Part shown: piece by piece, positions 1 to 64,000 of the stretch
How positions within the stretch are numbered: the stretch's first letter is position 1
How the letters are laid out: each line of letters opens with the position of its first letter
Origin: Coriobacteriaceae bacterium
GTDB taxonomy: Bacteria > Actinomycetota > Coriobacteriia > Coriobacteriales > UMGS124
Direction of reading: 5' to 3'
NCBI GenBank assembly: GCA_019421015.1
Contig: JAHZGC010000002.1
Location: 156,436-220,435, forward strand
Length of the DNA stretch: 64,000 bases
Notes under the pieces: model-generated
Told to the model about the DNA's origin: nothing
What the model saw: only the letters and a program-made list of their open reading frames with translations
The model's database searches: none
Program-made: the position numbers and the translations under genes

Positions 1-1
1 G

Positions 2-1360
2 TACCAACGCCACGGCTACCTTGCGGACAGCGCGGCTCTCTCTGAGATCGAGCGGGCGCAGTTCGGGCGAGTACTGAGAAAAGAGGGGGTTTACGACGAC
101 GTGGCCTCCTCCCTGCGTCAGCTGACCCTCTACCTGCGCAAACACCACAACCGCAACGCGGTGGTCCTGATCGACGAGTACGATGCGCCGATCATGGCCG
201 CCCACACCTACGGTTACTACCGCGAGGCGGTGGGCTTTATCAAGGGCTGGCTCACCGGCGCCCTCAAGGACGGCGGGGCCGCCCTGGAGTTCGCCTGCCT
301 CACCGGCGTGCAGCGCATCGCCAAGGAGTCGATCTTCTCGGACCTCAACAACATCACGGTCGACACGCCGCTCGACACCGAGAGCGACGAGCGCTTTGGG
401 TTCACCCGGGGCGAGGTGGCGGCCCTGGCCGACTACCTGGGCCACCCCCACCGCTATGGCGAGGTGCGCGAGTGGTACGACGGCTACCGCTTCGGCGACG
501 CCGACATCTACAACCCCTGGAGCGTGCTCAACTACTTCTCGAAGCGCTGCCGGCCCGACGTGTACTGGGCCAACACCGCCAGCAACGCCGTGGTGGCCGA
601 CGCCGTGCGCGCTTCTAACGGTGCGGGGTTTCGAGACGTCTGTCGGCTGCTCCAGCCCGGGGGGACCATTGCACGCCCCCTCGACATGGAGGTCGTGTTT
701 CCCGAGTCGGGGGCCACGGGCGACATACTGTGGAGCATGCTGTACCTGGCCGGATATCTCACGACGGACGATATCGAGTCGCCGGGAGACCGCTACCGCG
801 TGCGCAGGCTGCGTATCCCCAATAAAGAGATCGCGCAGGTGTTTCGCGGTGAGGTGATCGAGCGGTTCAGGGAGGTGGCCGGGGGTGCCGGCCGCCTCCT
901 TGAGCTTCACGAGGTCCTGGTGGCCGGCGACGCCGCGGTGGTGGAGGCCGAGCTCGCGCGCATCCTTGCAACGAGCCCCAGCGTGCGCGACCTCGTAAGG
1001 GAGAACAGCTACCACATGCTCATGACTGGCCTGCTCTTTGGCGTGCCGGGCTACGGCGACCCGCGCTCGAACCGCGAGGAGGGGCGCGGCTACTACGACC
1101 TGCGGATCGCTCCCGAGGGGCAGGGCGGGCGACCGGTGTTGGAGGATCTCCCGGTTATCACTGTCGAGCTCAAGGTGCTGGGCCGCTCCGACGCGCCCCA
1201 AGATGGGGAGGCGCTGACCGCGCGCTTGGCAGAGGTGGCCCGCGAGGGGTTGGACCAGATCAACCGGCAGCGTTACGACTGCGAGGCGCCCGGAGGGTGC
1301 TTGCGCTACGGCGTGGCGTTCTGCGGGAAAGATGTCGCGGTGGCGTGCGCGTGGGGGTAG
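2..1360 (+). CDS. AAA-ATPase-like / PD-(D/E)XK (PDDEXK_9-type) family protein; 5' end lies outside the window
   Basis: Frame 2 is open from nt 2 (YQRHGYLADSAAL...). It aligns collinearly with the internal and C-terminal part of the paralog at 55026..56822. Shared blocks are VVLIDEYDAP, GVQRIAKESIFSDLNN, YDGYRFGDADIYNPWSVLNYF and the VITVELKVL tail. The ORF track shows only the part from the annotated ORF start at nt 101. Confidence 0.85.
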   Translation, partial: YQRHGYLADSAALSEIERAQFGRVLRKEGVYDDVASSLRQLTLYLRKHHNRNAVVLIDEYDAPIMAAHTYGYYREAVGFIKGWLTGALKDGGAALEFACLTGVQRIAKESIFSDLNNITVDTPLDTESDERFGFTRGEVAALADYLGHPHRYGEVREWYDGYRFGDADIYNPWSVLNYFSKRCRPDVYWANTASNAVVADAVRASNGAGFRDVCRLLQPGGTIARPLDMEVVFPESGATGDILWSMLYLAGYLTTDDIESPGDRYRVRRLRIPNKEIAQVFRGEVIERFREVAGGAGRLLELHEVLVAGDAAVVEAELARILATSPSVRDLVRENSYHMLMTGLLFGVPGYGDPRSNREEGRGYYDLRIAPEGQGGRPVLEDLPVITVELKVLGRSDAPQDGEALTARLAEVAREGLDQINRQRYDCEAPGGCLRYGVAFCGKDVAVACAWG

Positions 1361-1758
1361 GGGGCCGGAGCTTCGAGTGAAACATCGGGCCGCCCGGGGC
1401 GAGTTTGAGTACCTGCCCCGGACACCAGGTCGACGTCGAGGCTGCTGGCGGCCACGATTTCGCCGGGCACCTGGTCGATGGCGCGGGTGCCGAAGTTCTC
1501 CACCTCGTTGTGGGAGGCCACGGTCACGTCGGTGATCTTGTCGCCGGCGATCTCGATCACGAACTCCATCGGGCCGTTGATTCCCAGGCGCGTGACCTCG
1601 TAGGTGCCGTCGGCGCAGCCCTGGGGGCCGTAGGTGGGCTTGCGGTCCTCCGGCCAGTTGTAGGTGGCGTCCTTGGCCTCCCGGTTGGCCATGCTGATCT
1701 CGACGGCATACTCGGGGAGCTCGGTGCCCACGAAGTCCGTGATGCGGTTGGACGACAT
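1306..1758 (-). pseudogene. FMN-binding (FMN_bind) domain fragment; probable relic of the N-terminal module of a Tat flavoprotein reductase
   Basis: The block VTVASHNEVENFGTRAIDQVPGEIVAASSLDVDLVSGAG matches the FMN_bind pattern, as in the 28914..30758 protein. There is no signal peptide and no following FAD domain. Similarity stops at about nt 1400, and the frame then runs 55 nt into the convergent CDS. Confidence 0.5.
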
Positions 1759-1814
1759 GCGCTCGATGGAGCTCCAGACGCTTTCCGAGCGACCTGCGCT
1801 CGGCGCTGCTCTAC

Positions 1815-2950
1815 GTGGGCCTCGCCTGCGGTCTGGCGGCCTTGGTGACCTGGGGGCTGGGGAGCTTGCCGTCTGTGGCGGTGGTCGAGGCGGCAGTTGC
1901 GATGGCGGCCGCGGGCGCGTTCGTTCCGGCTGTGCTGGCACCCGGGCCGAGGACGGACGGGGCGTCTCCTGTGGCGGCGTCCCCTGCCGGGGGTGTCGAT
2001 CCCGCTGGGGATGCCGGAGCGGTTGGGGGTTCTGTCGGCTTGGACGCCGGGCACGCTGGCGGCCTGGACACCCCTGCGGACGTCGCCAGCGCCCCTTCTA
2101 CGCACGGGCGCTTGAAACGGACCCTGGGTCTGGTGCGTAACCTGCTCTCGATCGTGTTGCTGCCGTTCCTTGGCTTTCTGACCTTTGTGTTCATCACGGG
2201 CGGCTATCGGTTTCCCGCAGGCCTGACGGCCGTGGACACCGAGACCACCGGTGCGCTGCTGGCCGTGACGGTGGTGCTTGCGGTATGCCTGCCGCGTTAC
2301 CGCACACCGCTTGCCCTCATAGTCGAGAAGATCGCGGTGCCTGCCTGCGTGGCATGCTCGATCGTGCTGGGGAGCTTCCCAAACAACACGCCCTTGTTCC
2401 TGGCGGGTGCGGCGAGCGTGTTCGCGCCCCTGATCTTCATGGGGGTCTATGCGGGGGCGTTGTTCGCGGTAGTCTCGAAGGGCGACGAGTTCCCGTCGGC
2501 GTTTGCGGTGGGGGTGGCGCTGTTCTTGGCCTGCACGGTCTCCACCCTGGGCGTCACGGTGTCGACGGTGGCTCGGGTCGACCTGGGCCCGTGGGCCTGG
2601 GTGGTGATCTGCGCTTACTTTGGCCTGGTTATCGTGGACCTCGGCGTCGCGTCGTGGCGGCGCATCGTGCACCCTGCGTCCGAAGGGGTGGCCGGGTTGC
2701 CGGCGGATACCGAGGACCAGGTAGACGCCGAGAGCAAAGTGGAGCGTCGTGTGCAGGGGCTCGTTCGATCGTGCGGCCTCTCGGTGCGCGAGGGCGAGAT
2801 CCTGGGCTACCTGGCCCGCGGCTACAACTCGACCTACATTGCAAGGCGCTGTTCATCTCGGCCAACACGGTGCGCTCCCACATCTACAACCTCTACCGCA
2901 AGCTGGGGGTGACTTCGCGGGCGGAGCTGCTGGAGCTGGTGAACGGGTAG
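1815..2950 (+). pseudogene. Membrane-anchored LuxR-family regulator, frameshifted inside the HTH
   Basis: The multi-TM N-terminal region ends in ...LSVREGEILGYLARGYNSTYIA. The rest of the HTH (KALFISANTVRSHIYNLYRKLGVTSRAELLELVNG) is in the next frame (ORF 2285..2950). There is a 1-nt shift at about 2841-2846. The true start is uncertain and may be TTG 2112. Confidence 0.7.
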
Positions 2951-3021
2951 GAGAGGTGGGGGAGGCCCGGTCGCCTTCGGAGACGGGATCTAACCGTCCT
3001 CGGGGGGACAAGCCCGGCTCC

Positions 3022-3212
3022 GGACAAGATGGCGACTTTCTCGACCGATTGGGGTTCTCGAGGGCGGCCTGTGGACGAGACCGCGACTTTCTCGACCGGT
3101 TCTAGCCCTGACCGCGTTGGGGTCCTGTAGGTGCGCTCTTTCTACCTGCGGTGTTGTTGTGCGGTCTCACGACTCGCCTACGGAGTTGGTCGAGAAAGTC
3201 GTGGTTTTGTCC
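3022..3212. repeat. Three copies of a 25-nt unit GGAC(R)A(R)A-N5-GACTTTCTCGACC (two direct, one inverted)
   Basis: The copies are ggacaagatggcgactttctcgacc (3022-3046), ggacgagaccgcgactttctcgacc (3073-3097), and the reverse complement of 3188-3212, which reads ggacaaaaccacgactttctcgacc. Confidence 0.8.
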
Positions 3213-3268
3213 GCCGGGCGATTGGCCCACGGGCGATTGACCCGCCCCGCCTCGCCGGAGGCGGCCCT

Positions 3269-3523
3269 TTATACCAGCTCGCCCACCGTTACCGAGCACC
3301 CGTCCCGGATGCCCGCGGGCACGGGCTCGTCGAAGGCATGGGAGCGCGGCGCGATGTTCTCGCCATCGAACCAGTAGGCCGTGGTACGCCCCGCCATGGG
3401 GTCGACAACCCAGTACTCGCGCACGCCCGCGTTCTCGTAGCGCCCGAGCTTGCGGATGTAGCCTCGGCGGCGGGTGGAGGGGGAGACGACCTCGGCCATC
3501 AGGTCGGGAGCTCCCTCACGGCC
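3269..3523 (-). pseudogene. Uma2/DUF820-family endonuclease, C-terminal fragment only
   Basis: PDLMAEVVSPSTRRRGYIRKLGRYENAGVREYWVVDP matches the Uma2 core motif. The N-terminal half is missing and the upstream part of the ORF is not protein-like. Confidence 0.55.
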
Positions 3524-3538
3524 GAACCAAAAATGGGC

Positions 3539-3653
3539 CCCGGGCGGAGAGACCCGGGGCCCCAGGAGAGGGAGGCAAGAGAAGAGGCGGCCGTCCGTTC
3601 CCTGGGGGTTGGGGGCCGGCGGAGAAGCCGGCCCCCACAGGAGAGGGAGGCAA
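3539..3653. repeat. About 75-bp tandem duplication; each copy is a GC hairpin followed by CAGGAGAGGGAGGCAA
   Basis: The 16-mer caggagagggaggcaa occurs at 3563-3578 and 3638-3653. Each copy is preceded by a GC-rich inverted repeat, for example gggggccgg-cggagaag-ccggccccc at 3611-3636. Confidence 0.7.
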
Positions 3654-3907
3654 ACCAATGCCGCGCGGTGCTCGGAAGATGCGCTCGTGTGGTATGTCGG
3701 TGCGCTGGCTCCTTGCGACGATGAGAAGAATACCCGATGGGTCCTGTGGTGTCAACCAAGGCTAACAACCGATGAGAAACAAAGGTTAACCTTGCATAAC
3801 TTCTTCACATCCAGCTTGACGAGCGGGGAATGTATGGCGAGGCGCGGTCTCGTTGCGGAAAGCGCCGTCGCGCTTGCGGCTGCGACGGCGGTCGGCGTTG
3901 CGCGTGC

Positions 3908-4193
3908 CCGCGACGGCCCTGCCTGGCACCAAACCTTCGTTGTGTAAGGGCGACGTGCCCCAAATGGCACCAAATTCGAGTTGTGAAACTGTCGGAAGGC
4001 GCGACCGCCCGCTTTGGTCAGCAGACGATTTACACAACCCGGGTTTGGTGCCATTCTCATCCATCGACTCTTACATAACGGGAGTTTGGTGCCATTCTCT
4101 GGCCAGCTCTTTTACACAACGGGAGTTCGGTGCCAACCATGGCCGTCGGTTCTTGCGCAACTCCGATTTGGTGCCATCCGGACTCCCCATGCT
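3908..4193. repeat. 41-bp-periodic array of a 24-nt unit TTACACAAC-N5-TTTGGTGCCA; two inverted copies then four direct copies
   Basis: Reverse units lie at 3924-3947 and 3965-3988. Forward units lie at 4030-4053, 4071-4094, 4112-4135 and 4153-4176. Spacing is exactly 41 bp within each arm, with variable 17-nt spacers. Confidence 0.85.
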
Positions 4194-4251
4194 CGGCTCG
4201 CCCACGGGGCGTTTCGCCATTGGGCCCGGCCCCCGCCGCCGGTCCGGGCCT

Positions 4252-4296
4252 TCTCCAAAACGCGGGAGGGCCCGCGGTCGTCCCGAGGGCCCTCCC
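4252..4296 (-). terminator. Intrinsic terminator downstream of the ABC operon
   Basis: A 10-bp stem (GGGAGGGCCC / GGGCCCTCCC, 4264-4273 and 4287-4296) is followed on the minus strand by GCGTTTTGG. It lies 52 nt after the stop of the last ATPase gene. Confidence 0.6.
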
Positions 4297-4347
4297 ATCG
4301 CGTTCGCGTTCTGTGCGTGCCGGTGCTACCTGCTTAAGCCGCTCGCC

Positions 4348-5423
4348 CTACCCCAGCGGGTGGTGGCAGGCAACCATGTGGCCGCCGCCGAGGTCGCGCA
4401 GCTCGGGGCTCTCCTGCTTGCAGACCTCGGTGCAGTAGGGGCACCGAGGGTGGAAGCGGCAGCCGCTCGGCAGGTTGATGGGGCTCGGCAGCTCGCCCAG
4501 CACGGCGGCCTTCTTCTCGTCGGCGCGGTCGGCCTCCATGGAGGGGGCGGCGGCCAGCAGGACGTTGGTGTAGGGGTGGCGCGGGTTGTCGTAGAGGGCC
4601 TCGGTGTCGGCGGTCTCGACCATGCTGCCCAGGTACATCACGGCCACGCGGTCGCTGATGTAGCGCACCACGCGCAGGTCGTGGCTGATGAACAGGATCG
4701 AGAGGCCCAGCTTGTCCTGCAGGTCGATGAGCAGGTTGATGATCTGGGCCTGGATCGACACGTCCAGGGCCGAGACCGGCTCGTCGGCGATGATCAGTTT
4801 GGGCTGCACAGCCAGGGCACGGGCGATGCCGATGCGCTGGCGCTGGCCGCCGCTGAACGCGCTGGGCAGGCGCTCGGCGTGCTCCTCCGAGAGGCCTACG
4901 AGCTCCAACAGCTCGGAGATACGCTTGTCGACTTCGGCCTTGGGGCACATCTTGTGGTGGAGCAGCTCCTCGCGCAGCACCTGGCGCACGGTCATGCGCG
5001 GGTTCAGCGACGAGTAGGGGTCCTGGAAGATCATCTGGATGTCTTTGCAGCGGTCGCGCAGCTCCTTCTTGGTGAGCTCCGAGAAGTTGGTGCCGGCAAA
5101 GACCACGCGCCCGGCGGTCGGGCGGTACAGGTTGATGACCGTGCGGGCCAGCGTGGACTTGCCGCAGCCCGACTCGCCCACCAGGCCCAGGGTCTCGCCC
5201 TCGTTCAGGGTGAACGACACGTTGTCGACGGCGGTGAGCTTTTGCTTGGGCCTGCGCAGGATGGCGTCGAACACCGTGTGCTTGAGGGGGAAGCTCTTGC
5301 TGAGCTGGCTCACCTCGAGCAGGGTCCGGGGCTTCTCCGCCGCCTCGGGGTCGGCTTTTTTGGGGTCGACGCTCAGGTCGTCGACCTCGAGCAGCACATC
5401 GTCTTTCATGGACTGCTGGGTCA

Positions 5424-5424
<1 letters not shown>
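4348..5424 (-). CDS. ABC transporter ATP-binding protein, OppF/DppF type
   Basis: Walker A is GESGCGKST, the signature is FSGGQRQR, and Walker B is LIIADEPVSALD. The oligopeptide C-terminal Cys motif is GCRFHPRCPY. The start MTQQSM at 5424 overlaps the upstream stop (TAATG). The 1013-aa ORF in the track is a read-through artefact. Confidence 0.92.
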
Positions 5425-6485
<1,061 letters not shown>

Positions 6486-6497
6486 GGGTGTCTCCTC

Positions 6498-7379
6498 CTA
6501 ATCCTTGGTCCGCAGCAGGTCGTTGAGGCCGTCGCCCAGAAGCGAGAAGCCCAGGCCCACGACGGCCATGACCACGCCGGGCATCGTCGAAATCCACCAG
6601 TACCCGCCGGTGATGAACGACTTGCCGTTGCTGATGATGGCGCCCCACTCGGGGGTGTTCGGCGGCACGCCGAGGCCCAGGAAGCTCATGGAGGCCGCGG
6701 TCATGATGCACATGACGATGTCGGAGGCGGCGTAGACCACCGAGCTCGAGATGACGTTGGGCAGGATGTGGCGCATGATGATCGAGAAGTCGCTGTAGCC
6801 CAGGGTCTTGGCGGCCTGCACGTACTCGGAGTTCTTGGCGATGAGGACCTCGGAGCGCACGAGGCGCGTGTAGGGCGGCCAGCTCACGATCCACATGGCG
6901 ATGAGCAGGTTCATGACGCCGTTGCCCAGGATGGCCACGATGGCGATGGCCAGGACCATGAAGGGGAACGCCACAAAGATGTCGAGGATGCGCATGATGA
7001 TGGCGTCGAGCTTGCCGCCGTAGTAGCCGGCGATGAGGCCGAGCAGCGAGCCGAGCACAAAGGGCAGGGCCACCGAGCCCAGGCCGATGAGCAGGTCGAG
7101 GCGCGTGGCGTGGATCACCAACGTGTAGATGTCGCGGCCGTAGTTGTCGGTGCCGAACCAGTGCTCGGCGCTCGGCGGCTGGAGCATGGCCAAGAAGTCC
7201 ATGGCCGTGGGGTCGCCCGGGGCGAACACGTTCGGGAAGGCGGCCACCAGGCAGGTGAGCGCAACGAGCACGACGCCTACGAGCAGGCTGGGGCTGCGGC
7301 GCCACACCGAGATCTTCTTGGGCTTGTAGGCCGGAGCGGCCGGGGCAGGGGCCGCGGCGACGGTAGCGGTGTCGCTCAT
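6498..7379 (-). CDS. ABC transporter permease, OppC/DppC type
   Basis: This is a multi-TM protein with a BPD_transp_1-like core (SEYVQAAKTLGYSDFSIIMRHILPN). It overlaps the upstream permease gene by 4 nt. Confidence 0.9.
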   Translation of the reverse strand: MSDTATVAAAPAPAAPAYKPKKISVWRRSPSLLVGVVLVALTCLVAAFPNVFAPGDPTAMDFLAMLQPPSAEHWFGTDNYGRDIYTLVIHATRLDLLIGLGSVALPFVLGSLLGLIAGYYGGKLDAIIMRILDIFVAFPFMVLAIAIVAILGNGVMNLLIAMWIVSWPPYTRLVRSEVLIAKNSEYVQAAKTLGYSDFSIIMRHILPNVISSSVVYAASDIVMCIMTAASMSFLGLGVPPNTPEWGAIISNGKSFITGGYWWISTMPGVVMAVVGLGFSLLGDGLNDLLRTKD

Positions 7380-8329
7380 GCCTCGTCACCTCCCAGCTTG
7401 ATGCGGTGGTCGAGCACCGAGTACAGGATGTCGGTCAGAAGGTTCACCACGAGGGTGATGATCACAAAGACGAGCACGCAGGTCTGGACCACGGCGTAGT
7501 CGCGGCCGGTGACCGCCTGGACGAGCAGGGCGCCGATGCCCGGCAGGCCAAAGATGTTCTCGATGATCACCGAGCCCGAGAGCATGCCGATGATGCGCAT
7601 CGAGAGCAGCGTGGCCGTGGGGATCAGGGCGTTGCGCAGCACGTAGCCGGTGGAGATGACCCAGCCCGAGAGGCCCTTGGAGCGGCCGAAGTCCACGTAG
7701 TCGGTGTTGCGCACGTCCACCACGTTGTTGCGCACGTTACGGATGATGACCGCGATCGAGGCGAAGGCCAGCGTGATGCCCGGCAGGACCAGGGAGTAGA
7801 GGTGCTCTCCCCAGGTCTTGCCCCAGCCCGAGACCGGGAAGAGCTGCAGGTTCACGCCAAAGATGATGAGGAGCACGAGGCCCACCCAGAACGACGGCGC
7901 CGCCAGGCCGATGAGGGCGAACAGGCGGATGATGACGTCGGGCAGCTTGTCCTTCATGGCACCGGCGATGTAGCCCAGCGGCAGCGCGATGATGACGGTG
8001 AAGACCGTCGCGGTCAGGGCCAGGCAGATGGTGGTGATCATGCGGGTGCCGACCAGGGTGCTGACCGGCTCCTTGTAGATGATCGAGGTGCCCAGGTCGC
8101 CCTGGAACATGTTCCCGACCCAAATCACGAACTGGTCCCACAGCGAGGCGTTGAGCCCCATCTTCTCTTTGAGCGCTTCGTACACTTTGGGGTCGATCTT
8201 GTCCCCGAGCGTAGCCAGGGCGGCGTCACCGGGTAATAGGCGCATAAGCAGGAATATGGCCACGACCGAGATGACGAGCACTGGAATCATCTGCAGCAGG
8301 CGCCGCAGGATATAGCGCAGCGTTTCCAC
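7376..8329 (-). CDS. ABC transporter permease, OppB/DppB type
   Basis: The N-terminus (V)ETLRYILRRLLQMIPVLVISVV is typical of OppB. The GTG start at 8329 is preceded by AGGAGGAG. The core motif is DYVDFGRSKGLSGWV. Confidence 0.88.
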   Translation of the reverse strand: METLRYILRRLLQMIPVLVISVVAIFLLMRLLPGDAALATLGDKIDPKVYEALKEKMGLNASLWDQFVIWVGNMFQGDLGTSIIYKEPVSTLVGTRMITTICLALTATVFTVIIALPLGYIAGAMKDKLPDVIIRLFALIGLAAPSFWVGLVLLIIFGVNLQLFPVSGWGKTWGEHLYSLVLPGITLAFASIAVIIRNVRNNVVDVRNTDYVDFGRSKGLSGWVISTGYVLRNALIPTATLLSMRIIGMLSGSVIIENIFGLPGIGALLVQAVTGRDYAVVQTCVLVFVIITLVVNLLTDILYSVLDHRIKLGGDEA

Positions 8330-8661
8330 CCCTCTCCTCCTTTCACTTTCTGGCGCGCCGCTGCGGAGCTGCGCGGCGCTTCCTCCCCTTGTGAGGGTCG
8401 ATTGTAACCCACCCATCGTTCAGATGAGAGGCCCACGGCATCGGGAGCGCCTCAAGGGCGCGTATGGCAATGCCGGGGGTTTCTCAGCTGACCGAAGGCA
8501 CCGCCGCACGGCTGCGTCTGCACGCGCCCTGCGGCGGCCACCCTGTCTACCCACATCGACGCGAAAGGGGCCGCGAACAACCGTAAGTCGTCCACAGCCC
8601 CCCAATTACGCTGTGTGAGAGCGGCCCCTCCTGCAGGAAGGGCCGGCGCCCGCCTGGTCGG

Positions 8662-10212
8662 TTACGCCTTGGCGAGCTCGTCGAAGCGGAAGTTGCCGAG
8701 CGGCGTCTGGATCCAGCCGGTCACGTCGTTGCGAAGTGCGTTGTTCCACGGCGTGTTGAGCAGCGGGATGAAGATGCCCTCGGAGGCGAAGCCCTGCTGG
8801 ATCTGGAAGTAGAGCTCCTTGCGCTTCTCCACGTCGATCTCGACGGTGGCCTGCTCGTTGAGGGCCACCATGTCCTCGGGCTGGTGGAAGTTGCTGTAGT
8901 AGCCGCAGTTCACGTTGAAGTCAAAGATGAACTGCATGAGCTGGGTGGGATCCTGGACGTCGTCGCTCCAGCCGGAGATGATGATGTCGAGGTCCATGGC
9001 CTTGCGGGCCTCGGAGTATGCGGTGGCCTCGCGCTGGTCGAGCTCGATGGTGACGCCGATCTGGGCCCACTGCTGGGTCAGGACCATGGCGATCTGCTCA
9101 TAGGTGGCGTTGCCGCCGCGAAGGAGCATGCGGAGCTTGAAGCCGTCGGCGTAGCCGGCCTCGGCGAGCAGGGCCTTGGCGGCCTCGACGTCGGCCACGG
9201 GCGGCTGCAGGCTCAGGTCGCAGTACTCGGAGGTGGGGTTCAGGACCGAGCCGGCGGCCGTGGCGAAGCCGTAGGAGAGGGCGTCGACGAACTGCTGGGC
9301 GTCGGTGGCCTTGAAGAGGGCCTCGCGGACCTTCTCGTTTGCCAGGTACTCGTTCTCCACGTTGAGCGAGATCCAGTAGACCATGGTCGAGGGGTCGGCC
9401 TCGGGGGTCACGTTGGGGTCGCTCTCAAGCTGCATCATGGTGGAGAAGGGCAGGTCGGTGGTGGCGTCGATGTCGCCGCCCTGGAGTTGGATGGTGCGGG
9501 CCGCGTCGTCGGCGACGACCTTGAACTCGATCTCCTCGGTCAGGGGCAGGCCCTCGAGGCGATAGTGCGGGTTGGCCTGCATGGTCAGGTACTCGCCCTT
9601 CTTCCACTCCTTGATGACGAAGGGGCCGACGCCGATGGGGCCGTCTACGTACTTCTCCTCGCCCACCTCGTCGAAGTAGGCCTTGGACTGCACGCCCAGG
9701 GTGAAGATGCAGAGGTTGGCCAAGGTGGAGGCGGCGGCGACCTTGGTGGTCACGATGACCGTGGTGTCGTCGGGGCACTCGACCTTGTCGATGTTGGCGA
9801 CGCACTCATGCCAGTTGGAGTCGGTGGTCTGCATGGCGCGATCGAAGGTCCACTGCCAGTCGTCCTTGGTGACGGGGTCGCCGTTGGAGAAGACCAGGCC
9901 CTCCTGCACGTGGAAGGTGTAGGTGGTGCCGTCCTCGGAGACCTCCCATTCGGTGGCGAGGCAGGGCTCGATGGACTCGCCGTCGTCGGAGGTCTTCACG
10001 AGACCGTCGAGGATGAGGTTGAACAGGAAGATGTTCTGGTTGCCGATGCAGGTGACCGGGTCGAGGTTGTCGGCGTCGGTGGGACGGCCGATGACGATGC
10101 GGCTGCCGGGGGTGGCTGCCTGGGCGTCAAGGGTGAGGCCGCCGAAAGCGGCGGCGCCGGCGAGGGCGGCTGCGCCCTGCAGGAACGAACGGCGGTTGAG
10201 CGTGAACTCCAT
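8662..10212 (-). CDS. ABC transporter substrate-binding protein, family 5 (peptide/nickel)
   Basis: The start MEFTLNRRSFLQGAAALAGAAAF is a twin-arginine-type signal, with AAGGAGG 6 nt upstream. The body is SBP_bac_5-like and the gene is first in the operon. Confidence 0.9.
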   Translation of the reverse strand: MEFTLNRRSFLQGAAALAGAAAFGGLTLDAQAATPGSRIVIGRPTDADNLDPVTCIGNQNIFLFNLILDGLVKTSDDGESIEPCLATEWEVSEDGTTYTFHVQEGLVFSNGDPVTKDDWQWTFDRAMQTTDSNWHECVANIDKVECPDDTTVIVTTKVAAASTLANLCIFTLGVQSKAYFDEVGEEKYVDGPIGVGPFVIKEWKKGEYLTMQANPHYRLEGLPLTEEIEFKVVADDAARTIQLQGGDIDATTDLPFSTMMQLESDPNVTPEADPSTMVYWISLNVENEYLANEKVREALFKATDAQQFVDALSYGFATAAGSVLNPTSEYCDLSLQPPVADVEAAKALLAEAGYADGFKLRMLLRGGNATYEQIAMVLTQQWAQIGVTIELDQREATAYSEARKAMDLDIIISGWSDDVQDPTQLMQFIFDFNVNCGYYSNFHQPEDMVALNEQATVEIDVEKRKELYFQIQQGFASEGIFIPLLNTPWNNALRNDVTGWIQTPLGNFRFDELAKA

Positions 10213-10496
10213 GCATGACCTCCTTGTTCGGTGCCCCGACGTCTGAGTCGGCGGGGCAGGCAAATATCCGCGCTTGAGGACGACGTGATGCGTTTGAATC
10301 CGACGGCCTATGGGAGAGCTGATGACCGAGCGTGGATAAAAAAGTATTTTGAACCTTGAATGGGCCGCATGTGAAGAAGAAGTGATGCATTTTTGCAGGT
10401 TGGAAACAAACGGCGGCTTTGGGTCGGTGGCCGGGTTTGGGATAGCTCCGAGGGGGGTAATCCGCCTGGGCCCTTGGGGGCCGGCGGATCGCGTGG

Positions 10497-10776
10497 GGAC
10501 GAGACCCTTGGGGGTCGCCGTGGGGTGGACGAGATCCTCGGGGGCGCTCCCGGGGGGACGAGATTGGGACTTTGTGACTTAGGCTGGGGTTGAGATGACA
10601 GGAACCCCCGTTTTGCGACTCACTTTTAGAGTAGCATCTAAGTAGTTTTGGTATCACCGCAGGTACAGTTTGCATCGAGCGTCGCATCGCCCTGGTATCC
10701 CGGCAAAACCGAGTCGCAAAGTCCCCATCTCTGCCGCGGCCACCCCCGGATGAGTCGCAAAGTTACGATTTCGTCC
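10497..10776. repeat. Cluster of GGACGAGAT...GACTTTGCGAC units in direct and inverted orientation
   Basis: ggacgaga starts at 10497, 10527 and 10556, a period of about 30. The unit ggacgagattgggactttgtgac is at 10556. Inverted copies gagtcgcaaagtccccatctc (10711) and gagtcgcaaagttacgatttcgtcc (10752) follow. gaacccccgttttgcgactc lies at 10602. Confidence 0.8.
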
Positions 10777-10918
10777 AGACCCGGGCTGCGGTTGCCGTCG
10801 GGGCGTTTGGTTGCGGGGGTGTTTCGGAGGCGGTATTAACCTATTCAACAGGTAGGTAATTGCGCTAAGCTACGGCCGACGATCTACGGCTGGCCCCGAC
10901 GAAAGGCAGGCATACACC

Positions 10919-12280
10919 ATGGGCGACTCCAAGTTAGACGGCTACAAGTTGGAAGATGGCAGGTCGGGCGAGCACAAGCCAAGCGACCGCGGGTCGGGCG
11001 AGCGCCGCTACAGGTTCGAGACCCTCCAGCTCCATGTGGGGCAGGAGCAGGCCGACCCCGCCACCGACTCCCGCGCCGTCCCGATCTACCAGACGACCTC
11101 GTACGTGTTCCACGACTGCGACCATGCCGCTGCCCGCTTCGGCCTCTCCGATGCCGGCAACATCTACGGCCGCCTCACCAACTCGACCCAGGATGTGCTC
11201 GAAAGGCGCATCGCGGCGCTCGAGGGCGGCGTCGCGGCCCTGGCCACGGCTTCGGGGGCGGCGGCCATCACCTACACGCTGCAGGCCCTGGCCCAGGCGG
11301 GCGACCACATCGTGGCCCAAAAGACCATCTACGGCGGTACCTACAACCTGCTTGCCCACACGCTGCCCCAGTTCGGCGTGACCGCGACGTTCGTGGACGC
11401 CCACGACCTCGCGGAGCTCGAGGGGGCGATTCAGGAGAACACCAAGGCCGTCTACCTCGAGACGTTGGGCAACCCCAACTCCGACATCCCCGACATCGAC
11501 GCCGTTGCCCAAATCGCCCACCGCCACGGCCTGCCGCTCGTGGTGGACAACACCTTTGGTACGCCCTACCTGGTCCGGCCGCTCGAGCACGGGGCCGACA
11601 TCGTGGTGCACTCCGCCACCAAGTTTATCGGCGGCCACGGCACCACGCTCGGCGGCATCATCGTGGACGGCGGCTCCTTTAACTGGGCGGGCGCCGGCAA
11701 GTTCCCGGCTATCGCCGACGCGAACCCGAGCTACCACGGGGTGAGCTTTGTAGAGGCCGCCGGCCCCGCCGCCTTCGTGACCTACGTGCGCGCCATCCTG
11801 CTGCGCGACATGGGGGCGACCATCTCGCCGTTCAACGCGTTTTTGCTGCTCCAGGGCGTGGAGACGCTCTCGCTTCGTCTTGACCGCCATGCCGAGAACA
11901 CCAAGGCCGTGGTGGAGTTTTTGGCGGGGCACCCGCTTGTGGAGAAGGCCAACCACCCGAGCCTGCCCGACCACCCCGACCACGCGCTTTACGAGCGGTA
12001 TTTTCCCAACGGGGGAGGCTCGATCTTCACCTTTGACATCAAGGGCGGCCGGGAGGAGGCCTTTAGGTTCATCGACAACCTCGAGGTCTTCTCGCTGCTG
12101 GCCAACGTGGCCGACGTCAAGAGCCTCGTGATCCATCCGGCCACCACGACCCACTCACAGCTGAGCGCCGCCGAGCTCGAGGAACAGGGGATCCACCCCA
12201 ACACGATCAGGCTCTCGATCGGCACCGAGCACATCGACGACATCATCGCCGACCTCGAGCGCGGGTTCGCGGCGGTGTAA
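10919..12280 (+). CDS. metY: O-acetylhomoserine sulfhydrylase (PLP-dependent, Cys/Met metabolism family)
   Basis: Matching blocks are [41 protein letters not shown] and [21 protein letters not shown] (PLP-Lys region). The roughly 40-aa N-terminal extension makes the start slightly uncertain. Confidence 0.9.
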
Positions 12281-12405
12281 GGGCTGCGGGCAGGGATGAG
12301 GAGCGGGACGGGGGGCATGGAAGGAGGCTGACTGGAGGGCTGGGGTCTGGGAGCTGGGAGCCGGGGCGGTTATATCAATTTGTTTTTGTATTTCTCACTT
12401 TTCCA

Positions 12406-12635
12406 GAAATGCGCCCGCAAAAAGGCCCATCGTGTACCGTGTGAGTATTGATACATGGAAGTGTATCAGTCTGTGAAGTATAGTTGGCAGAAAAATGCCT
12501 GGTAGACGGGTTGTCAAAAGCGCAAGACCATGAGGTTGGAGCAGGTCGGTCGGCTTTGGACGGGCCGAGGGGCCCAGAAACCGCCGGCGGAGGCGGACGT
12601 GCGGTGCACGAACCCCCATTTTGCGGGTGCATTTC
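12406..12635. repeat. MITE-like 230-bp element with 20-bp terminal inverted repeats
   Basis: gaaatgcgcccgcaaaaagg (12406-12425) matches the reverse complement of 12616-12635 (gaaatgcacccgcaaaatgg) at 18 of 20 positions. The interior is lower in GC and holds the dyad TGATACA-N6-TGTATCA at 12449-12468. No credible ORF is present. Confidence 0.6.
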
Positions 12636-12828
12636 CTGCCGTGAGGGGCTATATGCTCACTCTTGATGCTATTTTTTAGTAGTTTGACATAAATCGCTGC
12701 CAGACAGGCGGCCACCCCCCGCCGGTCGATGCCTGGCTTGCACGGTTGCAACGGCGGCGGGGCCGCAGGGGTCATCGTCGCCCCGCCGCCCCGCCGTATC
12801 CGTGCAGGTCTTTCTTTGTTGCGAGCCC

Positions 12829-14391
12829 TTACTCCTCGCAGGCGTACTTGGCGGCCAGGCGGCCGGTGGTCACGGCGCGGCCCAGGCTGAAGGCGTCGAC
12901 CTCGAGGTCGTAGTCGATGCCGCCGTAGAAGCCGCCCTGGGTGTTGCCGATGGCGTAGAGGCCCTCGATGATGCCGCCGTCCTCATGCAGGACCTGCATC
13001 TTCTCGTTGCACATGAGGCCGCCCATGGTCACGTCCATGGGGGTGTAGGTGCGGGTCACGTAGAAGGGCGCGACCTCGATGGGCTTCATGTCCTCGGCGG
13101 GCTTGCCAAAGTCCTCGTCGGCGCCGGCGGCCACGAGCTCGTTGTAGCGGGCCACGGTCTCGACCAGGGTCTCGGCGGGGATGCCGAAGGCCCCGGCGCA
13201 CTCTTCGAGGGTGTCGGCCTTAACGGTGTAGCCCAGGTCGATGGCGGCCTCGACGGCCTCGTCCTTCACCGGGCCGCGGGGGTTCAGGAAGGCCTGGCGC
13301 TGATCCGAGAAGTTGGCGTCGTGCACCACGAAGAACACGTCGCCGGGCTGCTCGCGCACCGTGTTGCACACCATGGCGTACTCCATGTGCTCGTTGGCGA
13401 AGCGCTTGCCGTCCTGGTTGACCCAGAGGAACGGGTCGCTCTTCACGGGAGAGTCGGTGAGGTTGGTGCCGTCGATGGAGTTGTGGATGTGGGCCATCTT
13501 GGTGTGGGGCAGGGTCTCCATCTTGGCGCCCAGCCAAACGCCCATCTTGTGGCCGTCGCCGGTGTTGTCGTTGGGCTGGTAGTAGTTGTGGGTGCCCACG
13601 ACCCAGGGGCACATCTCGGCGCACATCTCGTAGTTGCTGCCGTAGTCGCCGGTGGCCAGGATGACGCCCTTGGCGGCGTTGAACTGGATGTAGTCGCCGT
13701 CGGCGTTCTGGCCGATGACGCCGGTCACGCGGCCGTTCTCATCGGTGACCAGGTCCACGCCGGGGCAGCTGAAGTAGAACTCGGCGCCGAGCTCCTGGGC
13801 CTTCTCGGCGATGACGTTGGCCAGGTCGATGGCCTTGCCGGCGGAGTTGGTATGGCCGGTGACGAAGGTGGTGTTGTCCCAGTCCATCATGGTCTTCTCG
13901 CCGGGCTTGGAGGGGGTCCAGGTGGTGTCGGTGGAGTCGGCGATCCACTCCAGGGTCTCGGCGCTCTCGGCAAAGATCACCTTGGCGAAGTCGAACTGCG
14001 GGCGGTAGTTGTTGTACTTGAGGTGGTGCTGCAGGATGTCCATCGGGTCGATCTCGGGGTTGCCGGCCTCCTTCTGGAAGCGGTCGTTGATGGCGCCGAA
14101 GTTGCCGCCGTGGGTGAGCACGTACGGGGACTTCTGCAGGCACACGGTCTTGGCGCCCTCCTGGGCGGCCTTGAGCACGGAGCACACGCCGCCGATGCCG
14201 GCGCCCACTACGACCACGTCGGCGTCAACGGTCTCGGCGATGTCGGTGATGGGGGCGGGGCGGTCGCGCCAGGAGCCGGCCTTGGCCTCGGCGGCCTCGT
14301 CGGCAACGGCGGTGGTGGCCAGGCCCGCGATGGCGGAGGCTCCGGCAACGGCGGCGGCGCTGGTGACGAACTGCCTACGGTTGAGTTCCAT
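12829..14391 (-). CDS. Tat-exported FAD-dependent oxidoreductase (fumarate reductase/KstD-like flavoprotein, FAD_binding_2)
   Basis: The Tat signal is MELNRRQFVTSAAAVAGASAIAGLA. The dinucleotide fold is DVVVVGAGIGG. The C-terminus EGLYAIGN..GG is typical of the family. Confidence 0.9.
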   Translation of the reverse strand: MELNRRQFVTSAAAVAGASAIAGLATTAVADEAAEAKAGSWRDRPAPITDIAETVDADVVVVGAGIGGVCSVLKAAQEGAKTVCLQKSPYVLTHGGNFGAINDRFQKEAGNPEIDPMDILQHHLKYNNYRPQFDFAKVIFAESAETLEWIADSTDTTWTPSKPGEKTMMDWDNTTFVTGHTNSAGKAIDLANVIAEKAQELGAEFYFSCPGVDLVTDENGRVTGVIGQNADGDYIQFNAAKGVILATGDYGSNYEMCAEMCPWVVGTHNYYQPNDNTGDGHKMGVWLGAKMETLPHTKMAHIHNSIDGTNLTDSPVKSDPFLWVNQDGKRFANEHMEYAMVCNTVREQPGDVFFVVHDANFSDQRQAFLNPRGPVKDEAVEAAIDLGYTVKADTLEECAGAFGIPAETLVETVARYNELVAAGADEDFGKPAEDMKPIEVAPFYVTRTYTPMDVTMGGLMCNEKMQVLHEDGGIIEGLYAIGNTQGGFYGGIDYDLEVDAFSLGRAVTTGRLAAKYACEE

Positions 14392-14977
14392 GGTGATCCC
14401 CTTGTCTCATGTCGTGACGTCGCACGGGGCGGCGCCTGTCGGGTGGGTGCGGCGCGGACTGCGCAGGCGGGAGGCCCGCGGGTATAGGCCGCGTCGCTGG
14501 GGCACACTGTAGGCGGCGCCTCTGGGGATACGGTCGCATAAAAGGGACGGTTGTTTGCGGTTTATGGGGCGGCGTAGGCGGAGAAACCCTCGCATCCAAA
14601 AGACGAGTTGCCGGTGACGAGCTGGTATTACAGTGAGTTAATGGGATTGGCGGCCCCTATGGGGAGGGCTTGACCCGACAAGTCTCCCGTGCAGGTCTCC
14701 CCTTGTTGCGCCTCGTACCGAATGCATCCCGCGCAAGGAGTGGACACGTTCGGAGGCCAACCCAGAAACCCAGACACCCAAAACCCAGAAACGCCTCGAG
14801 GGCGTGAATTTGTTTAAGAACATGATATTATACTTGCAATGGTTCATATCTTACCTGGGGCTATACTATCCGCCTCCATATATCGAGCATCAAAGTATGT
14901 AACAACCCACACCCTCGAGACATTTTTGGGTTTCCGGGCAGCCCCGACGCCTCTGGGGTCGACCGCGTGGGGCCGCG

Positions 14978-16453
14978 TTACCGTGTAGCCTGCTCGTCCA
15001 GCAGGTCGATCAGCTCTTGCCGCGAGTGAACGGCGAGCTTGCCGTAGACCGAGCGCATGTGGGTGCGCACCGTGTTGATCGAGATGCCCAACAGCTCGGC
15101 GGTCTTCTCGAGGCTGTAGCCTTTCGAGACGTACGAGGCCGTCTGCGCCTCGCGGGCCGTGAGACCGTAGGTGAGGGCCAGCCGGTCGAGAGCCTGCTCG
15201 TCTCGGGAGGGCGCTGTGGGGGACTCGGGCGCAGGCCCGGATGCGGGTGTAGGCTCGGTGGCGCGGTCGACCTGCTTGAGCAGGAGGCTCCCCAGCACGC
15301 AGATGATGGTCACCGTGAGCACCAAGATGATGGCCATGCCCGCGTAGGAGGCGGCCGCGATCGGCTCCATACCGGTGGCCACCAGCAGCGGCGGCACCAC
15401 GATGTGGCGCACGAAGGCTGCCAGAGACTCGGGGACCAGCAGGAACAGGGCCAGCAGGCGCACGGGCCCCAGGGGGCTCCATTGGCGTGCCTCCAGGGCG
15501 AAGAGGAACATGAGTAGCGTGAAGCACACGCGCGAGACGGTGGCCACGTCCGACCCCACCGAGGCCGCGGGTATTGGGAAGAACACCAGGGCCAGCAGCC
15601 CTGCGAAGAACAGCGCCATGCAGGCGGTCCAGTTCCAGAAGAGCACCTTGCGCACGTTGACGCAGCGGGCCAGCAGCGCGATGGAGATGGCGGCAAAGAC
15701 GAGGTTCGCCAGGCTCATGTAGAGCGAGCGGACGGTGGGTCCGCTCGAGGCGAACCAAGGGTTGGTGAGACCGCGCACCACGTTTCCGGTGAGGCAGAAC
15801 AGGGCAAGCAGCACGATGAGGGCCAGAAGCGCGGTCGACGACGGGGTCCGCTCGAGGCCGAGGGGGCCGATGCCTGCGGTGGCCTTGGAGGCGGAAGGGG
15901 CCTGCTCCCGGTCGGCGCGGGCCGGGGTGCAAAGCGTGCAGACGATAGGACCGCAGATGCAGAAGGCACAGGCCAGCGGGGTGGGGGAGGCGAGGGCCAG
16001 GTTGTCGATGAAGCTGACCCCGAATGAGGCGAACATGGTCATGGCTGCCGAGCGGCTGCTCCAGCCGGCGAGCCGAACGCCGTAGCGCAGCACCGAGCCG
16101 GCAAAGAACGCGGTGGCCGCGACCGATCCCGCCACGCAGAGCGCCGCGGCGACGGGGGCGTTTCCCCCGACCCACAGCAGGGCGTTCCCCAAGGAGCCCA
16201 GGGCCCCGAGCGCGACGGGGGCAAAGCGGGAGTCGAGCCAACGCGCAAGGTGGCGTGCCATGGGAACGGCGGCGACCGCCAGCAGCATGAACGCCAGGGC
16301 GTAGGCGGTGTAGGCGGCGTGGATCGCAGGGGAGGGATGGACCGCGAACACCTGCAGGAACGAGAGGAACGACGCCCTGAAGTACGGCCAGAGAAACGCC
16401 ATGCCGAGCGCGGGGACAAGCAGCTTGGGCAGGTTGGCAGCGCTGCTGCGCAT
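14978..16453 (-). CDS. Multi-TM LuxR-family transcriptional regulator
   Basis: About 10 hydrophobic segments are followed by the C-terminal HTH LTAREAQTASYVSKGYSLEKTAELLGISINTVRTHMRSVYGKL. The start MRSSAANL at 16453 has AAGGAG 7 nt upstream. Confidence 0.85.
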   Translation of the reverse strand: MRSSAANLPKLLVPALGMAFLWPYFRASFLSFLQVFAVHPSPAIHAAYTAYALAFMLLAVAAVPMARHLARWLDSRFAPVALGALGSLGNALLWVGGNAPVAAALCVAGSVAATAFFAGSVLRYGVRLAGWSSRSAAMTMFASFGVSFIDNLALASPTPLACAFCICGPIVCTLCTPARADREQAPSASKATAGIGPLGLERTPSSTALLALIVLLALFCLTGNVVRGLTNPWFASSGPTVRSLYMSLANLVFAAISIALLARCVNVRKVLFWNWTACMALFFAGLLALVFFPIPAASVGSDVATVSRVCFTLLMFLFALEARQWSPLGPVRLLALFLLVPESLAAFVRHIVVPPLLVATGMEPIAAASYAGMAIILVLTVTIICVLGSLLLKQVDRATEPTPASGPAPESPTAPSRDEQALDRLALTYGLTAREAQTASYVSKGYSLEKTAELLGISINTVRTHMRSVYGKLAVHSRQELIDLLDEQATR

Positions 16454-16575
16454 GGACGGCTCCTTTGGCTCGGGGGGTGAGACGCGATGCTGCGAGGATA
16501 CCACCGATGACCCGTCGTGCCACGGTTTCGTGGTACCGAAGATCGATTGCCCCGATCGGTGCCGCCCCGTGGGTT

Positions 16576-16593
16576 TCACATCATTGATGGGAG
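16576..16593. promoter_or_regulatory. Conserved 18-mer TCACATCATTGATGGGAG (core palindrome CATCA-T-TGATG), copy 1
   Basis: It is identical to 19321-19338. Both copies lie 80-140 bp upstream of a membrane LuxR gene, in otherwise dissimilar intergenic DNA. Confidence 0.3.
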
Positions 16594-16664
16594 CTTCGTC
16601 CGTGGAGCTCGGGGTCGTGCTGTGCTACCGTGCGGAGAAACCCCGCTCAGAAAGGACGTTGCCC

Positions 16665-17708
16665 ATGGAACCCCTGCTCGTGACTGTCTCGGTCCCCGTT
16701 GCCCCGCGCGATGGCATGGACGCCGACGCGCTGCGCGCCTACGCTGACGCCCTGGTGCGCGACGTCGAGGCGGCGGCGGCCGAGATGGGCGGCTACGAGG
16801 TGCGGGCGGTTCGCGTGGTGGGGGAGTGCCCGCAGCTCATGGCCGCTGCCGACCTGGGGCGGGTGCTGCATGCCCTGCGGGGGCGCTTTGCCGTGGCCGC
16901 TGGCTGCGAGGTGGTCGTGGACGCGATGCCCGGGCGGCTGACCGCCGACGACCTGGGCGCCTATCGCGATGCCGGCGTTACCTCGCTTGCCATCGACGTG
17001 CGCACCACCCAGGGGCGCGAGGCCAAGCGGCTCGACCGCGCCTGCGATGTGGGCGACGGCCTTGCCACGGTGCTCCTGCTGCAGCGAGAGGGATTCGAGT
17101 CCTACGGGGTCCGCATCGGGTGCGGTTTTGCCGAGCAGACCGAGGACTCGTTCAGGCGCACGCTGAACGACGCGTTCTTCATGGAGCCCGACTTCGTGTT
17201 CGTGCGGCGCGAGCAGGCGGTCGGTCGACCCGCCCCGAGCGACGATGCGCTTGTGGCCATGCGTGCCTACGCCGACCGCTTCCTGCGTGGTTACGGATAC
17301 GCGCCGCAGGTCGCGGGCCTCTATGCCAAGCCGGCCAAGGCCCCGGTTTTTGACCGCATGGCCTGCGAGGGTGCGGCGACCCTGGGCGTGGGCCTGGGAA
17401 GCGAGAGCTGCTACGAGGGGCTTCTCTACCGCACGACCCCTGATCTGGAGCGCTACCTGGCCCATGCGGGAGACCTGGAGGAGACCTGCCAGGTGGCGGG
17501 TGTGCTGGATCCCGCCGACCAGGACCGCCGTCGGGTCGCGGGGCTTTTGCACCTGCCGGACGGGATGGCGCGGCGGGAGGCGCCGAGCTGCTTGCTGCCC
17601 GCCCTCGACCGCATGGCGGCTGCGGGCACGCTGGAGCTGGTCGACGACCGTTACCGTATGACGCCGCGGTCCGTGGCGCTCGGCATGGAGCCGGTGGACC
17701 TCTGGTAG
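16665..17708 (+). CDS. HemN/HemW-like (coproporphyrinogen oxidase family) protein lacking the radical-SAM cysteine motif
   Basis: The layout is collinear with HemN-like proteins (...AMPGRLTADDLGAYRDAGVTSLAIDV.., HemN_C-like tail). The position of CxxxCxxC reads VSVPVAPRD, and GGGTP reads GECPQ. Confidence 0.6.
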   Translation: MEPLLVTVSVPVAPRDGMDADALRAYADALVRDVEAAAAEMGGYEVRAVRVVGECPQLMAAADLGRVLHALRGRFAVAAGCEVVVDAMPGRLTADDLGAYRDAGVTSLAIDVRTTQGREAKRLDRACDVGDGLATVLLLQREGFESYGVRIGCGFAEQTEDSFRRTLNDAFFMEPDFVFVRREQAVGRPAPSDDALVAMRAYADRFLRGYGYAPQVAGLYAKPAKAPVFDRMACEGAATLGVGLGSESCYEGLLYRTTPDLERYLAHAGDLEETCQVAGVLDPADQDRRRVAGLLHLPDGMARREAPSCLLPALDRMAAAGTLELVDDRYRMTPRSVALGMEPVDLW

Positions 17709-17783
17709 GGAGCCCGAAGCCTCTTGAGACGGCTGGTCGCGCAACCCCGTGGGGCCGTCTGACTCCGGGGGCTTCTCCGCTGC

Positions 17784-19241
17784 CTACCCCAGCGCCTCGC
17801 GGTCGGGCCGGCGCTCCTCGATAAGGGCGATGAAGTGGCCCTTCTTATGCACGCCCGTCTTGCGGTAGAGGCACTTCACGTGGGTGCGCACGGTGTCGAG
17901 CGAGACGCCCAGGGCTTCGGCGGTCTCGGGGAAGGTGTGGCCGCGAGCCAGGTGCAGGGCCACCTCCTGTTCGCGGGCGGTAAGGGCGTAGTCGTCGGCC
18001 ATGGACTCGATGGCGGCCATAAGGGGGTCGGCCGGGGCGGCCTCGGGGACGGTAGGCCCGGCGGCGCCTGGGGATGCGTCGGCGCGGGCGGTCTTGACGG
18101 CCTCGGCATAGGCCAGGCCCACGGTGAGCACCACGAGGACCAGCGCCAATGCCAAGGTGATCGCGATGGCGAGCATGCTGCCGGCCACATGGCCCGTGGG
18201 GTCGAGCATGCCGCGGACGGTGATCGAGAGCGTGATGGGTTCGGCAAACACGATGTTGGCCACGCAGAACGAGAACACCCGCGGAAGGTGCAGCCGGTAG
18301 ACCCAGACAGCCGTGGCCATCCAGCAGAAGATGATGGTGCAGTTCTGGGTGGCGGTGAGGATGTTCATGGCGAGGGCGGGCCACTGGCCGATGAACGACG
18401 TGTAGCACACGAGGCCGCCTAGGGTCACGGCGGGGAACAGGGGCAGCAGCCGCTCGGGGTCGGGCCGGCCCAGCACCACCACCCACACAAAGAAGACCGC
18501 GCCCACGGCCAGGTAGACCAGGGCGGTGATCGACTGGTAGTCGCCGCCGGCCTGGATCTGGTTGGTGGGGACCAGCGTGTGCACGAACACGCCGGTGAGG
18601 GTGCAGGCCCCCAGCAGGAGTATGAGCACGGTTGGCAGTGCATGCAGCGAGGCACGGGTCAGAGGGTCGTCAGGAGCAGGGGTGCCCTCGGCACGCGACA
18701 GCTCGTAGAGCAGGCAGAGCGTCGCCACGAGGGGCGACCCTATGGCGAGGCCATGGACGGCGGGGATGGGCAAGAACGAGAACAGCCAGCCGATGCAGCC
18801 CGAGAGGGCAAAGCCCAGGGCGAGGGTCAGCGCGGACTGGCGGGGGTCGACCGAGCAGAGGTAGTAGCCCCACCCCACCATGAGCAGCGTCATTGCGATC
18901 CCGTGCAGGCCCGCGCAGACGAGGACGGCCGTGGGGTTGGGGACGAACAGGACCCCGGCGGTCGTCGCGGCGCTTATGACGGCCGAGACGCCCACGGCGT
19001 TGCGGACGGTCCGTTCGCTGTAGGCCACCTTGCGGTCGAGGACGGCCACGAGCACCAGGGTGCAGACCTGGAGCACGCGGGCGGCGAACTTGGCGCCGGT
19101 GCTGTAGTCGGCAAGGCCGCCGGTGAACAGCGACCAGCCGGCAAGGCGGTAGGCCGCCAGACCGAGCACGGGCACGATCGAAAGCCCTATGAAGGCGGCG
19201 AACATGGCGCCGCGCTGTCGCGGAGACGCGGTCAAGGGCAT
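17784..19241 (-). CDS. Multi-TM LuxR-family transcriptional regulator
   Basis: The N-terminal region is hydrophobic and the HTH is LTAREQEVALHLARGHTFPETAEALGVSLDTVRTHVKCLYRK. The start MPLTAS at 19241 has CAGGAGG 6 nt upstream. It is a paralog of 61158..62756. Confidence 0.85.
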   Translation of the reverse strand: MPLTASPRQRGAMFAAFIGLSIVPVLGLAAYRLAGWSLFTGGLADYSTGAKFAARVLQVCTLVLVAVLDRKVAYSERTVRNAVGVSAVISAATTAGVLFVPNPTAVLVCAGLHGIAMTLLMVGWGYYLCSVDPRQSALTLALGFALSGCIGWLFSFLPIPAVHGLAIGSPLVATLCLLYELSRAEGTPAPDDPLTRASLHALPTVLILLLGACTLTGVFVHTLVPTNQIQAGGDYQSITALVYLAVGAVFFVWVVVLGRPDPERLLPLFPAVTLGGLVCYTSFIGQWPALAMNILTATQNCTIIFCWMATAVWVYRLHLPRVFSFCVANIVFAEPITLSITVRGMLDPTGHVAGSMLAIAITLALALVLVVLTVGLAYAEAVKTARADASPGAAGPTVPEAAPADPLMAAIESMADDYALTAREQEVALHLARGHTFPETAEALGVSLDTVRTHVKCLYRKTGVHKKGHFIALIEERRPDREALG

Positions 19242-19320
19242 GGGCGGCCTCCTGGGTCTCGGGGTTGCCATGGTGGGACGGCCACCGGTGACATTGTGCA
19301 AAATCGCAGGTCGAAGCCGC

Positions 19321-19338
19321 TCACATCATTGATGGGAG
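19321..19338. promoter_or_regulatory. Conserved 18-mer TCACATCATTGATGGGAG, copy 2
   Basis: It is identical to 16576-16593. A half-site-like CATTGATG recurs at 19363-19370. It lies in the divergent LuxR/flavoprotein intergenic region. Confidence 0.3.
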
Positions 19339-19449
19339 AGAGAAAAACGCCCAGATTCCCACCATTGATGCCGCGCGTTCGAGCCGGGCTTCTCTACCTT
19401 ACAGCACAAGCACCTATCCCGTGCCCACAACCAGAAAGGAAGAACCGTT

Positions 19450-21084
19450 ATGAGCATGAGCAACACCGTGTCGCGCCGCTCGTTCCTGCAGGGAGCCGGG
19501 GCCGTGGCCGGGGCCAGCGCCCTGGGCATGATGGCCGCCACCGCCGTGGCCGACGAAGCCGCCCCCGAGGCTGCCGCCGCTGCCAAGGTCGAGGACGCCG
19601 TCTTCGCTGAGTCGCGCGTGGTGGTGGACCCCATCGCCGACGATCAGCTCGAGGCCACCTACGACTACGACGTGGTGGTTGTGGGCGCCGGTACCGCCGG
19701 CACCACCGCCGCTTTTGCCGCAGCCGACAAGGGCGGTGTGAAGGTCGCCGTGCTCCAGAACGTCTCGACCCCCATCTCCCAGGGCAACATGGGCGCCGGC
19801 CTGGTGATCGACGAGAGCACCGAGTGGGGCCTCAAGCGCTTCATTCACGACTGGAACGTGAACACCCTGCACGCCAGCGACTACTTCATGGTCGAGAACT
19901 ACACCAAGTACTCGGGCTACGGCGTCGAGATGCTGCTGAACCTGGCCCGCGAGTCGGGCTTCCCCGAGGAGAACATCCTGGTCTCCGACGACATGATCGA
20001 GTACGAGAACGGCGAGCGCGTGTGCTCGCGCCGCCTGCTCTTCATCGACAAGCCCATTACCTGGGGCGACGCGATGACCTCGATTTCGACCATCGGCCCC
20101 GACCACAACGTGGACTACTACTTCAACATGCCCGGCGTGCAGCTGGTGCAAGACGACGCCGGCAAGGTCGTTGCCGTTATCGGCAAGAACGAGGACACGG
20201 GCGGCTACGTGCGCTTCAACGTGACCAAGGGCGTGATCCTGGCCACCGGCTCGTTCATCAACAACCAGGCCATGCTCGCCCGCTACAACACCCAGGCCGT
20301 GGGCTACACCGCCAAGGTCTCGGGCCGCTTGGGCGACGGCCACCTCATGGGCGTGCTCGCCGGCGGCGTGCTGCCCAACGGCATCTACACCAAGATGTGC
20401 CACGACAACGACACCGGCCCCTTCCAGAGCGTGCCGCTGCTGTGCGTGAACTACGACGGCGAGCGCTTCATCAACGAGGAGATCGACTCCACGCTGTGGT
20501 GCAACGCCACCGCCCGCGCCAAGGAGAAGGGCCGCATGTTCCAGGTGGTCGACAGCACCTACCCCCAGATCTGCGAGGCCCTGGGCATGAAGCCGCCCAC
20601 CGAAGAGAAAATTCTGGGCTGCATGCCCGGCACCGAGCAGTCCAACGCCAAGGGCGCGTACGGGTTCTTCTCGGCCACCTACAAGGCCGACACCCTTGAG
20701 GAGCTGGCCGAGCAGCTGGGACTGCCCGCCGAGAACCTGATCGCCACCGTCGAGCGCTACAACGAGCTGGCCGAGGCCGGGCTCGACGTGGACTTCGGCA
20801 AGGACTCCAAGTACCTCTTCCCGATCGTGGAGCCCCCGTTCTACATTGTGAACACCTGGTCGCGCCTCTCGACGATCCTCGCCGGCCTTGCGATCAACGA
20901 GTACCAGCAGGTCGTGGACGCCGATGGCGCGCCCATCGAGGGCCTCTATGCCGCCGGCAACTGCAGCGGCACGCCCGGCGGTCAGAGCGACTGGCTGCAG
21001 GTGTCGCTCGGCGAGTCGCTGGGCTTCGCTCTGAACGAGGGCTACGTGGCCGGCTCCCACATCGTGGGGGCGCTGGAGGCGTAA
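19450..21084 (+). CDS. Tat-exported FAD-dependent oxidoreductase (FAD_binding_2)
   Basis: The Tat signal is MSMSNTVSRRSFLQGAGAVAGASALG. The FAD fold is DVVVVGAGTAG and the C-terminal region is EGLYAAGNCSG. Confidence 0.9.
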   Translation: MSMSNTVSRRSFLQGAGAVAGASALGMMAATAVADEAAPEAAAAAKVEDAVFAESRVVVDPIADDQLEATYDYDVVVVGAGTAGTTAAFAAADKGGVKVAVLQNVSTPISQGNMGAGLVIDESTEWGLKRFIHDWNVNTLHASDYFMVENYTKYSGYGVEMLLNLARESGFPEENILVSDDMIEYENGERVCSRRLLFIDKPITWGDAMTSISTIGPDHNVDYYFNMPGVQLVQDDAGKVVAVIGKNEDTGGYVRFNVTKGVILATGSFINNQAMLARYNTQAVGYTAKVSGRLGDGHLMGVLAGGVLPNGIYTKMCHDNDTGPFQSVPLLCVNYDGERFINEEIDSTLWCNATARAKEKGRMFQVVDSTYPQICEALGMKPPTEEKILGCMPGTEQSNAKGAYGFFSATYKADTLEELAEQLGLPAENLIATVERYNELAEAGLDVDFGKDSKYLFPIVEPPFYIVNTWSRLSTILAGLAINEYQQVVDADGAPIEGLYAAGNCSGTPGGQSDWLQVSLGESLGFALNEGYVAGSHIVGALEA

Positions 21085-21171
21085 GGGGCGCCTGCGGGGC
21101 GCTGCGCACGTTGCGGTCGTCCTCTATGCCCCGCAATGTCAAACCCGAATAGCTCCTGGAGTCATTGAAGG

Positions 21172-21214
21172 AAAAACGCCTGGCACCCGTGCGATGGTGC
21201 CAGGCGTTTATATT
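21172..21214. terminator. Bidirectional intrinsic terminator between convergent flavoprotein genes
   Basis: A perfect 12-bp stem ACGCCTGGCACC / GGTGCCAGGCGT (21176-21187 and 21196-21207) has an 8-nt loop. It is flanked by AAAAA upstream and TTATATT downstream. Confidence 0.75.
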
Positions 21215-21288
21215 GTGCGGAGCGTGGCGAGCTACGGCGAAAAGTCCGACCCTGCGCCCCGTATTACTTGATTGCCGGCAAGGTGCCG

Positions 21289-23283
21289 CTATGCCACAAC
21301 GAGGCCGTCGGCTTTGGTGTAGGTCGCATGGGCACCGTTGACGGTCACGTCGGCCTCCTGCAGCGCGTAGCGGTAGTTGGCCTGCTGGCTGTCGGCGCGG
21401 GCGGTGGCCACGTTCACCTTGGAGATGGTGGCGACGAAGGCGGCGTCCTCGAGGTCCATGCCGGCGACCTTCTTGTAGCCCTTGACTGCCTCGAAGAAAT
21501 CGGCGAACGCCGGGTCGCTCATGGCGATGGTCGCGGGGCTGTCCTCGTCGGTGAGGCCGAGGTCCATGGTGGTGAACAGGTCGATGGCGGCCATGACGAC
21601 CTGCTTGGCGTTGCCGCGGTCGTCCATCGCCAGGTCGCTGGACTTCACGCCCTGCTCGGCGGCGATAGCGGCAGCCTGACGGGCGGCCACGCGGCCGCCG
21701 TTGATGCACTCGGCGCTGGCGGAGCCGGGCACGTCGATGGGATACACGTCGCGGTAGAGCATGATGCCGTCGAGGCCCGTGCAGAAGACGTTGTCCATGT
21801 GGCCACCGGCGTCGAGCTGCGGCTTGAACTCACGGTTGGTCACGACGCCGCCGAGCGGGCCCTCCATGGCCTCGTGGATCATGCCCATGTAGAAGGGGGG
21901 TGTGGCGATGGGCTTGAGGTACTCGGCGTCCTTGCCGAACCAGGTGTCCTTGCCGGCCTCGCATTCGGCGTTGTACTCGGCCACGGTGGCGGCGAGGGCC
22001 TTGGGGTCGAGCCCGGCTTTCTCGGCCAGCTCCTCGATGGTGTCGGCGCGCCAGGCGTCGGTGCCCTCCTCGATGATCATGTCCCACTGTCCCATCAGGT
22101 CCACGTCCCATTCGGCCGCCTGGTCGGCAAAGTCGGCTGCCAAAGACTCGACGATGGGCGTGTCGAAGACCACGTAGGCGTGGGCGTTCTGGTTGTGGAT
22201 GGGATGGGAGAGGGTGATGTTGTTGCCGGTGCGCAGCGCGCAGCTCTCATCGACGAAGCGGACGCAGTCGGAGTTGACCCAGATGCCGGGGCCGCCGGAG
22301 CAGAAGGCGCCGTAGAAGGGCCCGAACGTGGCGATCTCGAAGTTGTAGCTGATGCGGTTGTACTTGAGGTAGCACACGCCGCTGAACTCCGAGGCGCCGG
22401 CGGCCAGCAGCATGTTGATGCCGTCGCCGTAGTGACCGGGGGTGCCGATGCGCTCCAGGTAGTCCAGGTTAAAGCCGTGCTTCACGAGGCGGGAGTCGTC
22501 GTTGGCAAAGCCGCCGGTGCAGATGATTACGGCAGGAGCGCGGAACACCACCAGGTCGCCGAAGGCGTCGATGGCGTAGACGCCGTTGGGCTTGTCGTCC
22601 TCGAAGTACAGCTCCACGGCGCGGGTGTTCAGGCGGATGTCGACGCCCAGCTCGCGGGCCTTGGCCTCCATGGGGGGCAGGTAGCCCGTGGCGCAGGCGC
22701 CGTCCTGGAACCAGTGGAAGGAGTCCACGACGCCGCCCACCGCGCCGAAGGGATAGTTGTCGATCTCACCGGAGAAGAGCACGCCGCAGTCGTCGACCAT
22801 CCACTTGATGTTGTCGGCAGCGGCCTGCATGAGGTCCTTGTACAGCAGACCGTCCACGCACCATTGGGTTTTGCCCAACTCCTCCTGCATGACGACGGCC
22901 GGGTCGCACTCGATGCCCTGCTCCTGCTGCATGAAGCTGTTCACGCCAAAGGTGCCCTCGACGCCCATGCCGTTGCCTCCGAGGACCTCCTGGCCCTCCA
23001 GAGTGATGACGCTGGCGCCTTCCTGGGCAGCCTGTACCGAGGCGGCCAGGCCCGAGACGCCGCAGCCCACAACGACCACGCCGCAGTCGATGATTTCGGA
23101 GACGGCGCCCTTGTCGATGGCGACGCCGGCGGGGCTCACATACTCGGCGTCGGGCGCAGCGGCGGCCTCGTCGGCGATGGCGCCGCGAACGGAGGGCATG
23201 GCGATGCCGGCGGAGGCGGCAATGGCTCCACCGGCGAGAGCGGAACCTGCGACGAAGCTTCGACGGGACACGTTGACCTGCAT
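21289..23283 (-). CDS. Tat-exported FAD-dependent oxidoreductase with a unique C-terminal extension of about 119 aa
   Basis: The Tat signal is MQVNVSRRSFVAGSALAGGAIAA and the FAD fold is GVVVVGCGVSG. After the usual end of the fold (..GGRVAARQAAAIAAEQG) there are 119 further residues not seen in the seven paralogs. Confidence 0.88.
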   Translation of the reverse strand: MQVNVSRRSFVAGSALAGGAIAASAGIAMPSVRGAIADEAAAAPDAEYVSPAGVAIDKGAVSEIIDCGVVVVGCGVSGLAASVQAAQEGASVITLEGQEVLGGNGMGVEGTFGVNSFMQQEQGIECDPAVVMQEELGKTQWCVDGLLYKDLMQAAADNIKWMVDDCGVLFSGEIDNYPFGAVGGVVDSFHWFQDGACATGYLPPMEAKARELGVDIRLNTRAVELYFEDDKPNGVYAIDAFGDLVVFRAPAVIICTGGFANDDSRLVKHGFNLDYLERIGTPGHYGDGINMLLAAGASEFSGVCYLKYNRISYNFEIATFGPFYGAFCSGGPGIWVNSDCVRFVDESCALRTGNNITLSHPIHNQNAHAYVVFDTPIVESLAADFADQAAEWDVDLMGQWDMIIEEGTDAWRADTIEELAEKAGLDPKALAATVAEYNAECEAGKDTWFGKDAEYLKPIATPPFYMGMIHEAMEGPLGGVVTNREFKPQLDAGGHMDNVFCTGLDGIMLYRDVYPIDVPGSASAECINGGRVAARQAAAIAAEQGVKSSDLAMDDRGNAKQVVMAAIDLFTTMDLGLTDEDSPATIAMSDPAFADFFEAVKGYKKVAGMDLEDAAFVATISKVNVATARADSQQANYRYALQEADVTVNGAHATYTKADGLVVA

Positions 23284-23503
23284 GGCCTTCTCCTTTTCCT
23301 ATTGCAACCTTATGCGTATGCTTATGCACCTGAGGCGCCGGCCCCGGGTGCCGCTGACGAGGCCCACTGTAGCCCCGCGCTTTGCGGCGGCGCGACGCGA
23401 CAAGTTGGTGATTTGGACGCGGCGAGCAGTTCACCAAAAAGTGATTACAGTCGTTGAGCTGGCATTTCAAGAAGGGTACCGGGTAGACCCTCCCTCGGGG
23501 GCC

Positions 23504-25135
23504 ATGCTTCTCGCCAGCTGCGCGCCCTTGGGCAAATCATGGGCGGGCGCGTATACTGCACCTCAGCGCGTATTGCCCGTGGAAGCGTTTGAGGTGGGCG
23601 TGCCCAGCCGCATCGTCCCCTCTCTGCGCACGAAAGGACCGCCGACCGTGTCTTCCCCCGCCTCCAACCTCAAGTCCGAGCTCGGTGCCAACTTCTCCGG
23701 TTCGGCCTCGCCCCTTGCCATTGTGGGGGCGTGCCTTTTTTGGTTGTGGCTAGACGCGGCGGTGTTCTCGCCCACCCTATGCGTCGGCTATGGCAATCCC
23801 CAGACGTACGCGTTCGCCTTCTTGGTGGCCACGGCCTCCTCTATTGTGGCCCTTGCGCTTCTTTTGGCGCGGGCCTCGGGCGAGACGGCCCTCTCGGTCC
23901 GACGCCGCAACATCGCCTGTGCGTCAGGCATTGTGGGAACGTTTGGTAGCTTCACTGTTATAGGCGCCTGCGCCTTGTCCTCGACGGTGTTGCTGGCAGT
24001 GGGGGAAGTGCTCGTGGGAGTGTCGTTTGCCGTATCCACCCTTGCGTGGGGCTTCGTGTGCGTGGCCCAGGGACACCATCGCGCCGTGCTCCACATCGCG
24101 GGGGCATGGGCACTCGCCTTGCCCTTTAACCTCCTGCTCGCCGTGCTGCCCCCGTTGGTCTCCGGGGTCGTCGTGGCTCTTCTCCCCCTTTGCTCGGCGG
24201 GGGTGTATGCGGCATTGTGGGTTTTGCAGAACAAGGGGCGCTATCGTGTGAAGCAGGAAGCGTTCAACAGGGTCGAGGTGTTGGACCCCCGGCAGACAGT
24301 CCTGGGGTTCGACCGACGGCTGCTCTTGCTCATCCTGGCCTTCTGTACCATTTTTGGTCTCATGTATGCATGGAGCGTCTTCCCCGCCTCCTCGGGGGCC
24401 GACGGCTCGAACGTGCAGGTGGTGGGCGTGCGCGGTTTTACGGCGCTGGTGTTTTTCGTCGCAAGCCTCACCGTGTTGCGCGACCGCGTAAAGACCATGT
24501 TCAAAGCCTGCTTCTACATATTGGTGGTGGGACTCGTTGCCATGGTCGTGGGGCTCTTCATTCCCGGTTTTTATCCGGTGAGCTCCTGGCTGGTGGCCGT
24601 GGGGTATTGCGGGTTCGACGTGCTTGTTTGGACGATGATTGCCTTTCACGGTTATGTAAGCCCCAACGCGCCCCTCAAAAGCGTCGCCATCGCCATGCTG
24701 GCCGAGCAGGTGGGCATCTTCGTCGGGGCGCTTGCGGGAACGCTCCTATCGGCGGCGGGGCTTGATGTGGCCGTCCGAACCATGGCCATCATGGCGCTCA
24801 ACATGCTGGCGATCGTGGCGCTGGTGAGCTACACGGAGTACGGGTCGCAGCTGTGGTCGCTTCTGATCAAGACCTCCATGGCGAGCGACAAGGCATTCGA
24901 GCCCACCAACGAGCTGGCGTCGTTTGCGGCAGAACACCAGCTCACCGACCGCGAGGCTGAGATTCTCTCGGTGTTTGTGGAAGGCCGCAGCATGGTTTAT
25001 ATTGCCGAGAAGCTCTTTGTAAGTGAAAACACCGTCAAAACTCATATCCGCCATATTTATACCAAGCTTGATGTCCACAACAAGCAGGATCTCATGGATA
25101 TGGTGGAACGTTGGCGCGCTGAGAAACGGGGCTAG
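23504..25135 (+). CDS. Multi-TM LuxR-family transcriptional regulator
   Basis: The N-terminal region is hydrophobic and the HTH is LTDREAEILSVFVEGRSMVYIAEKLFVSENTVKTHIRHIYTKL. The start is uncertain: ATG 23504, GTG 23594 or GTG 23600. The upstream part of the 792-aa ORF is antisense to the flavoprotein gene. Confidence 0.8.
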   Translation: MLLASCAPLGKSWAGAYTAPQRVLPVEAFEVGVPSRIVPSLRTKGPPTVSSPASNLKSELGANFSGSASPLAIVGACLFWLWLDAAVFSPTLCVGYGNPQTYAFAFLVATASSIVALALLLARASGETALSVRRRNIACASGIVGTFGSFTVIGACALSSTVLLAVGEVLVGVSFAVSTLAWGFVCVAQGHHRAVLHIAGAWALALPFNLLLAVLPPLVSGVVVALLPLCSAGVYAALWVLQNKGRYRVKQEAFNRVEVLDPRQTVLGFDRRLLLLILAFCTIFGLMYAWSVFPASSGADGSNVQVVGVRGFTALVFFVASLTVLRDRVKTMFKACFYILVVGLVAMVVGLFIPGFYPVSSWLVAVGYCGFDVLVWTMIAFHGYVSPNAPLKSVAIAMLAEQVGIFVGALAGTLLSAAGLDVAVRTMAIMALNMLAIVALVSYTEYGSQLWSLLIKTSMASDKAFEPTNELASFAAEHQLTDREAEILSVFVEGRSMVYIAEKLFVSENTVKTHIRHIYTKLDVHNKQDLMDMVERWRAEKRG

Positions 25136-25445
25136 GGCACTACCAAAAGTTATTGCCGCAAGGCGCGGCAGGGTGCGGTGTGCTGGGGCACATGAGCCCT
25201 GGCATAACGCCGGTGGCGGCAATTCTTGGATCGCTCTAGAACCCCACCCGGTTTGGGGGGTATGGGATTTACCCGCTTCAGGGCTGGTTGCCAGGCAACG
25301 GTTTGGCCGATACAGGGCACACGCCTACATCGAGGCCAATGGCCTCTTTGGCGTCGAGCCCAGCGGTCCCATCGCTGGTAACCTCGCCGATGGCCAGGAG
25401 GCGCGCTCTCTGGGCGCCGCTTTCATCCGCAAGGCCGAATCGGTC

Positions 25446-25706
25446 ATGAACAAAAACGACCTGGGTCTCGACGGCAGCACCCCCCAGACCGTCACATCTG
25501 AGTCCTGCCCCGAACTCTTCGAGCGTGTCGGAAAGATTATGGGCGTGGACGTCGAGAGCTGCACCCTCAAGTGCGATGTGTCCACCATCGTGAGCGAGAC
25601 CGTTCGCGGCAACCATGAGACCTACACCTATCTCGTGACGTACATGGACGCCGTAATCGACGGCGTTGAGGTTATTTACGAGAACGGCACCTACTCCATC
25701 GCATAG
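25446..25706 (+). CDS. Hypothetical small protein (86 aa; may extend upstream without an ATG)
   Basis: The sequence MNKNDLGLDGSTPQ...YTYLVTYMDAVIDGVEVIYENGTYSIA is protein-like and lies in a lower-GC patch. I recognised no family and the RBS is weak. Confidence 0.35.
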   Translation: MNKNDLGLDGSTPQTVTSESCPELFERVGKIMGVDVESCTLKCDVSTIVSETVRGNHETYTYLVTYMDAVIDGVEVIYENGTYSIA

Positions 25707-25833
25707 GGCCCGTGTCCCCAGCCCATTCATGAAGACGGCCGATGCGCGTCGTGCGCCTCGGCCGTCCTTGGTGGATAATCGAGTTGGGACACGAATTGCG
25801 TGTGAGGGGGGAGCGTTGAAGGGGAGAACGACG

Positions 25834-26444
25834 ATGAGGGCGCTAGGCATGGGCGTCTTCTGGGGCTGGTTCGACTCGGCTGTGATGGGGTCCCAGGTGA
25901 GGTTGAGGCTCGGGGGTTCCGGCGCCCCGATGGAGTCGTTCGTGCTGGCGCTTGCGGTCGGTGCCATGGCAATGGTTCTCGCTTCTGTTTTCCCGAAGGC
26001 GTTTCGTTCGTCTACCTGTTCGAGGCGCTGGGGGTGGTGGCGGCGATGGCGGCGCCGGCACAGAGCCTTGTTCCAGGCGCCGGAAGGCCTGTTGCCGTTG
26101 CAATGGCATTTGTCCTAACGGTCGGGTGCATCCTTGTTTTTGATAACGACTCGGGTCTCTGGACCCAAATTGGCTTCGGCGGTGGAGGATTGGTTCCTGA
26201 AGGGCCTGGCGAGACATCGCTTGCAGAGCTTTGCAGGTTGCGTGGACTTACAACTAGAGAAGCCGAAGTCGCGGCCTTTTTAGCGGAAGGCAGGAGCTAC
26301 AAGGTCATAGCCGAGAAACTTTTGGTGTCGCAAGATACCATCAAAGGTCATGTCAAAGCGATTTATCAAAAGTTCGATGTTCATACGAAGCAGGATTTCA
26401 TCGAGCTTGTGTCGAGTGTTGAATCCAGCGAAGAGGTTCGATGA
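25834..26444 (+). pseudogene. Internally deleted and frameshifted membrane LuxR remnant
   Basis: ATG 25834 has a GGGGAG RBS and opens with MRALGMGVFWGWFDSAVM.., which is homologous to the first TMs of the 23504 regulator (ACLFWLWLDAAVF). The frame switches near 25995-26005. The downstream frame (26034..26444) carries two TMs plus the HTH LTTREAEVAAFLAEGRSYKVIAEKLLVSQDTIKGHVKAIYQKF. Confidence 0.6.
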
Positions 26445-26522
26445 TTTGTGGGGAGCGCCGAGCAGCTCTGCCTCAGCTGCCATCACGCCAACGTCTACGA
26501 GTGCCAGATCTGCCACGCGTAG
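26445..26522 (+). pseudogene. 3' relic of a multihaem cytochrome c gene
   Basis: It translates as FVGSAEQLCLSCHHANVYECQICHA*, with two CxxCH motifs. It is collinear with the C-terminus of the 59859..60503 cytochrome (CTNCHHANVFACGTCHQ*). It begins directly after the LuxR remnant's stop codon. Confidence 0.6.
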
Positions 26523-26638
26523 GAGGTCGGGCACTGCGGTTTTGAGAATACGAGCCACCGCTCATGTTTAGTGGGGGCGGTCGGTTGTATGGGCAACCGG
26601 CTGCCCCGCGGCGATCCCCGTTCCGCCACTATCCCCCA

Positions 26639-26647
26639 TGCTACAAT
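26639..26647 (+). promoter_or_regulatory. Possible extended -10 (TGcTACAAT) for the HipA-like gene
   Basis: The sequence tgctacaat ends 28 nt before ATG 26676. No convincing -35 is present. Confidence 0.3.
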
Positions 26648-26675
26648 CCCTCCCACATCGACGAGGGGAGGTGCC

Positions 26676-27923
26676 ATGGCTCTGGAACCGGCCGGCTGCA
26701 AGCGCGAGCCGCTGCGGCGCACGCTCATGTGCAAAGACGCGGAGGTGCTGCGGTTCTCCTACGACCCCCTGCGGCGCGTGGTGGTCGGCAAACCGGAGGT
26801 GCTCGACGAGCGGTACCTGCCGCTGGGAGCGCTCGGCCATGACGGCCGGTTTGGCAAGGGTCCCCTCGCATCGTGGCTGACCGGTCGTGGCGTGCCGCTG
26901 TCGAGGCCGGGGCTTTCTCCCGTTCTGAGCTCGCTTGGCCTTGCTAGCCCCGAGGAGCTGCAGGTTGCCGAGCTGGGCCTGTCGCTTTCGGACCACTACT
27001 GGTTCAGGCCGCCCGATCGCGACGACGTTCGCTGGGAGACGGTGAACTTCTTCGACCATCCGTTCTCGCCCGAGTTGGGCGAAGCCCTGGCGCCCCACGA
27101 CCCCGATTCGGGCTCGGCCGCCCTGCGCCGGGTGGAGGAGGACGGCCTGGTGGTGACCTCGTCGCCCGATGCGGCTCTGAACGGTAATCTGCCCAAACGG
27201 TGGCAGATTGCGCCCGATGGCACGCGGGTCCTGGTCAAATCGGGAAAGGCGGCGAACCTGTTTCAGGAGCCGTTCAACGAGGTTGTTGCGACGGCCCTAT
27301 GCCGGCGTATCCTGCCACAAGGGACGTATGTTCCTTACGAGCTGCAGCCCAACGGATATCCGTCTTTCCTCTCGACGTGCCCGTGCATGGTTGACAAGGA
27401 CCACGAGCTGGTGATTGCCGGCGACGTGGTGCGGTCTCACAAATCCGACCCCTCGAAGTCGCGCTACGAGAACTTTGCCGAGATCTGCGAGGGCCACGGG
27501 GTACCCGACGTTCGGCTTGGCCTGTCGCGCATGCTTGTGGTAGACCACATCGTGGCGAACTTCGACCGCCACTGGGGGAACTTCGGCGTCATCGTCGAGA
27601 CCGAGACGCGCCGATGGGTTGGGCTTGCCCCCATCTACGACACCGGCGAGAGCCTGTGGTGTGACCGGGCGCTGGCGAACGACTTTAGGCCTTATACGAA
27701 GGCGCTCTACCCCATGCCGTTCTCCACGGACATTTCGAGCCAGGTGGAACGCTACGCGGGGGACCTTGGCTGGTTAGACCCCGAGGCGCTCGACGGGTTT
27801 GTCGACGAGGCCGTCGACGTGCTCGCATGCAACCGCGAGGTTGCTGCGATGCCGGGCAGGCTCGAGGGGATCCGGGCGGCGCTGGGGCGCACGGTGCAAG
27901 ACGTGCTGAGAGCGCGGGGCTAA
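26676..27923 (+). CDS. HipA-like serine/threonine kinase with no adjacent HipB
   Basis: The HipA_C-type catalytic loop is VANFDRHWGNFGV, the Mg-binding motif is LAPIYDTGESL, and the P-loop-like motif is ALNGNLPKRW. The start has GGGGAGG 6 nt upstream. Confidence 0.75.
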   Translation: MALEPAGCKREPLRRTLMCKDAEVLRFSYDPLRRVVVGKPEVLDERYLPLGALGHDGRFGKGPLASWLTGRGVPLSRPGLSPVLSSLGLASPEELQVAELGLSLSDHYWFRPPDRDDVRWETVNFFDHPFSPELGEALAPHDPDSGSAALRRVEEDGLVVTSSPDAALNGNLPKRWQIAPDGTRVLVKSGKAANLFQEPFNEVVATALCRRILPQGTYVPYELQPNGYPSFLSTCPCMVDKDHELVIAGDVVRSHKSDPSKSRYENFAEICEGHGVPDVRLGLSRMLVVDHIVANFDRHWGNFGVIVETETRRWVGLAPIYDTGESLWCDRALANDFRPYTKALYPMPFSTDISSQVERYAGDLGWLDPEALDGFVDEAVDVLACNREVAAMPGRLEGIRAALGRTVQDVLRARG

Positions 27924-27942
27924 TTTCAAAGAGGGGGCACCC

Positions 27943-28827
27943 ATGGACTTTGCCCAGCTGTCGTGCTTTGTGCGCGCCTACGAGTGCGGGAACTTCTCCC
28001 AGGTGGCGGCCGACCTGTACTTGGCCCAGACGTCGCTGACCTACCGCATCGCGAGCCTCGAGAAGGAGCTGGGCTGCGAGCTGTTTGTGCGCACCAAGCG
28101 CGGGGTGGTCCCCACGGAGGCGGCTCGAGCGGCCTATGGCGAGGCGGTGGCCCTGATCCAAGGAGAGGGGCGCCTGCGGGAGGCTGCCTACACCGCCGCC
28201 GAGAAGCGCCGCGCCCTGGTGCGGGTGGGGTTCAACCGTTATCCGGGAATACCGTCGTTCTTCGAGGCGGTTGACCGCTACCGCGCCGCCCACCCCGACA
28301 TCGCGGTGGAGACCGACTTCACCTATCTCGAGAACCCGTCGGCTGCCCTGGAGGCGGGCACGCACGACGTGGTGCTCCTGCTCGACTACGAGGGGCGTTC
28401 CTACACCCCGCAGACCTTCGAGCCGTTGGGAGAGCTGCGCTACCACGTCACGATGGCGTCGGGCCATCCTTTGGGCGCGCGTCCGGAACTTGGGCTCGAG
28501 GACCTGCGGGGCCAAACCGTGTACGTGCTCAAACCGCTGGTCAACAGCGCGTTCCAAGTGCCCTCGGTGGAGGAGCTGCGCCGGTGTGGGGCTGTGGTGG
28601 ACGACACTCTCACCGACAACGAGCTTCTTTTGCTCGCCATTCGCCGTGGCAGCGGCGTCAGCGTGTACCCGTCGTTGGGAACGGCCGCCCAGGAGGGTTA
28701 CACCCGCCGCCCGCTGGTGGACTGCCCTCCGCTGCCCTACGGGCTGCTGTTCTCGGAGGACCGCCTGACGCCGGCGGCGCGCGGGTTTATCGGCTGTGTG
28801 AGGGCGGCCATGGTGGCTGAGCGGTAA
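27943..28827 (+). CDS. LysR-family transcriptional regulator
   Basis: The N-terminal HTH is MDFAQLSCFVRAYECGNFSQVAADLYLAQTSLTYRIASLEKELGCELFVR, followed by a LysR substrate-binding fold. It starts 19 nt after the HipA-like stop. Confidence 0.9.
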   Translation: MDFAQLSCFVRAYECGNFSQVAADLYLAQTSLTYRIASLEKELGCELFVRTKRGVVPTEAARAAYGEAVALIQGEGRLREAAYTAAEKRRALVRVGFNRYPGIPSFFEAVDRYRAAHPDIAVETDFTYLENPSAALEAGTHDVVLLLDYEGRSYTPQTFEPLGELRYHVTMASGHPLGARPELGLEDLRGQTVYVLKPLVNSAFQVPSVEELRRCGAVVDDTLTDNELLLLAIRRGSGVSVYPSLGTAAQEGYTRRPLVDCPPLPYGLLFSEDRLTPAARGFIGCVRAAMVAER

Positions 28828-28849
28828 GCGGTGGGCGGCAGAGAGAAGC

Positions 28850-28886
28850 GCAGGCCGGGTCTGCAGATTGCACGGGCCCGGCCTGC
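28850..28886. terminator. GC hairpin between convergent LysR and flavoprotein genes (no U-tract)
   Basis: GCAGGCCGGG (28850-28859) pairs with CCCGGCCTGC (28877-28886), a 10-bp stem. Confidence 0.3.
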
Positions 28887-28913
28887 GGGGCCACGCGGGG
28901 TTTGCGCGCGTCT

Positions 28914-30758
28914 CTACAGCAGCTCGGCGGCTAGGGTCTGGGCCATGCGGTAGCCAAAGGCCATGGCGGTGCTGTAGCCAAAGCCGTAGTGGATGCCGTC
29001 GCGCTCCTCGGGCGAGGCGGTCACGTCGCCGGCGGCGTAGAGGCCCGGGATGGGCTCGCCGGCCTCGTTGAGCAGGTGGGTGTCGACGTCGATGGTAAGG
29101 CCGGCCGTGGTGAGGTAGAAGTTGGGGGTCACCGGGAGCACCCACACGCCGTCGCGCGTCTCGATGTACACGGGCGCCCCCCATGTGCCGGGTGTGGCCT
29201 CGGCCGCGGCGGCGTTGTGGGCCTCGAGCGCGGCGGGGAGGTTGGTCAGCCCCAGGGCCTCCACCGCGGCCTCGACCGAGTCGTAGCGCACGGCCTCCCC
29301 GCGGTCGAAGATGGGGGCGTAGGTCTTCATACCGTAGGACTCGTTGTCGCGGGCCTTGCAGGCCGAGGAGTCGTCGAACACGTAGTAGAAGGTGTCCTCG
29401 TTGGCGGGGTCGAGCTTGACGATCTCACCGTTGGTGTGGCTCACGGCCGAGCCGAGGTCGGTGCCGTTCACGTTCACAAAGAGGCCCGGGGCCGTGTTGC
29501 CGATAAAGGCGAGCTCCACGCCGCTCTTGGCGGTGGCCAGGTAGGCAGGCATGTAGCGGCCGATGCAGGTCATGGGCGAGCCGGCCTCAAGACCCATACG
29601 GATGCCGTCGCCGGTGCTGGCGCTGCAGCAGTTGAAGAACTGGTCGGCGTGGTCAGGGCAGTACTCCTTGAGCATGTCGACGTTCTTGGCAAAGCCGCCC
29701 GAGGTGAGGCATACGGCCTTGGCGTGCACGGTGTACGTGGTGCCGTCGTCGCCTTGGGCGTTGACACCCACGTAGGCGCCGGTTTCGTCCTGGATCAGGT
29801 CGGTCACGGTGGTTGAGTAGATGATCTGGCCGTTGTCGAACTGGTCGATGCGGTTGGCGAGGAACATGGTCTGGTAGCCCGCGCCGCCGCAGTACATGCC
29901 CGGAGCAGACGAGAGGAGCATGCCGTAGGAGGCCGCGCCCTCGTAGGTGCCCAGGGTCATGAAGCCCATGCCGATGGAGCTCATCCAGTCGGCCATCGGC
30001 CCGGCCACGCTGTAGGTCGCGCGCGAGAAGGGCAGCTCGCCGTTGGACACGTCTTCGATGACCTGGGGCTTGAGGCTCTCGATCTTGGCCTCGAGGTCCA
30101 TCATGGCGGTTCCCTCGTAGACGCCCTTCACGTCAAAGGCGCGCTGGCGCTCGGAGCCCACGGCCTGCACGCCGCCCATGGTCATGCTCGCGGAGCCGCC
30201 AGGGATGTCGAGCTTCTCGATCACCACCACAACGAGGCCGTCCTCGACCATGCGGGCCGCGGCCACGAGGCCCGCGGTGCCGCCTCCCACCACCACGACG
30301 TCGGCCTCAAGGTCGACGTGCTCGGTGGAGACGGGCTTCTGTACCGGTGCCGAGAAGGCCTCGACCGAGCGGCCCGAGAGCTCGATGGCCTGGCGCACGG
30401 CCTCCTTGACGGCGCACGAGGTCACGCCCGCGCCGCGCACGTTGGGGACCTCGATGCTCTGGGCGGCCACGATGGCGGCGGGGATGCGGGCGGCCGCATA
30501 GCTGCCGATGCCGATGGTCTCCTCATGGGAGACGACCTGGCAGGCGGTGATGGCGTCGCCGGCGAAGGTGGTGGTGACGTTCACCCAGGTCTCGTGGCCC
30601 ATGGCGCGGGTGGTGAACTGGCCGTCGACGGGCTCGCTGGGAAGCTCGGGGGCGGCGTCGGCCCGGGCGGTTTGGGGTCGGTTGGCCGCGGCGCCGGCGG
30701 CGATGGCGGTGGCGACGCCTGCGGCTGCGGTTACAAAGTTGCGGCGCGTGATGTCCAT
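28914..30758 (-). CDS. Tat-exported flavoprotein reductase with N-terminal FMN_bind domain plus FAD_binding_2
   Basis: The Tat signal is MDITRRNFVTAAAGVATAIAAGAA. The FMN_bind block is VVSHEETIGIGSYAAARIPAAIVAAQSIEVPNVRGAG, the FAD fold is DVVVVGGGTAG, and the C-terminal region is GLYAAGDV. The start at 30758 follows GAGAGGA. Confidence 0.9.
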   Translation of the reverse strand: MDITRRNFVTAAAGVATAIAAGAAANRPQTARADAAPELPSEPVDGQFTTRAMGHETWVNVTTTFAGDAITACQVVSHEETIGIGSYAAARIPAAIVAAQSIEVPNVRGAGVTSCAVKEAVRQAIELSGRSVEAFSAPVQKPVSTEHVDLEADVVVVGGGTAGLVAAARMVEDGLVVVVIEKLDIPGGSASMTMGGVQAVGSERQRAFDVKGVYEGTAMMDLEAKIESLKPQVIEDVSNGELPFSRATYSVAGPMADWMSSIGMGFMTLGTYEGAASYGMLLSSAPGMYCGGAGYQTMFLANRIDQFDNGQIIYSTTVTDLIQDETGAYVGVNAQGDDGTTYTVHAKAVCLTSGGFAKNVDMLKEYCPDHADQFFNCCSASTGDGIRMGLEAGSPMTCIGRYMPAYLATAKSGVELAFIGNTAPGLFVNVNGTDLGSAVSHTNGEIVKLDPANEDTFYYVFDDSSACKARDNESYGMKTYAPIFDRGEAVRYDSVEAAVEALGLTNLPAALEAHNAAAAEATPGTWGAPVYIETRDGVWVLPVTPNFYLTTAGLTIDVDTHLLNEAGEPIPGLYAAGDVTASPEERDGIHYGFGYSTAMAFGYRMAQTLAAELL

Positions 30759-30973
30759 GGACGGGTCCTCTCGTGTTCGGTTGGCTTGGGAATGCGCCGA
30801 ATACGATAGATGCGAGCTGGAGGTTTCGTCCAATAGAGAAAGCTGTGCCCGGTGCGCGGAAAATTCGCGCACCGGGCACGGGGATGAGATGGGGGGTGGG
30901 TTGTGCGGGTTAGGGCAGTCCACAAACATACCGGCGCCTCGTTGCGCTCGGGCTTATGTGCCCTGGCACGCCG

Positions 30974-31396
30974 CTAGCATGCCGCGCCCTCGCGCGCCTT
31001 GCCCGGCAATTCTGCGGACTGCTCTAGCCGCGCGGCGCGCCGGTACTCCGACGGCGTCTGGCCGGTAACCCGCTTGAAGGCGGCCGCGAACTTGCTGGGG
31101 TTGGCGTAGCCCACGGCCAGGGCCGCGGCGGTCACCGGCTGGCCTTGGCCCAGCAGCACGCAGGCCTGCTCCACGCGGCGCTGGCGCAGGTACGAGGCGA
31201 CGGTGGAGCCGTAGAGGCCGAGAAAGTAGTTGTTGAGCGTGGCCGCGCTCACGTTGTGCCGGCGCGCTATGGCGCGGGCGTCGTGGGGGAGGGCCAGGTC
31301 GCTCTCCAGCTCGGCGCGCGTCTGGGCGGCCAAGGCTATCTGCGAGCGGGTGAGCAGGGACCCCGGACGTGCGTGGCGAACATCGCAGGAGGCCAA
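30974..31396 (-). pseudogene. AraC-family HTH domain only (N-terminally truncated)
   Basis: Both HTH_18 helices are present (ARRHNVSAATLNNYFLGLYGSTVASYLRQRRVEQA.. / AAALAVGYANPSKFAAAFKRVTGQTPSEYRR). There is no ligand-binding domain and no ATG in the ORF, only TTG at 31396. Confidence 0.5.
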
Positions 31397-31593
31397 GGCG
31401 AGCGAGAACGAGGGTGCGGGTCCGTCGCGCCTTCCGGGCGGCGCCGGGGAGGGTCTCCGCGGGTGCGGGATTCTCTGGCGGGGCTCTGACCTGGGGTTTT
31501 GCAGGCTTGCTGATGGCGGGCGCCCTCGGGGGCCGAGTGGCCGGGCATCGGAGGCTGTCAGGCGGGTGCCGAGGCGTGGCCCGCGCCTAGCCA

Positions 31594-31880
31594 GAACCCC
31601 CTTTATGCGGAAGCATCTCGGCTTTGGAGGTCGTGGCCGCCCCCGGGGTGTCGGGCCTTGGCCAAGAGCGGCACCCTGCGACCCGTCCGGGGCCGTGCTG
31701 GCCGGCCCGAGCTTTGCGGCCGGGTTGGGGCGGCCGTGGCAGAAATCGGGACTTTGCGACCCGGTTTGGTCTGGCCGGTGCAGTGGGGCTACTGTGTGCG
31801 GGCCTTGTGCCTGCGATGATACTGACTAACCTTTGAGTGCTACCCCAAAAGCGAGTCGCAAAGCTCGGATCTTATCTGCC
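31594..31880. repeat. Repeat cluster: a 28-mer GAACCCCCTTTATGCGGAAGCATCTCGG plus direct and inverted GACTTTGCGAC units
   Basis: The 28-mer at 31594-31621 recurs at 54927-54954 with 3 mismatches. ggcagaaatcgggactttgcgaccc lies at 31738-31762, and its inverted partner gagtcgcaaagctcggatcttatctgcc at 31853-31880. Confidence 0.75.
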
Positions 31881-31908
31881 GTGAATCTCCTGGATACGAC
31901 TCAGGTCA

Positions 31909-32481
31909 TTATTTCTCGCGTTCATAGACGAGCACCTTCTCCCGCTCGATGGCTGCCGCCAGGGTCGCGTTCTTGATGACCTGCGCCGATACGATGTCGA
32001 CGGGACGCCCCGTTTCCTGCTCGATGAGTTTAGAAAGGCAGACCAGGTCATGTAGGTTGAACGGACGGTCCCGGTCGACCTCGATGCGCAGGTCTATGTC
32101 GCTTTCGGGCCGGGCGGTTCCTCGGGCCCATGAGCCGAACAGGTACGCCTTCGAGATGGCGGAAAACTCTTTGCAAATCGAGGCGATCGTTCGTGCGATG
32201 GCGGCGGCTCCGTCAAGATCGCTAGCCTGGCGTAGGGGGTCGTTTTGCAGCAATGCCAGAATCCGGTCAACCTTTTGCTCCAGCGACGTCATGGAGCCGG
32301 GGACCTCCTCGTCGTTAACGGCCGCGAGCCCACGGTCTACAAGCTGCAAAAACGCTTCAGTCCTCGTGATGCCCCGCTTGTCCGCATAGCGCTGCACCTC
32401 TTTGAGCAAGGGGGCTGGAACTCGCACAGAAAGCGGTGTTCGCGCTGGTATGCGCTGTGTCTCGATGCAAAGGGGCTCCAT
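31909..32481 (-). CDS. Ribbon-helix-helix / nucleotidyltransferase (MNT-like) fusion protein
   Basis: The N-terminus LSVRVPAPLLKEVQRYADKRGITRTEAFLQLVDRGL is CopG/RHH-like. The C-terminus YLFGSWARGTARPESDIDLRIEV carries the GS-x10-DxD NTase motif. The start at 32481 has AGGAG upstream. Confidence 0.75.
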   Translation of the reverse strand: MEPLCIETQRIPARTPLSVRVPAPLLKEVQRYADKRGITRTEAFLQLVDRGLAAVNDEEVPGSMTSLEQKVDRILALLQNDPLRQASDLDGAAAIARTIASICKEFSAISKAYLFGSWARGTARPESDIDLRIEVDRDRPFNLHDLVCLSKLIEQETGRPVDIVSAQVIKNATLAAAIEREKVLVYEREK

Positions 32482-32616
32482 GGCGCTCCTGTCTCCGTTT
32501 GAAATACACATGCAATCAAAACGTATGCTTGTAAGCATACATCTCCTGCGGTGTGGATGGAAGCGTCGCCTGAGAGCCCAACTCCCTCCCATCCCCCCGC
32601 TCTGACAACAACCTGC

Positions 32617-32668
32617 ATACTATTTGAGTAGTATTCCCTTGACACCCAATGTACTATCGCAGTAGTAT
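32617..32668 (+). promoter_or_regulatory. BlaI-type operator pair bracketing a TTGACA-18-TAGTAT promoter
   Basis: Dyad 1 is ATACTA-N6-TAGTAT (32617-32634). The -35 is TTGACA (32639-32644). Dyad 2 is TACTA-N6-TAGTA (32652-32667) and overlaps the -10 TAGTAT (32663-32668). The site lies 75 nt upstream of blaI-like ATG 32744. Confidence 0.5.
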
Positions 32669-32743
32669 GGCCGTGTCGTAGGGTGGGGCCGGCGGGAGCC
32701 CGGCACGTCTGCTCCAAGAACAGTTCCAGAAAGGCTGCCAACC

Positions 32744-33103
32744 ATGGAAGCGAAGCTCTTCGATTCCGAGCTCAAGGTCATGGAGGTCCTCTGGCGCGAG
32801 GGGGACTCCACGGCCAAGCGCATCGCCCAGATCCTCGGCGACGAGGTGGGCTGGAACGTGAACACCACGCGCACGGTGATCAAGCGGTGCATCCAGAAGG
32901 GCGCCATCGAGCGAACAGAGCCCAACTTCATGTGCCATGCGCTGATCGCCAAAGAGGAGGTGCAGCAGGCTCAGACCGAGGAGCTCATCAACCGGGTGTA
33001 CGACGGCTCGACCGACAAGCTGTTCGCCGCCCTGCTGAGCCGCACCAAGCTCTCGCCCGAAGAGATCAAGAACCTCAAGTCTATCGTCGACAACCTCGAG
33101 TAG
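32744..33103 (+). CDS. BlaI/MecI/CopY-family transcriptional repressor
   Basis: This 119-aa winged-helix protein starts MEAKLFDSELKVMEVLW..STAKRIAQIL.....WNVNTTRTVIKRCIQKGAI. It sits directly upstream of an M56 sensor gene. Confidence 0.88.
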   Translation: MEAKLFDSELKVMEVLWREGDSTAKRIAQILGDEVGWNVNTTRTVIKRCIQKGAIERTEPNFMCHALIAKEEVQQAQTEELINRVYDGSTDKLFAALLSRTKLSPEEIKNLKSIVDNLE

Positions 33104-33175
33104 CCCGACGGCCTTAGCCGGCCCGACGGCCCCGAGCGACCCAACAACCCCGACTGGTAGGGGAGGCACCCCGCT

Positions 33176-36100
33176 ATGAGCCTGCTGCAGATGACCCTCG
33201 CCGGAGGGGCCATGGTGCTTGCCGTGGTTCTGGCCCGCGCGTTGCTGTTGAACCGACTTCCCAAGGCGACCTTCATCGCGCTGTGGGCGCTCGTGGCGGT
33301 GCGGCTCCTCGTCCCCGTTTCGATTCCGTCCCCCTGGAGCGCGGCCTCGTTGCTGCAGGGCATCGTCCCTGCTCCGGCGGCCATCGCGGCGCTCGACCCT
33401 GCCTACGACGCACGTTCTGCCCGGACCGACTCGCTAGGGGAGAATCCCACGGCATCCGACGGGGTTCTTGCGGCGTCCGACGCGCCTGCAATGAATCCCC
33501 CGACCCCTACGACATCCCCCGCAACTCCTACGACGACCCCCGGCGCCAGCGCATCCCCGGCGGCGGAGAACCCCGCGACCCCCGACGCGGTCCCTACGGC
33601 GACGGACCCCATGAACCCCACCGCATCGACTGCGCCCGCCGAGTCCGATGCCCCCGACGCCCCCGTGGCGGAGAACCCCCGGACCTTTGAGGCCTTCTCC
33701 GCCGCCCTGCCCGTGGTCTGGGCGATGGGGTCGGTGCTGTGCGCTGCCGGCTTTGCGGCGGTCTACCTGCGGTGCCGCCGCGACTTTGCGACGTCGCTGC
33801 CGGTGGACGACCCCCGCGCCCAGGCGTGGCTTGCAGAGAACCGCAGGCAGCTGCGCCGGCCGTTGAGCCTGCGCCGGTCCGACCTCATCTCGACGTCGCT
33901 CACCTACGGTGTGCTGCGTCCGGTGATCCTGGTGCCGCGCGATACCGACTGGTCGCGCGAGGGCGAGGTGCGCTACATGCTGGCCCACGAGCTGGTGCAC
34001 GTGCGGCGCTTCGATGCCCTGACCAAGCTCGTGCTCGTGGCGTGCGTGTGCGTGCACTGGTTCAACCCGCTGGTCTGGGCCATGTACGTGCTCGCCAACC
34101 GCGACCTGGAGCTCTCGTGCGACGAGTGCGTGGTGCGCGGCTTCGGCACCGGCTCGCGCGCCGAGTACGCGCGCACCCTCATTGCTATGGAAGAGACCAA
34201 ATCCGGCCTTGCTCCGCTCTACAGCGGCTTTAGCAAGACCGCTACCGAAGAAAGAATCGTGGCAATCATGCATATCAAGAAGACCTCCCTGCTCGCCGTC
34301 GCGACCTCCGCGTCGCTCGTGGTGGGCATCCCGGCGGCCCTGGCCACCTCGGCCGCCCCGCAGACCCCCGTGCAGCCCGATGACCGGCCGGCGGCCGTGG
34401 CCTCCCTGGCCCCTGTGGTTCCCGTGGCCGCAAGCTCGTCCTTCGACACGAGCGACTGGGCCAGCGTGACGAGCTCGACCTACTACTCCGCCGACGACTG
34501 GGCCCTGGTGCAGGCGCTCAACGTGCCGGGCGTCGAGGATCTCACGGTGGCCGAGTTCACCGACCTGGCGCTCACGGTGGCCGACACCCCTGAGAAGCTC
34601 GACACCCTCATGCGCTTCATGGACGACGCCGACATCGCCGAGCAGGCCTCGACCAACGGGGCGGCCCGCTTCGTGTCGGGCGTCATGGCGCCCACGCTGC
34701 TCGACAGCAGCCGGTTCCCGACGACGGCCGCGAACGACGGCAACGCCGACGCCCACTGGTCCGGCACCGTCACCCTCGTGTCGACCGACGCCGTGGTGAG
34801 CGCCGACGGGCAGGCGGTGCCCTCCGCGCTGGCAAACGCCCTGGCCGAGGGCGGCTACAGCGGCGGCGAGATGTGCTACATGATGAACGCCCACGTGCTC
34901 GACGCCGATGCGCTCACGGTGGGCGAGTACGTGCAGACCATCGAGGATACCCGCAGCGCCGTGAACGCCCTGGCCGACTGGGACCTCGCGCCCAGCTGGG
35001 ACCGCGACACAGGCGAGAAGCTCACGGCGGCTCTGGACGACATCGCCCAGAACGCGTCGAGCGACGACCTGGTTGTCGAGGCGACCTGGTTCTTTGTGGA
35101 CAACGCCGACGGCCAGGTCACCCTGAGCGACGCATGGGGCTCCACCGGGGACGCGGCCGGCGTCGTGACGGCGCTCCAGGAGTCGCTTGCCGCCTACGGC
35201 GCAACGCTCGACGACGGCGATAGCGACATCACCGCGGCGCTGCTCGACAGCTATGCGCCCCTGGGGCTGAGCTACGAGATGAATCCCCTCGACGATGCGC
35301 ACATGCTCACCATGGAGTACGGCGGCTTGCCCGTGCGCAGCGTCTACGACGAGCGCCGCGGCATCTGGATCGCCAACAGCATGAACGAGTTCCGTTTTGG
35401 CGATACGGGCATCGACCTGGTGGCCGTCTACGACGACGACCGGCTGGTGGAGTTGCGGGAGGCCAGCGACGACGAGCAGTCCGACCTCGACGAGCGGCGC
35501 GTGGCGCTCACGGTGGCCGCGGAGTCCGAGGTGACCACGGTGTCGCTGACCCAGGAAGACGACGCTACGGTGGAAGGCAAGACGCCCGCGGCCGTCCCCG
35601 GGTCGGCCGAGGAGTTCGACGCCCTGATCGTCTCGTACGCGCCCTTTGACCTGGTCTACGACGAGACGACGGGCACCTACTACTACCAGGAGGAGCCCGT
35701 GCGCTACCTCTTTGACGGCCAGGTGCTCGAGATGAACGACGACGGCACCGCGGCCAGCTACGTCACCGCCAACGACTATTACAGCGCCGACGGCACGGTG
35801 GACGTCTACGTGGTGCGCGAGACCGAGCGCGGAGTCGACGGCAGCGTGAGCTACATGGGCGACGTCATCGGGGTGGAGAAGTTCTCGAAGGGGCAGGACG
35901 CGCTGCTGCGGGGGCTGATCGACGGGTGCCTCCTGAGGGGTGGCACCGCGCAGACGACGGCTGTCGAGGGCGACGCGGTCGAGACCGCCAAGGGCCTCTC
36001 CGCTAGAAATGGTGCGCCCGAGCTGGTGGCGGGCGACGGCGCCGAGCAGGAGGTGCCTGCGGCTACCGCTGAGGGGAACACCTCCTCTGCGAGGGGCCTC

Positions 36101-36340
36101 ACGGTGGCCGACCGCCTGAAGCCCTTCGAGAAGTACGGGCTGACCTATCGCGACGGGAACCTTTGGCACGGCAGCGACCCGGTGAACGCCTTTGTGGACA
36201 TGAACGACGGCGGGGTCTTCTCGTACGGCTCGAGCGACCAGTACACGAACGGCCTGTACCTGCGTGCCGTCTATGACGAGGACGGCAAGCTCACGGGGCT
36301 TAAGGAGTTCGACCCCACGGCGGTGTTTGGGGAGGAGTAG
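33176..36340 (+). CDS. BlaR1-like M56 peptidase membrane sensor with a long non-PBP C-terminal ectodomain
   Basis: The M56 core is YMLAHELVHVRRFDALTKL..HWFNPLVW, which contains HEXXH. There is a Pro/Thr/Ala-rich insert of about 100 aa after TM1. A TM at aa 369-395 is followed by about 660 acidic residues that hold three copies of a module of about 70 aa. Confidence 0.85.
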   Translation: MSLLQMTLAGGAMVLAVVLARALLLNRLPKATFIALWALVAVRLLVPVSIPSPWSAASLLQGIVPAPAAIAALDPAYDARSARTDSLGENPTASDGVLAASDAPAMNPPTPTTSPATPTTTPGASASPAAENPATPDAVPTATDPMNPTASTAPAESDAPDAPVAENPRTFEAFSAALPVVWAMGSVLCAAGFAAVYLRCRRDFATSLPVDDPRAQAWLAENRRQLRRPLSLRRSDLISTSLTYGVLRPVILVPRDTDWSREGEVRYMLAHELVHVRRFDALTKLVLVACVCVHWFNPLVWAMYVLANRDLELSCDECVVRGFGTGSRAEYARTLIAMEETKSGLAPLYSGFSKTATEERIVAIMHIKKTSLLAVATSASLVVGIPAALATSAAPQTPVQPDDRPAAVASLAPVVPVAASSSFDTSDWASVTSSTYYSADDWALVQALNVPGVEDLTVAEFTDLALTVADTPEKLDTLMRFMDDADIAEQASTNGAARFVSGVMAPTLLDSSRFPTTAANDGNADAHWSGTVTLVSTDAVVSADGQAVPSALANALAEGGYSGGEMCYMMNAHVLDADALTVGEYVQTIEDTRSAVNALADWDLAPSWDRDTGEKLTAALDDIAQNASSDDLVVEATWFFVDNADGQVTLSDAWGSTGDAAGVVTALQESLAAYGATLDDGDSDITAALLDSYAPLGLSYEMNPLDDAHMLTMEYGGLPVRSVYDERRGIWIANSMNEFRFGDTGIDLVAVYDDDRLVELREASDDEQSDLDERRVALTVAAESEVTTVSLTQEDDATVEGKTPAAVPGSAEEFDALIVSYAPFDLVYDETTGTYYYQEEPVRYLFDGQVLEMNDDGTAASYVTANDYYSADGTVDVYVVRETERGVDGSVSYMGDVIGVEKFSKGQDALLRGLIDGCLLRGGTAQTTAVEGDAVETAKGLSARNGAPELVAGDGAEQEVPAATAEGNTSSARGLTVADRLKPFEKYGLTYRDGNLWHGSDPVNAFVDMNDGGVFSYGSSDQYTNGLYLRAVYDEDGKLTGLKEFDPTAVFGEE

Positions 36341-36495
36341 GCACCTCGGAGCTGCGCCTCGGGACCGGCATCCAGGCCTTGGCGTTTGGCGTCGGCGTCC
36401 GATTCGAGTGCCGGGCGCCACCGTTTGGGATTGGCGTATCCGAGCCTTGGCAATCGGGGTCCGCGGGCCGGTCCAAGCATAAAGCCGTAGCGACA

Positions 36496-36542
36496 CCCCG
36501 GCCCTCCCTTGCAGGGAGAGAGGGCCGGGGTATCTTGTTGTG
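36496..36542 (+). terminator. Intrinsic terminator candidate downstream of the BlaR1-like gene
   Basis: An 11-bp stem CCCCGGCCCTC / GAGGGCCGGGG (36496-36506 and 36520-36530) is followed by TATCTTGTTGTG. Confidence 0.5.
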
Positions 36543-36649
36543 TCGATACCGTGCCCGGGCACAGAGGGTTTCTCCCCAGCGGTCTATTCATTTACCATGG
36601 AGGGTTGCATTGGCATAGCTGAGTACGTATTCACAGGAGCAACCATTTT

Positions 36650-37963
36650 ATGCAATCCGTTCTGATTCGCCGTCCCGCGGTGCGCACCTATCTCTCGTAT
36701 ATCCTGCCTTCGGTCATCGCGCTCACGCTCACGAGCATCTATGGCGTGTTCGACGGTATCTTTGTGGGCCACGCCGTGGGCGACGCGGGGTTGGCCGGCA
36801 TCAACGTGGCGTTTCCGCTGCAGACGCTCGTGATGGCCGCGGCCATGGGCATCGGCATGGGCAGCGCGGTGATCTCGTCGGTGGAGAAGGGCAAGGGCGA
36901 TCTGGAGCGCTCGGCCCGGGCCGCCGGCAATGCGTTCGTACTGCTCCTGTGCGCCGCCGTGCCGTTGGCGTTGCTGCTCAACCTGTTCGCGCGGCCCCTG
37001 TGCCAGCTGCTAGGAGGTTCGGGAGAAACCCTGGACCAGGCGGCAGCCTACATCTCGGTCATCGCGTGGGGCGTGCCGTTCCAGGTGTTTGTGGGCGGCA
37101 GCATGGCGCTCATCCGCAACCGCGGCGGCGTGAAGTACGCCATGGTGATCCAGATCCTCTCGGGGCTTATCAACATCGTGCTTGACTACCTCTTTGTGAT
37201 TGAGTTGGGCTTTGGTATCAAGGGTGCGGCGGCGGCCACCGTGATCGGGCAGTGCTTTGCCTTCTGCTCATGCGTGGTGTTCTTTGGCCGCAAGAAGAAC
37301 CGGCTGCCGCGGGCGGCCTTTAAACCCGACGGCAGCCTCATGCGCCACGCCCTGTGGCTGGGGCTGGCCCCCTTTGGCCTCACGCTGCTGCCCGACGCCA
37401 CCGTGGTGGTCATCAACGTGAACGCCAACATGGTAGGCGGCGAGGCGGCCGTGGCCACCTATGCGGTCATCTCGTACGTGGCGTTCATCGCGCAGCTGCT
37501 GATCCAGGGCGTGGCCGATGGCAGCCAGCCGCTGGTGAGCATGCGCCACGGAGGCGGCGACCGCGATGCCGTACGGCGTCTGCGCAACACCAACTACCTG
37601 GTGTGTTTTGGCATCGGCGTGGTGGGGCTGGCGGCGCTGACCCTGCTGAGTCGCCAGGTGCCCGTGCTCTTTGGCGCGTCCGCCGCCACGGTGGAGGCGG
37701 TGGCCCACGCGCTGCCCATCTACTCGGTGTCGTACCTGCTGTACGCGTTCACGCACCCGAGCATCTCGTACTTCTACGCCATCGACGACGCCAAGGCCTC
37801 CACGCGCCTGGTGGTGGGCGAGGCCATGCTCGTGGTGGCGGTGGTCTGCATCATGGCGCGGCTCTGGGGCCTCGACGGCATCTGGTGGTCGGTGACCGTG
37901 GTGCAGGCGTTGCTCGGGGTGCTCGCGCTCGTGGAGCTGCGGAGGGCGCGGGGGAGGGCGTAG
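36650..37963 (+). CDS. MATE-family efflux transporter
   Basis: It has 12 predicted TMs. The N-terminus LSYILPSVIALTLTSIYGVFDGIFVGHAVGDAGLAGINVAFPL is typical of MatE. Confidence 0.88.
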   Translation: MQSVLIRRPAVRTYLSYILPSVIALTLTSIYGVFDGIFVGHAVGDAGLAGINVAFPLQTLVMAAAMGIGMGSAVISSVEKGKGDLERSARAAGNAFVLLLCAAVPLALLLNLFARPLCQLLGGSGETLDQAAAYISVIAWGVPFQVFVGGSMALIRNRGGVKYAMVIQILSGLINIVLDYLFVIELGFGIKGAAAATVIGQCFAFCSCVVFFGRKKNRLPRAAFKPDGSLMRHALWLGLAPFGLTLLPDATVVVINVNANMVGGEAAVATYAVISYVAFIAQLLIQGVADGSQPLVSMRHGGGDRDAVRRLRNTNYLVCFGIGVVGLAALTLLSRQVPVLFGASAATVEAVAHALPIYSVSYLLYAFTHPSISYFYAIDDAKASTRLVVGEAMLVVAVVCIMARLWGLDGIWWSVTVVQALLGVLALVELRRARGRA

Positions 37964-37990
37964 GGGCTGCGTGCGACGCGGGGCGGGGCC

Positions 37991-38150
37991 GGCGGTTTGC
38001 GTGCGACCGGCGGTTTGCGTGCCAAAACGGGGCCGCTGTGTACGCTCGGAAGCGTCAAAACTGGGGCGCCGTGCACGATTTAGGGGAGAAAATCGCGCAC
38101 GGCGGGGTGGTTTTGGCAAGTTCACGCGTACACAGCGGGGTGGTTTTGGC
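37991..38150. repeat. Composite palindromic element (family A): two direct and two inverted GCCAAAAC-N5-CGCTGTGTACGC units
   Basis: The units lie at 38021-38045 (+), 38054-38078 (+), 38093-38117 (inverted) and 38125-38150 (inverted). They are preceded by the tandem ggcggtttgcgtgc x2 (37991 and 38009). The element lies between convergent genes. Confidence 0.85.
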
Positions 38151-38173
38151 ATGCATATTCGACGCGCACACGA

Positions 38174-39523
38174 CTACTCAGCCTCATGCACCAACGCAAT
38201 CAGCTCCTCGCGCGACGAGATGCCCAGCTTCTGGTAGATGTTGTGCCTGTGGTACTTGGCGGTACTTTCGGATATGTGGAGCTGCGTGGCGATGGGCTTG
38301 AGGGGAAAGCCCTTGGCGAGCAAGACAAACACCTCCCTTTCGGTTTCGGTCAGACCGACGTTGCGGGCCAAGGCGTCGAGGGGGTCAGGAATCCCCTGGT
38401 CAGATATGATTGAAGGGACGGATGCAGCGGGTGCCTGTGGCCTGTGGGCCAAGCTCGTCTTGATAAATGCCGCCACAAAAATGGCCGCCATGAGCACCAG
38501 GGCAATGGCGCACCCGATGTTTTGGGGGATCACAAGGGCCAACAGGTTGGCCACCATGGTAACGAAGTAGACGGCTGCCCATCCACGCAGGGCAAACCGG
38601 TAGGTCATCGGGGCGCGGGCAAACCAGCCGAGGGCACTCAAAAACAATATCCAGTAGCCTGCATACATGCAGTTGATAAGGGTGGCCGGAGCCTGGTCAA
38701 AAACCAGGGCACAGCCCATCAAAACGCAGATGACCAGCGAGAGCAGGGCAAAGGGGATCTTGAGCTGGGGCAGTCCAACCAGCACGAGAAGTGCCAGGCA
38801 CGCAAGGGACGAGGCCGCCATGAGGGGAACGCCGGAGCCGAGGCCTACCGGAGCGTTGAACGAGACGATGCCGCTTGCAAAGCAGCAGAGCACGAAAGCC
38901 CCGCCCAGTAGAGGATTCTTAACGGGCGAGCCGCCGTTGCCTCCACGGCTCACGACAGCCTGGCCCTCCTGCAGCGCGGGACCCCGGAACCATCCCATGA
39001 TAAGGACTGCGAGCACGGGCAGAATCAGCGATAGCGCCAGCACGCCGATGCCGGTCGCGTCCGCAACCATGAGCGACGCAGCATAGGCAAGCGATGAGGC
39101 TCCAAAGAGCATCAGGAGCATGCGCAGCAGATCAGTCCTATACACCTCAAGCCACGTCGCCAATAGCAGCCCCTGGGCCGCCCCCAGCAAAACGCCTCCC
39201 GCAATGGGCTGCCAAGCAGTACTAAACACGCTGCCATAGGCGCACAGAATGCCAAGCACCATGGGAACGACAGCGCCCTTACCGGGGAGGGCCTTCTTTT
39301 TCGGGGGCTTATCTGCAGGCGACCTTCTCCAAAACGCAACGGCGACCAGCACCGCGGCTATGGCCGTTTGGATGGCGATAGGATACAGCGAACCCGTGAC
39401 CACCTCGGTGCCAAACACATGTGGCCCCGAGTTCCAACCGAGCATCGCCCAGAAAAAGACGAGCCCTAAGCTCAAGCCGCCTGAAAACGTAATCGAAATA
39501 CGTTTGCCTACGGTGTCGATCAT
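38174..39523 (-). CDS. Multi-TM LuxR-family transcriptional regulator
   Basis: The N-terminal region is hydrophobic and the HTH is LTETEREVFVLLAKGFPLKPIATQLHISESTAKYHRHNIYQKL. The start is MIDTVGK at 39523. It is a close paralog of 43453..44832. Confidence 0.85.
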   Translation of the reverse strand: MIDTVGKRISITFSGGLSLGLVFFWAMLGWNSGPHVFGTEVVTGSLYPIAIQTAIAAVLVAVAFWRRSPADKPPKKKALPGKGAVVPMVLGILCAYGSVFSTAWQPIAGGVLLGAAQGLLLATWLEVYRTDLLRMLLMLFGASSLAYAASLMVADATGIGVLALSLILPVLAVLIMGWFRGPALQEGQAVVSRGGNGGSPVKNPLLGGAFVLCCFASGIVSFNAPVGLGSGVPLMAASSLACLALLVLVGLPQLKIPFALLSLVICVLMGCALVFDQAPATLINCMYAGYWILFLSALGWFARAPMTYRFALRGWAAVYFVTMVANLLALVIPQNIGCAIALVLMAAIFVAAFIKTSLAHRPQAPAASVPSIISDQGIPDPLDALARNVGLTETEREVFVLLAKGFPLKPIATQLHISESTAKYHRHNIYQKLGISSREELIALVHEAE

Positions 39524-39714
39524 ACTGCCCCTTTGCCCTTGGTGCCATACGGCTGCACCGAAGTATACAGCGGGGAAGAACGTAGGATCGCGGGCGGCGC
39601 AGGGCGAGGTGCCGGCCGACATGGTGGGTGTCGCCCGGCACCTCGGGGGGATGTCGAGGGGATGTCCGGCCTGTGGGGTCTATCGGTTGGCAGCCAACCG
39701 CCGCACCAAGCCCG

Positions 39715-41451
39715 TTACTCCCAAGGCTGCAGGGTCGCGATGTGGTTGGCGGCCACGTAGCCCACTACAAAACCGTTCACGATGGCGGTGCCGCCGATGG
39801 CATAGGCGCGGCCCATAGGGCTGGCGATGCAGTTGGAGGCGGCGTAGAGGCGCGGGATGACCTGGCCGCGCACGTTCTTGACCTGGGCGTTGCCGTTGAT
39901 CTCCATGCCGCCAGAGGTCGAGAGCATGCCGGGATAGAGCTCCACACAGTAGTAGGGGCCCTCCTCCGCAAGCGGGGCCATAGAGGGGTTCTTGAGCTCG
40001 CCCGACTCCACGCGGCTCACGTCGCCGGCGGTGTACATGTCCCAAGTGGCCTCGCCGCGGCACCAGTCCTTGTCGACACCCTCCTCGCACATGGCGTTCC
40101 AGCGTTCGACGGTGTGGAGCAGGTTCTTCTTGTCGATGCCCATGCCGTCGGCCAGGTCCTCCATGGTTTCGAAGGTATGGACCCACTCGGGGAACTCGCC
40201 GCTCTCGACCATGGACGCGAGCGTGGGAGTCGCGTTGCCAAAATTGCCGTCGAAGGTACTGTCGACAATCACATAGCCGGGGATGTTGCGCCATTCACGG
40301 CGCCCGGTATCGTAGGCGTCCCAAGCGCGACCAAACAGATCGTAACTAGCGCCCTCGCACACAAAGCGCTCGCCATGACGGTTCACGATGATGCTGCCCA
40401 CGTGGCCGGGAGTGATCCAGATGGGGTTCTGTTGTTCGGAGTTGGTCAGGCCATTGTCGAGATCCAGGTTGCACGACACGTAGCGGTCGGGCTCACCCGC
40501 CATGTTGAAGCAGTGGTTAAAGACCTCGTTCATGTTGCGCATGTTGGCGCCGAGCTCCATGGCCATGATGTGGCCGTCGCCGGTGTTGGTGGGCACGCAG
40601 CAGCTGGTGTAGATGGGGTGGTTGATGTAGTGCTGCACCATCTCGCGGTTGTGGTCAAAGCCGCCGGTGCCCAGGACCACCGCGTAGCGGGCCTTGATGG
40701 CGATGGGCTCGCCCTCGGGGGTCTCGGCCCATACGCCGATGACCTCGCCGTCGCCCAGGGCTGGGTTGCCGGCGTAGATGAGCTTGGTGGCCGGGGTGCC
40801 CATGAGCACCTCGATGCCGCGGGCGTCGACGGCGTCCTTGGAGAAGGCCTGGATGGCGCGGCCCATGAACGTGCCCGTGGGCTCGTGCATGCCGATGAAC
40901 ACGCTCACGCCGGTGTCGGAGTACTCGTCGGTGATCGGGGTGCCCGGGTAGTAGAAGTTGTAGGACTTTCCGGGCGACGGCTCGGCGGAGGTCCAGTTGT
41001 AGTCGCACTCGTTGTTCAAGAAGTCCACGGCGGCCGGGCAGTTGTCGATCATCATGTCGATAAGCTCTTCGCTCGACTGGCCCTCGGCCACGTCCATGAG
41101 GTAGTCCTTGAGCATATCGCGGGGAATCTCGCGGTTGCCGAGCTCCAGGGCGCGAGTGGCGTTGGGGCACATCATGCCGCCGCCGCACAGGGCGGTCGAG
41201 CCGCCGAACCAGGTGGGGTGCTTCTCGAGCACCAGCACGTCGAGACCTGCGTCATGGGCACGCAGGGCCGCCGAGATGACCGAGCCTGAGCCAACGACCA
41301 CGACGTCGGTCTCGCGGTCCCACTTCTCGGGCATCCAGGGCTGGGCAGCCTGGCTTTCGTCGGCCACGGCGGTGCCTGCAACGGCAAGGGCGGCTGCGCC
41401 TGCGGCCAGTCCGGCACCCTGTACGAACGAGCGGCGGTTGAGCTGTTCCAT
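39715..41451 (-). CDS. Tat-exported FAD-dependent oxidoreductase (KstD/fumarate reductase-like)
   Basis: The Tat signal is MEQLNRRSFVQGAGLAAGAAALAVAG, the FAD fold is DVVVVGSGSV, and the C-terminal region is RLYAASNC. The start at 41451 has AAGGGGAG upstream. Confidence 0.9.
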   Translation of the reverse strand: MEQLNRRSFVQGAGLAAGAAALAVAGTAVADESQAAQPWMPEKWDRETDVVVVGSGSVISAALRAHDAGLDVLVLEKHPTWFGGSTALCGGGMMCPNATRALELGNREIPRDMLKDYLMDVAEGQSSEELIDMMIDNCPAAVDFLNNECDYNWTSAEPSPGKSYNFYYPGTPITDEYSDTGVSVFIGMHEPTGTFMGRAIQAFSKDAVDARGIEVLMGTPATKLIYAGNPALGDGEVIGVWAETPEGEPIAIKARYAVVLGTGGFDHNREMVQHYINHPIYTSCCVPTNTGDGHIMAMELGANMRNMNEVFNHCFNMAGEPDRYVSCNLDLDNGLTNSEQQNPIWITPGHVGSIIVNRHGERFVCEGASYDLFGRAWDAYDTGRREWRNIPGYVIVDSTFDGNFGNATPTLASMVESGEFPEWVHTFETMEDLADGMGIDKKNLLHTVERWNAMCEEGVDKDWCRGEATWDMYTAGDVSRVESGELKNPSMAPLAEEGPYYCVELYPGMLSTSGGMEINGNAQVKNVRGQVIPRLYAASNCIASPMGRAYAIGGTAIVNGFVVGYVAANHIATLQPWE

Positions 41452-41714
41452 GGTGTTCTCCCCTTTGCTTGTGGGGCGGCTGCTTGGCGGCCTCCCCGCT
41501 GGTCGTGTGTTCCCGGCGTGGCGTCGGGCTGGCACCATCATGGCGGGCGGGGAGGGGGAGCGCCCGAACTGCAAAGGGCAATTCTGCGGTGGGGGTCGTT
41601 GGCTTTTTTGGGTAGCAAAAATGGTGGGACGAAGTTGAGAATACCGCTAGGTACCTGGGGTTTTGGACGTTTTGGCTAGGTGGTTTTAAGGGTTGGGAGC
41701 GAGCTGGTCCCGCA

Positions 41715-41808
41715 GGCAGTTGCGTGCGGGCGGCAGGCGGATGCGCGCCAAAGCGGGGCCGCTGTGTACGCTCGGAAGCGCCAAAACCACCCCGCCGTGT
41801 ACGCTCGA
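41715..41808. repeat. Family A composite element, left part (interrupted by IS3)
   Basis: gccaaagcggggccgctgtgtacgc (41747-41771), then tcggaagc, then gccaaaaccaccccgccgtgtacgc (41780-41804). These are collinear with units 1-2 of the 38021 and 50275 copies. Confidence 0.8.
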
Positions 41809-43314
41809 GGGGGTGCGGACGCTTTCTTGGACGGCCTAGACGACCAGCCAGAGCCGCTTCCTGCGGCCCCCTATCGTGTCGCACGCGGTCCCGCCGCCCT
41901 CGCGGAAGGCCTTGAGGCGCCCCTCCCGGTACCAGGCTATGTACGAGGCGAGCTCGGCGGCGAAGCGCTCGGCGGTCCAGCCCGACCAGTCGCGCCCCCG
42001 GAAGAACTCGACCTTGAGCCTGCCGAAGAACCCCTCGCAGGCGGCGTTGTCGGGGGAGTGCCCCTTGCGCGACATCGACCTCACGAGCCCCAGGGCGGCG
42101 CAGGCCCCGACCCAGTCGGGCGTGCGGCAGCGCCGCCCCCTGTCGGAGTGGAGCACGCAGCCGCGCCGCGCGGCCGCCGCGACGCCCCCGAGCATCTCGG
42201 CGACGAGGGCCTTGGAGGGGCTCAGCCCCACGGAGAAGGCGGCCACGTCCCCGCCGAAGGGGTCGACCGCCGCCGACAGGTAGACCTTCCTCGGGTCGTC
42301 GGGGGAGGCGGAACTCCGTGGCGTCGGTGGCGATCACCTCGCCGGGCCGGGGCGCCGAGAAGTCGTGCAGGTCGCGCCCCTCGTCGACGAGCAGGAGGTT
42401 CGGGGCGCAGCGCAGGCCCTCCTCGCCGGCGTAGGAGCTGTAGGGCCGGGCCGCCGAGGCCGAGGAGCGGGCGGCCCGGCCCCTCCTCGCGCACGACGCG
42501 CCTCACCACCTTCTCCGAGACGACGACCGGCCGCGACGGGTCGAGCGAGGCCGCCCCGCGGGCGCGCCGGGGCTCCCCGGGGCCCGAGCGCAGGTCGGAC
42601 CACACGCGCCTGGGGCCGCAGGCCCCTCCCGAGGCCCCGAAGGAGGCGCGGACGAGCGGCCGGGGCGCCGCGTAGGGGTCGGGGGCCGAGGAGGCCGCCG
42701 CGCCGTAGTAGAAGGTGCTCCTCGGCAGGGAGAGCGCCCCGAGCACCCTAGCCAGCCCGAACCTGCCCCCCAGGGACGCCGCCAGCGCCGCCCTCTCCGC
42801 CGCCGTCAGGGCGGAAGGGTCGGCGCCGGGGTCTTTTTTTAGTATCTCGACCGTCCCGGCCAGGATCGCGTTCTCCAGCTCCAGCTCCTCGCAGCGCCGC
42901 CTGAGCGCCTCCAGCTCCGCGGGCGGCCCGGCGGGCTCGGGCGAGCGGACCCTCGCGTCCTCGTCGCTCATCAGCGCCAGCTCCCCCTCCTCGGCCAGCC
43001 GGCGCGCCCAGCCCCTGACGGCCGCGGCGCTCACGCCGCCCTCGGACGCCAGGTCCTCCGCGCGCTCGCCGGCCGGGAGGCGGGCGGCCAGGCCCCTCTT
43101 CCCGTCGTAGGGCAAGTATGCTGGCTCCTTGCGGGAGGCGTGGCCGGCGGCCCAGTGGCCCACCGTCGTCCGGGCGCACCCGACCAGCCCGGCGGCCTCG
43201 GCCTGCGTCCACCCCTCGGAGAGCGCCATCAGGGCGAGCTCCCTGTCTTCCTTAGAGTACATGCGGACTCCCAACCGGACACCTGCCAGTGTCCAACTTT
43301 TTGTCCGCACCCCC
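41809..43314 (-). mobile_element. IS3-family insertion sequence (about 1.5 kb)
   Basis: The imperfect terminal inverted repeats are GGGGGTGCGGAC-N6-TTGGAC (41809-41832) and its complement at 43291-43314. The interior encodes an HTH/leucine-zipper OrfA part and a DDE integrase part. No clear target-site duplication is visible. Confidence 0.8.
41836..43262 (-). pseudogene. IS3-family transposase (OrfAB) with two frame disruptions in the integrase part
   Basis: The first segment is MYSKEDRELALMALSEGW...ENAILAGTVEILKKDPG...VSEKVVRRVVREEG. It shifts near 42473-42484 to ...RPYSSYAGEEGLRCAPNLLLVDEG..VIATDATEFRLP. It shifts again at the G5 run 42301-42305 to ...KVYLSAAVDPFGGDVAAFSVG..HSDRG..SMSRKGHSPDNAACEGFF. 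Confidence 0.75.
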
Positions 43315-43404
43315 GATTGCTGTCAAAAAGGTGCTCGCGTGTACGCTATTTTGACCCCCGCACCGTACACAACGGGGTGGTTTTGGTATGCACGCGCACA
43401 CGCG
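43315..43404. repeat. Family A composite element, right part (after IS3)
   Basis: gtcaaaaaggtgctcgcgtgtacgc (43322-43346) is followed by the inverted unit cgtacacaacggggtggttttgg (43364-43386). The tail tatgcacgcgcacacgcg resembles the tail of the 38150 copy. Confidence 0.75.
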
Positions 43405-43452
43405 TTCACGGGAGGGCGTCCGGGCGCATGGACCGGCGGGGTTCTCGCCCTG

Positions 43453-44832
43453 CTATTCCGCCCTGTTCACTAGCTCGATAAGCTCCTCGCGCGATGAGAT
43501 ACCCAGCTTCTGATAGATATTGCGGCGGTGGTATTTGGCCGAGCTCTCCGAGAAGTGAACCTGTTCGGCGGCCCCCCGCAAGGAGTGGCCTTTGGCCAGG
43601 TAGCCAAGGATCTCGCACTCGGTGTCTGACAACTGATAGCTGTTTGCTATGTGCGCTATGCGGTCCTCTATGGGTGGCAGTGGGGTGCTATCCAAGGACG
43701 TGCCCAACGATGGGGCCTCGGGCTCGCGGGAGATGCTGGCGTCGAGAAACGCGATGACCAGGGCGGCCACCAAAAAGCCCAACGTCACGATGCCGGCCGA
43801 TTGCGCGTCGAGCGACTGCCCAACGGCGTTTGCCACCGCACTCGAGAGGTAGATCATCGCAAAGCCGCGCAGGCAGACGGGGGACATGAAGCCCTCTTGA
43901 GGGCGGACCTTGTCATAGAACCATGCCATCGAGTAGTACATGATCAGCCAGAATCCGGTGCGCGCAAAGCCCAGTGGCCACGCGCCCGTTTGCGGTGCCA
44001 CAAAAGACACGATGATGCAGAGGCAGACAACGGTCACCAGGCCGGAGAACAGGATTTCTCGCCGGGGTAGCCCCAGAAGCAGCAGGACCGATGCCAACGA
44101 CAGCGAGACTATGATCGATACATACGCGGGGACCCCAGTTGTTTGGCTGCTGTATGACACGATGCCGCTTGCGAAGTTGCACAGCAGAAGAGCGACCGTC
44201 TGAATCCAAAACGACCGCCGCGTTGTTAGGGTGCCTGATTGGCCGTAGGGGCTAGGGGGATCCTTGGGGGTCGGGATATCTGCGGTTCCAGCCGCATACG
44301 CGATGAGGCCAAGGAACGGCATGACAGACGACAGAACAAGAGCCGCGCCCCCTCCCAGCGCGCTGCCTTCGCACAAAACGCTGGCGAGGCAGCTTGCCAG
44401 TAGGAGCATCACCAAAAGGTCGGGGCCGTTGCCTCTGTAGCGGCCGAACCATAGGCGGGCAAAGAGGGCAAATCCGACACCGGTTACTCCGCCCGCGCAG
44501 ATGAGCAGGACGTCTACTCCCCATAGGGTGCCCGTGGTTCTAAAGACGATACTCAGGCCGGCGCACACCATGCAGGCCGCCAGAGACGAGGACCTCCTGT
44601 GCAAAAGCGATCTCAGGGGAGGCAGCGAGCACGCCAAGAATGCTAGACCGGCCGTTGCGCGCAGACAGAGCTGTGATGCCTGGCTGCCGGGCATGCTCGC
44701 ACCGATCGACACCCACCCAAAGAAGAGCGCGAGACTCAGCCAGAGTGCATAGGCACGCCTGAGCGACGCTCCGTTCAGGGATATCTCGATGCGCTCCATG
44801 AACCCACTCCGTTCGGCCAACAAATCGGTCAT
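43453..44832 (-). CDS. Multi-TM LuxR-family transcriptional regulator
   Basis: The N-terminal region is hydrophobic and the HTH is LSDTECEILGYLAKGHSLRGAAEQVHFSESSAKYHRRNIYQKLGISSREELIELV. An alternative start is MERIEISL at 44799. Confidence 0.85.
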   Translation of the reverse strand: MTDLLAERSGFMERIEISLNGASLRRAYALWLSLALFFGWVSIGASMPGSQASQLCLRATAGLAFLACSLPPLRSLLHRRSSSLAACMVCAGLSIVFRTTGTLWGVDVLLICAGGVTGVGFALFARLWFGRYRGNGPDLLVMLLLASCLASVLCEGSALGGGAALVLSSVMPFLGLIAYAAGTADIPTPKDPPSPYGQSGTLTTRRSFWIQTVALLLCNFASGIVSYSSQTTGVPAYVSIIVSLSLASVLLLLGLPRREILFSGLVTVVCLCIIVSFVAPQTGAWPLGFARTGFWLIMYYSMAWFYDKVRPQEGFMSPVCLRGFAMIYLSSAVANAVGQSLDAQSAGIVTLGFLVAALVIAFLDASISREPEAPSLGTSLDSTPLPPIEDRIAHIANSYQLSDTECEILGYLAKGHSLRGAAEQVHFSESSAKYHRRNIYQKLGISSREELIELVNRAE

Positions 44833-44906
44833 CAGCTGCTACCTTGCTGCAAAAGTCTTCGGCATCATAGTAACGCAGCCCTTGTTCCACGGGGTTTGCA
44901 ACCGGG

Positions 44907-44922
44907 GGTCAAACCGTTGACC
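44907..44922. promoter_or_regulatory. Dyad GGTCAA-N4-TTGACC in the divergent LuxR/flavoprotein intergenic region
   Basis: The sequence is ggtcaaaccgttgacc, about 75-90 bp upstream of the LuxR start. Its arms resemble those of the 50512-50532 palindrome. Confidence 0.25.
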
Positions 44923-45232
44923 TTTTTGGTTAAACCAGCAGGTAACAAGAGGCTTTTATCAATCTTTCCCGTGTCGCTTTTCTTTATGGGGCAAACTGCG
45001 GTGCACGGTTTTGCCCGAATAATTTGTCCCTTTGGTGCGTGCTTTGACCCGGGGGCCTCGCTCCATGATGGGCTCGGTCGCGGCGAGGCCCACGTATCTG
45101 AGGGTTCCACGCAACGCCGCGACAGTCGGCCGGGAGAACCGATGCGCACGGTGACCCCGGCATTTCCTGGCCTAGGGGCAAGGGCCCGTTCAATTGCTAC
45201 AGCCAATGGCATGTAAAGTAGGAGAGAAAACC

Positions 45233-46804
45233 ATGGAACTCAATCGTCGCTCGCTTGTAAAGACCGCCGCCGCCGCGGGTGGGGCCGCCGTTCTCGCCAG
45301 CCTGGGTGCCGCGAGTGCCCAGGCCTATGAGGCCGCCTCGTGGATGCCCGAGAGCTGGGACGCCGAGGCTGACGCGGTCATCATCGGCTACGGCGCGGCT
45401 GGCTCTGCCGCCGCCATCGACCTGGCCGACCTTGGCTTTACGTCGCTGCTCATCGAGAAGATGGACAAGGAGTATGCCGGCGGCGACTGCTCGGTCTGCG
45501 GCGGCTACCTGACCGACGGCGGCTTTACGCCCGAGGGCTATCGGGTCAGCTCCCTGGCTGGCGTCGACACCGCCTATGCCGAGGCCGTGGTGTCCGTTCT
45601 CAACGACGCCTGCAGCTACCTGGTGGGGCTGGGCGTCCCGCTGCAGGACGGCATCCCCGTGGTTGCCTCGGAGAACGGTGAGCCGTTCGGCCAGGTTCTC
45701 TACCACGTCCTCGAGGCCGCTGTCGAGGAGAGGGCCGACAAGATCACCGTCATGTACGAGACCCCTGGCATCGGCCTGGTGCAGGACCCCGTGACCGGCG
45801 AGGTGCTCGGCGTGGTGGCCGGTTCCAAGGAGGCCCCCATCTACCTTAAGGCCAACCGCGGTGTGGTGGTGGCAAGCGGCAGCTACGAGGCCGACCGTGA
45901 GATGACCAACCGCATCCACATGCCCGGCGTACTCTTCCCCACCATCGGATCGCCCGCCAACACCGGTGACGGCCTCAAGATGCTCATGAAGGCCGGCTGC
46001 AAAGCCCAGAATTTTGGCAAGTGCCTCGAATACGCCTGCATGGGTTCCAAGCAGGGCAGCGAAGAGGTGGATACCGGTCTTGCGTTCCCCAAGAGCATGG
46101 CTGCCGACAACTATATCTTCGTGAACTGCGCGGGCGAGCGTTTCATGAACGAGAAGGCCAACCTCCAGCACTCCAAGAACGACTACATCTTCCAGTGCAC
46201 CCGCTTTGAGGGAGGCCTGGGCTCCGGCATCGACGACACCCGCTACACCAACCTGCCTGCCTTCATCGTGTTCGACGGAGCCCTGCTTGAGGGCGGTCCT
46301 CTTGCCGGCACTCACGGCAACAACAACGGCTGGAACATCCACGGCATTTACAAGTGGAGCGAGGACAACCAGGCCGAGATCGAGAAGGGCTGGATCGTTA
46401 AGGCCGATACGCTGGAGGAGCTGGCCGAGAAGTGCCATGCCACCGATCTGTGGGGCCACGATCTGACCATCGACCCTCAGGGCCTTGCGGCGACCGTCGA
46501 GGCCTACAACGCCGCCGCCGAGGCTGGCGAGGACGCCGAGTTTGGTCGCCCCGCCATGGCGCCGCTGGGCGAGGGCCCCTACTACGCCATGGAGATCGTG
46601 CCCATCACGCTCTACGCCACCGGCGGCGCCGCGCATAACGAGCGCGCCCAAGCCATCGACTGGGCCGACGAGCCCATCGACCGACTCTACGTGGCCGGTC
46701 TTGTGGGTGACCCGTGGTCGCTGCACTCGTCCGCCGTTGTGGGTGCGGTGACCTGGGGCCGCATCGCTGCCGAACAGATTTCGCAGCTGGAGCCGTGGGC
46801 CTAA
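45233..46804 (+). CDS. Tat-exported FAD-dependent oxidoreductase (FAD_binding_2)
   Basis: The Tat signal is MELNRRSLVKTAAAAGGAAVLASLGAASAQA, the FAD fold is DAVIIGYGAAG, and the C-terminal region is RLYVAGLVG. AGGAGAG lies upstream of ATG 45233. Confidence 0.9.
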   Translation: MELNRRSLVKTAAAAGGAAVLASLGAASAQAYEAASWMPESWDAEADAVIIGYGAAGSAAAIDLADLGFTSLLIEKMDKEYAGGDCSVCGGYLTDGGFTPEGYRVSSLAGVDTAYAEAVVSVLNDACSYLVGLGVPLQDGIPVVASENGEPFGQVLYHVLEAAVEERADKITVMYETPGIGLVQDPVTGEVLGVVAGSKEAPIYLKANRGVVVASGSYEADREMTNRIHMPGVLFPTIGSPANTGDGLKMLMKAGCKAQNFGKCLEYACMGSKQGSEEVDTGLAFPKSMAADNYIFVNCAGERFMNEKANLQHSKNDYIFQCTRFEGGLGSGIDDTRYTNLPAFIVFDGALLEGGPLAGTHGNNNGWNIHGIYKWSEDNQAEIEKGWIVKADTLEELAEKCHATDLWGHDLTIDPQGLAATVEAYNAAAEAGEDAEFGRPAMAPLGEGPYYAMEIVPITLYATGGAAHNERAQAIDWADEPIDRLYVAGLVGDPWSLHSSAVVGAVTWGRIAAEQISQLEPWA

Positions 46805-46849
46805 GGCAGGCAAGGCGATAGGGCAAGGACGCGCCAGGTAGGCTGTGGG

Positions 46850-46886
46850 ACGGGGTGGCTCGTGTGCGAGCCGCCCCGTTTGCGTT
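46850..46886 (+). terminator. Intrinsic terminator after the 45233..46804 flavoprotein gene
   Basis: A 13-bp stem ACGGGGTGGCTCG / CGAGCCGCCCCGT (one G-U pair) has loop TGTG and is followed by TTGCGTT. Confidence 0.6.
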
Positions 46887-46932
46887 GGGGGTGACGTGGG
46901 GTGCGACCGCGTGCGATCGGGCGCCGAGCCCG

Positions 46933-47418
46933 CTACACCCCGCGCGTTTTGAGATCTTTAGCGATAGCGTCGAGGTCGGCCTTTTCAAACAGGCCGGTTA
47001 CCTCCTGTTGGCAGTGCACGCCCATCTTCTGGAACACATGGTGGCCATGGGTGTTCACGGTGCCGGCGGATATCATGAGCTCCTCCTGGATGCGGGCAGA
47101 GTTGTGTCCTGCTGCCAGCAACCTAAACACGTCCACCTCACGCTTTGTGAGACCGTAGCACTCGCCAATGAGGGTGCATCGTTTAAGGAAGGGGATTTTG
47201 GCCTGGAGAGCCACTCCCTGCGCGGTGTCTTCGCCCGTGCGAACGGCGCCGGCCACCTTGGTTCCTTCCGCCTCGTCGACCTCGCCATCATCCCAGAGCC
47301 TGTGACTCAGAGCCACAAGGTCGGCCATGGTAAGGATATAGCTCCGCAGGAGCGAAACGGCGACGATCGACAGCGACGACACCACCGTCAGCAGCCAGGG
47401 GTTGTGGCGTAGCCCCAT
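46933..47418 (-). CDS. Short single-TM LuxR-family protein (161 aa), possibly a truncated sensor
   Basis: It has one TM (MGLRHNPWLLTVVSSLSIVAVSLL) and the HTH LTKREVDVFRLLAAGHNSARIQEELMISAGTVNTHGHHVFQKM. The remainder of the 743-aa ORF is antisense to the molybdoenzyme relic. Confidence 0.6.
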   Translation of the reverse strand: MGLRHNPWLLTVVSSLSIVAVSLLRSYILTMADLVALSHRLWDDGEVDEAEGTKVAGAVRTGEDTAQGVALQAKIPFLKRCTLIGECYGLTKREVDVFRLLAAGHNSARIQEELMISAGTVNTHGHHVFQKMGVHCQQEVTGLFEKADLDAIAKDLKTRGV

Positions 47419-47460
47419 AAAGTGGACGGTGCGACCCAGGGCCGTGTCTCCTGCTGAGTT

Positions 47461-48522
47461 ATGCGGTGCAGCGAGGCGATGGCGGCTGCCACAGGGGTCA
47501 TCGCGGGCCTGGGCAATAACCACGGGCAGCGCGTTTGCCGAAGAGCCTACGCGGCCGTGGACAGCGAGGGGACCACGCGCCGGATCCGCACCGTCTGCCG
47601 CGGCTGCGGCAAGATGGAGTGCGGCGTGTGGGTCACGGTGGAGAACGGCCGCGCGGTCAAGATCGAGGGCGACGAGAGCGCCCCGCACACCATGGGCAGC
47701 TGCTGCAACAAGAGCGTCAGCTCTCTGCAGGCCTGCTACCACCCCGACCGCCTGCGCTACCCCATGAAGCGCACCAACCCCAAGGGAGAGGACCCCGGCC
47801 AGGTGCGCATCAGCTGGGACGAGGCGCTCGACCACGCCCAGACGTTCACCAGCATGGACCCGCGCACCACCAACCTGGGCAAGGAGAGCGACATCCACCT
47901 GGCCGTGAAGGGCGACACCGACGCGACCCTGGCCATGTGCGACGTCGTGATCAAGAACGGCCCGTGAAGCGCTGGGCCCACGTGTGCTTCCTGGCGGTCG
48001 ACGACAAGGAGCCCAGCGGCCCCGAGATCCCCTACATCTGGCACGGCCCCAACATGGTGAAGACCACGCTGCTGACCCAGGTCGACCTGCAGGAGGACGG
48101 CAGCCCCTACAAGTACATGGTGTGGGACACCCCCGGTGGCCAGCGCGGCGCCAGCGTGCCCTGCGTGGAGGCTGGCCGAAGCCTGGTATGACCCCACCAT
48201 CGCCGAGGAGCCCTACCGCCGCTACCAGACGGGCTTCCTCAAGAAGAACGTCGACGCAAGCCCCACCGCCTCCAACGTCATCATCGGCTTCAACACCCCC
48301 ACCCAGAAGCAGGAGATCTGGTGCACGATCATGGAATCGTACCACGGCGCCCGGCAGCTCGAAAAGGTGCAGCGCGCCTTTATGGCCGACCACCTGGTAA
48401 AGTGGACGCCCGCCATGACGCGCGGCATGTGTGTGTTCGCCCGCATGGGGCTCTATCTGGCGCTGGCCAACCTCACGGAGGGGTTCCTGCGGGAGGATGC
48501 GAAGTTCCTGGGCGCGAGATAG
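47461..48522 (+). pseudogene. Eroded bis-MGD molybdopterin oxidoreductase (DMSO reductase family), three frame segments with large internal deletions
   Basis: The N-terminal 4Fe-4S Mo/W domain is RTVCRGCGKMECGVWVTVENGRAVKIEGDESAPHTMGSCCNKS..YHPDRLRYPMKR..ISWDEALD. Next comes ..DIHLAVKGDTDATLAM.. and a stop. The sequence continues in two other frames (..IPYIWHGPNMVKT.. and ..NVIIGFNTPTQKQEIWCTIMES..). Only about 1.06 kb remains, and the Tat RR motif is missing. Confidence 0.65.
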
Positions 48523-48545
48523 GGCGGCGGTCGGCCACGAGATAT

Positions 48546-48600
48546 TCGCTTGAGCATGGCGTCTCCCTAGGCTGCACGATGCGCAGAACTTCTTGGATTT
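48546..48600 (-). pseudogene. 5' relic (leader, RBS and first four codons MLKR) of a DUF4143 ATPase paralog
   Basis: On the minus strand it reads ccaagaagttctgcgcatcgtgcagcctagggagacgccATGCTCAAGCGA. This matches the leader and start of the 53217..54578 gene (..gaagttctgcgcatcgtgcaacccagggaggcaccATGCTCAAGCGC). Homology ends at about 48546. Confidence 0.55.
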
Positions 48601-48610
48601 GCCGAGGCAG

Positions 48611-49798
48611 CTAATCGTTTTCCACACCGAGCTCGTCTCGAACAATCTCGCGGATTTCTTGGACGATTGCCTGGGATTGACGCGCCCCCAGTCCACCCGT
48701 CTTTCCGACGGCCACCAGGTCGTCAAGGTCGATGTCCTTGCCCTTGCCGTTGACGGTGGTTGCGCGCTCTCCGTAGGTACCGGCGCTCTCCGTAAGGTCA
48801 TAGGCGGGCGAGAGGTGCCACGATCCATCGTCTTCGTCGTAAAGGTATGAGAAATTCTTTGCATGGTCATCGCGGTTGCCGGCGAACACGTTGAAGCACA
48901 TGAGACGAAAGAGCGCCTCTGTATCGCACGAGCTATGGGTGAGCATGAGCGTGAGCCGCATGAGGATGTCGTAATCGAGGTTCGGGATGCGGTGCGACGT
49001 CTCGAGGAGGCCTCCGGCAGATACCATATGTGTTTTGGTTTCCCCTCCGTCGGCTTGGAGCGGGCGGTCGAATCGCCGTACGCCAAAGTACCCTCCGCAG
49101 ATCTTTGAGGGGAACAGCCTTGTCTCGGGCAGGATAAGACCGCATGTGCGGGCTGCCTTGGCATAGGAGAACTCCTGCTCGCCTATGTTTATCGGGTCGT
49201 ACGACGAAGGGAACTTTACGATCCAGCTGGCCCCGTCGAGAAAAACCAAGGCCTTTGGCCGGGCACCTCCCGACGATCCTCCCAGCGCAAAGAGCGTGTC
49301 CAGCTCGGCGTCGGTCGTGGGCTCGCTCTGCAGCACCTTAGTGCACTCTGCAGCCAGGGCATCGAAGTCGAGGGGGAGCTCCTCGTGGGGAAGGCTGAAT
49401 CGGGGGGCATATTCGAGGGCACCCATGCCGCTCGCTCCCACTATTGCCAGCCGCACGAGGGAACTGACATTACGGGGCTCGATGCCGTTGGCCCGCAGCA
49501 TGCGGTCAACCAGCAGCCTGCCCCATCCGTCAGGAAGGCTGTCATCGAACACGCCGAAGACACCACTGAGCGGCTCGGGTTTGGCGACAGACACCCCTGG
49601 CGTCAGAGGCAGGCTCAGGGGGCTGATAGAAAACCCCTTGGCGAGCCACTCGTTATCGTACTCAAAGGCGAGAGGCCCCTCGGAGGTTGCGGCGAGCTTA
49701 CCCACGGGGCGTCCCTTGTAGGAGACGTCCACGGCGGCAAGACCCAGGTCGAGATCGACGTCCGGTTGAGAGACCTTATCTGCGCGTCCCCTTGGCAT
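48611..49798 (-). CDS. hipA: Type II toxin HipA-family serine/threonine kinase
   Basis: The N-terminal coupling domain is VSYKGRPVGKLA..FEYDNEWL..PLSLPL, the P-loop is GGSSGGARPKALV, the catalytic motif is GNRDDHAKNFS, and SPAYDLT follows. Confidence 0.9.
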   Translation of the reverse strand: MPRGRADKVSQPDVDLDLGLAAVDVSYKGRPVGKLAATSEGPLAFEYDNEWLAKGFSISPLSLPLTPGVSVAKPEPLSGVFGVFDDSLPDGWGRLLVDRMLRANGIEPRNVSSLVRLAIVGASGMGALEYAPRFSLPHEELPLDFDALAAECTKVLQSEPTTDAELDTLFALGGSSGGARPKALVFLDGASWIVKFPSSYDPINIGEQEFSYAKAARTCGLILPETRLFPSKICGGYFGVRRFDRPLQADGGETKTHMVSAGGLLETSHRIPNLDYDILMRLTLMLTHSSCDTEALFRLMCFNVFAGNRDDHAKNFSYLYDEDDGSWHLSPAYDLTESAGTYGERATTVNGKGKDIDLDDLVAVGKTGGLGARQSQAIVQEIREIVRDELGVEND

Positions 49799-50081
49799 CG
49801 GCGATCACCTCCTCGATCGAGGCATACCCCCGCTTGGAGAATAGCCCGTCGAAGTCATCCTCGCAGCCCAAGGCAAAGGCCAGCTTAACAAGCGATTCCA
49901 ACGAGATCTGGTGCTCGCGCTCGAATCGCTTGAGGGATCCCAGGCTCACGCCGGATTTGAGGCTGAGCTCCTGCTGAGAGAGGCGCTGCTCCTTGCGGCG
50001 TTGTCTCATGCGCTGGGCCACACCGGCCAGAACGTCCGGCGGAGTGTGCTGGTTCAGGAGGATGTCGATGGGCGAGGGCAT
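49776..50081 (-). CDS. hipB: XRE-family HTH antitoxin (HipB-like)
   Basis: This 101-aa protein has the HTH_3 core RKEQRLSQQELSLKSGVSLGSLKRFERE. It overlaps the hipA start by 23 nt, and GGAG lies upstream. Confidence 0.85.
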   Translation of the reverse strand: MPSPIDILLNQHTPPDVLAGVAQRMRQRRKEQRLSQQELSLKSGVSLGSLKRFEREHQISLESLVKLAFALGCEDDFDGLFSKRGYASIEEVIADAKGTRR

Positions 50082-50115
50082 GGGTGGGCTCCAGAAGACA
50101 TAAGAGCGAGAGTGG

Positions 50116-50171
50116 TGACTAATATATTAGCTAGTATCTGCTTATATGGCAATAAATGACTAATATATTAG
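50116..50171. promoter_or_regulatory. Two copies of TGACTAATATATTAG (palindromic core CTAATATATTAG), 41 bp apart; putative HipB operators
   Basis: The copies lie at 50116-50130 and 50157-50171, which is 35-90 bp upstream of the hipB start at 50081. The surrounding DNA is AT-rich. Confidence 0.5.
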
Positions 50172-50274
50172 ATTAGGAACGTATTGGGCAGATTGTAGGA
50201 CGGGGTAGCTCAAGCGTGGGCCACCCCCTACGTTGGATGGCACGGGGCGTGTGCGGCCCTGCAAGCAGCCGCAT

Positions 50275-50371
50275 GCCAAAACCAGGCCGCTGTGTACGCT
50301 CGGAGCTGTCAAAACCGGGGCGCTGTGCACGATTTGGAGGAGAACATCGCGCACAGCGGGGTGGTTTTGGC
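50275..50371. repeat. Family A composite element, third full copy (two direct units and one inverted unit)
   Basis: The parts are gccaaaaccaggccgctgtgtacgc (50275-50299), tcggagct, gtcaaaaccggggcgctgtgcacga (50308-50332), tttggaggagaaca, and tcgcgcacagcggggtggttttggc (50347-50371). It is collinear with 38021-38117. Confidence 0.85.
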
Positions 50372-50511
50372 AGCTCCGGCAGGCTCTCTTTGACTTGATT
50401 CTTCGCTTAGCTTGCAGGCTAATATCGAGATGGCGTTGCAAGGCATCTTGGGCTTCGGGCCCGCAGGTAGCAGCGCAGCCTTTGCCGTTAGACTTGAATA
50501 ATTGCCCCTTG

Positions 50512-50532
50512 CGTGTCAACCAGGTTGACACG
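50512..50532. promoter_or_regulatory. Perfect 21-bp palindrome CGTGTCAACC-A-GGTTGACACG upstream of a flavoprotein gene
   Basis: The 10-bp arms are perfect and the right arm contains TTGACA. It lies 56-76 bp upstream of ATG 50588. A MerR-like regulator gene lies downstream in the same orientation. Confidence 0.35.
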
Positions 50533-50587
50533 GTAGCGTCTTCCTTGCGTTGTTGCTAGCCAACAAACTACCAAGGAGGACAAGACT

Positions 50588-52123
50588 ATGAACGGCCAGC
50601 TGAGCAGAAAGCAGTTCTTGAGCCATGCGCTTGCGGTCACGGGGGCGGCCGCACTGAGCTCCGTGGCCACCGCGGCTTGGGCCGACGAGGCGGAAGGGGC
50701 CTACGACCTCGAGTACGACGTGGTCGTGATCGGCAGCGGGTTTGCAGGGTGCTCCGCCGCGATTGAAGCGGCAAAAGCCGGCGGTACAGTGCTGATGCTG
50801 GAGAAAGCCCCTGAAGCGGCGGCCGGTGGAAACTCGCGCGTTTGCGGCCAGCAGATCCTGGATCCCAGCGATGCTGAGAGGGCCATCGGATATCTCGGAC
50901 GCATTGCCGAGGGCTTCCAGTACGACGAGGCCCTTGTGCGCACCACCGTTCTCGAAATGTGCCAGAACGGCACGTGGCTATTGGAGAACATCGACCCCGC
51001 CATGGACCTCCAGCCGCTCCAGTATCCAGAGTTCCCGCAGGTCGAAGGGTCCGACACCATGCGCTGCTGGCTTATCGACGGCGAGCGTTCGGTTGGCAAG
51101 CTCCTGGGTCTGCTCATGCCCAAGGTCAACGAGAACCCCGCCATCGATGTCATGTATGAAGCCGCTGCCAAGGAGTTGGTCCAGGACCCCGATACCAGGG
51201 AGATCCTTGGCGTGGTGTTTGAAAGCGACGGGGTCAACGCCAAGCCGCGCCCGACGAACGCCGTCGTCATGGCTTTAGGCGGCTATGAGGGCAACCTCCA
51301 AATGCTGCAGGACTACTGCCATTTGAAGTACGCCTATCCCAAGGGCAGCACCTACAACACCGGTGACGGCGTGGTCATGGCCATGAAGGCGGGCGCCGAT
51401 CTGTGGCATATGAGCAACCCTTCGGGTCCCGACCTTAATTTCTACGACCCCGAAAGCAAGGCGTACTTTGGCTACACCCTGGCATCGTCGCTGGGCAACC
51501 GCACGGCCATATACGTTGGCCCCGACGGAACAAGGTTCATCGACGAGGCAACCATGACCAAGCATGGCAAGATGCACACCCACGGCACGTATCAGACGGC
51601 CGTGTCGGCATTGCCCGCCTATGCCGTGTTTGACGAAGCGGCCCTATCCGCCGGCCCCATATGCTCGACGTTTTGGAGCGAAGACAACAGCGAAGAGGTC
51701 GAAAAGGGCTGGATCAAGAGGGCCGACACGCTGCAGGAACTTGCCAAGATGATTGGGGTTCCGGAAGACGGCCTTGTAAAAACCGTTCAGCGCTTCGCCT
51801 TCTATTGCGAGCAGGGCGAGGACTTCGAGTTTGGTCGGCCAGCAGAGACCCTGGCGCCCCTTAGCGAAGAGGGGCCGTACTACGCCATGGAGCTGACCCC
51901 CACGCTGACCAACACCCAGGGTGGCGCGCGGCGCAACGCGAACTGCGAAGTGGTTGATTACCAGAACGCGCCGATCCCCCATCTGTACAGTGCCGGAGAG
52001 TTCGGCAGCATGTACGCCCACGGGTACAACGGCGGCGGTAACGTGGGAGAAGCCCTTGCCACCGGTCGCATTGCCGGGCGTAACGCCGCCAAGGCGGATA
52101 AGGGCACCGTCGCGGCGGTCTAG
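50588..52123 (+). CDS. Tat-exported FAD-dependent oxidoreductase (FAD_binding_2)
   Basis: The signal MNGQLSRKQFLSHALAVTGAAALSSVATAAWA is an RK variant of the Tat motif. The FAD fold is DVVVIGSGFAG, the C-terminal region is HLYSAGEFG, and AAGGAGGA is the RBS. Confidence 0.88.
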   Translation: MNGQLSRKQFLSHALAVTGAAALSSVATAAWADEAEGAYDLEYDVVVIGSGFAGCSAAIEAAKAGGTVLMLEKAPEAAAGGNSRVCGQQILDPSDAERAIGYLGRIAEGFQYDEALVRTTVLEMCQNGTWLLENIDPAMDLQPLQYPEFPQVEGSDTMRCWLIDGERSVGKLLGLLMPKVNENPAIDVMYEAAAKELVQDPDTREILGVVFESDGVNAKPRPTNAVVMALGGYEGNLQMLQDYCHLKYAYPKGSTYNTGDGVVMAMKAGADLWHMSNPSGPDLNFYDPESKAYFGYTLASSLGNRTAIYVGPDGTRFIDEATMTKHGKMHTHGTYQTAVSALPAYAVFDEAALSAGPICSTFWSEDNSEEVEKGWIKRADTLQELAKMIGVPEDGLVKTVQRFAFYCEQGEDFEFGRPAETLAPLSEEGPYYAMELTPTLTNTQGGARRNANCEVVDYQNAPIPHLYSAGEFGSMYAHGYNGGGNVGEALATGRIAGRNAAKADKGTVAAV

Positions 52124-52154
52124 ACCGTCTGGGCCAATCGGGCTTATGCTGTTG

Positions 52155-52180
52155 CGGGAGGTCTTAGGACCTCCCGTTCG
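52155..52180 (+). terminator. Hairpin between the flavoprotein and MerR-like genes
   Basis: A 9-bp stem CGGGAGGTC / GACCTCCCG has loop TTAG and is followed by TTCG. The U-tract is weak. Confidence 0.35.
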
Positions 52181-52198
52181 TGGTAAAGGAGATCGATC

Positions 52199-53056
52199 GT
52201 GACGCTTTCAAAGCAGTATCGCGACAACATGGATGGCGGTCCGGTCTCGACCAAAGAGATCAAGCAGGTGGCCGAACTCCTGGGCATGTCGGACGAGGGC
52301 GTCAGGATCTATGCAAGACGTGGTTTCGTTCATCCGGACGTACACGAGGGATCGCGCGTTCGCTCGTTTGACATGATGGACTTCACGATGCTTCTCTATA
52401 GCCGGGTATATCGCAAAAGCGACTTTTCCCTTAAGGAGACCGAGCGGATTGTGGAAGCCGGTGATGTCGAGACGATACAGAGGATGTATGGGGTAAAGAT
52501 CTGCGAGCTGGAAGAGGAGCTCGTCCAAAAACGCATCGTATTGGAATGCCTGCGCGACGCTTCGAAAGCCATGGAGTCGATACCCCTGCTCTCCAACCGA
52601 TGCGAGATAGCCCCGTTCCCTGGGCTTTACCGCATCGAGTTCATGTTTTCGCCCAGCGTCTGGTGCGACGACCCCGAGCAGCGGGAGCTCATCTCCACCT
52701 GGGCGGGCTATGCTCCCTGTACGATGATCTCGACTCGGTATTCCATTCGGGATCTACTCGATGGCAGGCAACCCACAACCGCCCTGGCGGGAATGGGGAT
52801 GTACGCCAAACACGCCTCCCATTTCTCGGTTCAAGCAGGCGGCCAGGTGTCCTTTGTTCCCCCATGTGATCGAGCCGTGCATACTGTTTTCTCCGCTGAC
52901 AACAAGCAACTTATTCCAGACATGGGTCCCGTTATTACCTATTTGGCCGAGAACAGCCTGGAGCCTGCAAGCGACGCGATTACACTGGGCATCGTAAACA
53001 CGGGGTTTGGAACAACATTTACGCGGTACTTTCACCTGTGGATACCGTTGGTGTAG
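52199..53056 (+). CDS. MerR-like transcriptional regulator with C-terminal effector-binding-type domain
   Basis: The sequence STKEIKQVAELLGMSDEGVRIYARRGFVHP....RSFDMMDFTMLLYSRVYRKSDFSLKETERIV fits the MerR HTH plus coiled-coil pattern. The start is uncertain (GTG 52199 or ATG 52229). Confidence 0.6.
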   Translation: MTLSKQYRDNMDGGPVSTKEIKQVAELLGMSDEGVRIYARRGFVHPDVHEGSRVRSFDMMDFTMLLYSRVYRKSDFSLKETERIVEAGDVETIQRMYGVKICELEEELVQKRIVLECLRDASKAMESIPLLSNRCEIAPFPGLYRIEFMFSPSVWCDDPEQRELISTWAGYAPCTMISTRYSIRDLLDGRQPTTALAGMGMYAKHASHFSVQAGGQVSFVPPCDRAVHTVFSADNKQLIPDMGPVITYLAENSLEPASDAITLGIVNTGFGTTFTRYFHLWIPLV

Positions 53057-53216
53057 GCTGGCATCGTATCCTTACGCCCATATAGGATAGTACCCCAACC
53101 ACCCTCCATACCCAGGGCGGCAACCATATGGCCAGCGAAACCGAATCCGCCGGGGACCCAGAGGCGATGGTACGTCCGAGTTTTGCCCCTGGGTAATAAT
53201 CGCAGCGGCAACCGGG

Positions 53217-54578
53217 CTACAGGCAGAACCCCATGTACAGCGGCAGGTACAGCCGGTCTCCCTTGTCGCGCAGCTGCTTGGGGTGCAGCACGTACTGGGT
53301 GCCGACGCGCTTGCCAAAGCGCTCTTTGAAGCGGTCGAGCGAGGTGGTTCCGTATTGGCGGGGAGACTTGACCTCGATGGGGCTCACGCGCGGCTTCATG
53401 GCGGCGTCGGCATAGGGGGGTACGATAAGAAAGTCTATCTCCATGCGCTTCTCGCCCGCCTCTTTGCCCGACTGGGAGTAGAAGAAGAGACGGTGGCCGT
53501 TCGCCTTGAGCATCTGGGCGACGACGTTTTCGGTGAGCATCCCCTCGTTGAGGCCTATCTCCCCCCGCAAAACCGACCGGTACACGTCCTCGCCGGTCAG
53601 GGCGTTGTCGGCTAGGGCAAACGTCACGAGCAGGCCTGTGTCGGCCATGTAGCATTTGAGCGTCGATTGATCCATGCTGAGCGACAGGCCCACGCTGGGG
53701 TCGGCCGCGGCAAAGCACAGGTTCGCGATACGCGCGTCGGCAAGCCAGAAGAACGCTTCCTCGTACGACCGCATGCGGGCGCTCTTGTCGATGGAGGCCA
53801 GAGTGAATTTCTTCTCGTGCTTGGAAAGCTGGCCGGGGATGCCGTCGAGCACCGAGACGACCTTGAACTCGTAGCCGCGGGCAAAGCGGGCCACGTCGTT
53901 GCGATAGAGGTTGAGGATGCGCCGTTTGATCTCGTCGATAGGCGCGAATGCACGCTGCTCGACGTAGGTGGCCACCGCTTCGGGCATGCCGCCCACCAGC
54001 ATGTATTCGCGCAAGAGTCCCATGGCACGTGCGTGCAATCCGTCGGGAAGCGGTTTTTTTGCCGCACGTTGCAGGCGGATGAGGTCTGCGAGTTGTTTTT
54101 GCCCCATGCCCCAAAGAAACTCCTCGAAGTCCAACGGGTCGAGGCTCAGGGGGTCTTCTTCTGAGGGGATGACGATGTCTTGGACGTTCTGCTTGATCGA
54201 GAGCAGCGAGCCCGTCTCTATGTAGTCGTAACGGCCGTCGGCCACGAGGTATTTGATGAGACCGCGGGCAAGGGGAAACACCTGCACCTCGTCGAAGATC
54301 ACGAGCGTGTCGCGCCGATGCAGCTCGACTCCGTAGTAGGTAGACAGGTATAGGAAAAGGGTGTCAAAGTCCGTGCGGTAGTCTTCGAAGTAGCCCCGCA
54401 CCTCGTCGGGGGCCTCGAAGAAGTCAATGCAGAGGCACGAGGCGTACTCGTTGCGCCCGAACTCGCGGGCCAGCGTACTCTTGCCAACGCGGCGAGCCCC
54501 CTCGATGAGCAGCGCCGACCGCCCCTGGCTGGACTTTTTCCAGGCAAGCAGCTTGTCGTAGGCTTTGCGCTTGAGCAT
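53217..54578 (-). CDS. AAA-type ATPase with DUF4143 domain (AAA_14/DUF4143 family)
   Basis: Walker A is GARRVGKST and Walker B is LVIFDEVQ. The N-terminus MLKRKAYDKLLAWK is typical, and the tail is DUF4143-like. Confidence 0.85.
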   Translation of the reverse strand: MLKRKAYDKLLAWKKSSQGRSALLIEGARRVGKSTLAREFGRNEYASCLCIDFFEAPDEVRGYFEDYRTDFDTLFLYLSTYYGVELHRRDTLVIFDEVQVFPLARGLIKYLVADGRYDYIETGSLLSIKQNVQDIVIPSEEDPLSLDPLDFEEFLWGMGQKQLADLIRLQRAAKKPLPDGLHARAMGLLREYMLVGGMPEAVATYVEQRAFAPIDEIKRRILNLYRNDVARFARGYEFKVVSVLDGIPGQLSKHEKKFTLASIDKSARMRSYEEAFFWLADARIANLCFAAADPSVGLSLSMDQSTLKCYMADTGLLVTFALADNALTGEDVYRSVLRGEIGLNEGMLTENVVAQMLKANGHRLFFYSQSGKEAGEKRMEIDFLIVPPYADAAMKPRVSPIEVKSPRQYGTTSLDRFKERFGKRVGTQYVLHPKQLRDKGDRLYLPLYMGFCL

Positions 54579-54593
54579 GGTGCCTCCCTGGGT

Positions 54594-54646
54594 TGCACGA
54601 TGCGCAGAACTTCAGTGGTCCCAGTATGCACGATGCGCAGAACTTC
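54594..54646. repeat. 20-mer TGCACGATGCGCAGAACTTC, two direct copies 33 bp apart in the ATPase leader (third copy at 48573-48592)
   Basis: The copies are at 54594-54613 and 54627-54646, and are identical. They lie immediately upstream of the RBS of the DUF4143 ATPase gene. Confidence 0.8.
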
Positions 54647-54926
54647 TTGGATTCGATGGGCGACGGGTTGGGTTCCAGCCACCGAGGCACCGGCTGGCGG
54701 GGTCTGCGAATTCGCTTGCGAGCCAAAACCAAGATAGCGCCGCGGAATCAGGGTTCTGGATAGGCACCGGTTGCCCTTGGACGCGGCTTTGAAGGGTGGG
54801 CCTTCCGCCCCGCGGTGGACCGTTCAGTAAAACCGCAGTTCAGGATGGTCGTCTGCTGCGGGGCTTCTCCGCTTGGCAGGATGCCCGGGAACATCGGGGC
54901 CTCTCGCCTGCTTCTCCCCCTATCCC

Positions 54927-54954
54927 GAACCCCCTTTCTGCGGAAGTATCTCGG
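54927..54954. repeat. 28-mer GAACCCCCTTTCTGCGGAAGTATCTCGG (copy of 31594-31621)
   Basis: It has 25 of 28 identity with the 31594 copy. It is related to gaacccccgttttgcgactc (10602) and gaacccccattttgcgggtgc (12611). Confidence 0.75.
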
Positions 54955-55025
54955 GTTTCGGCCTGCAGGGGCGATCGGGGTCGCAACCGGTCGTGCGATT
55001 GCGAGGTGCCTCCGGAGCCTGGGGG

Positions 55026-56822
55026 CTACGCCCGTTCGCACACCACCGAGACCGCCTTCCCTGCAAAGGCGACGCCGTAACGCAGGCGGGGGTTGGGCAC
55101 GTCACGGTCGTAAGACCTGCGGTCGATCTGTCCCAAGGCTGTCTGGGCGAGCTCCGCGAGTTTCTCCGCCAAGGCTTGGGGGCTATCGACGGGGGCATGG
55201 GCCTTGTCGAGCACCTTGAGCTCCACGGTGATGACGGGCAGGTCCGGCCGAGGTGGTCGGTCGGGGCGCACTTCGGGCGAAAGGCGCAGATCAAACAGGC
55301 CGTTGCCGCCCTCGCGGTTGGACTGGGGGTCCGCATAGCCCGGCACGCCGAACAACAGGCCCGTCATAAGCATGTGATAGCTGTTCTCGGAGGTGAGGTC
55401 GCGGAAGCTGGGGCTGGTGGCCAGGATATGCGCTAGCTCGGCCTCTAGGGCCGCCGCGTCTCCGCTAGCCAAGGCGCCGTGCAGGTCCCGAAGCCGCTCG
55501 TAACCTCCGCACTCGTCTTCAAAGCGCTCCACGATCTCGGTCCTAAAGACCTCGGCCACCTCGCGGTTGGGCAGACGTAGGCGGCGGGGGATGCGGCGGT
55601 TGCCGGGGTCGTAGGTGTCGTTGGTGGTAAGGTATCCTGCCAGGTACAGCAGGCTCCAGAGGGCTTTTCCGCGCTCGCCCGTCTCCGAGAACACCACGCC
55701 CATGTCGAGCGGGCGCTCCACAAAGCCGCATGGCTCCATGAGGGCGAACACGTCGCGCAGCGACTCGCTCGAGGAGCGCACGGCGTCGCCCACGGCCAGG
55801 TTGCTTGCGGTGTTGGCCCAGTACACCCCCGGCCGGCACCCGCGGGAGAAGTAGTTGAGCACGCTCCAGGGGTTGTAGATGTCGGCGTCGCCGAAGCGGT
55901 AGCCGTCGTACCAGTACTTGACCTCGTCTCGTTTGTGGGGATAGCCCAGGTAGGAGGCTAGGGCGGCGACCTCTTTTTCGGTGAAGCCAAAGCGCTCCTC
56001 GGATTCGGTGTCGAGGGCGGTATCAACGGTGAGGTTGTTGAGGTCCGAGAAGATCGACTCCTTGGCGATGCGCTGCACGCCGGTGAGGCAGGCGAGGTCG
56101 AGCGCCGCACCGCCGTCCTTGAGCGCGCCGGTGAGCCAGCCCTTCATAAAGTCCACCACCTGGCGGTAGTAGCCTTTCTCGTGGCCGGCCATGACCGGGG
56201 CGTCGTACTCGTCGATGAGGACCACGACGCGACGGTTGTAGTGTTTGCGCAGGTACAGGGCGAGCTGGCGCAGAGAGGACTCGACATCGTTGCGCGTGCC
56301 GCTCATGCCGCTCACCCGGAGGAACTGGGCGCGCTCCTGCTCTGTGAGGGCGTCGCTCTGGGCCAGGTACCCGTGGCGTTGGTACTCGGCAGCGGCCTTG
56401 CCCTCAAGGGCCTCGTAGCACCCCTCCCAGGTAGCCTTTTTTACATCGTTTAGCGTGAAGAAGATGGTCGGCCTGACCCCCTGCTCGGCCCGATAGCGAC
56501 CGTCGCAGGCGTCCCAGATGGCAAGCCCCTCGAAGAGCGGGGCCTTGTCTATCCCGTCGACGGGAATCTCGAAGAACGCCTTGAGCATGGTCATGGCGAG
56601 CGTCTTGCCAAAGCGCCGGGGGCGGCAGAAGAGGGTGATGGGGTAGTTGCCGCCCAGAATGTCGGCAACGAGCAGGGACTTGTCTACAAAGAGAGACCGA
56701 TCGGCCACGGTCTCGAAGCCGTCGTAGCCGATAGGGAGCCGTTTTTCTGCGCTGCGGTCCATGATGCGCACGTCGCCCATGCGGTAGATGCCGGCCTCGT
56801 AGCTGCCCTTGTCCATGGTCAT
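55026..56822 (-). CDS. AAA-ATPase-like / PD-(D/E)XK (PDDEXK_9-type) family protein
   Basis: The start MTMDKGSYEAGIYRMG at 56822 has GGAGG 6 nt upstream. Motifs are FCRPRRFGKTLAMTML (P-loop-like), VVVLIDEYDAP, and the C-terminal FDLRL...VITVELKVL nuclease motif. It is a paralog of 2..1360 at roughly 65-70% aa identity by eye. Confidence 0.88.
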   Translation of the reverse strand: MTMDKGSYEAGIYRMGDVRIMDRSAEKRLPIGYDGFETVADRSLFVDKSLLVADILGGNYPITLFCRPRRFGKTLAMTMLKAFFEIPVDGIDKAPLFEGLAIWDACDGRYRAEQGVRPTIFFTLNDVKKATWEGCYEALEGKAAAEYQRHGYLAQSDALTEQERAQFLRVSGMSGTRNDVESSLRQLALYLRKHYNRRVVVLIDEYDAPVMAGHEKGYYRQVVDFMKGWLTGALKDGGAALDLACLTGVQRIAKESIFSDLNNLTVDTALDTESEERFGFTEKEVAALASYLGYPHKRDEVKYWYDGYRFGDADIYNPWSVLNYFSRGCRPGVYWANTASNLAVGDAVRSSSESLRDVFALMEPCGFVERPLDMGVVFSETGERGKALWSLLYLAGYLTTNDTYDPGNRRIPRRLRLPNREVAEVFRTEIVERFEDECGGYERLRDLHGALASGDAAALEAELAHILATSPSFRDLTSENSYHMLMTGLLFGVPGYADPQSNREGGNGLFDLRLSPEVRPDRPPRPDLPVITVELKVLDKAHAPVDSPQALAEKLAELAQTALGQIDRRSYDRDVPNPRLRYGVAFAGKAVSVVCERA

Positions 56823-56977
56823 ACAGCGCCTCCTTGCCGTACGTCGCGTGCATCTCAGCATATCAGACCCGGGGCTGCGCGTCTGAGCTGCGGGCGCGGC
56901 TACCTCGAAGCATCGCCGAACCGAGCAACGCAAGAGCCCGGACGCACATCCAGCACCCGCCGACCCGGCACCCCCCC

Positions 56978-57928
56978 CTACGCCAACCCGCACCGCGACC
57001 GACCCACCTCCTCGAGGGCCCGCACGTACGCGGCCTTCTCGTCCGAGAGGTTCTTGGGGCAGTAGGCGGTGTAGATCACCATGGTCAGGGGCAGCTGCGG
57101 CACGGAGAAAGCGCGCCTGGTCTTTCCCTCGCCTATGAAGCCGATGTTTTGGGTGGTGGAGGGGCTCACACACCCCAGCGCCGCTCCCCGATTGCAGACA
57201 TAGTACTCGTGCAGTGACCGGAACCTTCTATAGGTGGTGCCCAGTTCGACCCCCAGCCGGGCGAATGCCGCCGCAAGTTGGCTTCCCAGCGCGTGCGAGC
57301 TGGGGGTGTCGGGCAGCAGGAGGGTCGCGCCATCGAGATCGGACGCCTCAACGTACTCCTTTGCGAACAGCGGGCTCTCGTTGGACACAAACAGGAGGCT
57401 CGGCTCCAGCGTCTGCGGAAACTGCACCTCGTCGCCCAGATCCCGTCGGTGGGGGCGGTCATCTCCCCCGGCCAGCAACCGGTGGCGCGCACCGATGTCG
57501 AAATCGATCTCACCGCGGTCGAGCGCACGGGACCGGTCGGTACCCGACGACGCGAACGAGAGCTCGACCCGATGCCCGGGCCTGCTTTGGAGATAAAGCT
57601 TCTCGGCCGCGTCAAGGCAGCCGTTGAAGTAGGCCGTGTCGTTGCGGATGGTGAGCCCGAGCGTACATGCCGACACCTCGCGGCATTCCTCCCGAAGCCG
57701 CTCGGCCGCGCCTATAACCGCGGTCAGCTCTCCGAGCAGGTATTTTCCGGCCGGGGTGAGCCGCGGCACCTCTCCCACCTTCTCAACGAGTCTGGCGCCC
57801 ACCTCCTTCTCAAGCGCCGCGATATGCGCGACAAGCGTGGGCTGGGAGACAAAGGTCATCCGCGCGGCCTGCGAGTAGCTCATCGTCTGCGCAAAGGCCT
57901 CGAACTCCCTAAGATGATTGGTATCCAT
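56978..57928 (-). CDS. LysR-family transcriptional regulator
   Basis: The HTH is MDTNHLREFEAFAQTMSYSQAARMTFVSQPTLVAHIAALEKEVGARLVEK. It is divergent from the flavoprotein/cytochrome pair. Confidence 0.9.
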   Translation of the reverse strand: MDTNHLREFEAFAQTMSYSQAARMTFVSQPTLVAHIAALEKEVGARLVEKVGEVPRLTPAGKYLLGELTAVIGAAERLREECREVSACTLGLTIRNDTAYFNGCLDAAEKLYLQSRPGHRVELSFASSGTDRSRALDRGEIDFDIGARHRLLAGGDDRPHRRDLGDEVQFPQTLEPSLLFVSNESPLFAKEYVEASDLDGATLLLPDTPSSHALGSQLAAAFARLGVELGTTYRRFRSLHEYYVCNRGAALGCVSPSTTQNIGFIGEGKTRRAFSVPQLPLTMVIYTAYCPKNLSDEKAAYVRALEEVGRSRCGLA

Positions 57929-58137
57929 CTCCTCACCTTTCCCTTCTCAAACGATGGTACCTCCCGGCGATACCGGCCCCTTCAAAGATTTCCTGGAGGG
58001 CCCAAAGAAATCCTGGAGGTCCCCAGAACGCCTCGTGCGGTCAAAAACACCCTGGAGGGGTGGTCGCCCGGAGCGGAGGTACCTTGGGACCACGGCCGGA
58101 GCAGCCGGCCAAGGTTCAACCAAGGAGGAGAAGCACT

Positions 58138-59748
58138 ATGGAGAGCATCACCAGGCGCACGATGATCGCAGGTGCCGGAGCCGCGGTCGTGGCAGCGGCC
58201 GTTCCCGTCGCCCTTGCCGAAGAAGCCGGCTGGGAACCCGCGTGGGCCAACGAGGCCGACATCTTGGTCGTTGGCGCAGGCGGCGCGGGCCTGGCGGCCG
58301 GCATCACGGCCTGCGACGAGGAGCTGGGCAGCGTGCTGGTTCTCGAGTTCGCCCCCGAAGAGGAGTCCGGCGGCAACACCCGCGTCTCCGGCCAGCTCAT
58401 GTTCATCCCCGACACCCCCGAAGACGCCATCAAGTACCAGGTGAACCTCAACGGCCCCTACGCCGTCGATGAGGCGCTCCTCGCCGCCTGGGCCGAGAAT
58501 CTCTGCGAGAACCTCGAATGGTTCGACAACCTGGGGGCCGACCTGCAGGAGGCGACCTCCTGCAACCCCGAGTTCCCCGATATCGAGGGCTCGGAGGGCT
58601 GCCGTACCTATTTGCACGAAGGCGTTACCGGCAAGCAGCACCTCTGGGAGTTCCTCACGGAGGTCGCATCCGACTACGAGCTGCCCATCGAGTACAACGC
58701 CCGTGCGGTCGAGCTCGTTCGCAACCCCGCAACCGGCGAGGTGGCCGGCGTGCTCACCGCCGACGGCCGCGCCTTCAAGGCAAAGAAGGGCGTGATTCTC
58801 GCCTGCGGCGGTTGGGAGAACGACCCCGACCTCATGAACACCTACTATACCTGCGGTTACCCCGACATGGCCCCCGCCGGCACCCCCTATAACATGGGCG
58901 ACGGCCTGAAGATGGCCCAGTCCGTGGGCGCCGACCTGTGGCACATGAACAACTTCTCCCTCGCCAACCTCGGTGCCAAGGTGAGCAGCTCCTCGCCTTG
59001 CGTCAGCTTCCCCAACTGGTCGACGAAGGACTACATCTACGTAGGCCCCAACGCCAAGCGCTACTGCTACGAGGAGACCGCGTCCCTCAACAAGCACGGC
59101 AAGCGCATGTTCGACGGCGTGTATGTTTCGCAGCACGTCCCGATGCCCCTCTATGCCGTCCTGGGCAGCACCGCGTTCGAGACCGCGCCGCTGTTCCCGC
59201 CCTATCCGTACCTGTGGACCGACCTCATTGGGCCCAAGGACGCCGAGGACAACCAGGGCTACGTGGACGCCGGCCTAATCGTGAAGGCCGACACCGCCCG
59301 CGAGCTCGCCGAGAAGATTGGCCTCGACCCCGACGCCTTCGAGGAGACCGTCGAGCGCTACAACGCCTTCTGCGCCGCCGGCAAGGATGAGGACTATGGG
59401 CGCGGCACAGACTACTACGGCAACTTCGGCGGCATGGTCGGAGGCTCCGGGGGATCCAGCAAAGAGGAGCGGGTCGTTGTCCCGGCCTTCGATCTGGTGC
59501 CGCTCGAGCCGCCGTTCTATGCCTTTAGGCAGTACATTTCGATCCTGAACTCCCAGGGCGGTCCCAAGCGCTCGGCCACCGGAGAGGTGCTCGACACGAA
59601 GGGCCAGCCCATCCCCCGTCTCTTCGCCGCTGGCGAGCTGGGTTGCGTCTACTCCTACCAGTACAACGGCGGTGGCAACGTGAGCGAGGCCATCTCGTCG
59701 GGCAGACTTGCCGCCCGATCCTGCGCCGCGCTCGACGCCTGGTGCTAA
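58138..59748 (+). CDS. Tat-exported FAD-dependent oxidoreductase (FAD_binding_2)
   Basis: The Tat signal is MESITRRTMIAGAGAAVVAAAVPVALA, the FAD fold is DILVVGAGGAG, and the C-terminal region is RLFAAGELG. The RBS is AAGGAGGAG. Confidence 0.9.
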   Translation: MESITRRTMIAGAGAAVVAAAVPVALAEEAGWEPAWANEADILVVGAGGAGLAAGITACDEELGSVLVLEFAPEEESGGNTRVSGQLMFIPDTPEDAIKYQVNLNGPYAVDEALLAAWAENLCENLEWFDNLGADLQEATSCNPEFPDIEGSEGCRTYLHEGVTGKQHLWEFLTEVASDYELPIEYNARAVELVRNPATGEVAGVLTADGRAFKAKKGVILACGGWENDPDLMNTYYTCGYPDMAPAGTPYNMGDGLKMAQSVGADLWHMNNFSLANLGAKVSSSSPCVSFPNWSTKDYIYVGPNAKRYCYEETASLNKHGKRMFDGVYVSQHVPMPLYAVLGSTAFETAPLFPPYPYLWTDLIGPKDAEDNQGYVDAGLIVKADTARELAEKIGLDPDAFEETVERYNAFCAAGKDEDYGRGTDYYGNFGGMVGGSGGSSKEERVVVPAFDLVPLEPPFYAFRQYISILNSQGGPKRSATGEVLDTKGQPIPRLFAAGELGCVYSYQYNGGGNVSEAISSGRLAARSCAALDAWC

Positions 59749-59772
59749 CGAGGAGATAGACCAGTCGATGAT

Positions 59773-59810
59773 GCGCCGGGGGCTGCAAGACCAGGCCTCC
59801 GGCGCTTTTT
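59773..59810 (+). terminator. Terminator/attenuator-like hairpin between the flavoprotein and cytochrome c genes
   Basis: A 10-bp stem GCGCCGGGGG / CCTCCGGCGC (one G-U pair) is followed by TTTTT (59806-59810). Confidence 0.45.
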
Positions 59811-59858
59811 GGCAAGAGGCTCTTTGAAGAGATGCTCTCTAGGAAGACGGTGAGAACG

Positions 59859-60503
59859 ATGACACGCGGTTCGTTTGTTTTGCGCGCCGGCCTGCTGGCG
59901 GCGCTTCCCCTTGCAACCTGCCTGTGCGGCGTCGCTTTGGCGACTCCGAGCCAGCCGGTTGCAGACCCCGGCGAGAAGATCGCGGCGATCGAGGTCAACT
60001 TAGAGCCCGCTGCCTGGACAGACGACCTCGACTGCACGGCCTGCCATAAGAAAGAGGCGGCAGCGGCCGAAGAGCTCAAGGGCGCAGGTACGACCGAGAG
60101 CAGCGACGCCCCCACGTCCCTGGTCGAGACGCACGCCGCCCTGGATTTTGCCTGCAGCACGTGCCACTACGACGAAGAGACGCTCTCGGCGCTTCACGAG
60201 AGCCCCAACCCCAAGAAGAAGGTGCGCCGCCTCAAGCACACGGAGGTCGCCGAAGAGCTGTGCCTGAGCTGCCACGACGCGGCCGCGCTGGCGGAGGCGA
60301 CCCAGGACCTGGGCCTGCTCGTGGACAAGGAAGGCCTCGAGGTCAACCCCCACGACCTGCCCGACGTCGAAGGCCACGCCGACCTCTCTTGCACGTCGTG
60401 CCACGCGGCGCACGAGGCCTCGGTCCTGCGTGACGAGGCGGTGGAGACCTGCACCAACTGCCACCATGCGAACGTCTTTGCTTGCGGGACCTGCCACCAG
60501 TAG
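59859..60503 (+). CDS. Small multihaem (six CxxCH) cytochrome c with N-terminal signal/anchor
   Basis: The six motifs are CTACH, CSTCH, CLSCH, CTSCH, CTNCH and CGTCH, all within about 185 mature residues. The hydrophobic N-terminus is FVLRAGLLAALPLATCLCGVALA. The start may instead be ATG 59832. Confidence 0.85.
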   Translation: MTRGSFVLRAGLLAALPLATCLCGVALATPSQPVADPGEKIAAIEVNLEPAAWTDDLDCTACHKKEAAAAEELKGAGTTESSDAPTSLVETHAALDFACSTCHYDEETLSALHESPNPKKKVRRLKHTEVAEELCLSCHDAAALAEATQDLGLLVDKEGLEVNPHDLPDVEGHADLSCTSCHAAHEASVLRDEAVETCTNCHHANVFACGTCHQ

Positions 60504-60525
60504 ACGCAAACTCAGCCCCCGCCCC

Positions 60526-61146
60526 CTAAAACCGGCAGAACCGCGGCTCGCCCAGCTCGCAGAGCTCCTCGCCCCGGGCGAGCTCGCGCACGGCGGCCGC
60601 GAACGCCGGGGCGTCTTCCTCTTTGAAGAGCGCCCGCAGCAGCACGTCGGCCCCGAAGTCGGCCCCCAGGCTCTTGCCGCCTGCGTCCTCGGCCAGGCGG
60701 AGCACCTGCTCGTAGCGGGCGTAGGGCAGGCGGCACGCGGCGGTCACGCAGCTGGTGTACTCGGCGATTTGCGCCCCGGCCAACGCCGCCTGCACCGCCT
60801 CGGTGTAAGCGCGCACCAGGCCGCCGGTGCCCAGCAGCGTGCCGCCGAAGTAGCGGGTGGTCACAGCCACGAGGTCTGCGAGGCCGCTGCGGCGTAGCAC
60901 CTCGAGGGTGGGCAGGCCGGCGGTCTTCTGGGGCTCTCCGTCGTCGGAGCAGCGTTCGCGCCCGTCGCGCAGCAGGTAGGCCCATACGTTGTGGCGCGCC
61001 TCGGGATGGCGGGCGCGGACGTCGGAGAGCACCGTGAGTGCCTCGTCTTCGGTGGACGCCGGCGCCACGTGGCAGATGAAGCGGCTCTTACGCTCGGCGA
61101 TTTCGGCCTCAAAGGGACCGGCGAGGGTGCGGTAGGTCGTGGTCAT
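60526..61146 (-). CDS. yigZ: YigZ/IMPACT-family (UPF0029) protein
   Basis: Matching blocks are ERKSRFICHVAPASTEDEA...ARHNVWAY...DDGEPQKTAGLP.L.VL......VAVTRYFGGTLLGTGGLVRAY. AAGGAG lies upstream of ATG 61146. Confidence 0.85.
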   Translation of the reverse strand: MTTTYRTLAGPFEAEIAERKSRFICHVAPASTEDEALTVLSDVRARHPEARHNVWAYLLRDGRERCSDDGEPQKTAGLPTLEVLRRSGLADLVAVTTRYFGGTLLGTGGLVRAYTEAVQAALAGAQIAEYTSCVTAACRLPYARYEQVLRLAEDAGGKSLGADFGADVLLRALFKEEDAPAFAAAVRELARGEELCELGEPRFCRF

Positions 61147-61157
61147 GGGCGCTCTCC

Positions 61158-62756
61158 TTACCCCTCGCCCTCCCGCAACAGCCCGTCGACCAAGGCCACG
61201 AGCTCCTGCTTCTTGTGGATGTCCAGCCTGCGGTAGAGGCTCTTTGAGTGGGCCCGCACGGTGTCGAGCGACACGTTGAGCTCGGCGGCGGTCTGGGCCA
61301 TGGTGTTGCCGCGGGCCATGAGCATGGCCACGTCGGTTTCGCGCGCGGTGAGGCCGTAGGTGCCCTGCAGCTCGGCGGCGGCCCGCTCGAGGCTCGAGAG
61401 GTATCCGCCACTCCCGTCCGCACCGGGCCCTGCCGGGACCTGCTCGGAGCCCCGCTGCCGCCCCGGCATCCCCAGCCCCGCCAGCACCACCACGACGGCC
61501 ACCAGCAAGAACGCCGCACCTCCGGTGGCGATTAGCACGAACGCCTGGTCCTGGTGGGCCAGCGTGCTCGAGAACGCCATGAGCAGCACGGCCGACACGA
61601 TGAGGGGCGGCTTCACAAACGCCACAGTGGTCCAGCCAAAAAACGGGAGCCGTCGGTAGCCGTGGCGAAAGGCCAGGGCCGCCACCACGAGCCAGCAGAA
61701 CAGCATGAGGCAGTCCTGCGAGGCACGCAGGTAGGCCGAGGCAAACGCCGGGTCGACGGCCATAAACGACGGATACCCTACCAGCCCCGACACCATGACG
61801 AGCACGAACAGGGGCCACAGGCCCTCAGGCTCGCGCTTGAGTCCCAGCACCCACAGGGCCACCACCGCGAACAGGGCAACGAACAGCAGCGGCCAGAGCA
61901 GACGGTGCAGCAGGGCGTGGGGCTCCTCGTCCAGGGGGATCAGCAGCTTGCCCAGCAGGTTCACGAGCGTGCAGGCGCCCAACACGGCAAACATAGCCAG
62001 GGTGTCGCGCGTAAAGCGGCCGCCCTCCTGGGGCCCTGGGGCCTCGGTGCGCGCAAAGGACCCGCCCACCCCGGAGACCGCGGCGCCCGCAGAATCCGCG
62101 GGTTTCTCCTCCGACTCCCGCACCGGTTGCGGCGTCAAAGAGGAGAACCCGGCCCACAGGCAGCCAAACGACATGAGCGGCCCCGCGAGCGCGATAGCCG
62201 CCAGGGCGCCACTTGGGAGCTCCGCGCATACCAAAGTCAGCAGCCCGTAGAGGGCAAAACCGCCCGCAATGCCCACGGCCGAATGCCGTGGGTCGACCGA
62301 GCAGAGGTAGTAGCCCCAGGCGAGCACCACCACGCTGCTTACGGCACCAGTTATGGCACCGCCCAACAGCAAGGTCGTCTCGCCTGCAGGACCCAGGATA
62401 TAGACCGCGACTCCTGCTAGCGTGCAGGCCGTGGCGATGCCGGCGGCGCGCAGGACCTGGTTGGCCGAGTAGACCGCAAAGCGGTCTGCCACCAGCACCA
62501 GGACCATGGCGAGCAGCTGCACGATGTGGCTGGCGGCCACGAACTCGCTGCCCGCCGCGGCGAGCACCCCCGAGAGCTGCGCCCAGGCTGCGAGCCTAAA
62601 GGTCGCCAGGCCCACCACCGGCAGACCGTACTGGCGCAAGGCGGCCGCCGGGGCCGTTTGGCTGCGTGCTGAACCGTTCACCCTCTGGGCCCCTTCTGTC
62701 GCGCGTCGCTGTCGGTCGTCAATACGTCTGACCAGTATAGAGATGCGCGCCCCCAC
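61158..62756 (-). CDS. Multi-TM LuxR-family transcriptional regulator
   Basis: The N-terminal region is hydrophobic and the HTH is LTARETDVAMLMARGNTMAQTAAELNVSLDTVRAHSKSLYRRL. There is no ATG near the 5' end, so the candidate starts are GTG 62756 and GTG 62681. It is a paralog of 17784..19241. Confidence 0.8.
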   Translation of the reverse strand: MGARISILVRRIDDRQRRATEGAQRVNGSARSQTAPAAALRQYGLPVVGLATFRLAAWAQLSGVLAAAGSEFVAASHIVQLLAMVLVLVADRFAVYSANQVLRAAGIATACTLAGVAVYILGPAGETTLLLGGAITGAVSSVVVLAWGYYLCSVDPRHSAVGIAGGFALYGLLTLVCAELPSGALAAIALAGPLMSFGCLWAGFSSLTPQPVRESEEKPADSAGAAVSGVGGSFARTEAPGPQEGGRFTRDTLAMFAVLGACTLVNLLGKLLIPLDEEPHALLHRLLWPLLFVALFAVVALWVLGLKREPEGLWPLFVLVMVSGLVGYPSFMAVDPAFASAYLRASQDCLMLFCWLVVAALAFRHGYRRLPFFGWTTVAFVKPPLIVSAVLLMAFSSTLAHQDQAFVLIATGGAAFLLVAVVVVLAGLGMPGRQRGSEQVPAGPGADGSGGYLSSLERAAAELQGTYGLTARETDVAMLMARGNTMAQTAAELNVSLDTVRAHSKSLYRRLDIHKKQELVALVDGLLREGEG

Positions 62757-62975
62757 CGGCTACCGCCGGGCGAGAAACCCTGCGATTTCAGCTATACGCC
62801 AGCTATACACAAAACATGTGATTCGCCAAAACGGCAGCTCCTATAGGTTGTTTGCCATGGATCGAAGCGCTTGCTGCCGCAGGGCCGGTCCAAGCGCAAG
62901 AACGCCCCGTCATGGGGACGGTCTGCTTGCGCACCACAAAGGGGGACAACCGCACAACCCAAGGAGGAACAACCT

Positions 62976-64000
62976 ATGCAGAGCACTACTGTGTCGCGCC
63001 GCGGCTTTGTGGCCGGGGCCGCCGTTCTGGGCGCCGCTGCCACCGCTTCGGCGACCTTTGCCGCTCCCGGCGCCGCCCAGGCCAGCGAAGCCGCGGCGCC
63101 TGTTGCCGAGGCACCCGTCCTGAACCCGCAGAGCGACGCCCACCTGGCCTACACCACCGACTTCGCGCCGCTTTACGAGCCGCTGCAGATCGGCACACTC
63201 ACGCTCAAGAACCGCTATGTCAAGAGCCCGGCCGGCTCCGACACGCTCGACCTGGCCTTCTGCGCCGAGAACGGCCGCGTGAACGACGGCTTCCTCGACT
63301 ACTACGGCAATTTCGCCAAGGGCGGCGCGTCGCTCGTGTTCATGGAGACGGCCATCGGCAAGCTCATCTCGGTCAAGGTCAACGAGGAGGGCCGCTCCAC
63401 CACCGGCTGGCTGCTCGAGGACTTTACCCCCGAGGCCATCGCTGGCAAGCTCGCCCCGCTCACCGAGCGCATCCACAGCGAGGGCGCCTACGCCGGCATT
63501 CAGCTCGCCGCCGGCAGCGCCGACGTGGCCACCGCCACCGTCGAGGACCTCAAGTGGCTGCAGGACACCATGGCCACCATCGCCCTGGGCTACAAGCTGG
63601 CCGGCTTCGACATCATCGAGCTGCACGCCTCGGCCACCCAGTTCATGAAGAACATGCTCACCGGCCGCTTCAACACCCGCGAGGACGAGTACGGCGCCCA
63701 GTCGGTCGAGAACCGCACCCGCTTCACCTGCGAGGCCATCCGCGCCATCAAGGAGGCCTGCGGCGAGGACTTTGCGATCCAGGTGCTCATGGACGCCGTG
63801 GAGGACAACGACGCCCTTATCGGCGACAACGACATGTTCATCACCGTCGAGGACGCCGTCGAGAACGCCAAGGCCTTCGAGGCCGCCGGCGCCGACACGT
63901 TCTACCTGCGCCTCTCGGTGCCGGGCAAGCACGTGTCGCAGTTCGCCCCCGACCTGATGTTCAGCGGCTACCAGAGCGAGGGCCTCACCGGCTTCGGCAC
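62976..64000 (+). CDS. Tat-signal Old Yellow Enzyme-family NADH:flavin oxidoreductase (3' end outside the window)
   Basis: It is absent from the ORF track because no stop lies in the window. ATG 62976 follows AAGGAGG. The Tat signal is MQSTTVSRRGFVAGAAVLGAAATASA. OYE blocks are LQIGTLTLKNRYVKSPAG and GFDIIELHA....NTREDEYGAQSVENRTRFTCEAIRAIKEACGEDFAI. Confidence 0.8.
   Translation, partial: MQSTTVSRRGFVAGAAVLGAAATASATFAAPGAAQASEAAAPVAEAPVLNPQSDAHLAYTTDFAPLYEPLQIGTLTLKNRYVKSPAGSDTLDLAFCAENGRVNDGFLDYYGNFAKGGASLVFMETAIGKLISVKVNEEGRSTTGWLLEDFTPEAIAGKLAPLTERIHSEGAYAGIQLAAGSADVATATVEDLKWLQDTMATIALGYKLAGFDIIELHASATQFMKNMLTGRFNTREDEYGAQSVENRTRFTCEAIRAIKEACGEDFAIQVLMDAVEDNDALIGDNDMFITVEDAVENAKAFEAAGADTFYLRLSVPGKHVSQFAPDLMFSGYQSEGLTGFG

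Follow-up and report, generated by a model that had tools for sequence, protein, structure and literature searches.

The 25-nt units dispersed through the window, that is, the whole 64-kb stretch of Coriobacteriaceae DNA analysed here, make up the arms of a non-coding foldback module of about 230 bp, here called family B, which occurs there as three diverged copies. The module is lineage-specific and unstable. Family B seems to be a new intergenic repeat family of bacteria, not a group of operators tied to reductase or LuxR genes, and no earlier description of it was found in a limited literature search. The leading reading, to which we give a little less than an even chance, is that family B is a foldback module of the MITE or BOX kind, in which the arms are arrays of putative protein-binding boxes.

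Architecture of the module

Family B modules are dispersed, low-copy, non-coding elements of roughly 200-300 bp, with inverted arms on either side of a unique 90-130-bp centre. The arms are short tandem arrays with one to three periods of 30, 41 or 51 nt per arm; each period contains one asymmetric 23-25-nt box (GGACGARAT-N3-GACTTTGCGAC) with its TTTGCGAC end facing the centre, and a short conserved tail is found on one side of the module. The three loci, L2 (+ strand), L3 and L1 (both - strand), can be aligned over about 230 nt that include boxes, spacers, centre and tail, and an nhmmer profile of the family picks out the three loci and nothing else in the window (E-values from 1e-50 to 1e-53). 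Because the centre, spacers and tail are homologous, the loci point to copying of the whole module and not to independent, site-by-site evolution of operators. The copies are only about 64-70% alike and, judging from their mean column identity of 64%, they are old; only three of them occur in 64 kb, and there is therefore no sign of a recent burst. The number of boxes differs among the loci, while inverted arms of 20-33 nt, 78-90% complementary, are present at all three, as expected of the terminal inverted repeats of MITEs, and single-strand folding z-scores of -2.5, -1.5 and -3.6 indicate foldback potential.

An earlier sequence-only reading of this DNA had listed units at the three loci and assigned them to a single dispersed repeat family; every listed position was confirmed and the single family is supported. 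When up to three mismatches are allowed, GGACGARAT-N3-GACTTTGCGAC has four matches against 0.00 expected from 100 shuffles, far beyond chance, and five of the six occurrences of the 8-mer TTTGCGAC in the 64 kb fall within L2 and L3. The L1 units miss this consensus because their variant has an additional base (GACTTTCTCGAC). The same reading had given each locus its own homogenised variant, which does not hold: only the L1 units are distinct, while L2 and L3 units are closer to each other (0.84) than the L2 units are among themselves (0.78). It had also overlooked the homology of the centres, a half unit in L2 and two decayed units in L3.

L1 lies between two convergent gene fragments. Its tail (3010-3021, - strand) reads GGAGCCGGGCT(T) on the - strand and is homologous to the L2 tail AGACCCGGGCT, as seen in the three-locus alignment and the sequence. 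The two-box arm on the + strand consists of the outer box a at 3022-3046 (GGACAAGATGGCGACTTTCTCGACC) and box b at 3073-3097 (GGACGAGACCGCGACTTTCTCGACC), 51 nt apart, and is followed by the centre at 3098-3187 (element polarity -), which contains CACCGCAGGTAGA, common to L2 and L3 (alignment; nhmmer E=1e-50), and by box c at 3188-3212 on the - strand, where the + strand reads GGTCGAGAAAGTCGTGGTTTTGTCC.

L2 is flanked by an Opp-like operon on one side and by a PLP enzyme gene on the other. In its outer left arm (10495-10555, + strand), two truncated boxes (GGACGAGA at 10497 and 10527) lie in a G-rich repeat with a 30-nt period; TRF reports an array at 10495-10564 with period 30 and 2.4 copies, which bears out the truncated repeats of about 30-bp period described previously. 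Box a (10556-10578, +) reads GGACGAGATTGGGACTTTGTGAC, and the centre (10579-10710, +) contains the half box TTTTGCGAC at 10611-10619 and, by alignment, the common motif CACCGCAGGTACA at 10655-10667. The right arm contains two - strand boxes 41 nt apart, box b at 10713-10735 and box c at 10754-10776, for which the + strand reads GTCGCAAAGTCCCCATCTCTGCC and GTCGCAAAGTTACGATTTCGTCC, respectively. The tail at 10777-10786 (+, AGACCCGGGC) marks approximately the right edge of the module, since DNA in common with L036 restarts a few bases downstream.

L3 is located 244 nt upstream of a pair of AraC and reductase genes, the AraC protein of which is MarA-sized (140 aa). Two decayed boxes on the + strand, at 31660-31682 (GGCCAAGAGCGGCACCCTGCGAC) and 31700-31720 (GGCCGGCCCGAGCTTTGCGGC, similar to the inner boxes of L061, a distant copy described below), are arranged with periods of 38-40 nt and precede box a at 31738-31760 (+, GGCAGAAATCGGGACTTTGCGAC). 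The centre at 31761-31854 (element polarity -) is homologous to the L2 centre (…GTAGCAC…GTATCATCGCAGGCACA…; alignment, nhmmer E=4.5e-53), and the single box on the - strand at 31855-31880, where the + strand reads GTCGCAAAGCTCGGATCTTATCTGCC, has a longer internal spacer than the other units.

Presence, absence and array length between strains

Presence/absence polymorphism at orthologous sites, a hallmark of MITEs, is found at both L2 and L3. In L036 the flanks of L2 are conserved (the PLP enzyme is 93% identical) and the module is absent, while in strain L069 the flanks are nearly identical, positions 10468-10753 are missing and box c is the only box retained, a state that resembles a deletion leaving a single box. 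Such dispensability in L069 is not predicted for an essential operator. Upstream of the orthologues of the reductase next to L3, in L071 and L072 (91% and 86% identity), both the AraC gene and L3 are lacking. Comparison of the filled L2 site of the window with the module-less sites of L036 and L069 showed no clean duplicated flank that could represent a target-site duplication.

Array length also varies, and it does so in exact 51-nt periods at L1, where the window has 2+1 boxes in its arms, L035 has 1+1, and L034, L067 and L068 have 1+2; the period of box a is absent in L035 and the L034 lineage, and one additional period is present at box c in L034, L067 and L068. Sub-modules thus vary in copy number between loci and strains, as they do in BOX-like elements, and this gain and loss of whole periods fits the local array dynamics that had been suggested from the sequence. 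Scans of the collection found only two distant copies, L061 and L045, in other metagenomic organisms, with the boxes and a 40-41-nt period retained and the centre not retained. The L061 copy (GC 59%) is located downstream of, and adjoining, a tRNA-Arg gene.

Constraint on the boxes

The boxes are preferentially conserved within the module. Between the window and the L034 lineage, a comparison of two strain lineages with small counts, 3 of 124 box positions in family B have changed against 32 of 356 in the rest of the module (Fisher p=0.015), and the same pattern is seen in a neighbouring 41-bp array (1/138 in boxes, 11/113 in spacers; p=0.0015). The neutral yardstick, third codon positions of the flanking gene, is 8.6%; the L2 centre diverges between lineages by 10.7%, approximately the neutral rate, and the L2 outer left arm by 12.6% plus indels. 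Within the units, pairwise comparison gives the two half-sites a mean identity of 0.74 and 0.83, and the N3 spacer one of 0.54. The boxes, kept while spacers and centre drift, appear to behave like protein-binding sites, in agreement with an earlier suggestion about the units. In-situ conservation of this kind is not predicted for a purely selfish element. Since selection keeps the boxes and not the intervening DNA, they are most likely sites for one sequence-specific DNA-binding protein.

Relation to the neighbouring repeat families

Family B had been proposed to have a bipartite grammar in common with three other repeats of the window, namely family A, the 41-bp array and a MITE-like element, when its units are read on the complementary strand. 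In that reading the likeness is at chance level (PWM z from -0.0 to 1.7), and the box is turned around with respect to the foldback centre, its CAAA half being inner in family B and outer in the other three. In the topologically equivalent, outer-to-inner orientation the families are weakly alike (z 1.6-2.9, best p of about 0.007), a level that fails correction for 20 tests. In a profile scan of the kind recommended as a check, the family B nhmmer profile misses the other families, and its matches in the window are the three loci. What family B and the other families have in common is their overall architecture of boxes in convergent arrays, with unequal box numbers (2 and 4) in the case of the 41-bp array.

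Comparison with known systems

The BOX element of Streptococcus pneumoniae is an intergenic, non-coding repeat of a few hundred bp with the organization boxA-boxB(n)-boxC, in which a sub-module of about 45 nt varies in copy number and the complementary end modules can fold back; to our knowledge, it has no transposase of its own. Family B resembles BOX in its modular, non-coding intergenic build, variable sub-module copy number and foldback, a likeness of architecture for which no sequence similarity is claimed, nor would homology to boxA, boxB or boxC be expected between different phyla. In BOX, however, it is the direct-orientation module between the ends that varies, whereas in family B the inverted arms on both sides of the unique centre are made of variable periods, each with a 23-25-nt box as its conserved portion. 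Correia/CREE and ERIC/IRU elements are, like family B, short, non-coding, bounded by terminal inverted repeats, scattered intergenically and present or absent between relatives, and they can carry protein-binding sites or promoters, being MITEs with functional cargo. Nevertheless, they have single terminal inverted repeats, show defined target duplications and occur in many near-identical copies, while family B has few copies of about 64-70% identity, arms of repeated boxes and no duplication that we could find.

Several asymmetric sites of about 20-23 bp per end, inverted and often unequal in number, are also found in the ends of Mu, Tn7, Tn402/Tn5090 and Tc1-like elements of the IR/DR type. 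These ends enclose kilobases of cargo and have TG...CA termini and fixed target duplications; the family B arms, by contrast, are separated by 90-130 bp, their termini differ from this form, and no transposase was found in the window ORFs scanned. Multi-site operators of the AraC/XylS type, among them the MelR sites of melR-melAB and the MarA/SoxS marbox, are, like the family B boxes, asymmetric, bipartite sites of 18-20 bp or more in direct and inverted orientation, with spacings of about 20-40 bp and a capacity for looping, and a MarA-sized AraC gene adjoins L3. Such operators are fixed in one promoter region, though, whereas family B has been copied along with its non-box DNA, which is homologous between the loci, and sister species lack the module at the orthologous promoters. 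Drosophila foldback (FB) transposons have inverted arms of tandem sub-repeats and variable length, an analogy of form only, as they are eukaryotic, kilobase-sized and have much longer arms.

Alternative explanations

The inverted arms with several asymmetric boxes, the paralogy of whole modules in unrelated contexts, the absence from orthologous sites with deletion in one strain, and the copies in other taxa, one of them adjoining a tRNA gene, would also be explained if family B were a purely selfish MITE relic, the arms being arrayed transposase-binding ends of an internally deleted transposon (Mu, Tn7, Tn402 or IR/DR type) with no host function. We consider this unlikely: boxes conserved against neighbouring DNA are not expected of a dead copy, neither a target-site duplication nor TG/CA termini were found, the copies are no more than about 64-70% alike, and no transposase or recombinase gene was found in the window, where the larger ORFs flanking all three loci were scanned for domains. 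The suggestion that the units are operators of reductase or LuxR genes, with one box family for each paralogous regulator (LuxR-type, or the AraC protein beside L3), seems rather improbable. The boxes have the size of an AraC/XylS monomer site (about 23 bp), are asymmetric, bipartite and under constraint, with conserved half-sites and an unconserved spacer, and their positions are at times suggestive, with L3 in front of the AraC-reductase pair, a multi-box arm 140-210 nt upstream of a same-strand gene in both L2 and L045, and family A arrays 170-220 nt upstream of two reductase genes. But L3 is the sole locus of the three that precedes such a pair; L1 with its convergent fragments and L061 downstream of a tRNA gene have no such placement, no regulator is found beside L2, and the LuxR-reductase intergenic regions that were checked have no family B boxes. 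Moreover, sister species do not retain the sites at the orthologous promoters, the region upstream of an AraC homologue with 54% identity contains no module, and the homologous centres and spacers reflect module copying.

Paired arms could instead belong to an RNA structure, either a small RNA or a hairpin acting in cis as a leader or terminator, in keeping with folding z-scores down to -3.6 and with arm variants that co-vary between loci (CTCGAC/GTCGAG in L1, GCGAC/GTCGC in L2 and L3). Any inverted protein site would show the same co-variation, however, and the N3 spacer within the paired boxes is not complementary, the centre evolves at roughly the neutral rate, and neither a promoter in the centres nor a terminator fitting the element polarity emerged from a consensus scan. 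Comparison with Rfam covariance models gave no hits at gathering scores anywhere in the window, nor even at E<=1 in the intergenic regions of L2 and L3. Overall, a structured RNA is very improbable. An inverton, that is, an invertible promoter switch with the inverted boxes as recombination sites, is hardly credible: inverted repeats of 20-33 nt do bound a segment of 80-140 nt, and L2 lies between divergent genes, but a flipped segment was not found among the assemblies examined, with the L3 centre in the same orientation in the window and 10 further same-species contigs and the L1 and L2 centres unchanged in four other strain contigs. No invertase gene or recombinase domain was found in the ORFs scanned, the larger ones of the window flanking all three loci, and several boxes per arm are atypical of invertons.

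Proposed mode of spread and significance

If family B is a MITE/BOX-like foldback module with boxes in its arms, the whole module would have been copied into unrelated intergenic sites, in the fashion of MITEs or BOX elements, after which its arms may expand or contract by whole periods and the entire module can probably be deleted. The boxes are predicted to be bound by a single DNA-binding protein, several protomers of which might load on each arm and pull the arms together over the centre, forming a synapse or a loop. Candidate binders are a transposase or recombinase of the element itself, or a host regulator now using the sites. It is also conceivable, albeit improbable, that the box arrays are regulatory sites on a copyable module, each box family (B, A, the 41-bp array and others) serving one paralogous regulator of the LuxR or AraC type and helping to plug new reductase-regulator cassettes into control circuits, a proposal in line with the position of family A modules at the borders of two reductase cassettes that vary between strains. 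If true, regulatory sites carried on a copyable module would represent a bacterial case of wiring borne by transposable elements.

A dispersed module with arms made of boxes

A sequence check confirmed every family B unit that the sequence-only reading had listed, the unit (here called a box) being a dispersed bipartite stretch of 23-25 nt (GGACGARAT-N3-second half) found at three loci, L1 (about 3010-3212), L2 (about 10495-10786) and L3 (about 31660-31880). The family B consensus gives 4 matches with up to 3 mismatches, against 0.00 expected, and TTTGCGAC occurs six times in 64 kb, five of these copies lying inside L2 and L3. TRF confirmed that the truncated GGACGAGA repeats recur every 30 nt, and the L1 variant of the unit, GACTTTCTCGAC, is longer by one base. 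The original list lacked three units, a half one at 10611-10619 and decayed ones at 31700-31720 and 31660-31682. The analysis drew on about 64 kb from this genome and on about 100 kb of DNA of its relatives.

When aligned, with L2 forward and L1 and L3 reversed, the DNA between the units proved to be mutually homologous, the homology spanning the boxes, the inter-box spacers, a centre with the common motifs …GTAGCA… and CACCGCAGGTACA, and a common tail, AGACCCGGGCT. A profile built from the alignment found exactly three copies in the window (E 1e-50 to 1e-53), in addition to orthologues in related strains. The family B units thus form the arms of a single module, about 230 nt long and of fixed polarity, in which one box (preceded in L2 by truncated boxes) is followed by a centre of 90-130 nt, then by two or three oppositely oriented boxes with a period of 41 nt (L2, L3) or 51 nt (L1), and finally by the tail. 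Single-strand foldback of the modules gives z-scores of -2.5, -1.5 and -3.6, and a promoter and terminator consensus scan of the centres returned nothing convincing.

Gene context

The window has a G+C content of about 65% and is dense in FAD_binding_2 reductase genes paired with GerE/LuxR regulators; for one of these reductases the nearest named homologue, from Adlercreutzia, is 51% identical, which suggests an uncultured, Eggerthellaceae-like host. No family B box was found in the LuxR-reductase intergenic regions checked. L1 is bordered by the 3' ends of two genes, a broken LuxR gene (1815-2950), split over two reading frames and with a GerE match limited to the C-terminal helix-turn-helix, and a 129-aa Uma2 nuclease fragment (3269-3658). 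Both genes are probably pseudogenes, since they are fragmentary in related strains as well. ARAGORN also calls a 97-nt tRNA-Ser (anticodon cga) at 1030-1126, inside an AAA-ATPase-like open reading frame, which is probably a false positive.

L2 is flanked on one side by a divergent Opp-like transporter operon and on the other by a gene for an O-acetylhomoserine sulfhydrylase-type PLP enzyme (10919-12280). The closest relatives of this enzyme outside its own lineage are about 87% identical, and the few with names are labelled Butyrivibrio and Oscillospiraceae; the codon G+C of the gene is nonetheless host-typical. About 60-85 nt upstream of it lies an imperfect palindrome, ATTAACCTA-N9-TAGGTAAT (10835-10860), which is probably the true operator of the PLP enzyme gene, because it is kept in a relative that is without the family B module. 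L3 follows a nucleotidyltransferase gene and precedes, by 244 nt, a gene for an AraC-family protein of 140 aa (30974-31396), which is followed by an FMN/FAD reductase gene.

Presence and variation in relatives

Relatives were found through exact-protein look-ups. In one contig (L036, PLP enzyme 93% identical) both L2 flanks are conserved, including the proximal imperfect palindrome, and about 68 unrelated nt stand in place of the roughly 300 nt that contain the L2 module. In another (L069) the flanks are nearly identical and 10468-10753 is missing, one box and the tail being retained; this state is most simply a deletion, since the module is present in both strain lineages. For L3, the LysR gene is still next to the reductase orthologues of 91% and 86% identity; neither the AraC gene nor L3 lies upstream of them, and 33 kb of DNA from these relatives contains no family B box. 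Box number at L1 also varies, with 2+1 in the window, 1+1 in the L035 contig and 1+2 in the contigs L034, L067 and L068, and these strain differences are exact 51-nt periods.

Two distant copies occur in other metagenomic organisms. One (L061; 59% G+C) has 2+2 boxes with a period of 40-41 nt and adjoins a tRNA-Arg gene and its terminator, and in the other (L045) the contig opens with a single box that precedes a methyltransferase-like gene by 210 nt; in both, the half-sites are kept and the centre is not. The contigs L045 and L070 each end inside a module. A scan of genome_contigs, where the window's species is absent, with GGMMGARATNNNRACTTTGYGAC gave 22 single matches in unrelated taxa, which is about chance level given a rough expectation of about 35. 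The same scan of metagenome_contigs gave 26 single matches, and the only true relatives by profile were L061, L045 and a further contig, L052, which carries the same locus. The scan of viral_contigs gave no match, and neither did blastn with L2 in the collections of plasmids and phages.

Constraint on the boxes

Constraint was assessed by comparing two lineages only, that of the window and that of L034, L067 and L068, whose differences are taken as real because the three assemblies have them in common. Third codon positions of the PLP gene show 39/454 changes (8.6%), the L2 centre 14/131 (10.7%), and the G-rich outer arm of L2 15/119 (12.6%) plus indels. The family B boxes changed at 3/124 positions, compared with 32/356 elsewhere in the modules (Fisher p=0.015), and the boxes of another repeat of the window, the 41-bp array, at 1/138, compared with 11/113 in its spacers, which is about the neutral rate (p=0.0015). 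A lowered substitution rate is not what unbiased gene conversion would produce. L3 is 99% identical between strains and hence uninformative on selection. With all boxes compared in pairs, identity averages 0.74 and 0.83 in the half-sites and 0.54 in the N3 spacer, and the N3 of paired arms is not complementary. Since the half-sites are conserved, the spacer is free and N3 is non-complementary, box conservation points to recognition by a protein rather than to maintenance of a hairpin by pairing.

Other foldback arrays and the proposed superfamily

A foldback-array architecture is common to the window's repeat families. Family A, with boxes of the form GCCAAAAC-N6-GCTGTGTAC and 2+2 boxes per foldback array, has foldbacks at 38016-38155 and 50274-50372 and direct units at 41745-41807. 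The 41-bp array (3925-4175), downstream of the Opp-like operon, has two forward and four inverted boxes, GGCACCAAA-N5-GTTGTGTAA. A foldback element lies at 12406-12635, and a foldback of A-rich boxes (AAACCCAGAAAC…), with 26-nt arms of 85% complementarity, lies between reductase and LuxR genes at 14769-14938.

The family A foldbacks are located at the edges of two window segments missing in a related strain (L066 1740-3620). One, about 38.0-48.6 kb, has LuxR and reductase modules flanked by MatE and HipA genes; the other, about 50.1-53.2 kb, has a reductase and a MerR gene flanked by HipB and DUF4143 genes. Of the three family A loci, two are 170-220 nt upstream of reductase genes. Just upstream of hipB-hipA there are two identical copies of TGACTAATATATTAG (50116-50130 and 50157-50171), 41 nt apart and each containing the palindrome CTAATATATTAG, which are likely HipB operators.

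The sequence-only reading had proposed that family B, read on the complementary strand, has a bipartite grammar in common with family A, the 41-bp array and the MITE-like element. That proposal was not supported: in this reading family B resembles the others no more than shuffled columns do (z -0.0 to 1.7), and its A-rich half lies beside the centre, but is outer in the other three families. Read from outer to inner, family B shows a weak likeness to the others (z up to 2.9, p ~0.007, in 20 tests), which may serve as a lead and is not a result. The accompanying idea that each locus carries its own variant stands for L1 only, and fails for L2 and L3, whose boxes are at least as alike between loci (0.84) as the L2 boxes are among themselves (0.78).

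Interpretation

The best reading of the sequence comparisons combines two parts: the whole module would be an unstable MITE- or BOX-like element copied into unrelated sites, and its boxes would be candidate functional protein-binding sites in two convergent arrays, an arrangement that would suit synapsis or looping over the centre. Were the modules purely selfish relics, the constraint on their boxes would lack an explanation, and plain operators leave unaccounted for the homologous non-box DNA, the positions of the modules and their absence from orthologous promoters. Inversion of the centre, as in an inverton, fares worse, as no inversion was seen among the assemblies compared, and so does a known structured RNA, as Rfam holds no family that matches. 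Against explanations by a mobile element or a recombinase, no transposase or recombinase gene was found in the window.

Other candidates were set aside. L1 and L2, mutually inverted around the Opp-like operon, could have bounded a composite transposon; this was dropped because L036 has the operon's adjacent solute-binding-protein gene without L2, and L069 has upstream operon genes. Arm sites of an attP type, considered because L061 adjoins a tRNA gene, were rejected with three copies in 64 kb of chromosome and no integrase. GC skew over 1-64000 is steadily positive to about 32 kb, then near zero, and negative past 56 kb. Opposed clusters of asymmetric 23-bp sites, together with a cumulative GC skew whose peak near 52-56 kb could mark the replication terminus, had suggested a replication-fork barrier (Ter-like), which was judged unlikely nonetheless: both orientations occur at each locus, a separate protein would be needed per family, and a dif-like site was looked for and not found.

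Likened from general knowledge alone, BOX elements and MITEs with binding sites are among the closest to the module by form, its arms resemble the arrayed transposase-binding ends of Mu, Tn7 and Tn402, and its box arrays resemble AraC-type multi-site operators. What looks new here is a bacterial intergenic foldback repeat with arms that are variable arrays of conserved boxes. Eggerthellaceae-like gut bacteria are reductase-rich and have dozens of regulator-reductase pairs, the DNA targets of which appear, to our knowledge, undescribed. No description of such elements was found in the literature on repeats, MITEs and LuxR binding sites of Eggerthella-type bacteria, and a detailed study of these LuxR regulators (PMC9734109) does not report binding sites. 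If the modules are mere mobile-element relics, their value would be practical, as they break assemblies (L045, L070) and strain-variable modules could act as strain markers. If the boxes bind a protein on a copyable module, they would supply specific 23-bp candidates to use in pull-down or DAP-seq assays and would reveal the way in which cis-elements spread through such genomes.

Follow-up and report, generated by a model that had tools for sequence, protein, structure and literature searches.

The stretch of DNA analysed here (the window, 64 kb, G+C content about 65%) is placed on a 3.83-Mb contig and carries, near its left end, an array of repeated sites beside a transporter operon. This operon lies to the right of the array on the minus strand, and its five genes encode a SBP_bac_5 protein, two permeases (BPD_transp_1) and two ATPases (ABC_tran). 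The array is found 172 bp downstream of the stop codon of the last gene, which encodes an OppF-like ABC ATPase (4348–5424, minus strand). The nearest named relatives of this OppF are MAG proteins that carry the label Coriobacteriales or Coriobacteriaceae. The host appears to be one of the Coriobacteriales and, judging by the abundance of flavoprotein-reductase and membrane LuxR-type regulator genes in the window, probably one of the Eggerthellaceae. Upstream of the SBP_bac_5 start there is also a tandem repeat with a 30-bp unit in 2.4 copies (10495–10564).

The array belongs to a lineage-specific segment of 648 bp (3698–4345, boundaries accurate to a few nucleotides), which a sister lineage with a 94% identical OppF, L018, lacks; about 5 bp are found at this place in L018. 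L018 is otherwise colinear with the window, including the end of oppF, the native 3′ leader, a terminator module and the Uma2 remnant. Two further relatives, L019 and L023, have no array either, and their terminator directly follows oppF. Judged from these comparisons, gain of the array segment in the lineage of the window appears to be the most parsimonious reading. A resemblance between the centre of the array and the native leader of L018 was attributed to chance after a better alignment. The insert exceeds the conserved array, and its remaining parts have no relatives. Just after oppF it contains a terminator-like hairpin with GCGTTTTGG on the minus strand (4255–4296), an inverted repeat read by eye with arms at 4264–4277 and 4283–4296, which is missing from the terminator-scan list. 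At the far end of the insert, about 170 bp past the outermost inverted site of the array, a sigma-70-like promoter, TTGACA-17-TATTCT (3727–3755, minus strand; a consensus match only), is directed away from the array, and a palindrome, AAGGTTAACCTT, is found upstream of it at 3782–3793.

Leftward of this promoter-like site follow two CT-rich-plus-hairpin terminator modules, a Uma2 fragment and a frameshifted LuxR-type regulator. The terminator module combines TTGCCTCCCTCTCCTG with a GC-rich hairpin when read on the minus strand, and occurs as a tandem duplication at 3535–3578 and 3611–3653, with a T-run only at the 3535–3562 copy; L018 has one copy, and strain L014 shows an additional 18-bp duplication at about 3595. 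The Uma2 (PF05685) endonuclease remnant (3269–3499, minus strand) comprises the C-terminal 76 codons and is still shorter in L018. The membrane LuxR-type regulator gene (GerE HTH, 1815–2950) is split by a 1-bp frameshift near 2838–2850, where ‘gcaagg’ is present and ‘gcaaagg’ expected, indicating either a pseudogene or a homopolymer assembly error. The neighbouring FMN_bind and AAA-ATPase_like genes are also fragmented in several strains, and a 97-nt tRNA-Ser(cga) called by ARAGORN at 1030–1126, inside the AAA-ATPase_like frame, is probably a false positive. A second repeat family, with the core GCGACTTTCTCGACCG in units of about 30 nt, occupies the region 3020–3215 of the window, where two direct copies 51 bp apart (3032–3047 and 3083–3098, plus strand) are accompanied by an inverted third (3187–3202, minus strand). 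About four copies of the same core occur in L018 at ~7375–7620, upstream of a flavoprotein reductase gene, and these repeats could serve as a set of operators for one of the numerous LuxR-type membrane regulators.

In the array itself, the repeat finder and a pattern search recovered six matches to TTACACAACNNNNNTTTGGTGCCA with at most 2 mismatches at 3924–4176, where 100 dinucleotide-preserving shuffles gave an expectation of 0.00. The 24-bp unit has the consensus TTACACAAC-N5-TTTGGTGCCA, from which the copies depart by 0–2 mismatches, and is asymmetric, with a 9-bp block, a free 5-bp gap and a 10-bp block; its internal dyad (CACAA...TGGTG) is weak and imperfect. On the minus strand are the outer inverted unit (3924–3947, TTACACAAC-GAAGG-TTTGGTGCCA), which scores 36.9 with the position weight matrix (PWM), and the inner inverted unit (3965–3988, TTTCACAAC-TCGAA-TTTGGTGCCA). 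Four direct units follow on the plus strand: unit 1 at 4030–4053 (TTACACAAC-CCGGG-TTTGGTGCCA), unit 2 at 4071–4094 (TTACATAAC-GGGAG-TTTGGTGCCA), unit 3 at 4112–4135 (TTACACAAC-GGGAG-TTCGGTGCCA) and unit 4 at 4153–4176 (TTGCGCAAC-TCCGA-TTTGGTGCCA). The inner inverted unit and the four direct units were each found by repeat finder, pattern search and PWM. A preceding sequence-only reading of this DNA had described six units at exact 41-bp spacing, two inverted and four direct, and these were recovered as it had placed them: the start-to-start distance within each arm is exactly 41 bp, and Tandem Repeats Finder independently called a period of 41. The centre between the two inner units (3989–4029), which that reading had put at about 40 bp, does exist, and its exact length is 41 nt. 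The orientation of the units is conserved, the TTACA ends of both arms face the centre, and the outermost bases of the array are 5′-TGGCAC...GTGCCA-3′. No seventh unit occurs in the 64-kb window, even at 4 mismatches or with the PWM, and degenerate units suspected by eye beyond the six did not score above background.

The array region is non-coding, as coding-type GC3 is absent from 3700–4300 in every reading frame. Identity between the units of the window is 0.92 in the cores, 0.36 in the N5 gap and 0.33 in the 17-nt spacers, the latter two being close to the random level; thus the earlier description of conserved cores and unconserved spacers was borne out. All six units are also present in ten further contigs that encode an identical OppF, and another contig, L025, agrees by spacing. 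Within the species, 4 of 114 core positions and 13 of 139 positions in the rest of the array are variable, a core deficit that is not significant (Fisher P = 0.08). Indels were not found within the array, while several occur in its flanks.

The stop-free frame across the array was translated and compared by phmmer with 1.84 billion proteins. Beyond the locus itself, the matches were two spurious ORFs that proved to be translated homologous arrays, on the contigs L026 (2,995 bp) and L027 (683 bp). L026 has inverted units at 514 and 555 and direct units at 620, 661, 702, 743 and 784; L027 has inverted units at 250 and 291 and direct units at 356 and 397. The window and these two contigs therefore have a common layout, in which two inverted units are followed by a 41-nt centre and then by between two and five direct units. 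A scan of metagenome contigs with a two-unit pattern gave one match, L017, with two units 41 bp apart. Over the four arrays, all 12 unit intervals equal 41 bp, as do all three centres in nucleotides, and the information-rich motif of the 19 units is limited to the two blocks (identity 0.89–0.92 in the cores, 0.32–0.36 in N5 and spacers). Similarity from array to array does not extend beyond the array edges, and the flanks show no relation to one another. The centre is semi-conserved among family members: that of the window is identical to that of L026 at 26 of 41 positions (P ~6e-5 against the spacer background), which exceeds the conservation of the spacers. A notable stretch of it, CTTTGGTCAGCAGACGAT (4012–4029), and its best-conserved word, CTTTGGYCAGCAGAYGA, both adjoin the first direct unit. 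The arrays form a small undescribed family, carried by GC-rich, Coriobacteriia-like contigs of metagenomes and sequencing runs. A further, weak match to the array ORF, the 813-aa protein P0364, is a translated tandem repeat of about 2.4 kb with a period of ~62 nt (back-calculated) that contains CTACACAAAC, and it was judged unrelated.

The L017 units abut a truncated VWA gene at most 1 nt from the TTACA tip of the unit, with 1 nt of microhomology, and the VWA gene is intact in L022 and L024. L017 is a mosaic contig, however, in which a conserved stretch marks the change from one VWA allele to another and the array takes up just the final 90 nt. The junction may thus be a chimeric read, and little weight is given to L017 as the end of a gene-disrupting insertion. 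L020 shares the VWA break point and has no array. L017 and L020 are unrelated contigs, yet in both (at 10870 and ~2020, respectively) this clostridial NorD-like VWA gene is interrupted at almost the same point, within 3 nt of one codon (K|GFADK) and beside a small palindrome, GGCTTTGCGGACAAAAGCC; it is joined to the array in the former and to a response-regulator fragment in the latter. The shared break could reflect either a hot spot of recombination or an artefact of assembly.

The cores and the 41-bp register are invariant despite randomised spacers, which shows that both core sequence and spacing are under selection and excludes the neutral decay of a tandem duplication. Selection on the two together points to proteins that bind cooperatively, approximately along one DNA face. 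The sequence-only reading had proposed cooperative binding at sites four helical turns apart, all on one face. The phased-site behaviour it implied holds, since the register is kept without indel in four arrays, and four turns are right approximately; strictly, 41 bp correspond to 3.9 turns at 10.5 bp/turn, so that a single face is not kept exactly. Its more specific label of an iteron or partition site was not upheld.

A different use of the inverted arms, a hairpin formed as RNA or single-stranded DNA, had also been suggested by that reading and seems barely credible now. The single-stranded DNA fold does reach −65.4 kcal/mol (z = −3.9 against shuffles). Yet pairing occurs only via the conserved cores and leaves the spacers as large internal loops, and the N5 gaps agree from arm to arm at 15 of 30 positions, near the 36% between any two units. 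The arms are unequal in unit number, the sequence of the blocks is itself conserved beyond mere complementarity, and Rfam gave no match above noise.

Several catalogued classes of repeat were compared with the array. REP/BIME elements and MITEs occur in many dispersed copies per genome that are similar over their whole length. Here the contigs share only the cores, and neither the 64-kb window nor some 250 kb of related loci contained a further unit; a common genome-wide REP, which might have accounted for the array, thus does not fit. When 185,579 species genomes were scanned strictly for a single unit, the six matches were scattered over unrelated phyla and stood alone, without further units beside them; they are regarded as chance. 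CRISPR arrays have direct repeats of 23–47 nt in one orientation, separated by unique spacers of similar or greater length, and usually cas genes. The present unit is 24 nt long, but its spacers measure 17 nt, two units are inverted, and Pfam scans gave no cas-like gene. Type III antitoxin repeats are near-identical tandem repeats of 34–45 nt directly upstream of the toxin gene, and this class was rejected too, the spacers being unconserved and no ORF following in either direction. As for a sigma-54 promoter, the consensus TGGCAC-N5-TTGCW was not matched in the array at ≤1 mismatch; TGGCAC is present on the reverse strand of each unit, with no TTGC at the −12 position.

The iteron and partition labels were examined against the surroundings of the array. 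Pfam scans of the roughly 10 kb to each side of it gave no rep, par, integrase, relaxase or transposase gene. The nearest transposase is of the IS3 family (41.8–43.3 kb); its gene, at 41836–43322 on the minus strand, encodes HTH_23 plus rve in two overlapping frames within a 77% G+C stretch. Phased repeats are present, as in an iteron-type origin, but there is no rep gene within about 10 kb, no DnaA-box cluster at or near the array and no AT-rich unwinding element; the 40-mer with the highest AT content (65%) is located in the promoter-like region, about 110 bp away from the array. Partition centromeres are repeat arrays of plasmids or chromids and lie next to a parA/parB or parM/parR operon. 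The array has no ParA/ParB-like gene nearby and no parS consensus at or near it, the contig measures 3.83 Mb, and PLSDB gave no match. More broadly, Rfam yielded no match at the gathering score in the window, only noise at E up to 10 in 3000–5000, and none in L026 or L027; two patterns had no match among viral contigs (IMG/VR); and BLAST of the window and L026 arrays against PLSDB plasmids and INPHARED phages gave one 21-nt chance match only. Literature searches returned only primers for the core words and only general analogues for 41-bp arrays and Tn402.

With moderate confidence, we consider the array to be a DNA-level scaffold, most likely an orphan cis-site, perhaps of iteron, centromere or att type, of a mobile or plasmid-like element, with which it was probably acquired. 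As there is no plasmid, phage or viral match, the evidence for a mobile origin consists of the patchy distribution and the insertion. We infer that the units are bound cooperatively by a protein. Each 24-bp unit would fit one protein copy reading two successive major grooves, or a pre-formed asymmetric pair. With 41 bp making about four helical turns, the bound proteins would be aligned roughly on one face, where they could contact each other, or wrap the DNA, in a cooperative manner. The asymmetric unit and its conserved orientation make the site polar, and the two arms may hold the 41-nt centre in a defined, polar nucleoprotein complex. The centre would then be the likely site of action, whether strand exchange, nicking, unwinding, fork arrest or promoter control. 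The array would have come with the 648-bp segment that is missing in the sister lineage, and no candidate partner gene lies nearby. A more far-reaching proposal, which we advance as tentative and rather doubtful, is a new class of cis-element, so far represented mainly in GC-rich, Coriobacteriia-like contigs: a polar, two-armed, strictly phased landing platform from which a protein would act on DNA at the conserved 41-nt centre. Such a platform could possibly serve a new recombination or integration system, or a new fork trap or segregation site, and it would have no sequence kinship to the Tus, RTP, ParB, Rep or integrase site families.

The promoters and operons near the arrays bring in another explanation, possible though unlikely, by which the array is a set of operator or upstream-activating sites of a chromosomal transcription factor that binds cooperatively and acts by looping at a nearby promoter. 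LuxR-, LysR- and AraC-type regulators are abundant in the genome, and ABC transporter operons adjoin two of the three arrays. The L026 array has a divergent AAA_14 ATPase gene on one side and a FecCD ABC-permease operon on the other, and an outward promoter-like site upstream of this operon is found 130 bp beyond the last direct unit, as the sigma-70-like site is found beyond the array of the window. Nevertheless, the promoters are consensus matches only, and they lie beyond the two-unit arm in the window and beyond the five-unit arm in L026. The window promoter runs only into terminators and the truncated Uma2 fragment, and so has no gene to regulate. Besides, the L027 array is located just after the 3′ end of one gene, with a second terminator-like hairpin (by eye) beyond it.

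The same architecture may also be compared with the ends of mobile elements. Improbable, in our judgement, is the explanation that the array represents joined or miniature transposon ends of the Tn7, Mu, Tn402 or IS21 kind, or the arm sites of a lambda-type attP. The units would then be bound by a transposase or an integrase, and the transposases of such elements bind at several places per end. The arms of the array are unequal and inverted, with 2 versus 2–5 sites, and known systems have 2+4 (Tn402), 3+4 (Tn7) and, around the core of lambda attP, 2+3 arm sites. The array spans about 250 bp, the same as lambda attP, its distribution among related lineages is patchy, and the L017 units adjoin the broken VWA gene as described, at a junction that may be chimeric. 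Ends of the Tn7, Mu, Tn402 and IS21 type carry 5′-TG...CA-3′, are flanked by a target-site duplication and enclose a transposase plus an AAA+ helper gene. The outermost bases in the window do read TG...CA, but both depart from this in L026 (GGGCAC...GTGCCG); none of the three complete arrays (window, L026 and L027) is bordered by target-site duplications, only 41 nt separate the arms, and neither a transposase nor an integrase gene is nearby. Moreover, the k141 short-read assemblies L011 and L014 traverse the array, which suggests, short of proof, that these genomes have no near-identical long copy elsewhere. To our knowledge, known transposon ends have neither a strict 41-bp period nor a conserved 41-nt centre. 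As to a lambda-type attP, such sites have arm-type sites around a core with inverted core-type sites, an overlap region and an adjacent integrase gene; an arm-like layout is present here, but inverted core-type repeats were not seen by eye in the three centres (window, L026 and L027). The sequence-only reading had named a known mobile-element end as a possible identity of the region, and the region is not recognisable as one.

Lastly, a chromosomal replication or segregation site read by a lineage-specific host protein, either a Ter-like polar fork trap or a centromere-like site, appears very improbable. Opposed groups of asymmetric sites around a short centre resemble the layout of compact fork traps, of which the inverted Ter pair upstream of rtp in Bacillus subtilis and the ter pair of R6K are examples, and known fork-trap systems are lineage-restricted. 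Cumulative GC skew (1–64000) climbs to about 57 kb and then drops, and this peak may reflect a nearby replication terminus, roughly 50 kb from the array. The signal is weak, however, and confounded by lower-GC islands at 44–56 kb; the skew does not change sign at the array, a search of the window for a dif site gave nothing, and there is no known candidate terminator protein. The array also sits within the recent 648-bp insertion and is missing at this locus in the sister lineage.

For these gut bacteria, genetic tools are few and little is known of their mobile DNA. Identification of the protein that recognises the array could bring to light a new system of recombination, maintenance or regulation, and could give a defined DNA handle for genetics in these organisms. 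Even if the array is a relic, it would still be a record of horizontal DNA movement into the chromosome.

Phased arrays of asymmetric sites are a hallmark of the machines for DNA replication, segregation, recombination and mobility. For the scaffold reading that we prefer, the 43-bp repeat of the sopC centromere is the nearest precedent for a 41-bp period. In plasmid F, sopC consists of 12 direct 43-bp repeats, each with a 16-bp SopB site (PMC3177203). The two arrangements share a period of about four helical turns, a site of ~16–24 bp per unit and, presumably, a cis-acting cooperative nucleoprotein assembly. However, the sopC sites are palindromic and all direct, the repeats are near-identical over the whole unit, and they lie next to sopAB on a plasmid, whereas the array is asymmetric and two-armed, with a conserved centre and randomised spacers, and is chromosomal with no par genes nearby.

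Iterons are known from the theta-replicating plasmids F, pSC101, R6K, pPS10 and P1. Like the array, they have asymmetric two-block sites of about 20 bp in strict helical phase, unconserved spacers and inverted extra copies beside a direct set. Unlike the array, they have a period of about 22 bp, inverted copies that are half-site palindromes at the rep promoter, and an adjacent rep gene with an AT-rich unwinding region. Lambda attP resembles the array in its length of ~250 bp and in unequal, opposed sets of sites around a centre of 30–40 bp, but its arm sites are not strictly periodic, and the array has neither the integrase gene nor visible core-type inverted repeats. An intact attP is also not expected inside a chromosome. 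The ends of Tn7, Mu and Tn402 likewise contain several two-block sites of about 20 bp, in unequal numbers and inverted; the array differs in having no transposase gene, target duplication, element body or sign of multiple copies. Taken together, the array matches no catalogued family and is best described as a variant of the phased protein-binding arrays.

What the first reader, a model, noticed from the sequence alone, without database searches (positions are those of the whole stretch)
37991..50371. Composite palindromic element of about 100-130 bp (family A) present three to four times near LuxR/flavoprotein genes
Copies lie at 37991-38150, at 41715-41808 plus 43315-43404 (split by the IS3), and at 50275-50371. 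They share the collinear layout [GCCAAAAC-N5-CGCTGTGTACGC] TCGGAAGC [GTCAAAAC-N5-CGCYGTGCACGA] TTTRGGRGAGAAMA [inverted unit(s) ...CGGGGTGGTTTTGGC]. The inverted units differ from exact complements in the central 5 nt (GGGGC versus ACCCC), so a hairpin would carry a conserved internal loop. Locations differ: between convergent genes, 290 bp upstream of a flavoprotein gene, and 215 bp upstream of another. The element could be a MITE, an RNA element or a regulatory landing pad.
Basis: seen in the sequence. Interest (0 to 1): 0.65.

Follow-up and report, generated by a model that had tools for sequence, protein, structure and literature searches.

The report
Small family of modular palindromic intergenic repeats
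The repeat is real: a species-restricted, 100-200 bp hairpin-forming DNA module built from a 22-base unit sits at three places in this window and a fourth in another strain, and it most resembles the ordinary palindromic intergenic repeats of other bacteria (REP/REPIN, ERIC, MITE-like).

Summary
A 22-nt unit, CAAAAC-N5-CGCYGTGYRCG, occurs 10 times in the window against 0.84 expected. All 10 lie in three intergenic elements: E1 37991-38155, E2 41715-41811 plus 43316-43392 (split by an IS), and E3 50271-50379. A fourth element, E4, lies in a divergent strain at the junction of a ~10 kb structural variant.

There are two architectures. E1 and E3 are 91% alike and E2 and E4 are 88% alike, but their flanks group differently. 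All fold into long hairpins on either strand.

The host is an uncultured Eggerthellaceae species. No copy turned up in 185,579 representative genomes, JGI metagenomes, IMG/VR, plasmids, phages or related loci. Genome-wide copy number could not be measured.

E1 and E2 are the same in every contig that covers them. E3 carries a 98-bp internal deletion in 5 of 12 assemblies (the window counted as one). That deletion keeps 21 nt of the element, so it is palindrome-stimulated loss and not a clean empty site.

No target-site duplication, cognate transposase or Rfam match was found.

The best reading is a low-copy REPIN/ERIC/MITE-like palindromic repeat that forms hairpins at gene 3' ends and is a fragile site. 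A LuxR operator array remains a weaker rival.

The parts
37991..38020 (+). E1 left extension: two tandem copies of GGCGGTTTGCGTGC, a partial duplication of the 5' flank of unit F1
   Evidence: Sequence read. The motif GGCRG..TGYRYGC occurs in the window only beside E1 and E2, apart from one unrelated hit at 24196.
38017..38155 (+). E1 core, type I. Units: F1 38021-38045, F2 38054-38078, loop 38079-38092, R2 38093-38117, R1 38126-38150. It lies between the MatE stop (37963) and the LuxR1 stop (38174).
   Evidence: Hairpin -86.8 kcal/mol (+ strand, z -10.7) and -77.4 kcal/mol (- strand, z -12.7). Identical in all 12 loci covering it.
37968..38183 (.). Extended imperfect palindrome around E1 that fills the whole convergent MatE/LuxR1 spacer
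   Evidence: Fold of 37964-38190 on the minus strand: -108.2 kcal/mol, z -8.2.
41656..41690 (+). Three GTTTT(GG) half-units at 9-14 bp spacing (starts 41660, 41669, 41683), directly left of E2
   Evidence: The only cluster of three GTTTT within 40 nt in the window; 0.01 expected in Markov shuffles.
41715..41811 (+). E2 left part, type II. Extension repeats 41715-41746, F1 41747-41771, second unit with CACCC centre 41780-41804. It lies ~295 bp upstream of the flavoprotein-1 ATG (41451, minus strand).
41812..43315 (-). IS3-like insertion (HTH_23 and rve_2 ORFs, 75-80% GC) that interrupts E2. Its ends were read by eye and are good to a few bases.
   Evidence: Pfam. Composition. Inverted ends GGGGGTGCGGAC / GTCCGCACCCCC. 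Present at this site in every strain contig seen.
43316..43392 (+). E2 right part. Small central palindrome GTCAAAA..GCGTGTACGC..TTTTGAC 43322-43358, and reverse unit 43362-43388. It ends 62 nt before the LuxR2 stop (43453).
50271..50379 (+). E3, type I. F1 50275-50299, F2 50308-50332, loop, R2 50347-50371, then AGCTCCGG, which pairs with the F1-F2 spacer. It lies between the hipB promoter region and the flavoprotein-3 ATG (50588).
50292..50389 (.). 98-bp segment of E3 that is missing in 5 of 12 assemblies (the window counted as one). Junction at a CT microhomology (50290-50291 / 50388-50389). The short allele keeps GCATGCCAAAACCAGGCCGCT.
   Evidence: Alignment of 11 alleles; blast of strain loci.
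50187..50272 (+). Left flank of E3, homologous to the terminator-like 3' flank of flavoprotein-2 (46837-46924) and to the left flank of E4
   Evidence: 65% over 88 nt, E 3.5e-7; 67% over 70 nt against E4's flank, E 1.8e-5.
46837..46930 (+). Flavoprotein-2 3' flank. Homology with strain L143 stops at ~46898, where L143 continues into E4. The stretch 46898-46930 (GGTGCGACCGCGTGCGATCGG) resembles the extension motif.
   Evidence: The resemblance to the extension is by eye only.
38174..39622 (-). LuxR1 (GerE HTH). Its stop codon lies 19 nt from the E1 core.
   Evidence: Pfam. Recognition helix SESTAKYHRHNIYQKLG, shared with LuxR2.
43453..44832 (-). LuxR2 (GerE HTH). Its stop codon lies 62 nt from E2.
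   Evidence: Pfam.

Best explanation
E1-E4 are members of a small, lineage-restricted family of modular palindromic intergenic repeats. They are of the same general kind as REP/REPIN-BIME, ERIC, BOX and MITE-like elements.

**Structure (shown).** The building block is a 22-nt unit, CAAAAC-N5-CGCYGTGYRCG. It is not itself a palindrome. It is laid down mostly at 33-bp spacing, as two or three forward copies followed by one or two reverse copies. A left extension of 18-21-bp partial repeats precedes the units in E1, E2 and E4. As single strands, DNA or RNA, the arms pair into a 25-60 bp hairpin.

**Spread (inferred).** Copies arose by occasional copy-and-paste and by recombination or gene conversion between copies within a ~20 kb reductase/LuxR island. 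The mechanism is unknown. No transposase is linked to the elements.

**Effect (inferred).** Three of the four elements start 19-62 nt after a stop codon, and two of them fill the gap between convergent genes. The most likely effect is therefore a transcript 3'-end, terminator or insulator hairpin.

**Fragility (shown).** At the DNA level the palindrome is a fragile site. It has suffered an internal 98-bp deletion and carries an IS insertion. In one strain it sits at a 10-kb structural-variant junction.
For: - **Real and non-random:** 10 units against 0.84 expected. Profile scores are 25-34 bits against 6 bits or less for noise.
- **Strong hairpins on both strands:** z from -4.5 to -12.7.
- **Discrete copied module:** E1 and E3 are 88-91% identical over ~102 bp with sharp borders and unrelated flanks. 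E2 and E4 are 88% identical.
- **Reticulate history:** the flanks group differently from the cores. E3 and E4 share a terminator-like left flank. E1, E2 and E4 share the extension repeats.
- **Arms co-vary:** CGCCGTG/CACGGCG in E1 against CGCTGTG/CACAGCG in E3. The inner arms read TA/TA in E2 against CG/CA in E4. A strain SNP at 50350 turns an A.C mismatch into an A-T pair.
- **Always intergenic:** E1, E2 and E4 lie directly after stop codons.
- **Recent in this lineage:** absent from orthologous or related loci of relatives.
- **Fragile:** a 98-bp deletion with its ends 8 and 10 nt from the hairpin base. An IS sits inside E2. E4 lies at an indel junction.
- **Not a known RNA or coding:** no Rfam family and no called ORF over it.
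Against: - Copy number outside this region is unknown. About 85 kb of this species was seen, and all four loci lie within one ~20 kb island, so it may not be a dispersed family at all.
- There is no target-site duplication, no clean empty site, and no cognate transposase or RAYT in the window.
- The hairpins are not followed by a canonical U-tract, and the terminator scan finds nothing at the elements.
- E3, and E2 as well, lie upstream of genes, where a terminator is not needed.
- No transcript data could be obtained.
- G.T and A.C mismatches occur on both strands, so selection at the RNA level is not shown.
- With four elements, covariation is anecdotal.
Confidence: 0.5

Rival explanations
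1. Operator or enhancer array. The units are DNA-binding sites for the LuxR1/LuxR2 type of GerE-family regulator. The elements would recruit these regulators next to the reductase genes they control.
For: - LuxR1 and LuxR2 are only 34% identical overall. They nevertheless share an almost identical recognition helix, SES[TS]AKYHR.NIYQKLGISSREELI. It is unlike the other six LuxR genes of the window (59% against 23-40% over the last 70 aa).
- Both have an element next to them.
- E2 and E3 lie 295 and 217 bp upstream of flavoprotein genes.
- Units are phased at 33 bp, about three helical turns.
- A unique cluster of three GTTTT(GG) half-units flanks E2.
- A compact palindrome, GGCAAAC-TGCG-GTGCAC-G-GTTTTGCC, lies in the LuxR2/flavoprotein-2 divergent spacer at 44988-45016.
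- LuxRs with the same helix sit next to flavoprotein-1 orthologues in relatives.
Against: - E1 and E4 lie between convergent 3' ends, where there is no promoter to control.
- E3 is largely deleted in 5 of 12 assemblies (the window counted as one).
- The compact palindrome is not statistically supported: 1 hit against 0.47 expected.
- Relatives that carry the same LuxR subfamily and flavoprotein-1 orthologues have no units.
- The paired arms co-vary, which a binding-site model does not need.
Confidence: 0.2
2. Passive relics. A single hairpin-rich 3' spacer was carried along by segmental duplications of LuxR/reductase cassettes and then decayed. It is not mobile and has no function.
For: - All four loci lie in one ~20 kb island.
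- E1 and E2 both follow paralogous LuxR genes in the same orientation and share flank motifs.
- E3 and E4 share a left flank.
- The region is full of pseudogenes, IS elements and structural variants.
- No copy was found anywhere else.
Against: - The E1-E3 core is 88-91% identical. The flanking genes are 28-34% identical as protein, and the flanks of E1 and E3 are unrelated.
- Cores and flanks give conflicting groupings. That needs copying or conversion of the core independently of its flanks.
Confidence: 0.2
3. Folded-strand recombination site. The hairpin, with its mismatched centre, is recognised as single-stranded DNA by an HUH (RAYT/IS200-like) or tyrosine (IntI-like) enzyme encoded elsewhere. 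It would mark the borders of exchangeable LuxR-reductase cassettes.
For: - The 4-nt G-rich core is not inverted between the arms in all type I pairs and in the F1:R pairs of type II.
- Elements lie at cassette borders. E1 is at the break of synteny with relatives. E4 is at a 10-kb indel junction.
- The E3 deletion is asymmetric, as reported for REPIN excision footprints (PMC3116915).
Against: - No such enzyme is encoded in the window.
- The attC core sites RYYYAAC/GTTRRRY are not matched.
- No variant with E1-E2 or E2-E3 excised or inverted appears in the contigs spanning them.
- The E3 deletion is equally explained by replication slippage across a hairpin at a 2-nt microhomology.
Confidence: 0.07

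Closest known systems
REPIN / BIME (REP doublets and clusters mobilised by RAYT transposases; Pseudomonas, Enterobacteria)
   Same: [quoted passage not shown]
- Extragenic, often between convergent genes.
- Unit subtypes that differ by a few bases and sit in opposite orientation, as the Y and Z REPs do in BIMEs.
- Variable unit number, compensatory changes across the stem, and asymmetric deletion footprints (PMC3337134; PMC3116915).
   Different: - The unit here is not itself a palindrome. Single units fold no better than shuffles.
- There is no RAYT in the window.
- Only four loci are known, all in one island, against hundreds of dispersed copies for REPINs.
- Units also occur as direct repeats at 33 bp.
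ERIC / IRU elements of enterobacteria (from my own knowledge)
   Same: An imperfect palindrome of about 100-130 bp in intergenic, probably transcribed, positions. Copy number is low in some species. Size variants arise by internal deletion or insertion.
   Different: No sequence relation. ERIC is one long palindrome and is not built from phased 22-nt units. It belongs to a different phylum.
MITEs such as Correia/NEMIS elements of Neisseria (from my own knowledge)
   Same: Size of 100-160 bp, terminal inverted arms of about 25-30 bp (TGCCAAAAC...GTTTTGGCA in E1), intergenic position, and hairpin-forming transcripts that can terminate or be processed.
   Different: No target-site duplication, no clean filled/empty polymorphism and no parent IS with matching ends. 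The neighbouring IS3-like and IS21 ends are unrelated.
BOX elements of Streptococcus pneumoniae (from my own knowledge)
   Same: Modular build from a few box types with a variable number of the middle box. Intergenic, with stable secondary structure.
   Different: No sequence relation. BOX elements are dispersed in more than 100 copies.
Bidirectional intrinsic terminators
   Same: An A-tract, a GC-rich stem and a T-tract (CAAAAC ... GTTTTG), symmetric, placed between convergent genes just after stop codons.
   Different: Only four T, separated from the stem by a 5-nt mismatched block. The stem is far longer than usual. The window's ordinary terminators look different, for example 36498-36545 and 46853-46884. 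The scan does not call the elements.

Membership tests
REP / REPIN (RAYT-associated) | [quoted passage not shown] | tested here: met
   F/R unit pairs fold into hairpins with z from -4.5 to -12.7. Pair-by-pair listing.
REP / REPIN (RAYT-associated) | Each REP unit is itself a short imperfect palindrome | tested here: not met
   Three single 35-nt units fold at -1.4 to -4.9 kcal/mol, z +0.4 to +0.9; 124-167 of 200 shuffles fold as well.
REP / REPIN (RAYT-associated) | Tens to hundreds of copies dispersed over the extragenic space of the genome | tested here: inconclusive
   Only ~85 kb of this species could be read, and it holds 4 loci in one ~20 kb island. The exact 18-mer gives only single chance hits in 596 Gb of representative genomes. 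It is not known whether that collection holds this species.
REP / REPIN (RAYT-associated) | A cognate RAYT (Y1/HUH transposase) gene flanked by the repeats | tested here: inconclusive
   No Y1_Tnp or other HUH hit among 30 window ORFs scanned against Pfam, or in the Pfam labels on gene calls in the strain loci.
MITE (non-autonomous DDE transposon) | Terminal inverted repeats | tested here: met
   E1 has TGCGTGCCAAAACGGGGCCGCTGTGTACGC paired with GCGTACACAGCGGGGTGGTTTTGGCATGCA, with a 4-nt mismatched core.
MITE (non-autonomous DDE transposon) | Target-site duplication flanking each copy | tested here: not met
   The flanks of E1, E3 and E4 are not direct repeats. The 5-6 nt next to the arms (TGCGT / ATGCA) are similar between copies and inverted, so they are part of the palindrome.
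MITE (non-autonomous DDE transposon) | Filled and empty sites with precise borders among strains | tested here: not met
   E1 and E2 are present in all loci covering them. The short E3 allele keeps 21 nt of the element, and its borders do not coincide with the borders of homology.
MITE (non-autonomous DDE transposon) | An autonomous parent element with the same ends | tested here: inconclusive
   The IS3-like and IS21 ends are unrelated. There is no match in plasmids or phages.
Intrinsic (bidirectional) terminator | A GC-rich hairpin shortly after the stop codon | tested here: met
   E1 lies 19 nt after the LuxR1 stop and 53 nt after the MatE stop. E2 lies 62 nt after the LuxR2 stop. E4 lies ~35 nt after the LysR stop.
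Intrinsic (bidirectional) terminator | A U-tract directly following the stem | tested here: not met
   None of the 11 terminator-like sites in 36000-52500 lies within an element's units or forms its hairpin. The two nearest (43230, 43277) lie inside the IS just left of E2's right part. Only GTTTTG is present, 5 nt from the main stem.
Intrinsic (bidirectional) terminator | Transcript 3' ends mapped at the hairpin | not testable with these tools
Integron attC site | Core sites R'' RYYYAAC and R' GTTRRRY at the ends of an imperfect palindrome | tested here: not met
   The ends read CCAAAAC and GTTTTGG. Positions 1, 3 and 4 of R'' and positions 4 and 5 of R' do not fit (sequence). The consensus is from my own knowledge.
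Integron attC site | An array of same-orientation cassettes next to an intI integrase gene | tested here: not met
   No tyrosine recombinase in the window, and the genes around the elements point both ways.
Described RNA families (Rfam 15) | A match to a covariance model | tested here: not met
   No match with E <= 1 in 37000-51500 on either strand.

The most novel reading that the evidence does not exclude
The elements are folded-strand recombination sites, analogous to integron attC sites or REPINs. Their deliberately mismatched G-rich core would be read by an as yet unseen HUH or tyrosine recombinase. They would bound exchangeable LuxR-reductase cassettes. This would give Eggerthellaceae a dedicated way to shuffle the sensor/reductase pairs that define their metabolism of drugs and dietary compounds.
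Probability: 0.07. Interest if true: 0.75.

Novelty: new member of a known kind. Interest (0 to 1): 0.3.

Why it matters
Eggerthellaceae genomes carry dozens of LuxR-plus-reductase pairs, and how these islands are rearranged and insulated is little studied. I found no paper describing palindromic intergenic repeats in this family.

This small repeat family marks gene 3' ends and rearrangement points in one such island. It is also polymorphic among strains.

If it proves to be a terminator or insulator, or a recombination hot spot, it helps to explain cassette turnover and could serve as a strain marker. If it is only a local relic, it is an ordinary by-product of duplication.

Tried and rejected
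1. **Copies elsewhere.** The exact 18-mer CAAAACCACCCCGCYGTG gave 45 single hits in unrelated taxa in genome contigs, 53 in metagenome contigs and 4 in viral contigs. None has a second unit nearby, so all are chance. blastn of E1 against plasmids and phages found nothing.
2. **Spurious ORFs as a route to other copies.** A six-frame concatenated translation of E1 against 5.8 billion proteins gave no hit. No ORF is called over the elements even at the known loci, so this says nothing about copy number.
3. **Sampling more of the genome through a multi-copy IS protein.** The 136-aa IS3 ORF is found only at the E2 locus.
4. **IS21 or IS3 as parent element.** Their ends are unrelated.
5. **Relatives.** Loci with 89% MatE (L052-L054) and with 68-77% flavoprotein-1 orthologues (L108-L111) hold no units.
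6. **Integron attC, iteron/origin and CRISPR readings.** Rejected on sequence and context. No intI, Rep or cas gene is present, and the core sites do not fit.
7. **Compact LuxR2/flavoprotein-2 palindrome as an independent operator.** Not significant: 1 hit against 0.47 expected.
8. **GGTTTTG enrichment.** 21 hits against 5 expected, but about half are the units themselves. The rest are as expected for an AT-rich word in AT-richer spacers.
9. **RNA strand from wobble pairs.** G.T and A.C mismatches occur on both strands.
11. **Literature.** No paper on such repeats in Eggerthellaceae. The 16-bp inversion repeat of E. lenta (PMC13131767) is unrelated.

Full report
**Observation**

The sequence at the reported coordinates is as described. 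The unit CAAAAC-N5-CGCYGTGYACG, with up to 3 mismatches, occurs 10 times in the 64-kb window. Dinucleotide-preserving shuffles give 0.84, and none of 100 reaches 10.

A profile of the ten units scores them 25-34 bits, and the next best site in the window scores 6 bits. There are therefore no hidden diverged copies.

The ten units make three elements:
- **E1:** core 38017-38155, with a left extension from 37991.
- **E2:** 41715-41811 plus 43316-43392, split by a ~1.5 kb IS3-like insertion.
- **E3:** 50271-50379.

**Anatomy**

Written in one orientation, the ten units show two conserved blocks flanking a 5-nt centre. The blocks are G[CT]CAAAAC and CGCYGTGYRCG. Successive units start 33 bp apart wherever the sequence is uninterrupted.

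Two unit types differ in the centre:
- Alpha has a G-rich centre (GGGGC, TGGGG, CAGGC, CGGGG) and occurs only as a forward unit.
- Beta has a CACCC centre and makes up all reverse units and one forward unit.

The central 4 nt therefore keep the same strand polarity while the rest of the unit is inverted. An alpha:beta hairpin consequently carries a G-rich 4x4 internal loop.

A single unit is not a palindrome. Its folding energy is no better than that of shuffles, z +0.4 to +0.9.

E1 reads F1(alpha) F2(alpha) loop R2(beta) R1(beta). E3 reads the same but lacks a recognisable R1. E1 and E3 are 88% identical over 38017-38118 / 50271-50372, with sharp borders and unrelated sequence beyond, and 91% over the aligned core.

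Left of F1, E1 and E2 carry two tandem copies of an 18-21-nt partial unit, GGCRG(T)TTGCGYGC. In the window this motif occurs only there, apart from one unrelated hit at 24196.

The elements fold into long hairpins on either strand, as RNA or as DNA:
- E1: -86.8 and -77.4 kcal/mol, z -10.7 and -12.7.
- E3: about -63 kcal/mol, z -5.3 and -6.7.

With its flanks, E1 turns the whole MatE/LuxR1 spacer into one imperfect palindrome (-108 kcal/mol, z -8.2).

**Context**

Pfam gives the following gene map:
- BlaR1-like M56 peptidase, 33176-36340 (+)
- MatE, 36650-37963 (+)
- E1
- LuxR1, 38174-39622 (-)
- flavoprotein-1, 39715-41451 (-)
- E2 with the IS
- LuxR2, 43453-44832 (-)
- flavoprotein-2, 45233-46804 (+)
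- a decayed stretch holding a 161-aa GerE remnant and molybdopterin-enzyme fragments
- hipA, 48611-49798 (-), and hipB, 49776-50081 (-)
- E3
- flavoprotein-3, 50588-52123 (+)

Start positions and the decayed stretch come from gene calls in strain contigs.

E1 starts 19 nt after the LuxR1 stop and 53 nt after the MatE stop. E2 ends 62 nt after the LuxR2 stop and lies ~295 bp upstream of flavoprotein-1. E3 lies 217 bp upstream of flavoprotein-3.

Apart from the IS3-like element, no transposase, HUH enzyme or recombinase turned up. I scanned 30 window ORFs against Pfam and read the Pfam labels on gene calls in the strain loci.

Rfam has no match with E <= 1. The consensus scan finds no promoter or terminator within any element's units.

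**Who carries it**

MatE is at most 60% identical to named Gordonibacter, Raoultibacter and Eggerthella proteins. Its identical copies come only from metagenome assemblies. The host is therefore an uncultured Eggerthellaceae species.

The 18-mer CAAAACCACCCCGCYGTG is present in all three elements. Searched elsewhere it gave only isolated chance matches:
- 45 in 596 Gb of representative genomes
- 53 in JGI metagenomes
- 4 in IMG/VR

None of these has a second unit nearby. Plasmids and phages hold nothing similar.

Close relatives have unrelated spacers after MatE (89% MatE; L052-L054). Loci with flavoprotein-1 orthologues of 68-77% identity have no units either (L108-L111).

The family is therefore recent and restricted to this species. 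I could not read the rest of its genome, so the genome-wide copy number remains unknown. About 85 kb of the species was examined in all.

**Strain comparison**

Look-ups with window proteins returned the same region from other assemblies of the species, including a 3.83-Mb contig.

E1 and both halves of E2, with the IS, are identical in all of them.

E3 is polymorphic. Five assemblies have a hipB/flavoprotein-3 spacer that is 98 bp shorter. Six assemblies and the window have the long form.

The short allele reads GCATGCCAAAACCAGGCCGCT|TTGACTTG. It keeps the first 21 nt of the element. It joins 50291 to 50390 at a CT microhomology, 8 and 10 nt outside the base of the F2/R2 hairpin.

This is an internal deletion of a palindrome. 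The classic mechanism is slippage across a hairpin (inference). An enzymatic asymmetric excision, like that described for REPINs, is not excluded (PMC3116915). It is not an empty insertion site.

A SNP at 50350 (C in the window and one other assembly, T in five) turns an A.C mismatch of the F2/R2 stem into an A-T pair.

**A fourth element**

A more divergent strain carries three units at L143:14204-14338 (L143, ERZ28757363 contig_7543, ~98% identical in the shared part).

Read in the other orientation, E4 consists of:
- three extension repeats (GGGGCGGATGYRCG)
- F1(alpha)
- a forward beta unit
- the small palindrome GTCAAAAAGGTGCCCGCGTGTACGCTATTTCGG
- one reverse beta unit

This is the architecture of E2 without the IS, at 88% identity. 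There are therefore two subtypes, type I (E1, E3) and type II (E2, E4). In type II the forward and reverse beta units pair without an internal loop.

E4 lies between the 3' ends of a LysR gene and a flavoprotein-2-like gene. Relative to the window, about 10 kb (46898-56970) is missing there.

The left flank of E4 is the flavoprotein-2 terminator region. The left flank of E3 (50187-50272) is homologous to it as well (E 3.5e-7 and 1.8e-5).

Flanks thus group E3 with E4, and E1 with E2. Cores group E1 with E3, and E2 with E4. This conflict means that cores were copied or converted independently of their flanks.

**Pairing evidence**

Arms that pair co-vary between elements:
- CGCCGTG/CACGGCG in E1 against CGCTGTG/CACAGCG in E3.
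- GTGTACG/CGTACAC in E2 against GTGCGCG/CGTGCAC in E4.
- The F1-F2 spacer of E3 (TCGGAGCT) is matched by AGCTCCGG after R2, whereas the corresponding E1 spacers do not pair (sequence).

With four elements this is anecdotal. G.T and A.C mismatches occur on both strands, so neither strand is favoured as an RNA.

**Explanation**

The best-supported reading, confidence about 0.5, is a low-copy, lineage-specific member of the broad class of palindromic intergenic repeats. The class includes REPIN/BIME, ERIC, BOX and MITE-like elements.

Shown:
- modular build
- hairpin potential
- discrete copied cores
- intergenic position, mostly right after stop codons
- absence from relatives
- fragility (deletion, IS insertion, structural-variant junction)

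Inferred:
- It acts as a transcript 3'-end or insulator hairpin.
- It spreads by rare copy-and-paste or conversion.

Weak points are the unknown copy number, the lack of a target-site duplication or a cognate enzyme, the lack of a U-tract, and the lack of expression data.

**Rivals**

*LuxR operator array, about 0.2.* Several points favour it:
- LuxR1 and LuxR2 share a recognition helix that the other LuxR genes of the window lack. The same helix is found in LuxRs next to flavoprotein-1 orthologues in relatives.
- The units are phased at 33 bp.
- A unique cluster of three GTTTT(GG) half-units lies at 41660-41683.
- A compact palindrome with the same half-sites lies in the LuxR2/flavoprotein-2 spacer.

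Against it, E1 and E4 lie between convergent 3' ends, and E3 is dispensable in many strains. The relatives have no units, and the compact palindrome is not significant.

*Passive relics of segmental duplication, about 0.2.* This fits the clustering in one island. It does not fit 88-91% identical cores beside 28-34% identical genes and unrelated flanks.

*Folded-strand recombination site, about 0.07.* It is suggested by the non-inverted core and the position at cassette borders. No enzyme, circle or rearranged variant supports it.

**Comparison and verdict**

The element works most like a REPIN/BIME or an ERIC element. It fails defining features of each family tested:
- **REP:** the unit is not a palindrome.
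- **MITE:** there is no target-site duplication or clean empty site.
- **Canonical terminator:** there is no U-tract.
- **attC:** the core sites do not match.

It is a new member of a known kind. It is of moderate-to-low interest unless a whole-genome scan, 3'-end mapping or binding assays show more.

Noticed in passing
window 36341-36480: A ~140-bp stretch directly after the stop codon of the M56 (BlaR1-like) gene is absent in strain contigs L130, L133 and L135. Their remaining spacer upstream of MatE is only ~85% identical. It holds repeated CCTTGGC / GTTTGGCG words and is unrelated to the E elements. It may be another small insertion/deletion element.
   Followed up: partly
window 48547-48592 and 54568-54646: A 46-nt repeat (91% identical) spans the start codon and upstream region of the DUF4143/AAA_14 ATPase gene (start 54578). 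A second copy lies just downstream of hipA. This looks like a remnant of a paralogous gene's 5' end left by a past rearrangement.
   Followed up: no
window 46933-49164: The 743-aa 'LuxR' ORF is not a gene. Strain gene calls show a 161-aa GerE remnant, fragments of a molybdopterin oxidoreductase (Molybdop_Fe4S4), and the hipBA pair overlapping its upstream part.
   Followed up: partly
window 41812-43315; L050/L136: The IS3-like element in E2 has 75-80% GC against ~62% around it. It has split or degenerate ORFs and sits at this one site in every strain contig that covers it. In one strain an IS21 (IstA/IstB) has inserted into it.
   Followed up: partly
window 46898-56970 versus L143; window ~54729 versus L139, L141, L142, L121, L124, L126: At least three structural variants of this island exist among strains. 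One has ~10 kb absent, with E4 at the junction (L143). One has a molybdopterin/nitrate-reductase-like operon plus a 536-aa LuxR inserted next to the PF09820 ATPase gene. The third is the window arrangement.
   Followed up: partly
window 38174-38340 and 43453-43620; L108, L109, L110: LuxR1 and LuxR2 share a distinctive recognition helix (I/F)SES(T/S)AKYHR(H/R)N(I/V)YQK. The same helix occurs in the LuxR genes next to flavoprotein-1 orthologues in related species. This defines a LuxR subfamily tied to this reductase type.
   Followed up: partly
window 44988-45016: A palindrome, GGCAAAC-TGCG-GTGCAC-G-GTTTTGCC, lies in the divergent LuxR2/flavoprotein-2 spacer and has the same words as the E unit. 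It is not statistically supported on its own (1 hit against 0.47 expected).
   Followed up: partly
window 10699-10746 and 31727-31774: A 48-nt inverted repeat (83% complementary, CCCGGCAAAACCGAGTCGCAAAGTCCCC...) lies in two distant intergenic regions. It may be another small repeat family.
   Followed up: no
window 96-620 and 55766-56290: A 525-nt inverted repeat (82%) formed by two copies of a PF09820 'predicted AAA-ATPase' gene. The copy at the window start is partial.
   Followed up: no
window 26571-27923 and 48611-50081: There are two HipA-type kinase genes in the window. The hipBA pair next to E3 has an AT-rich operator-like region with repeated TAATATATTAG at 50120-50170.
   Followed up: no
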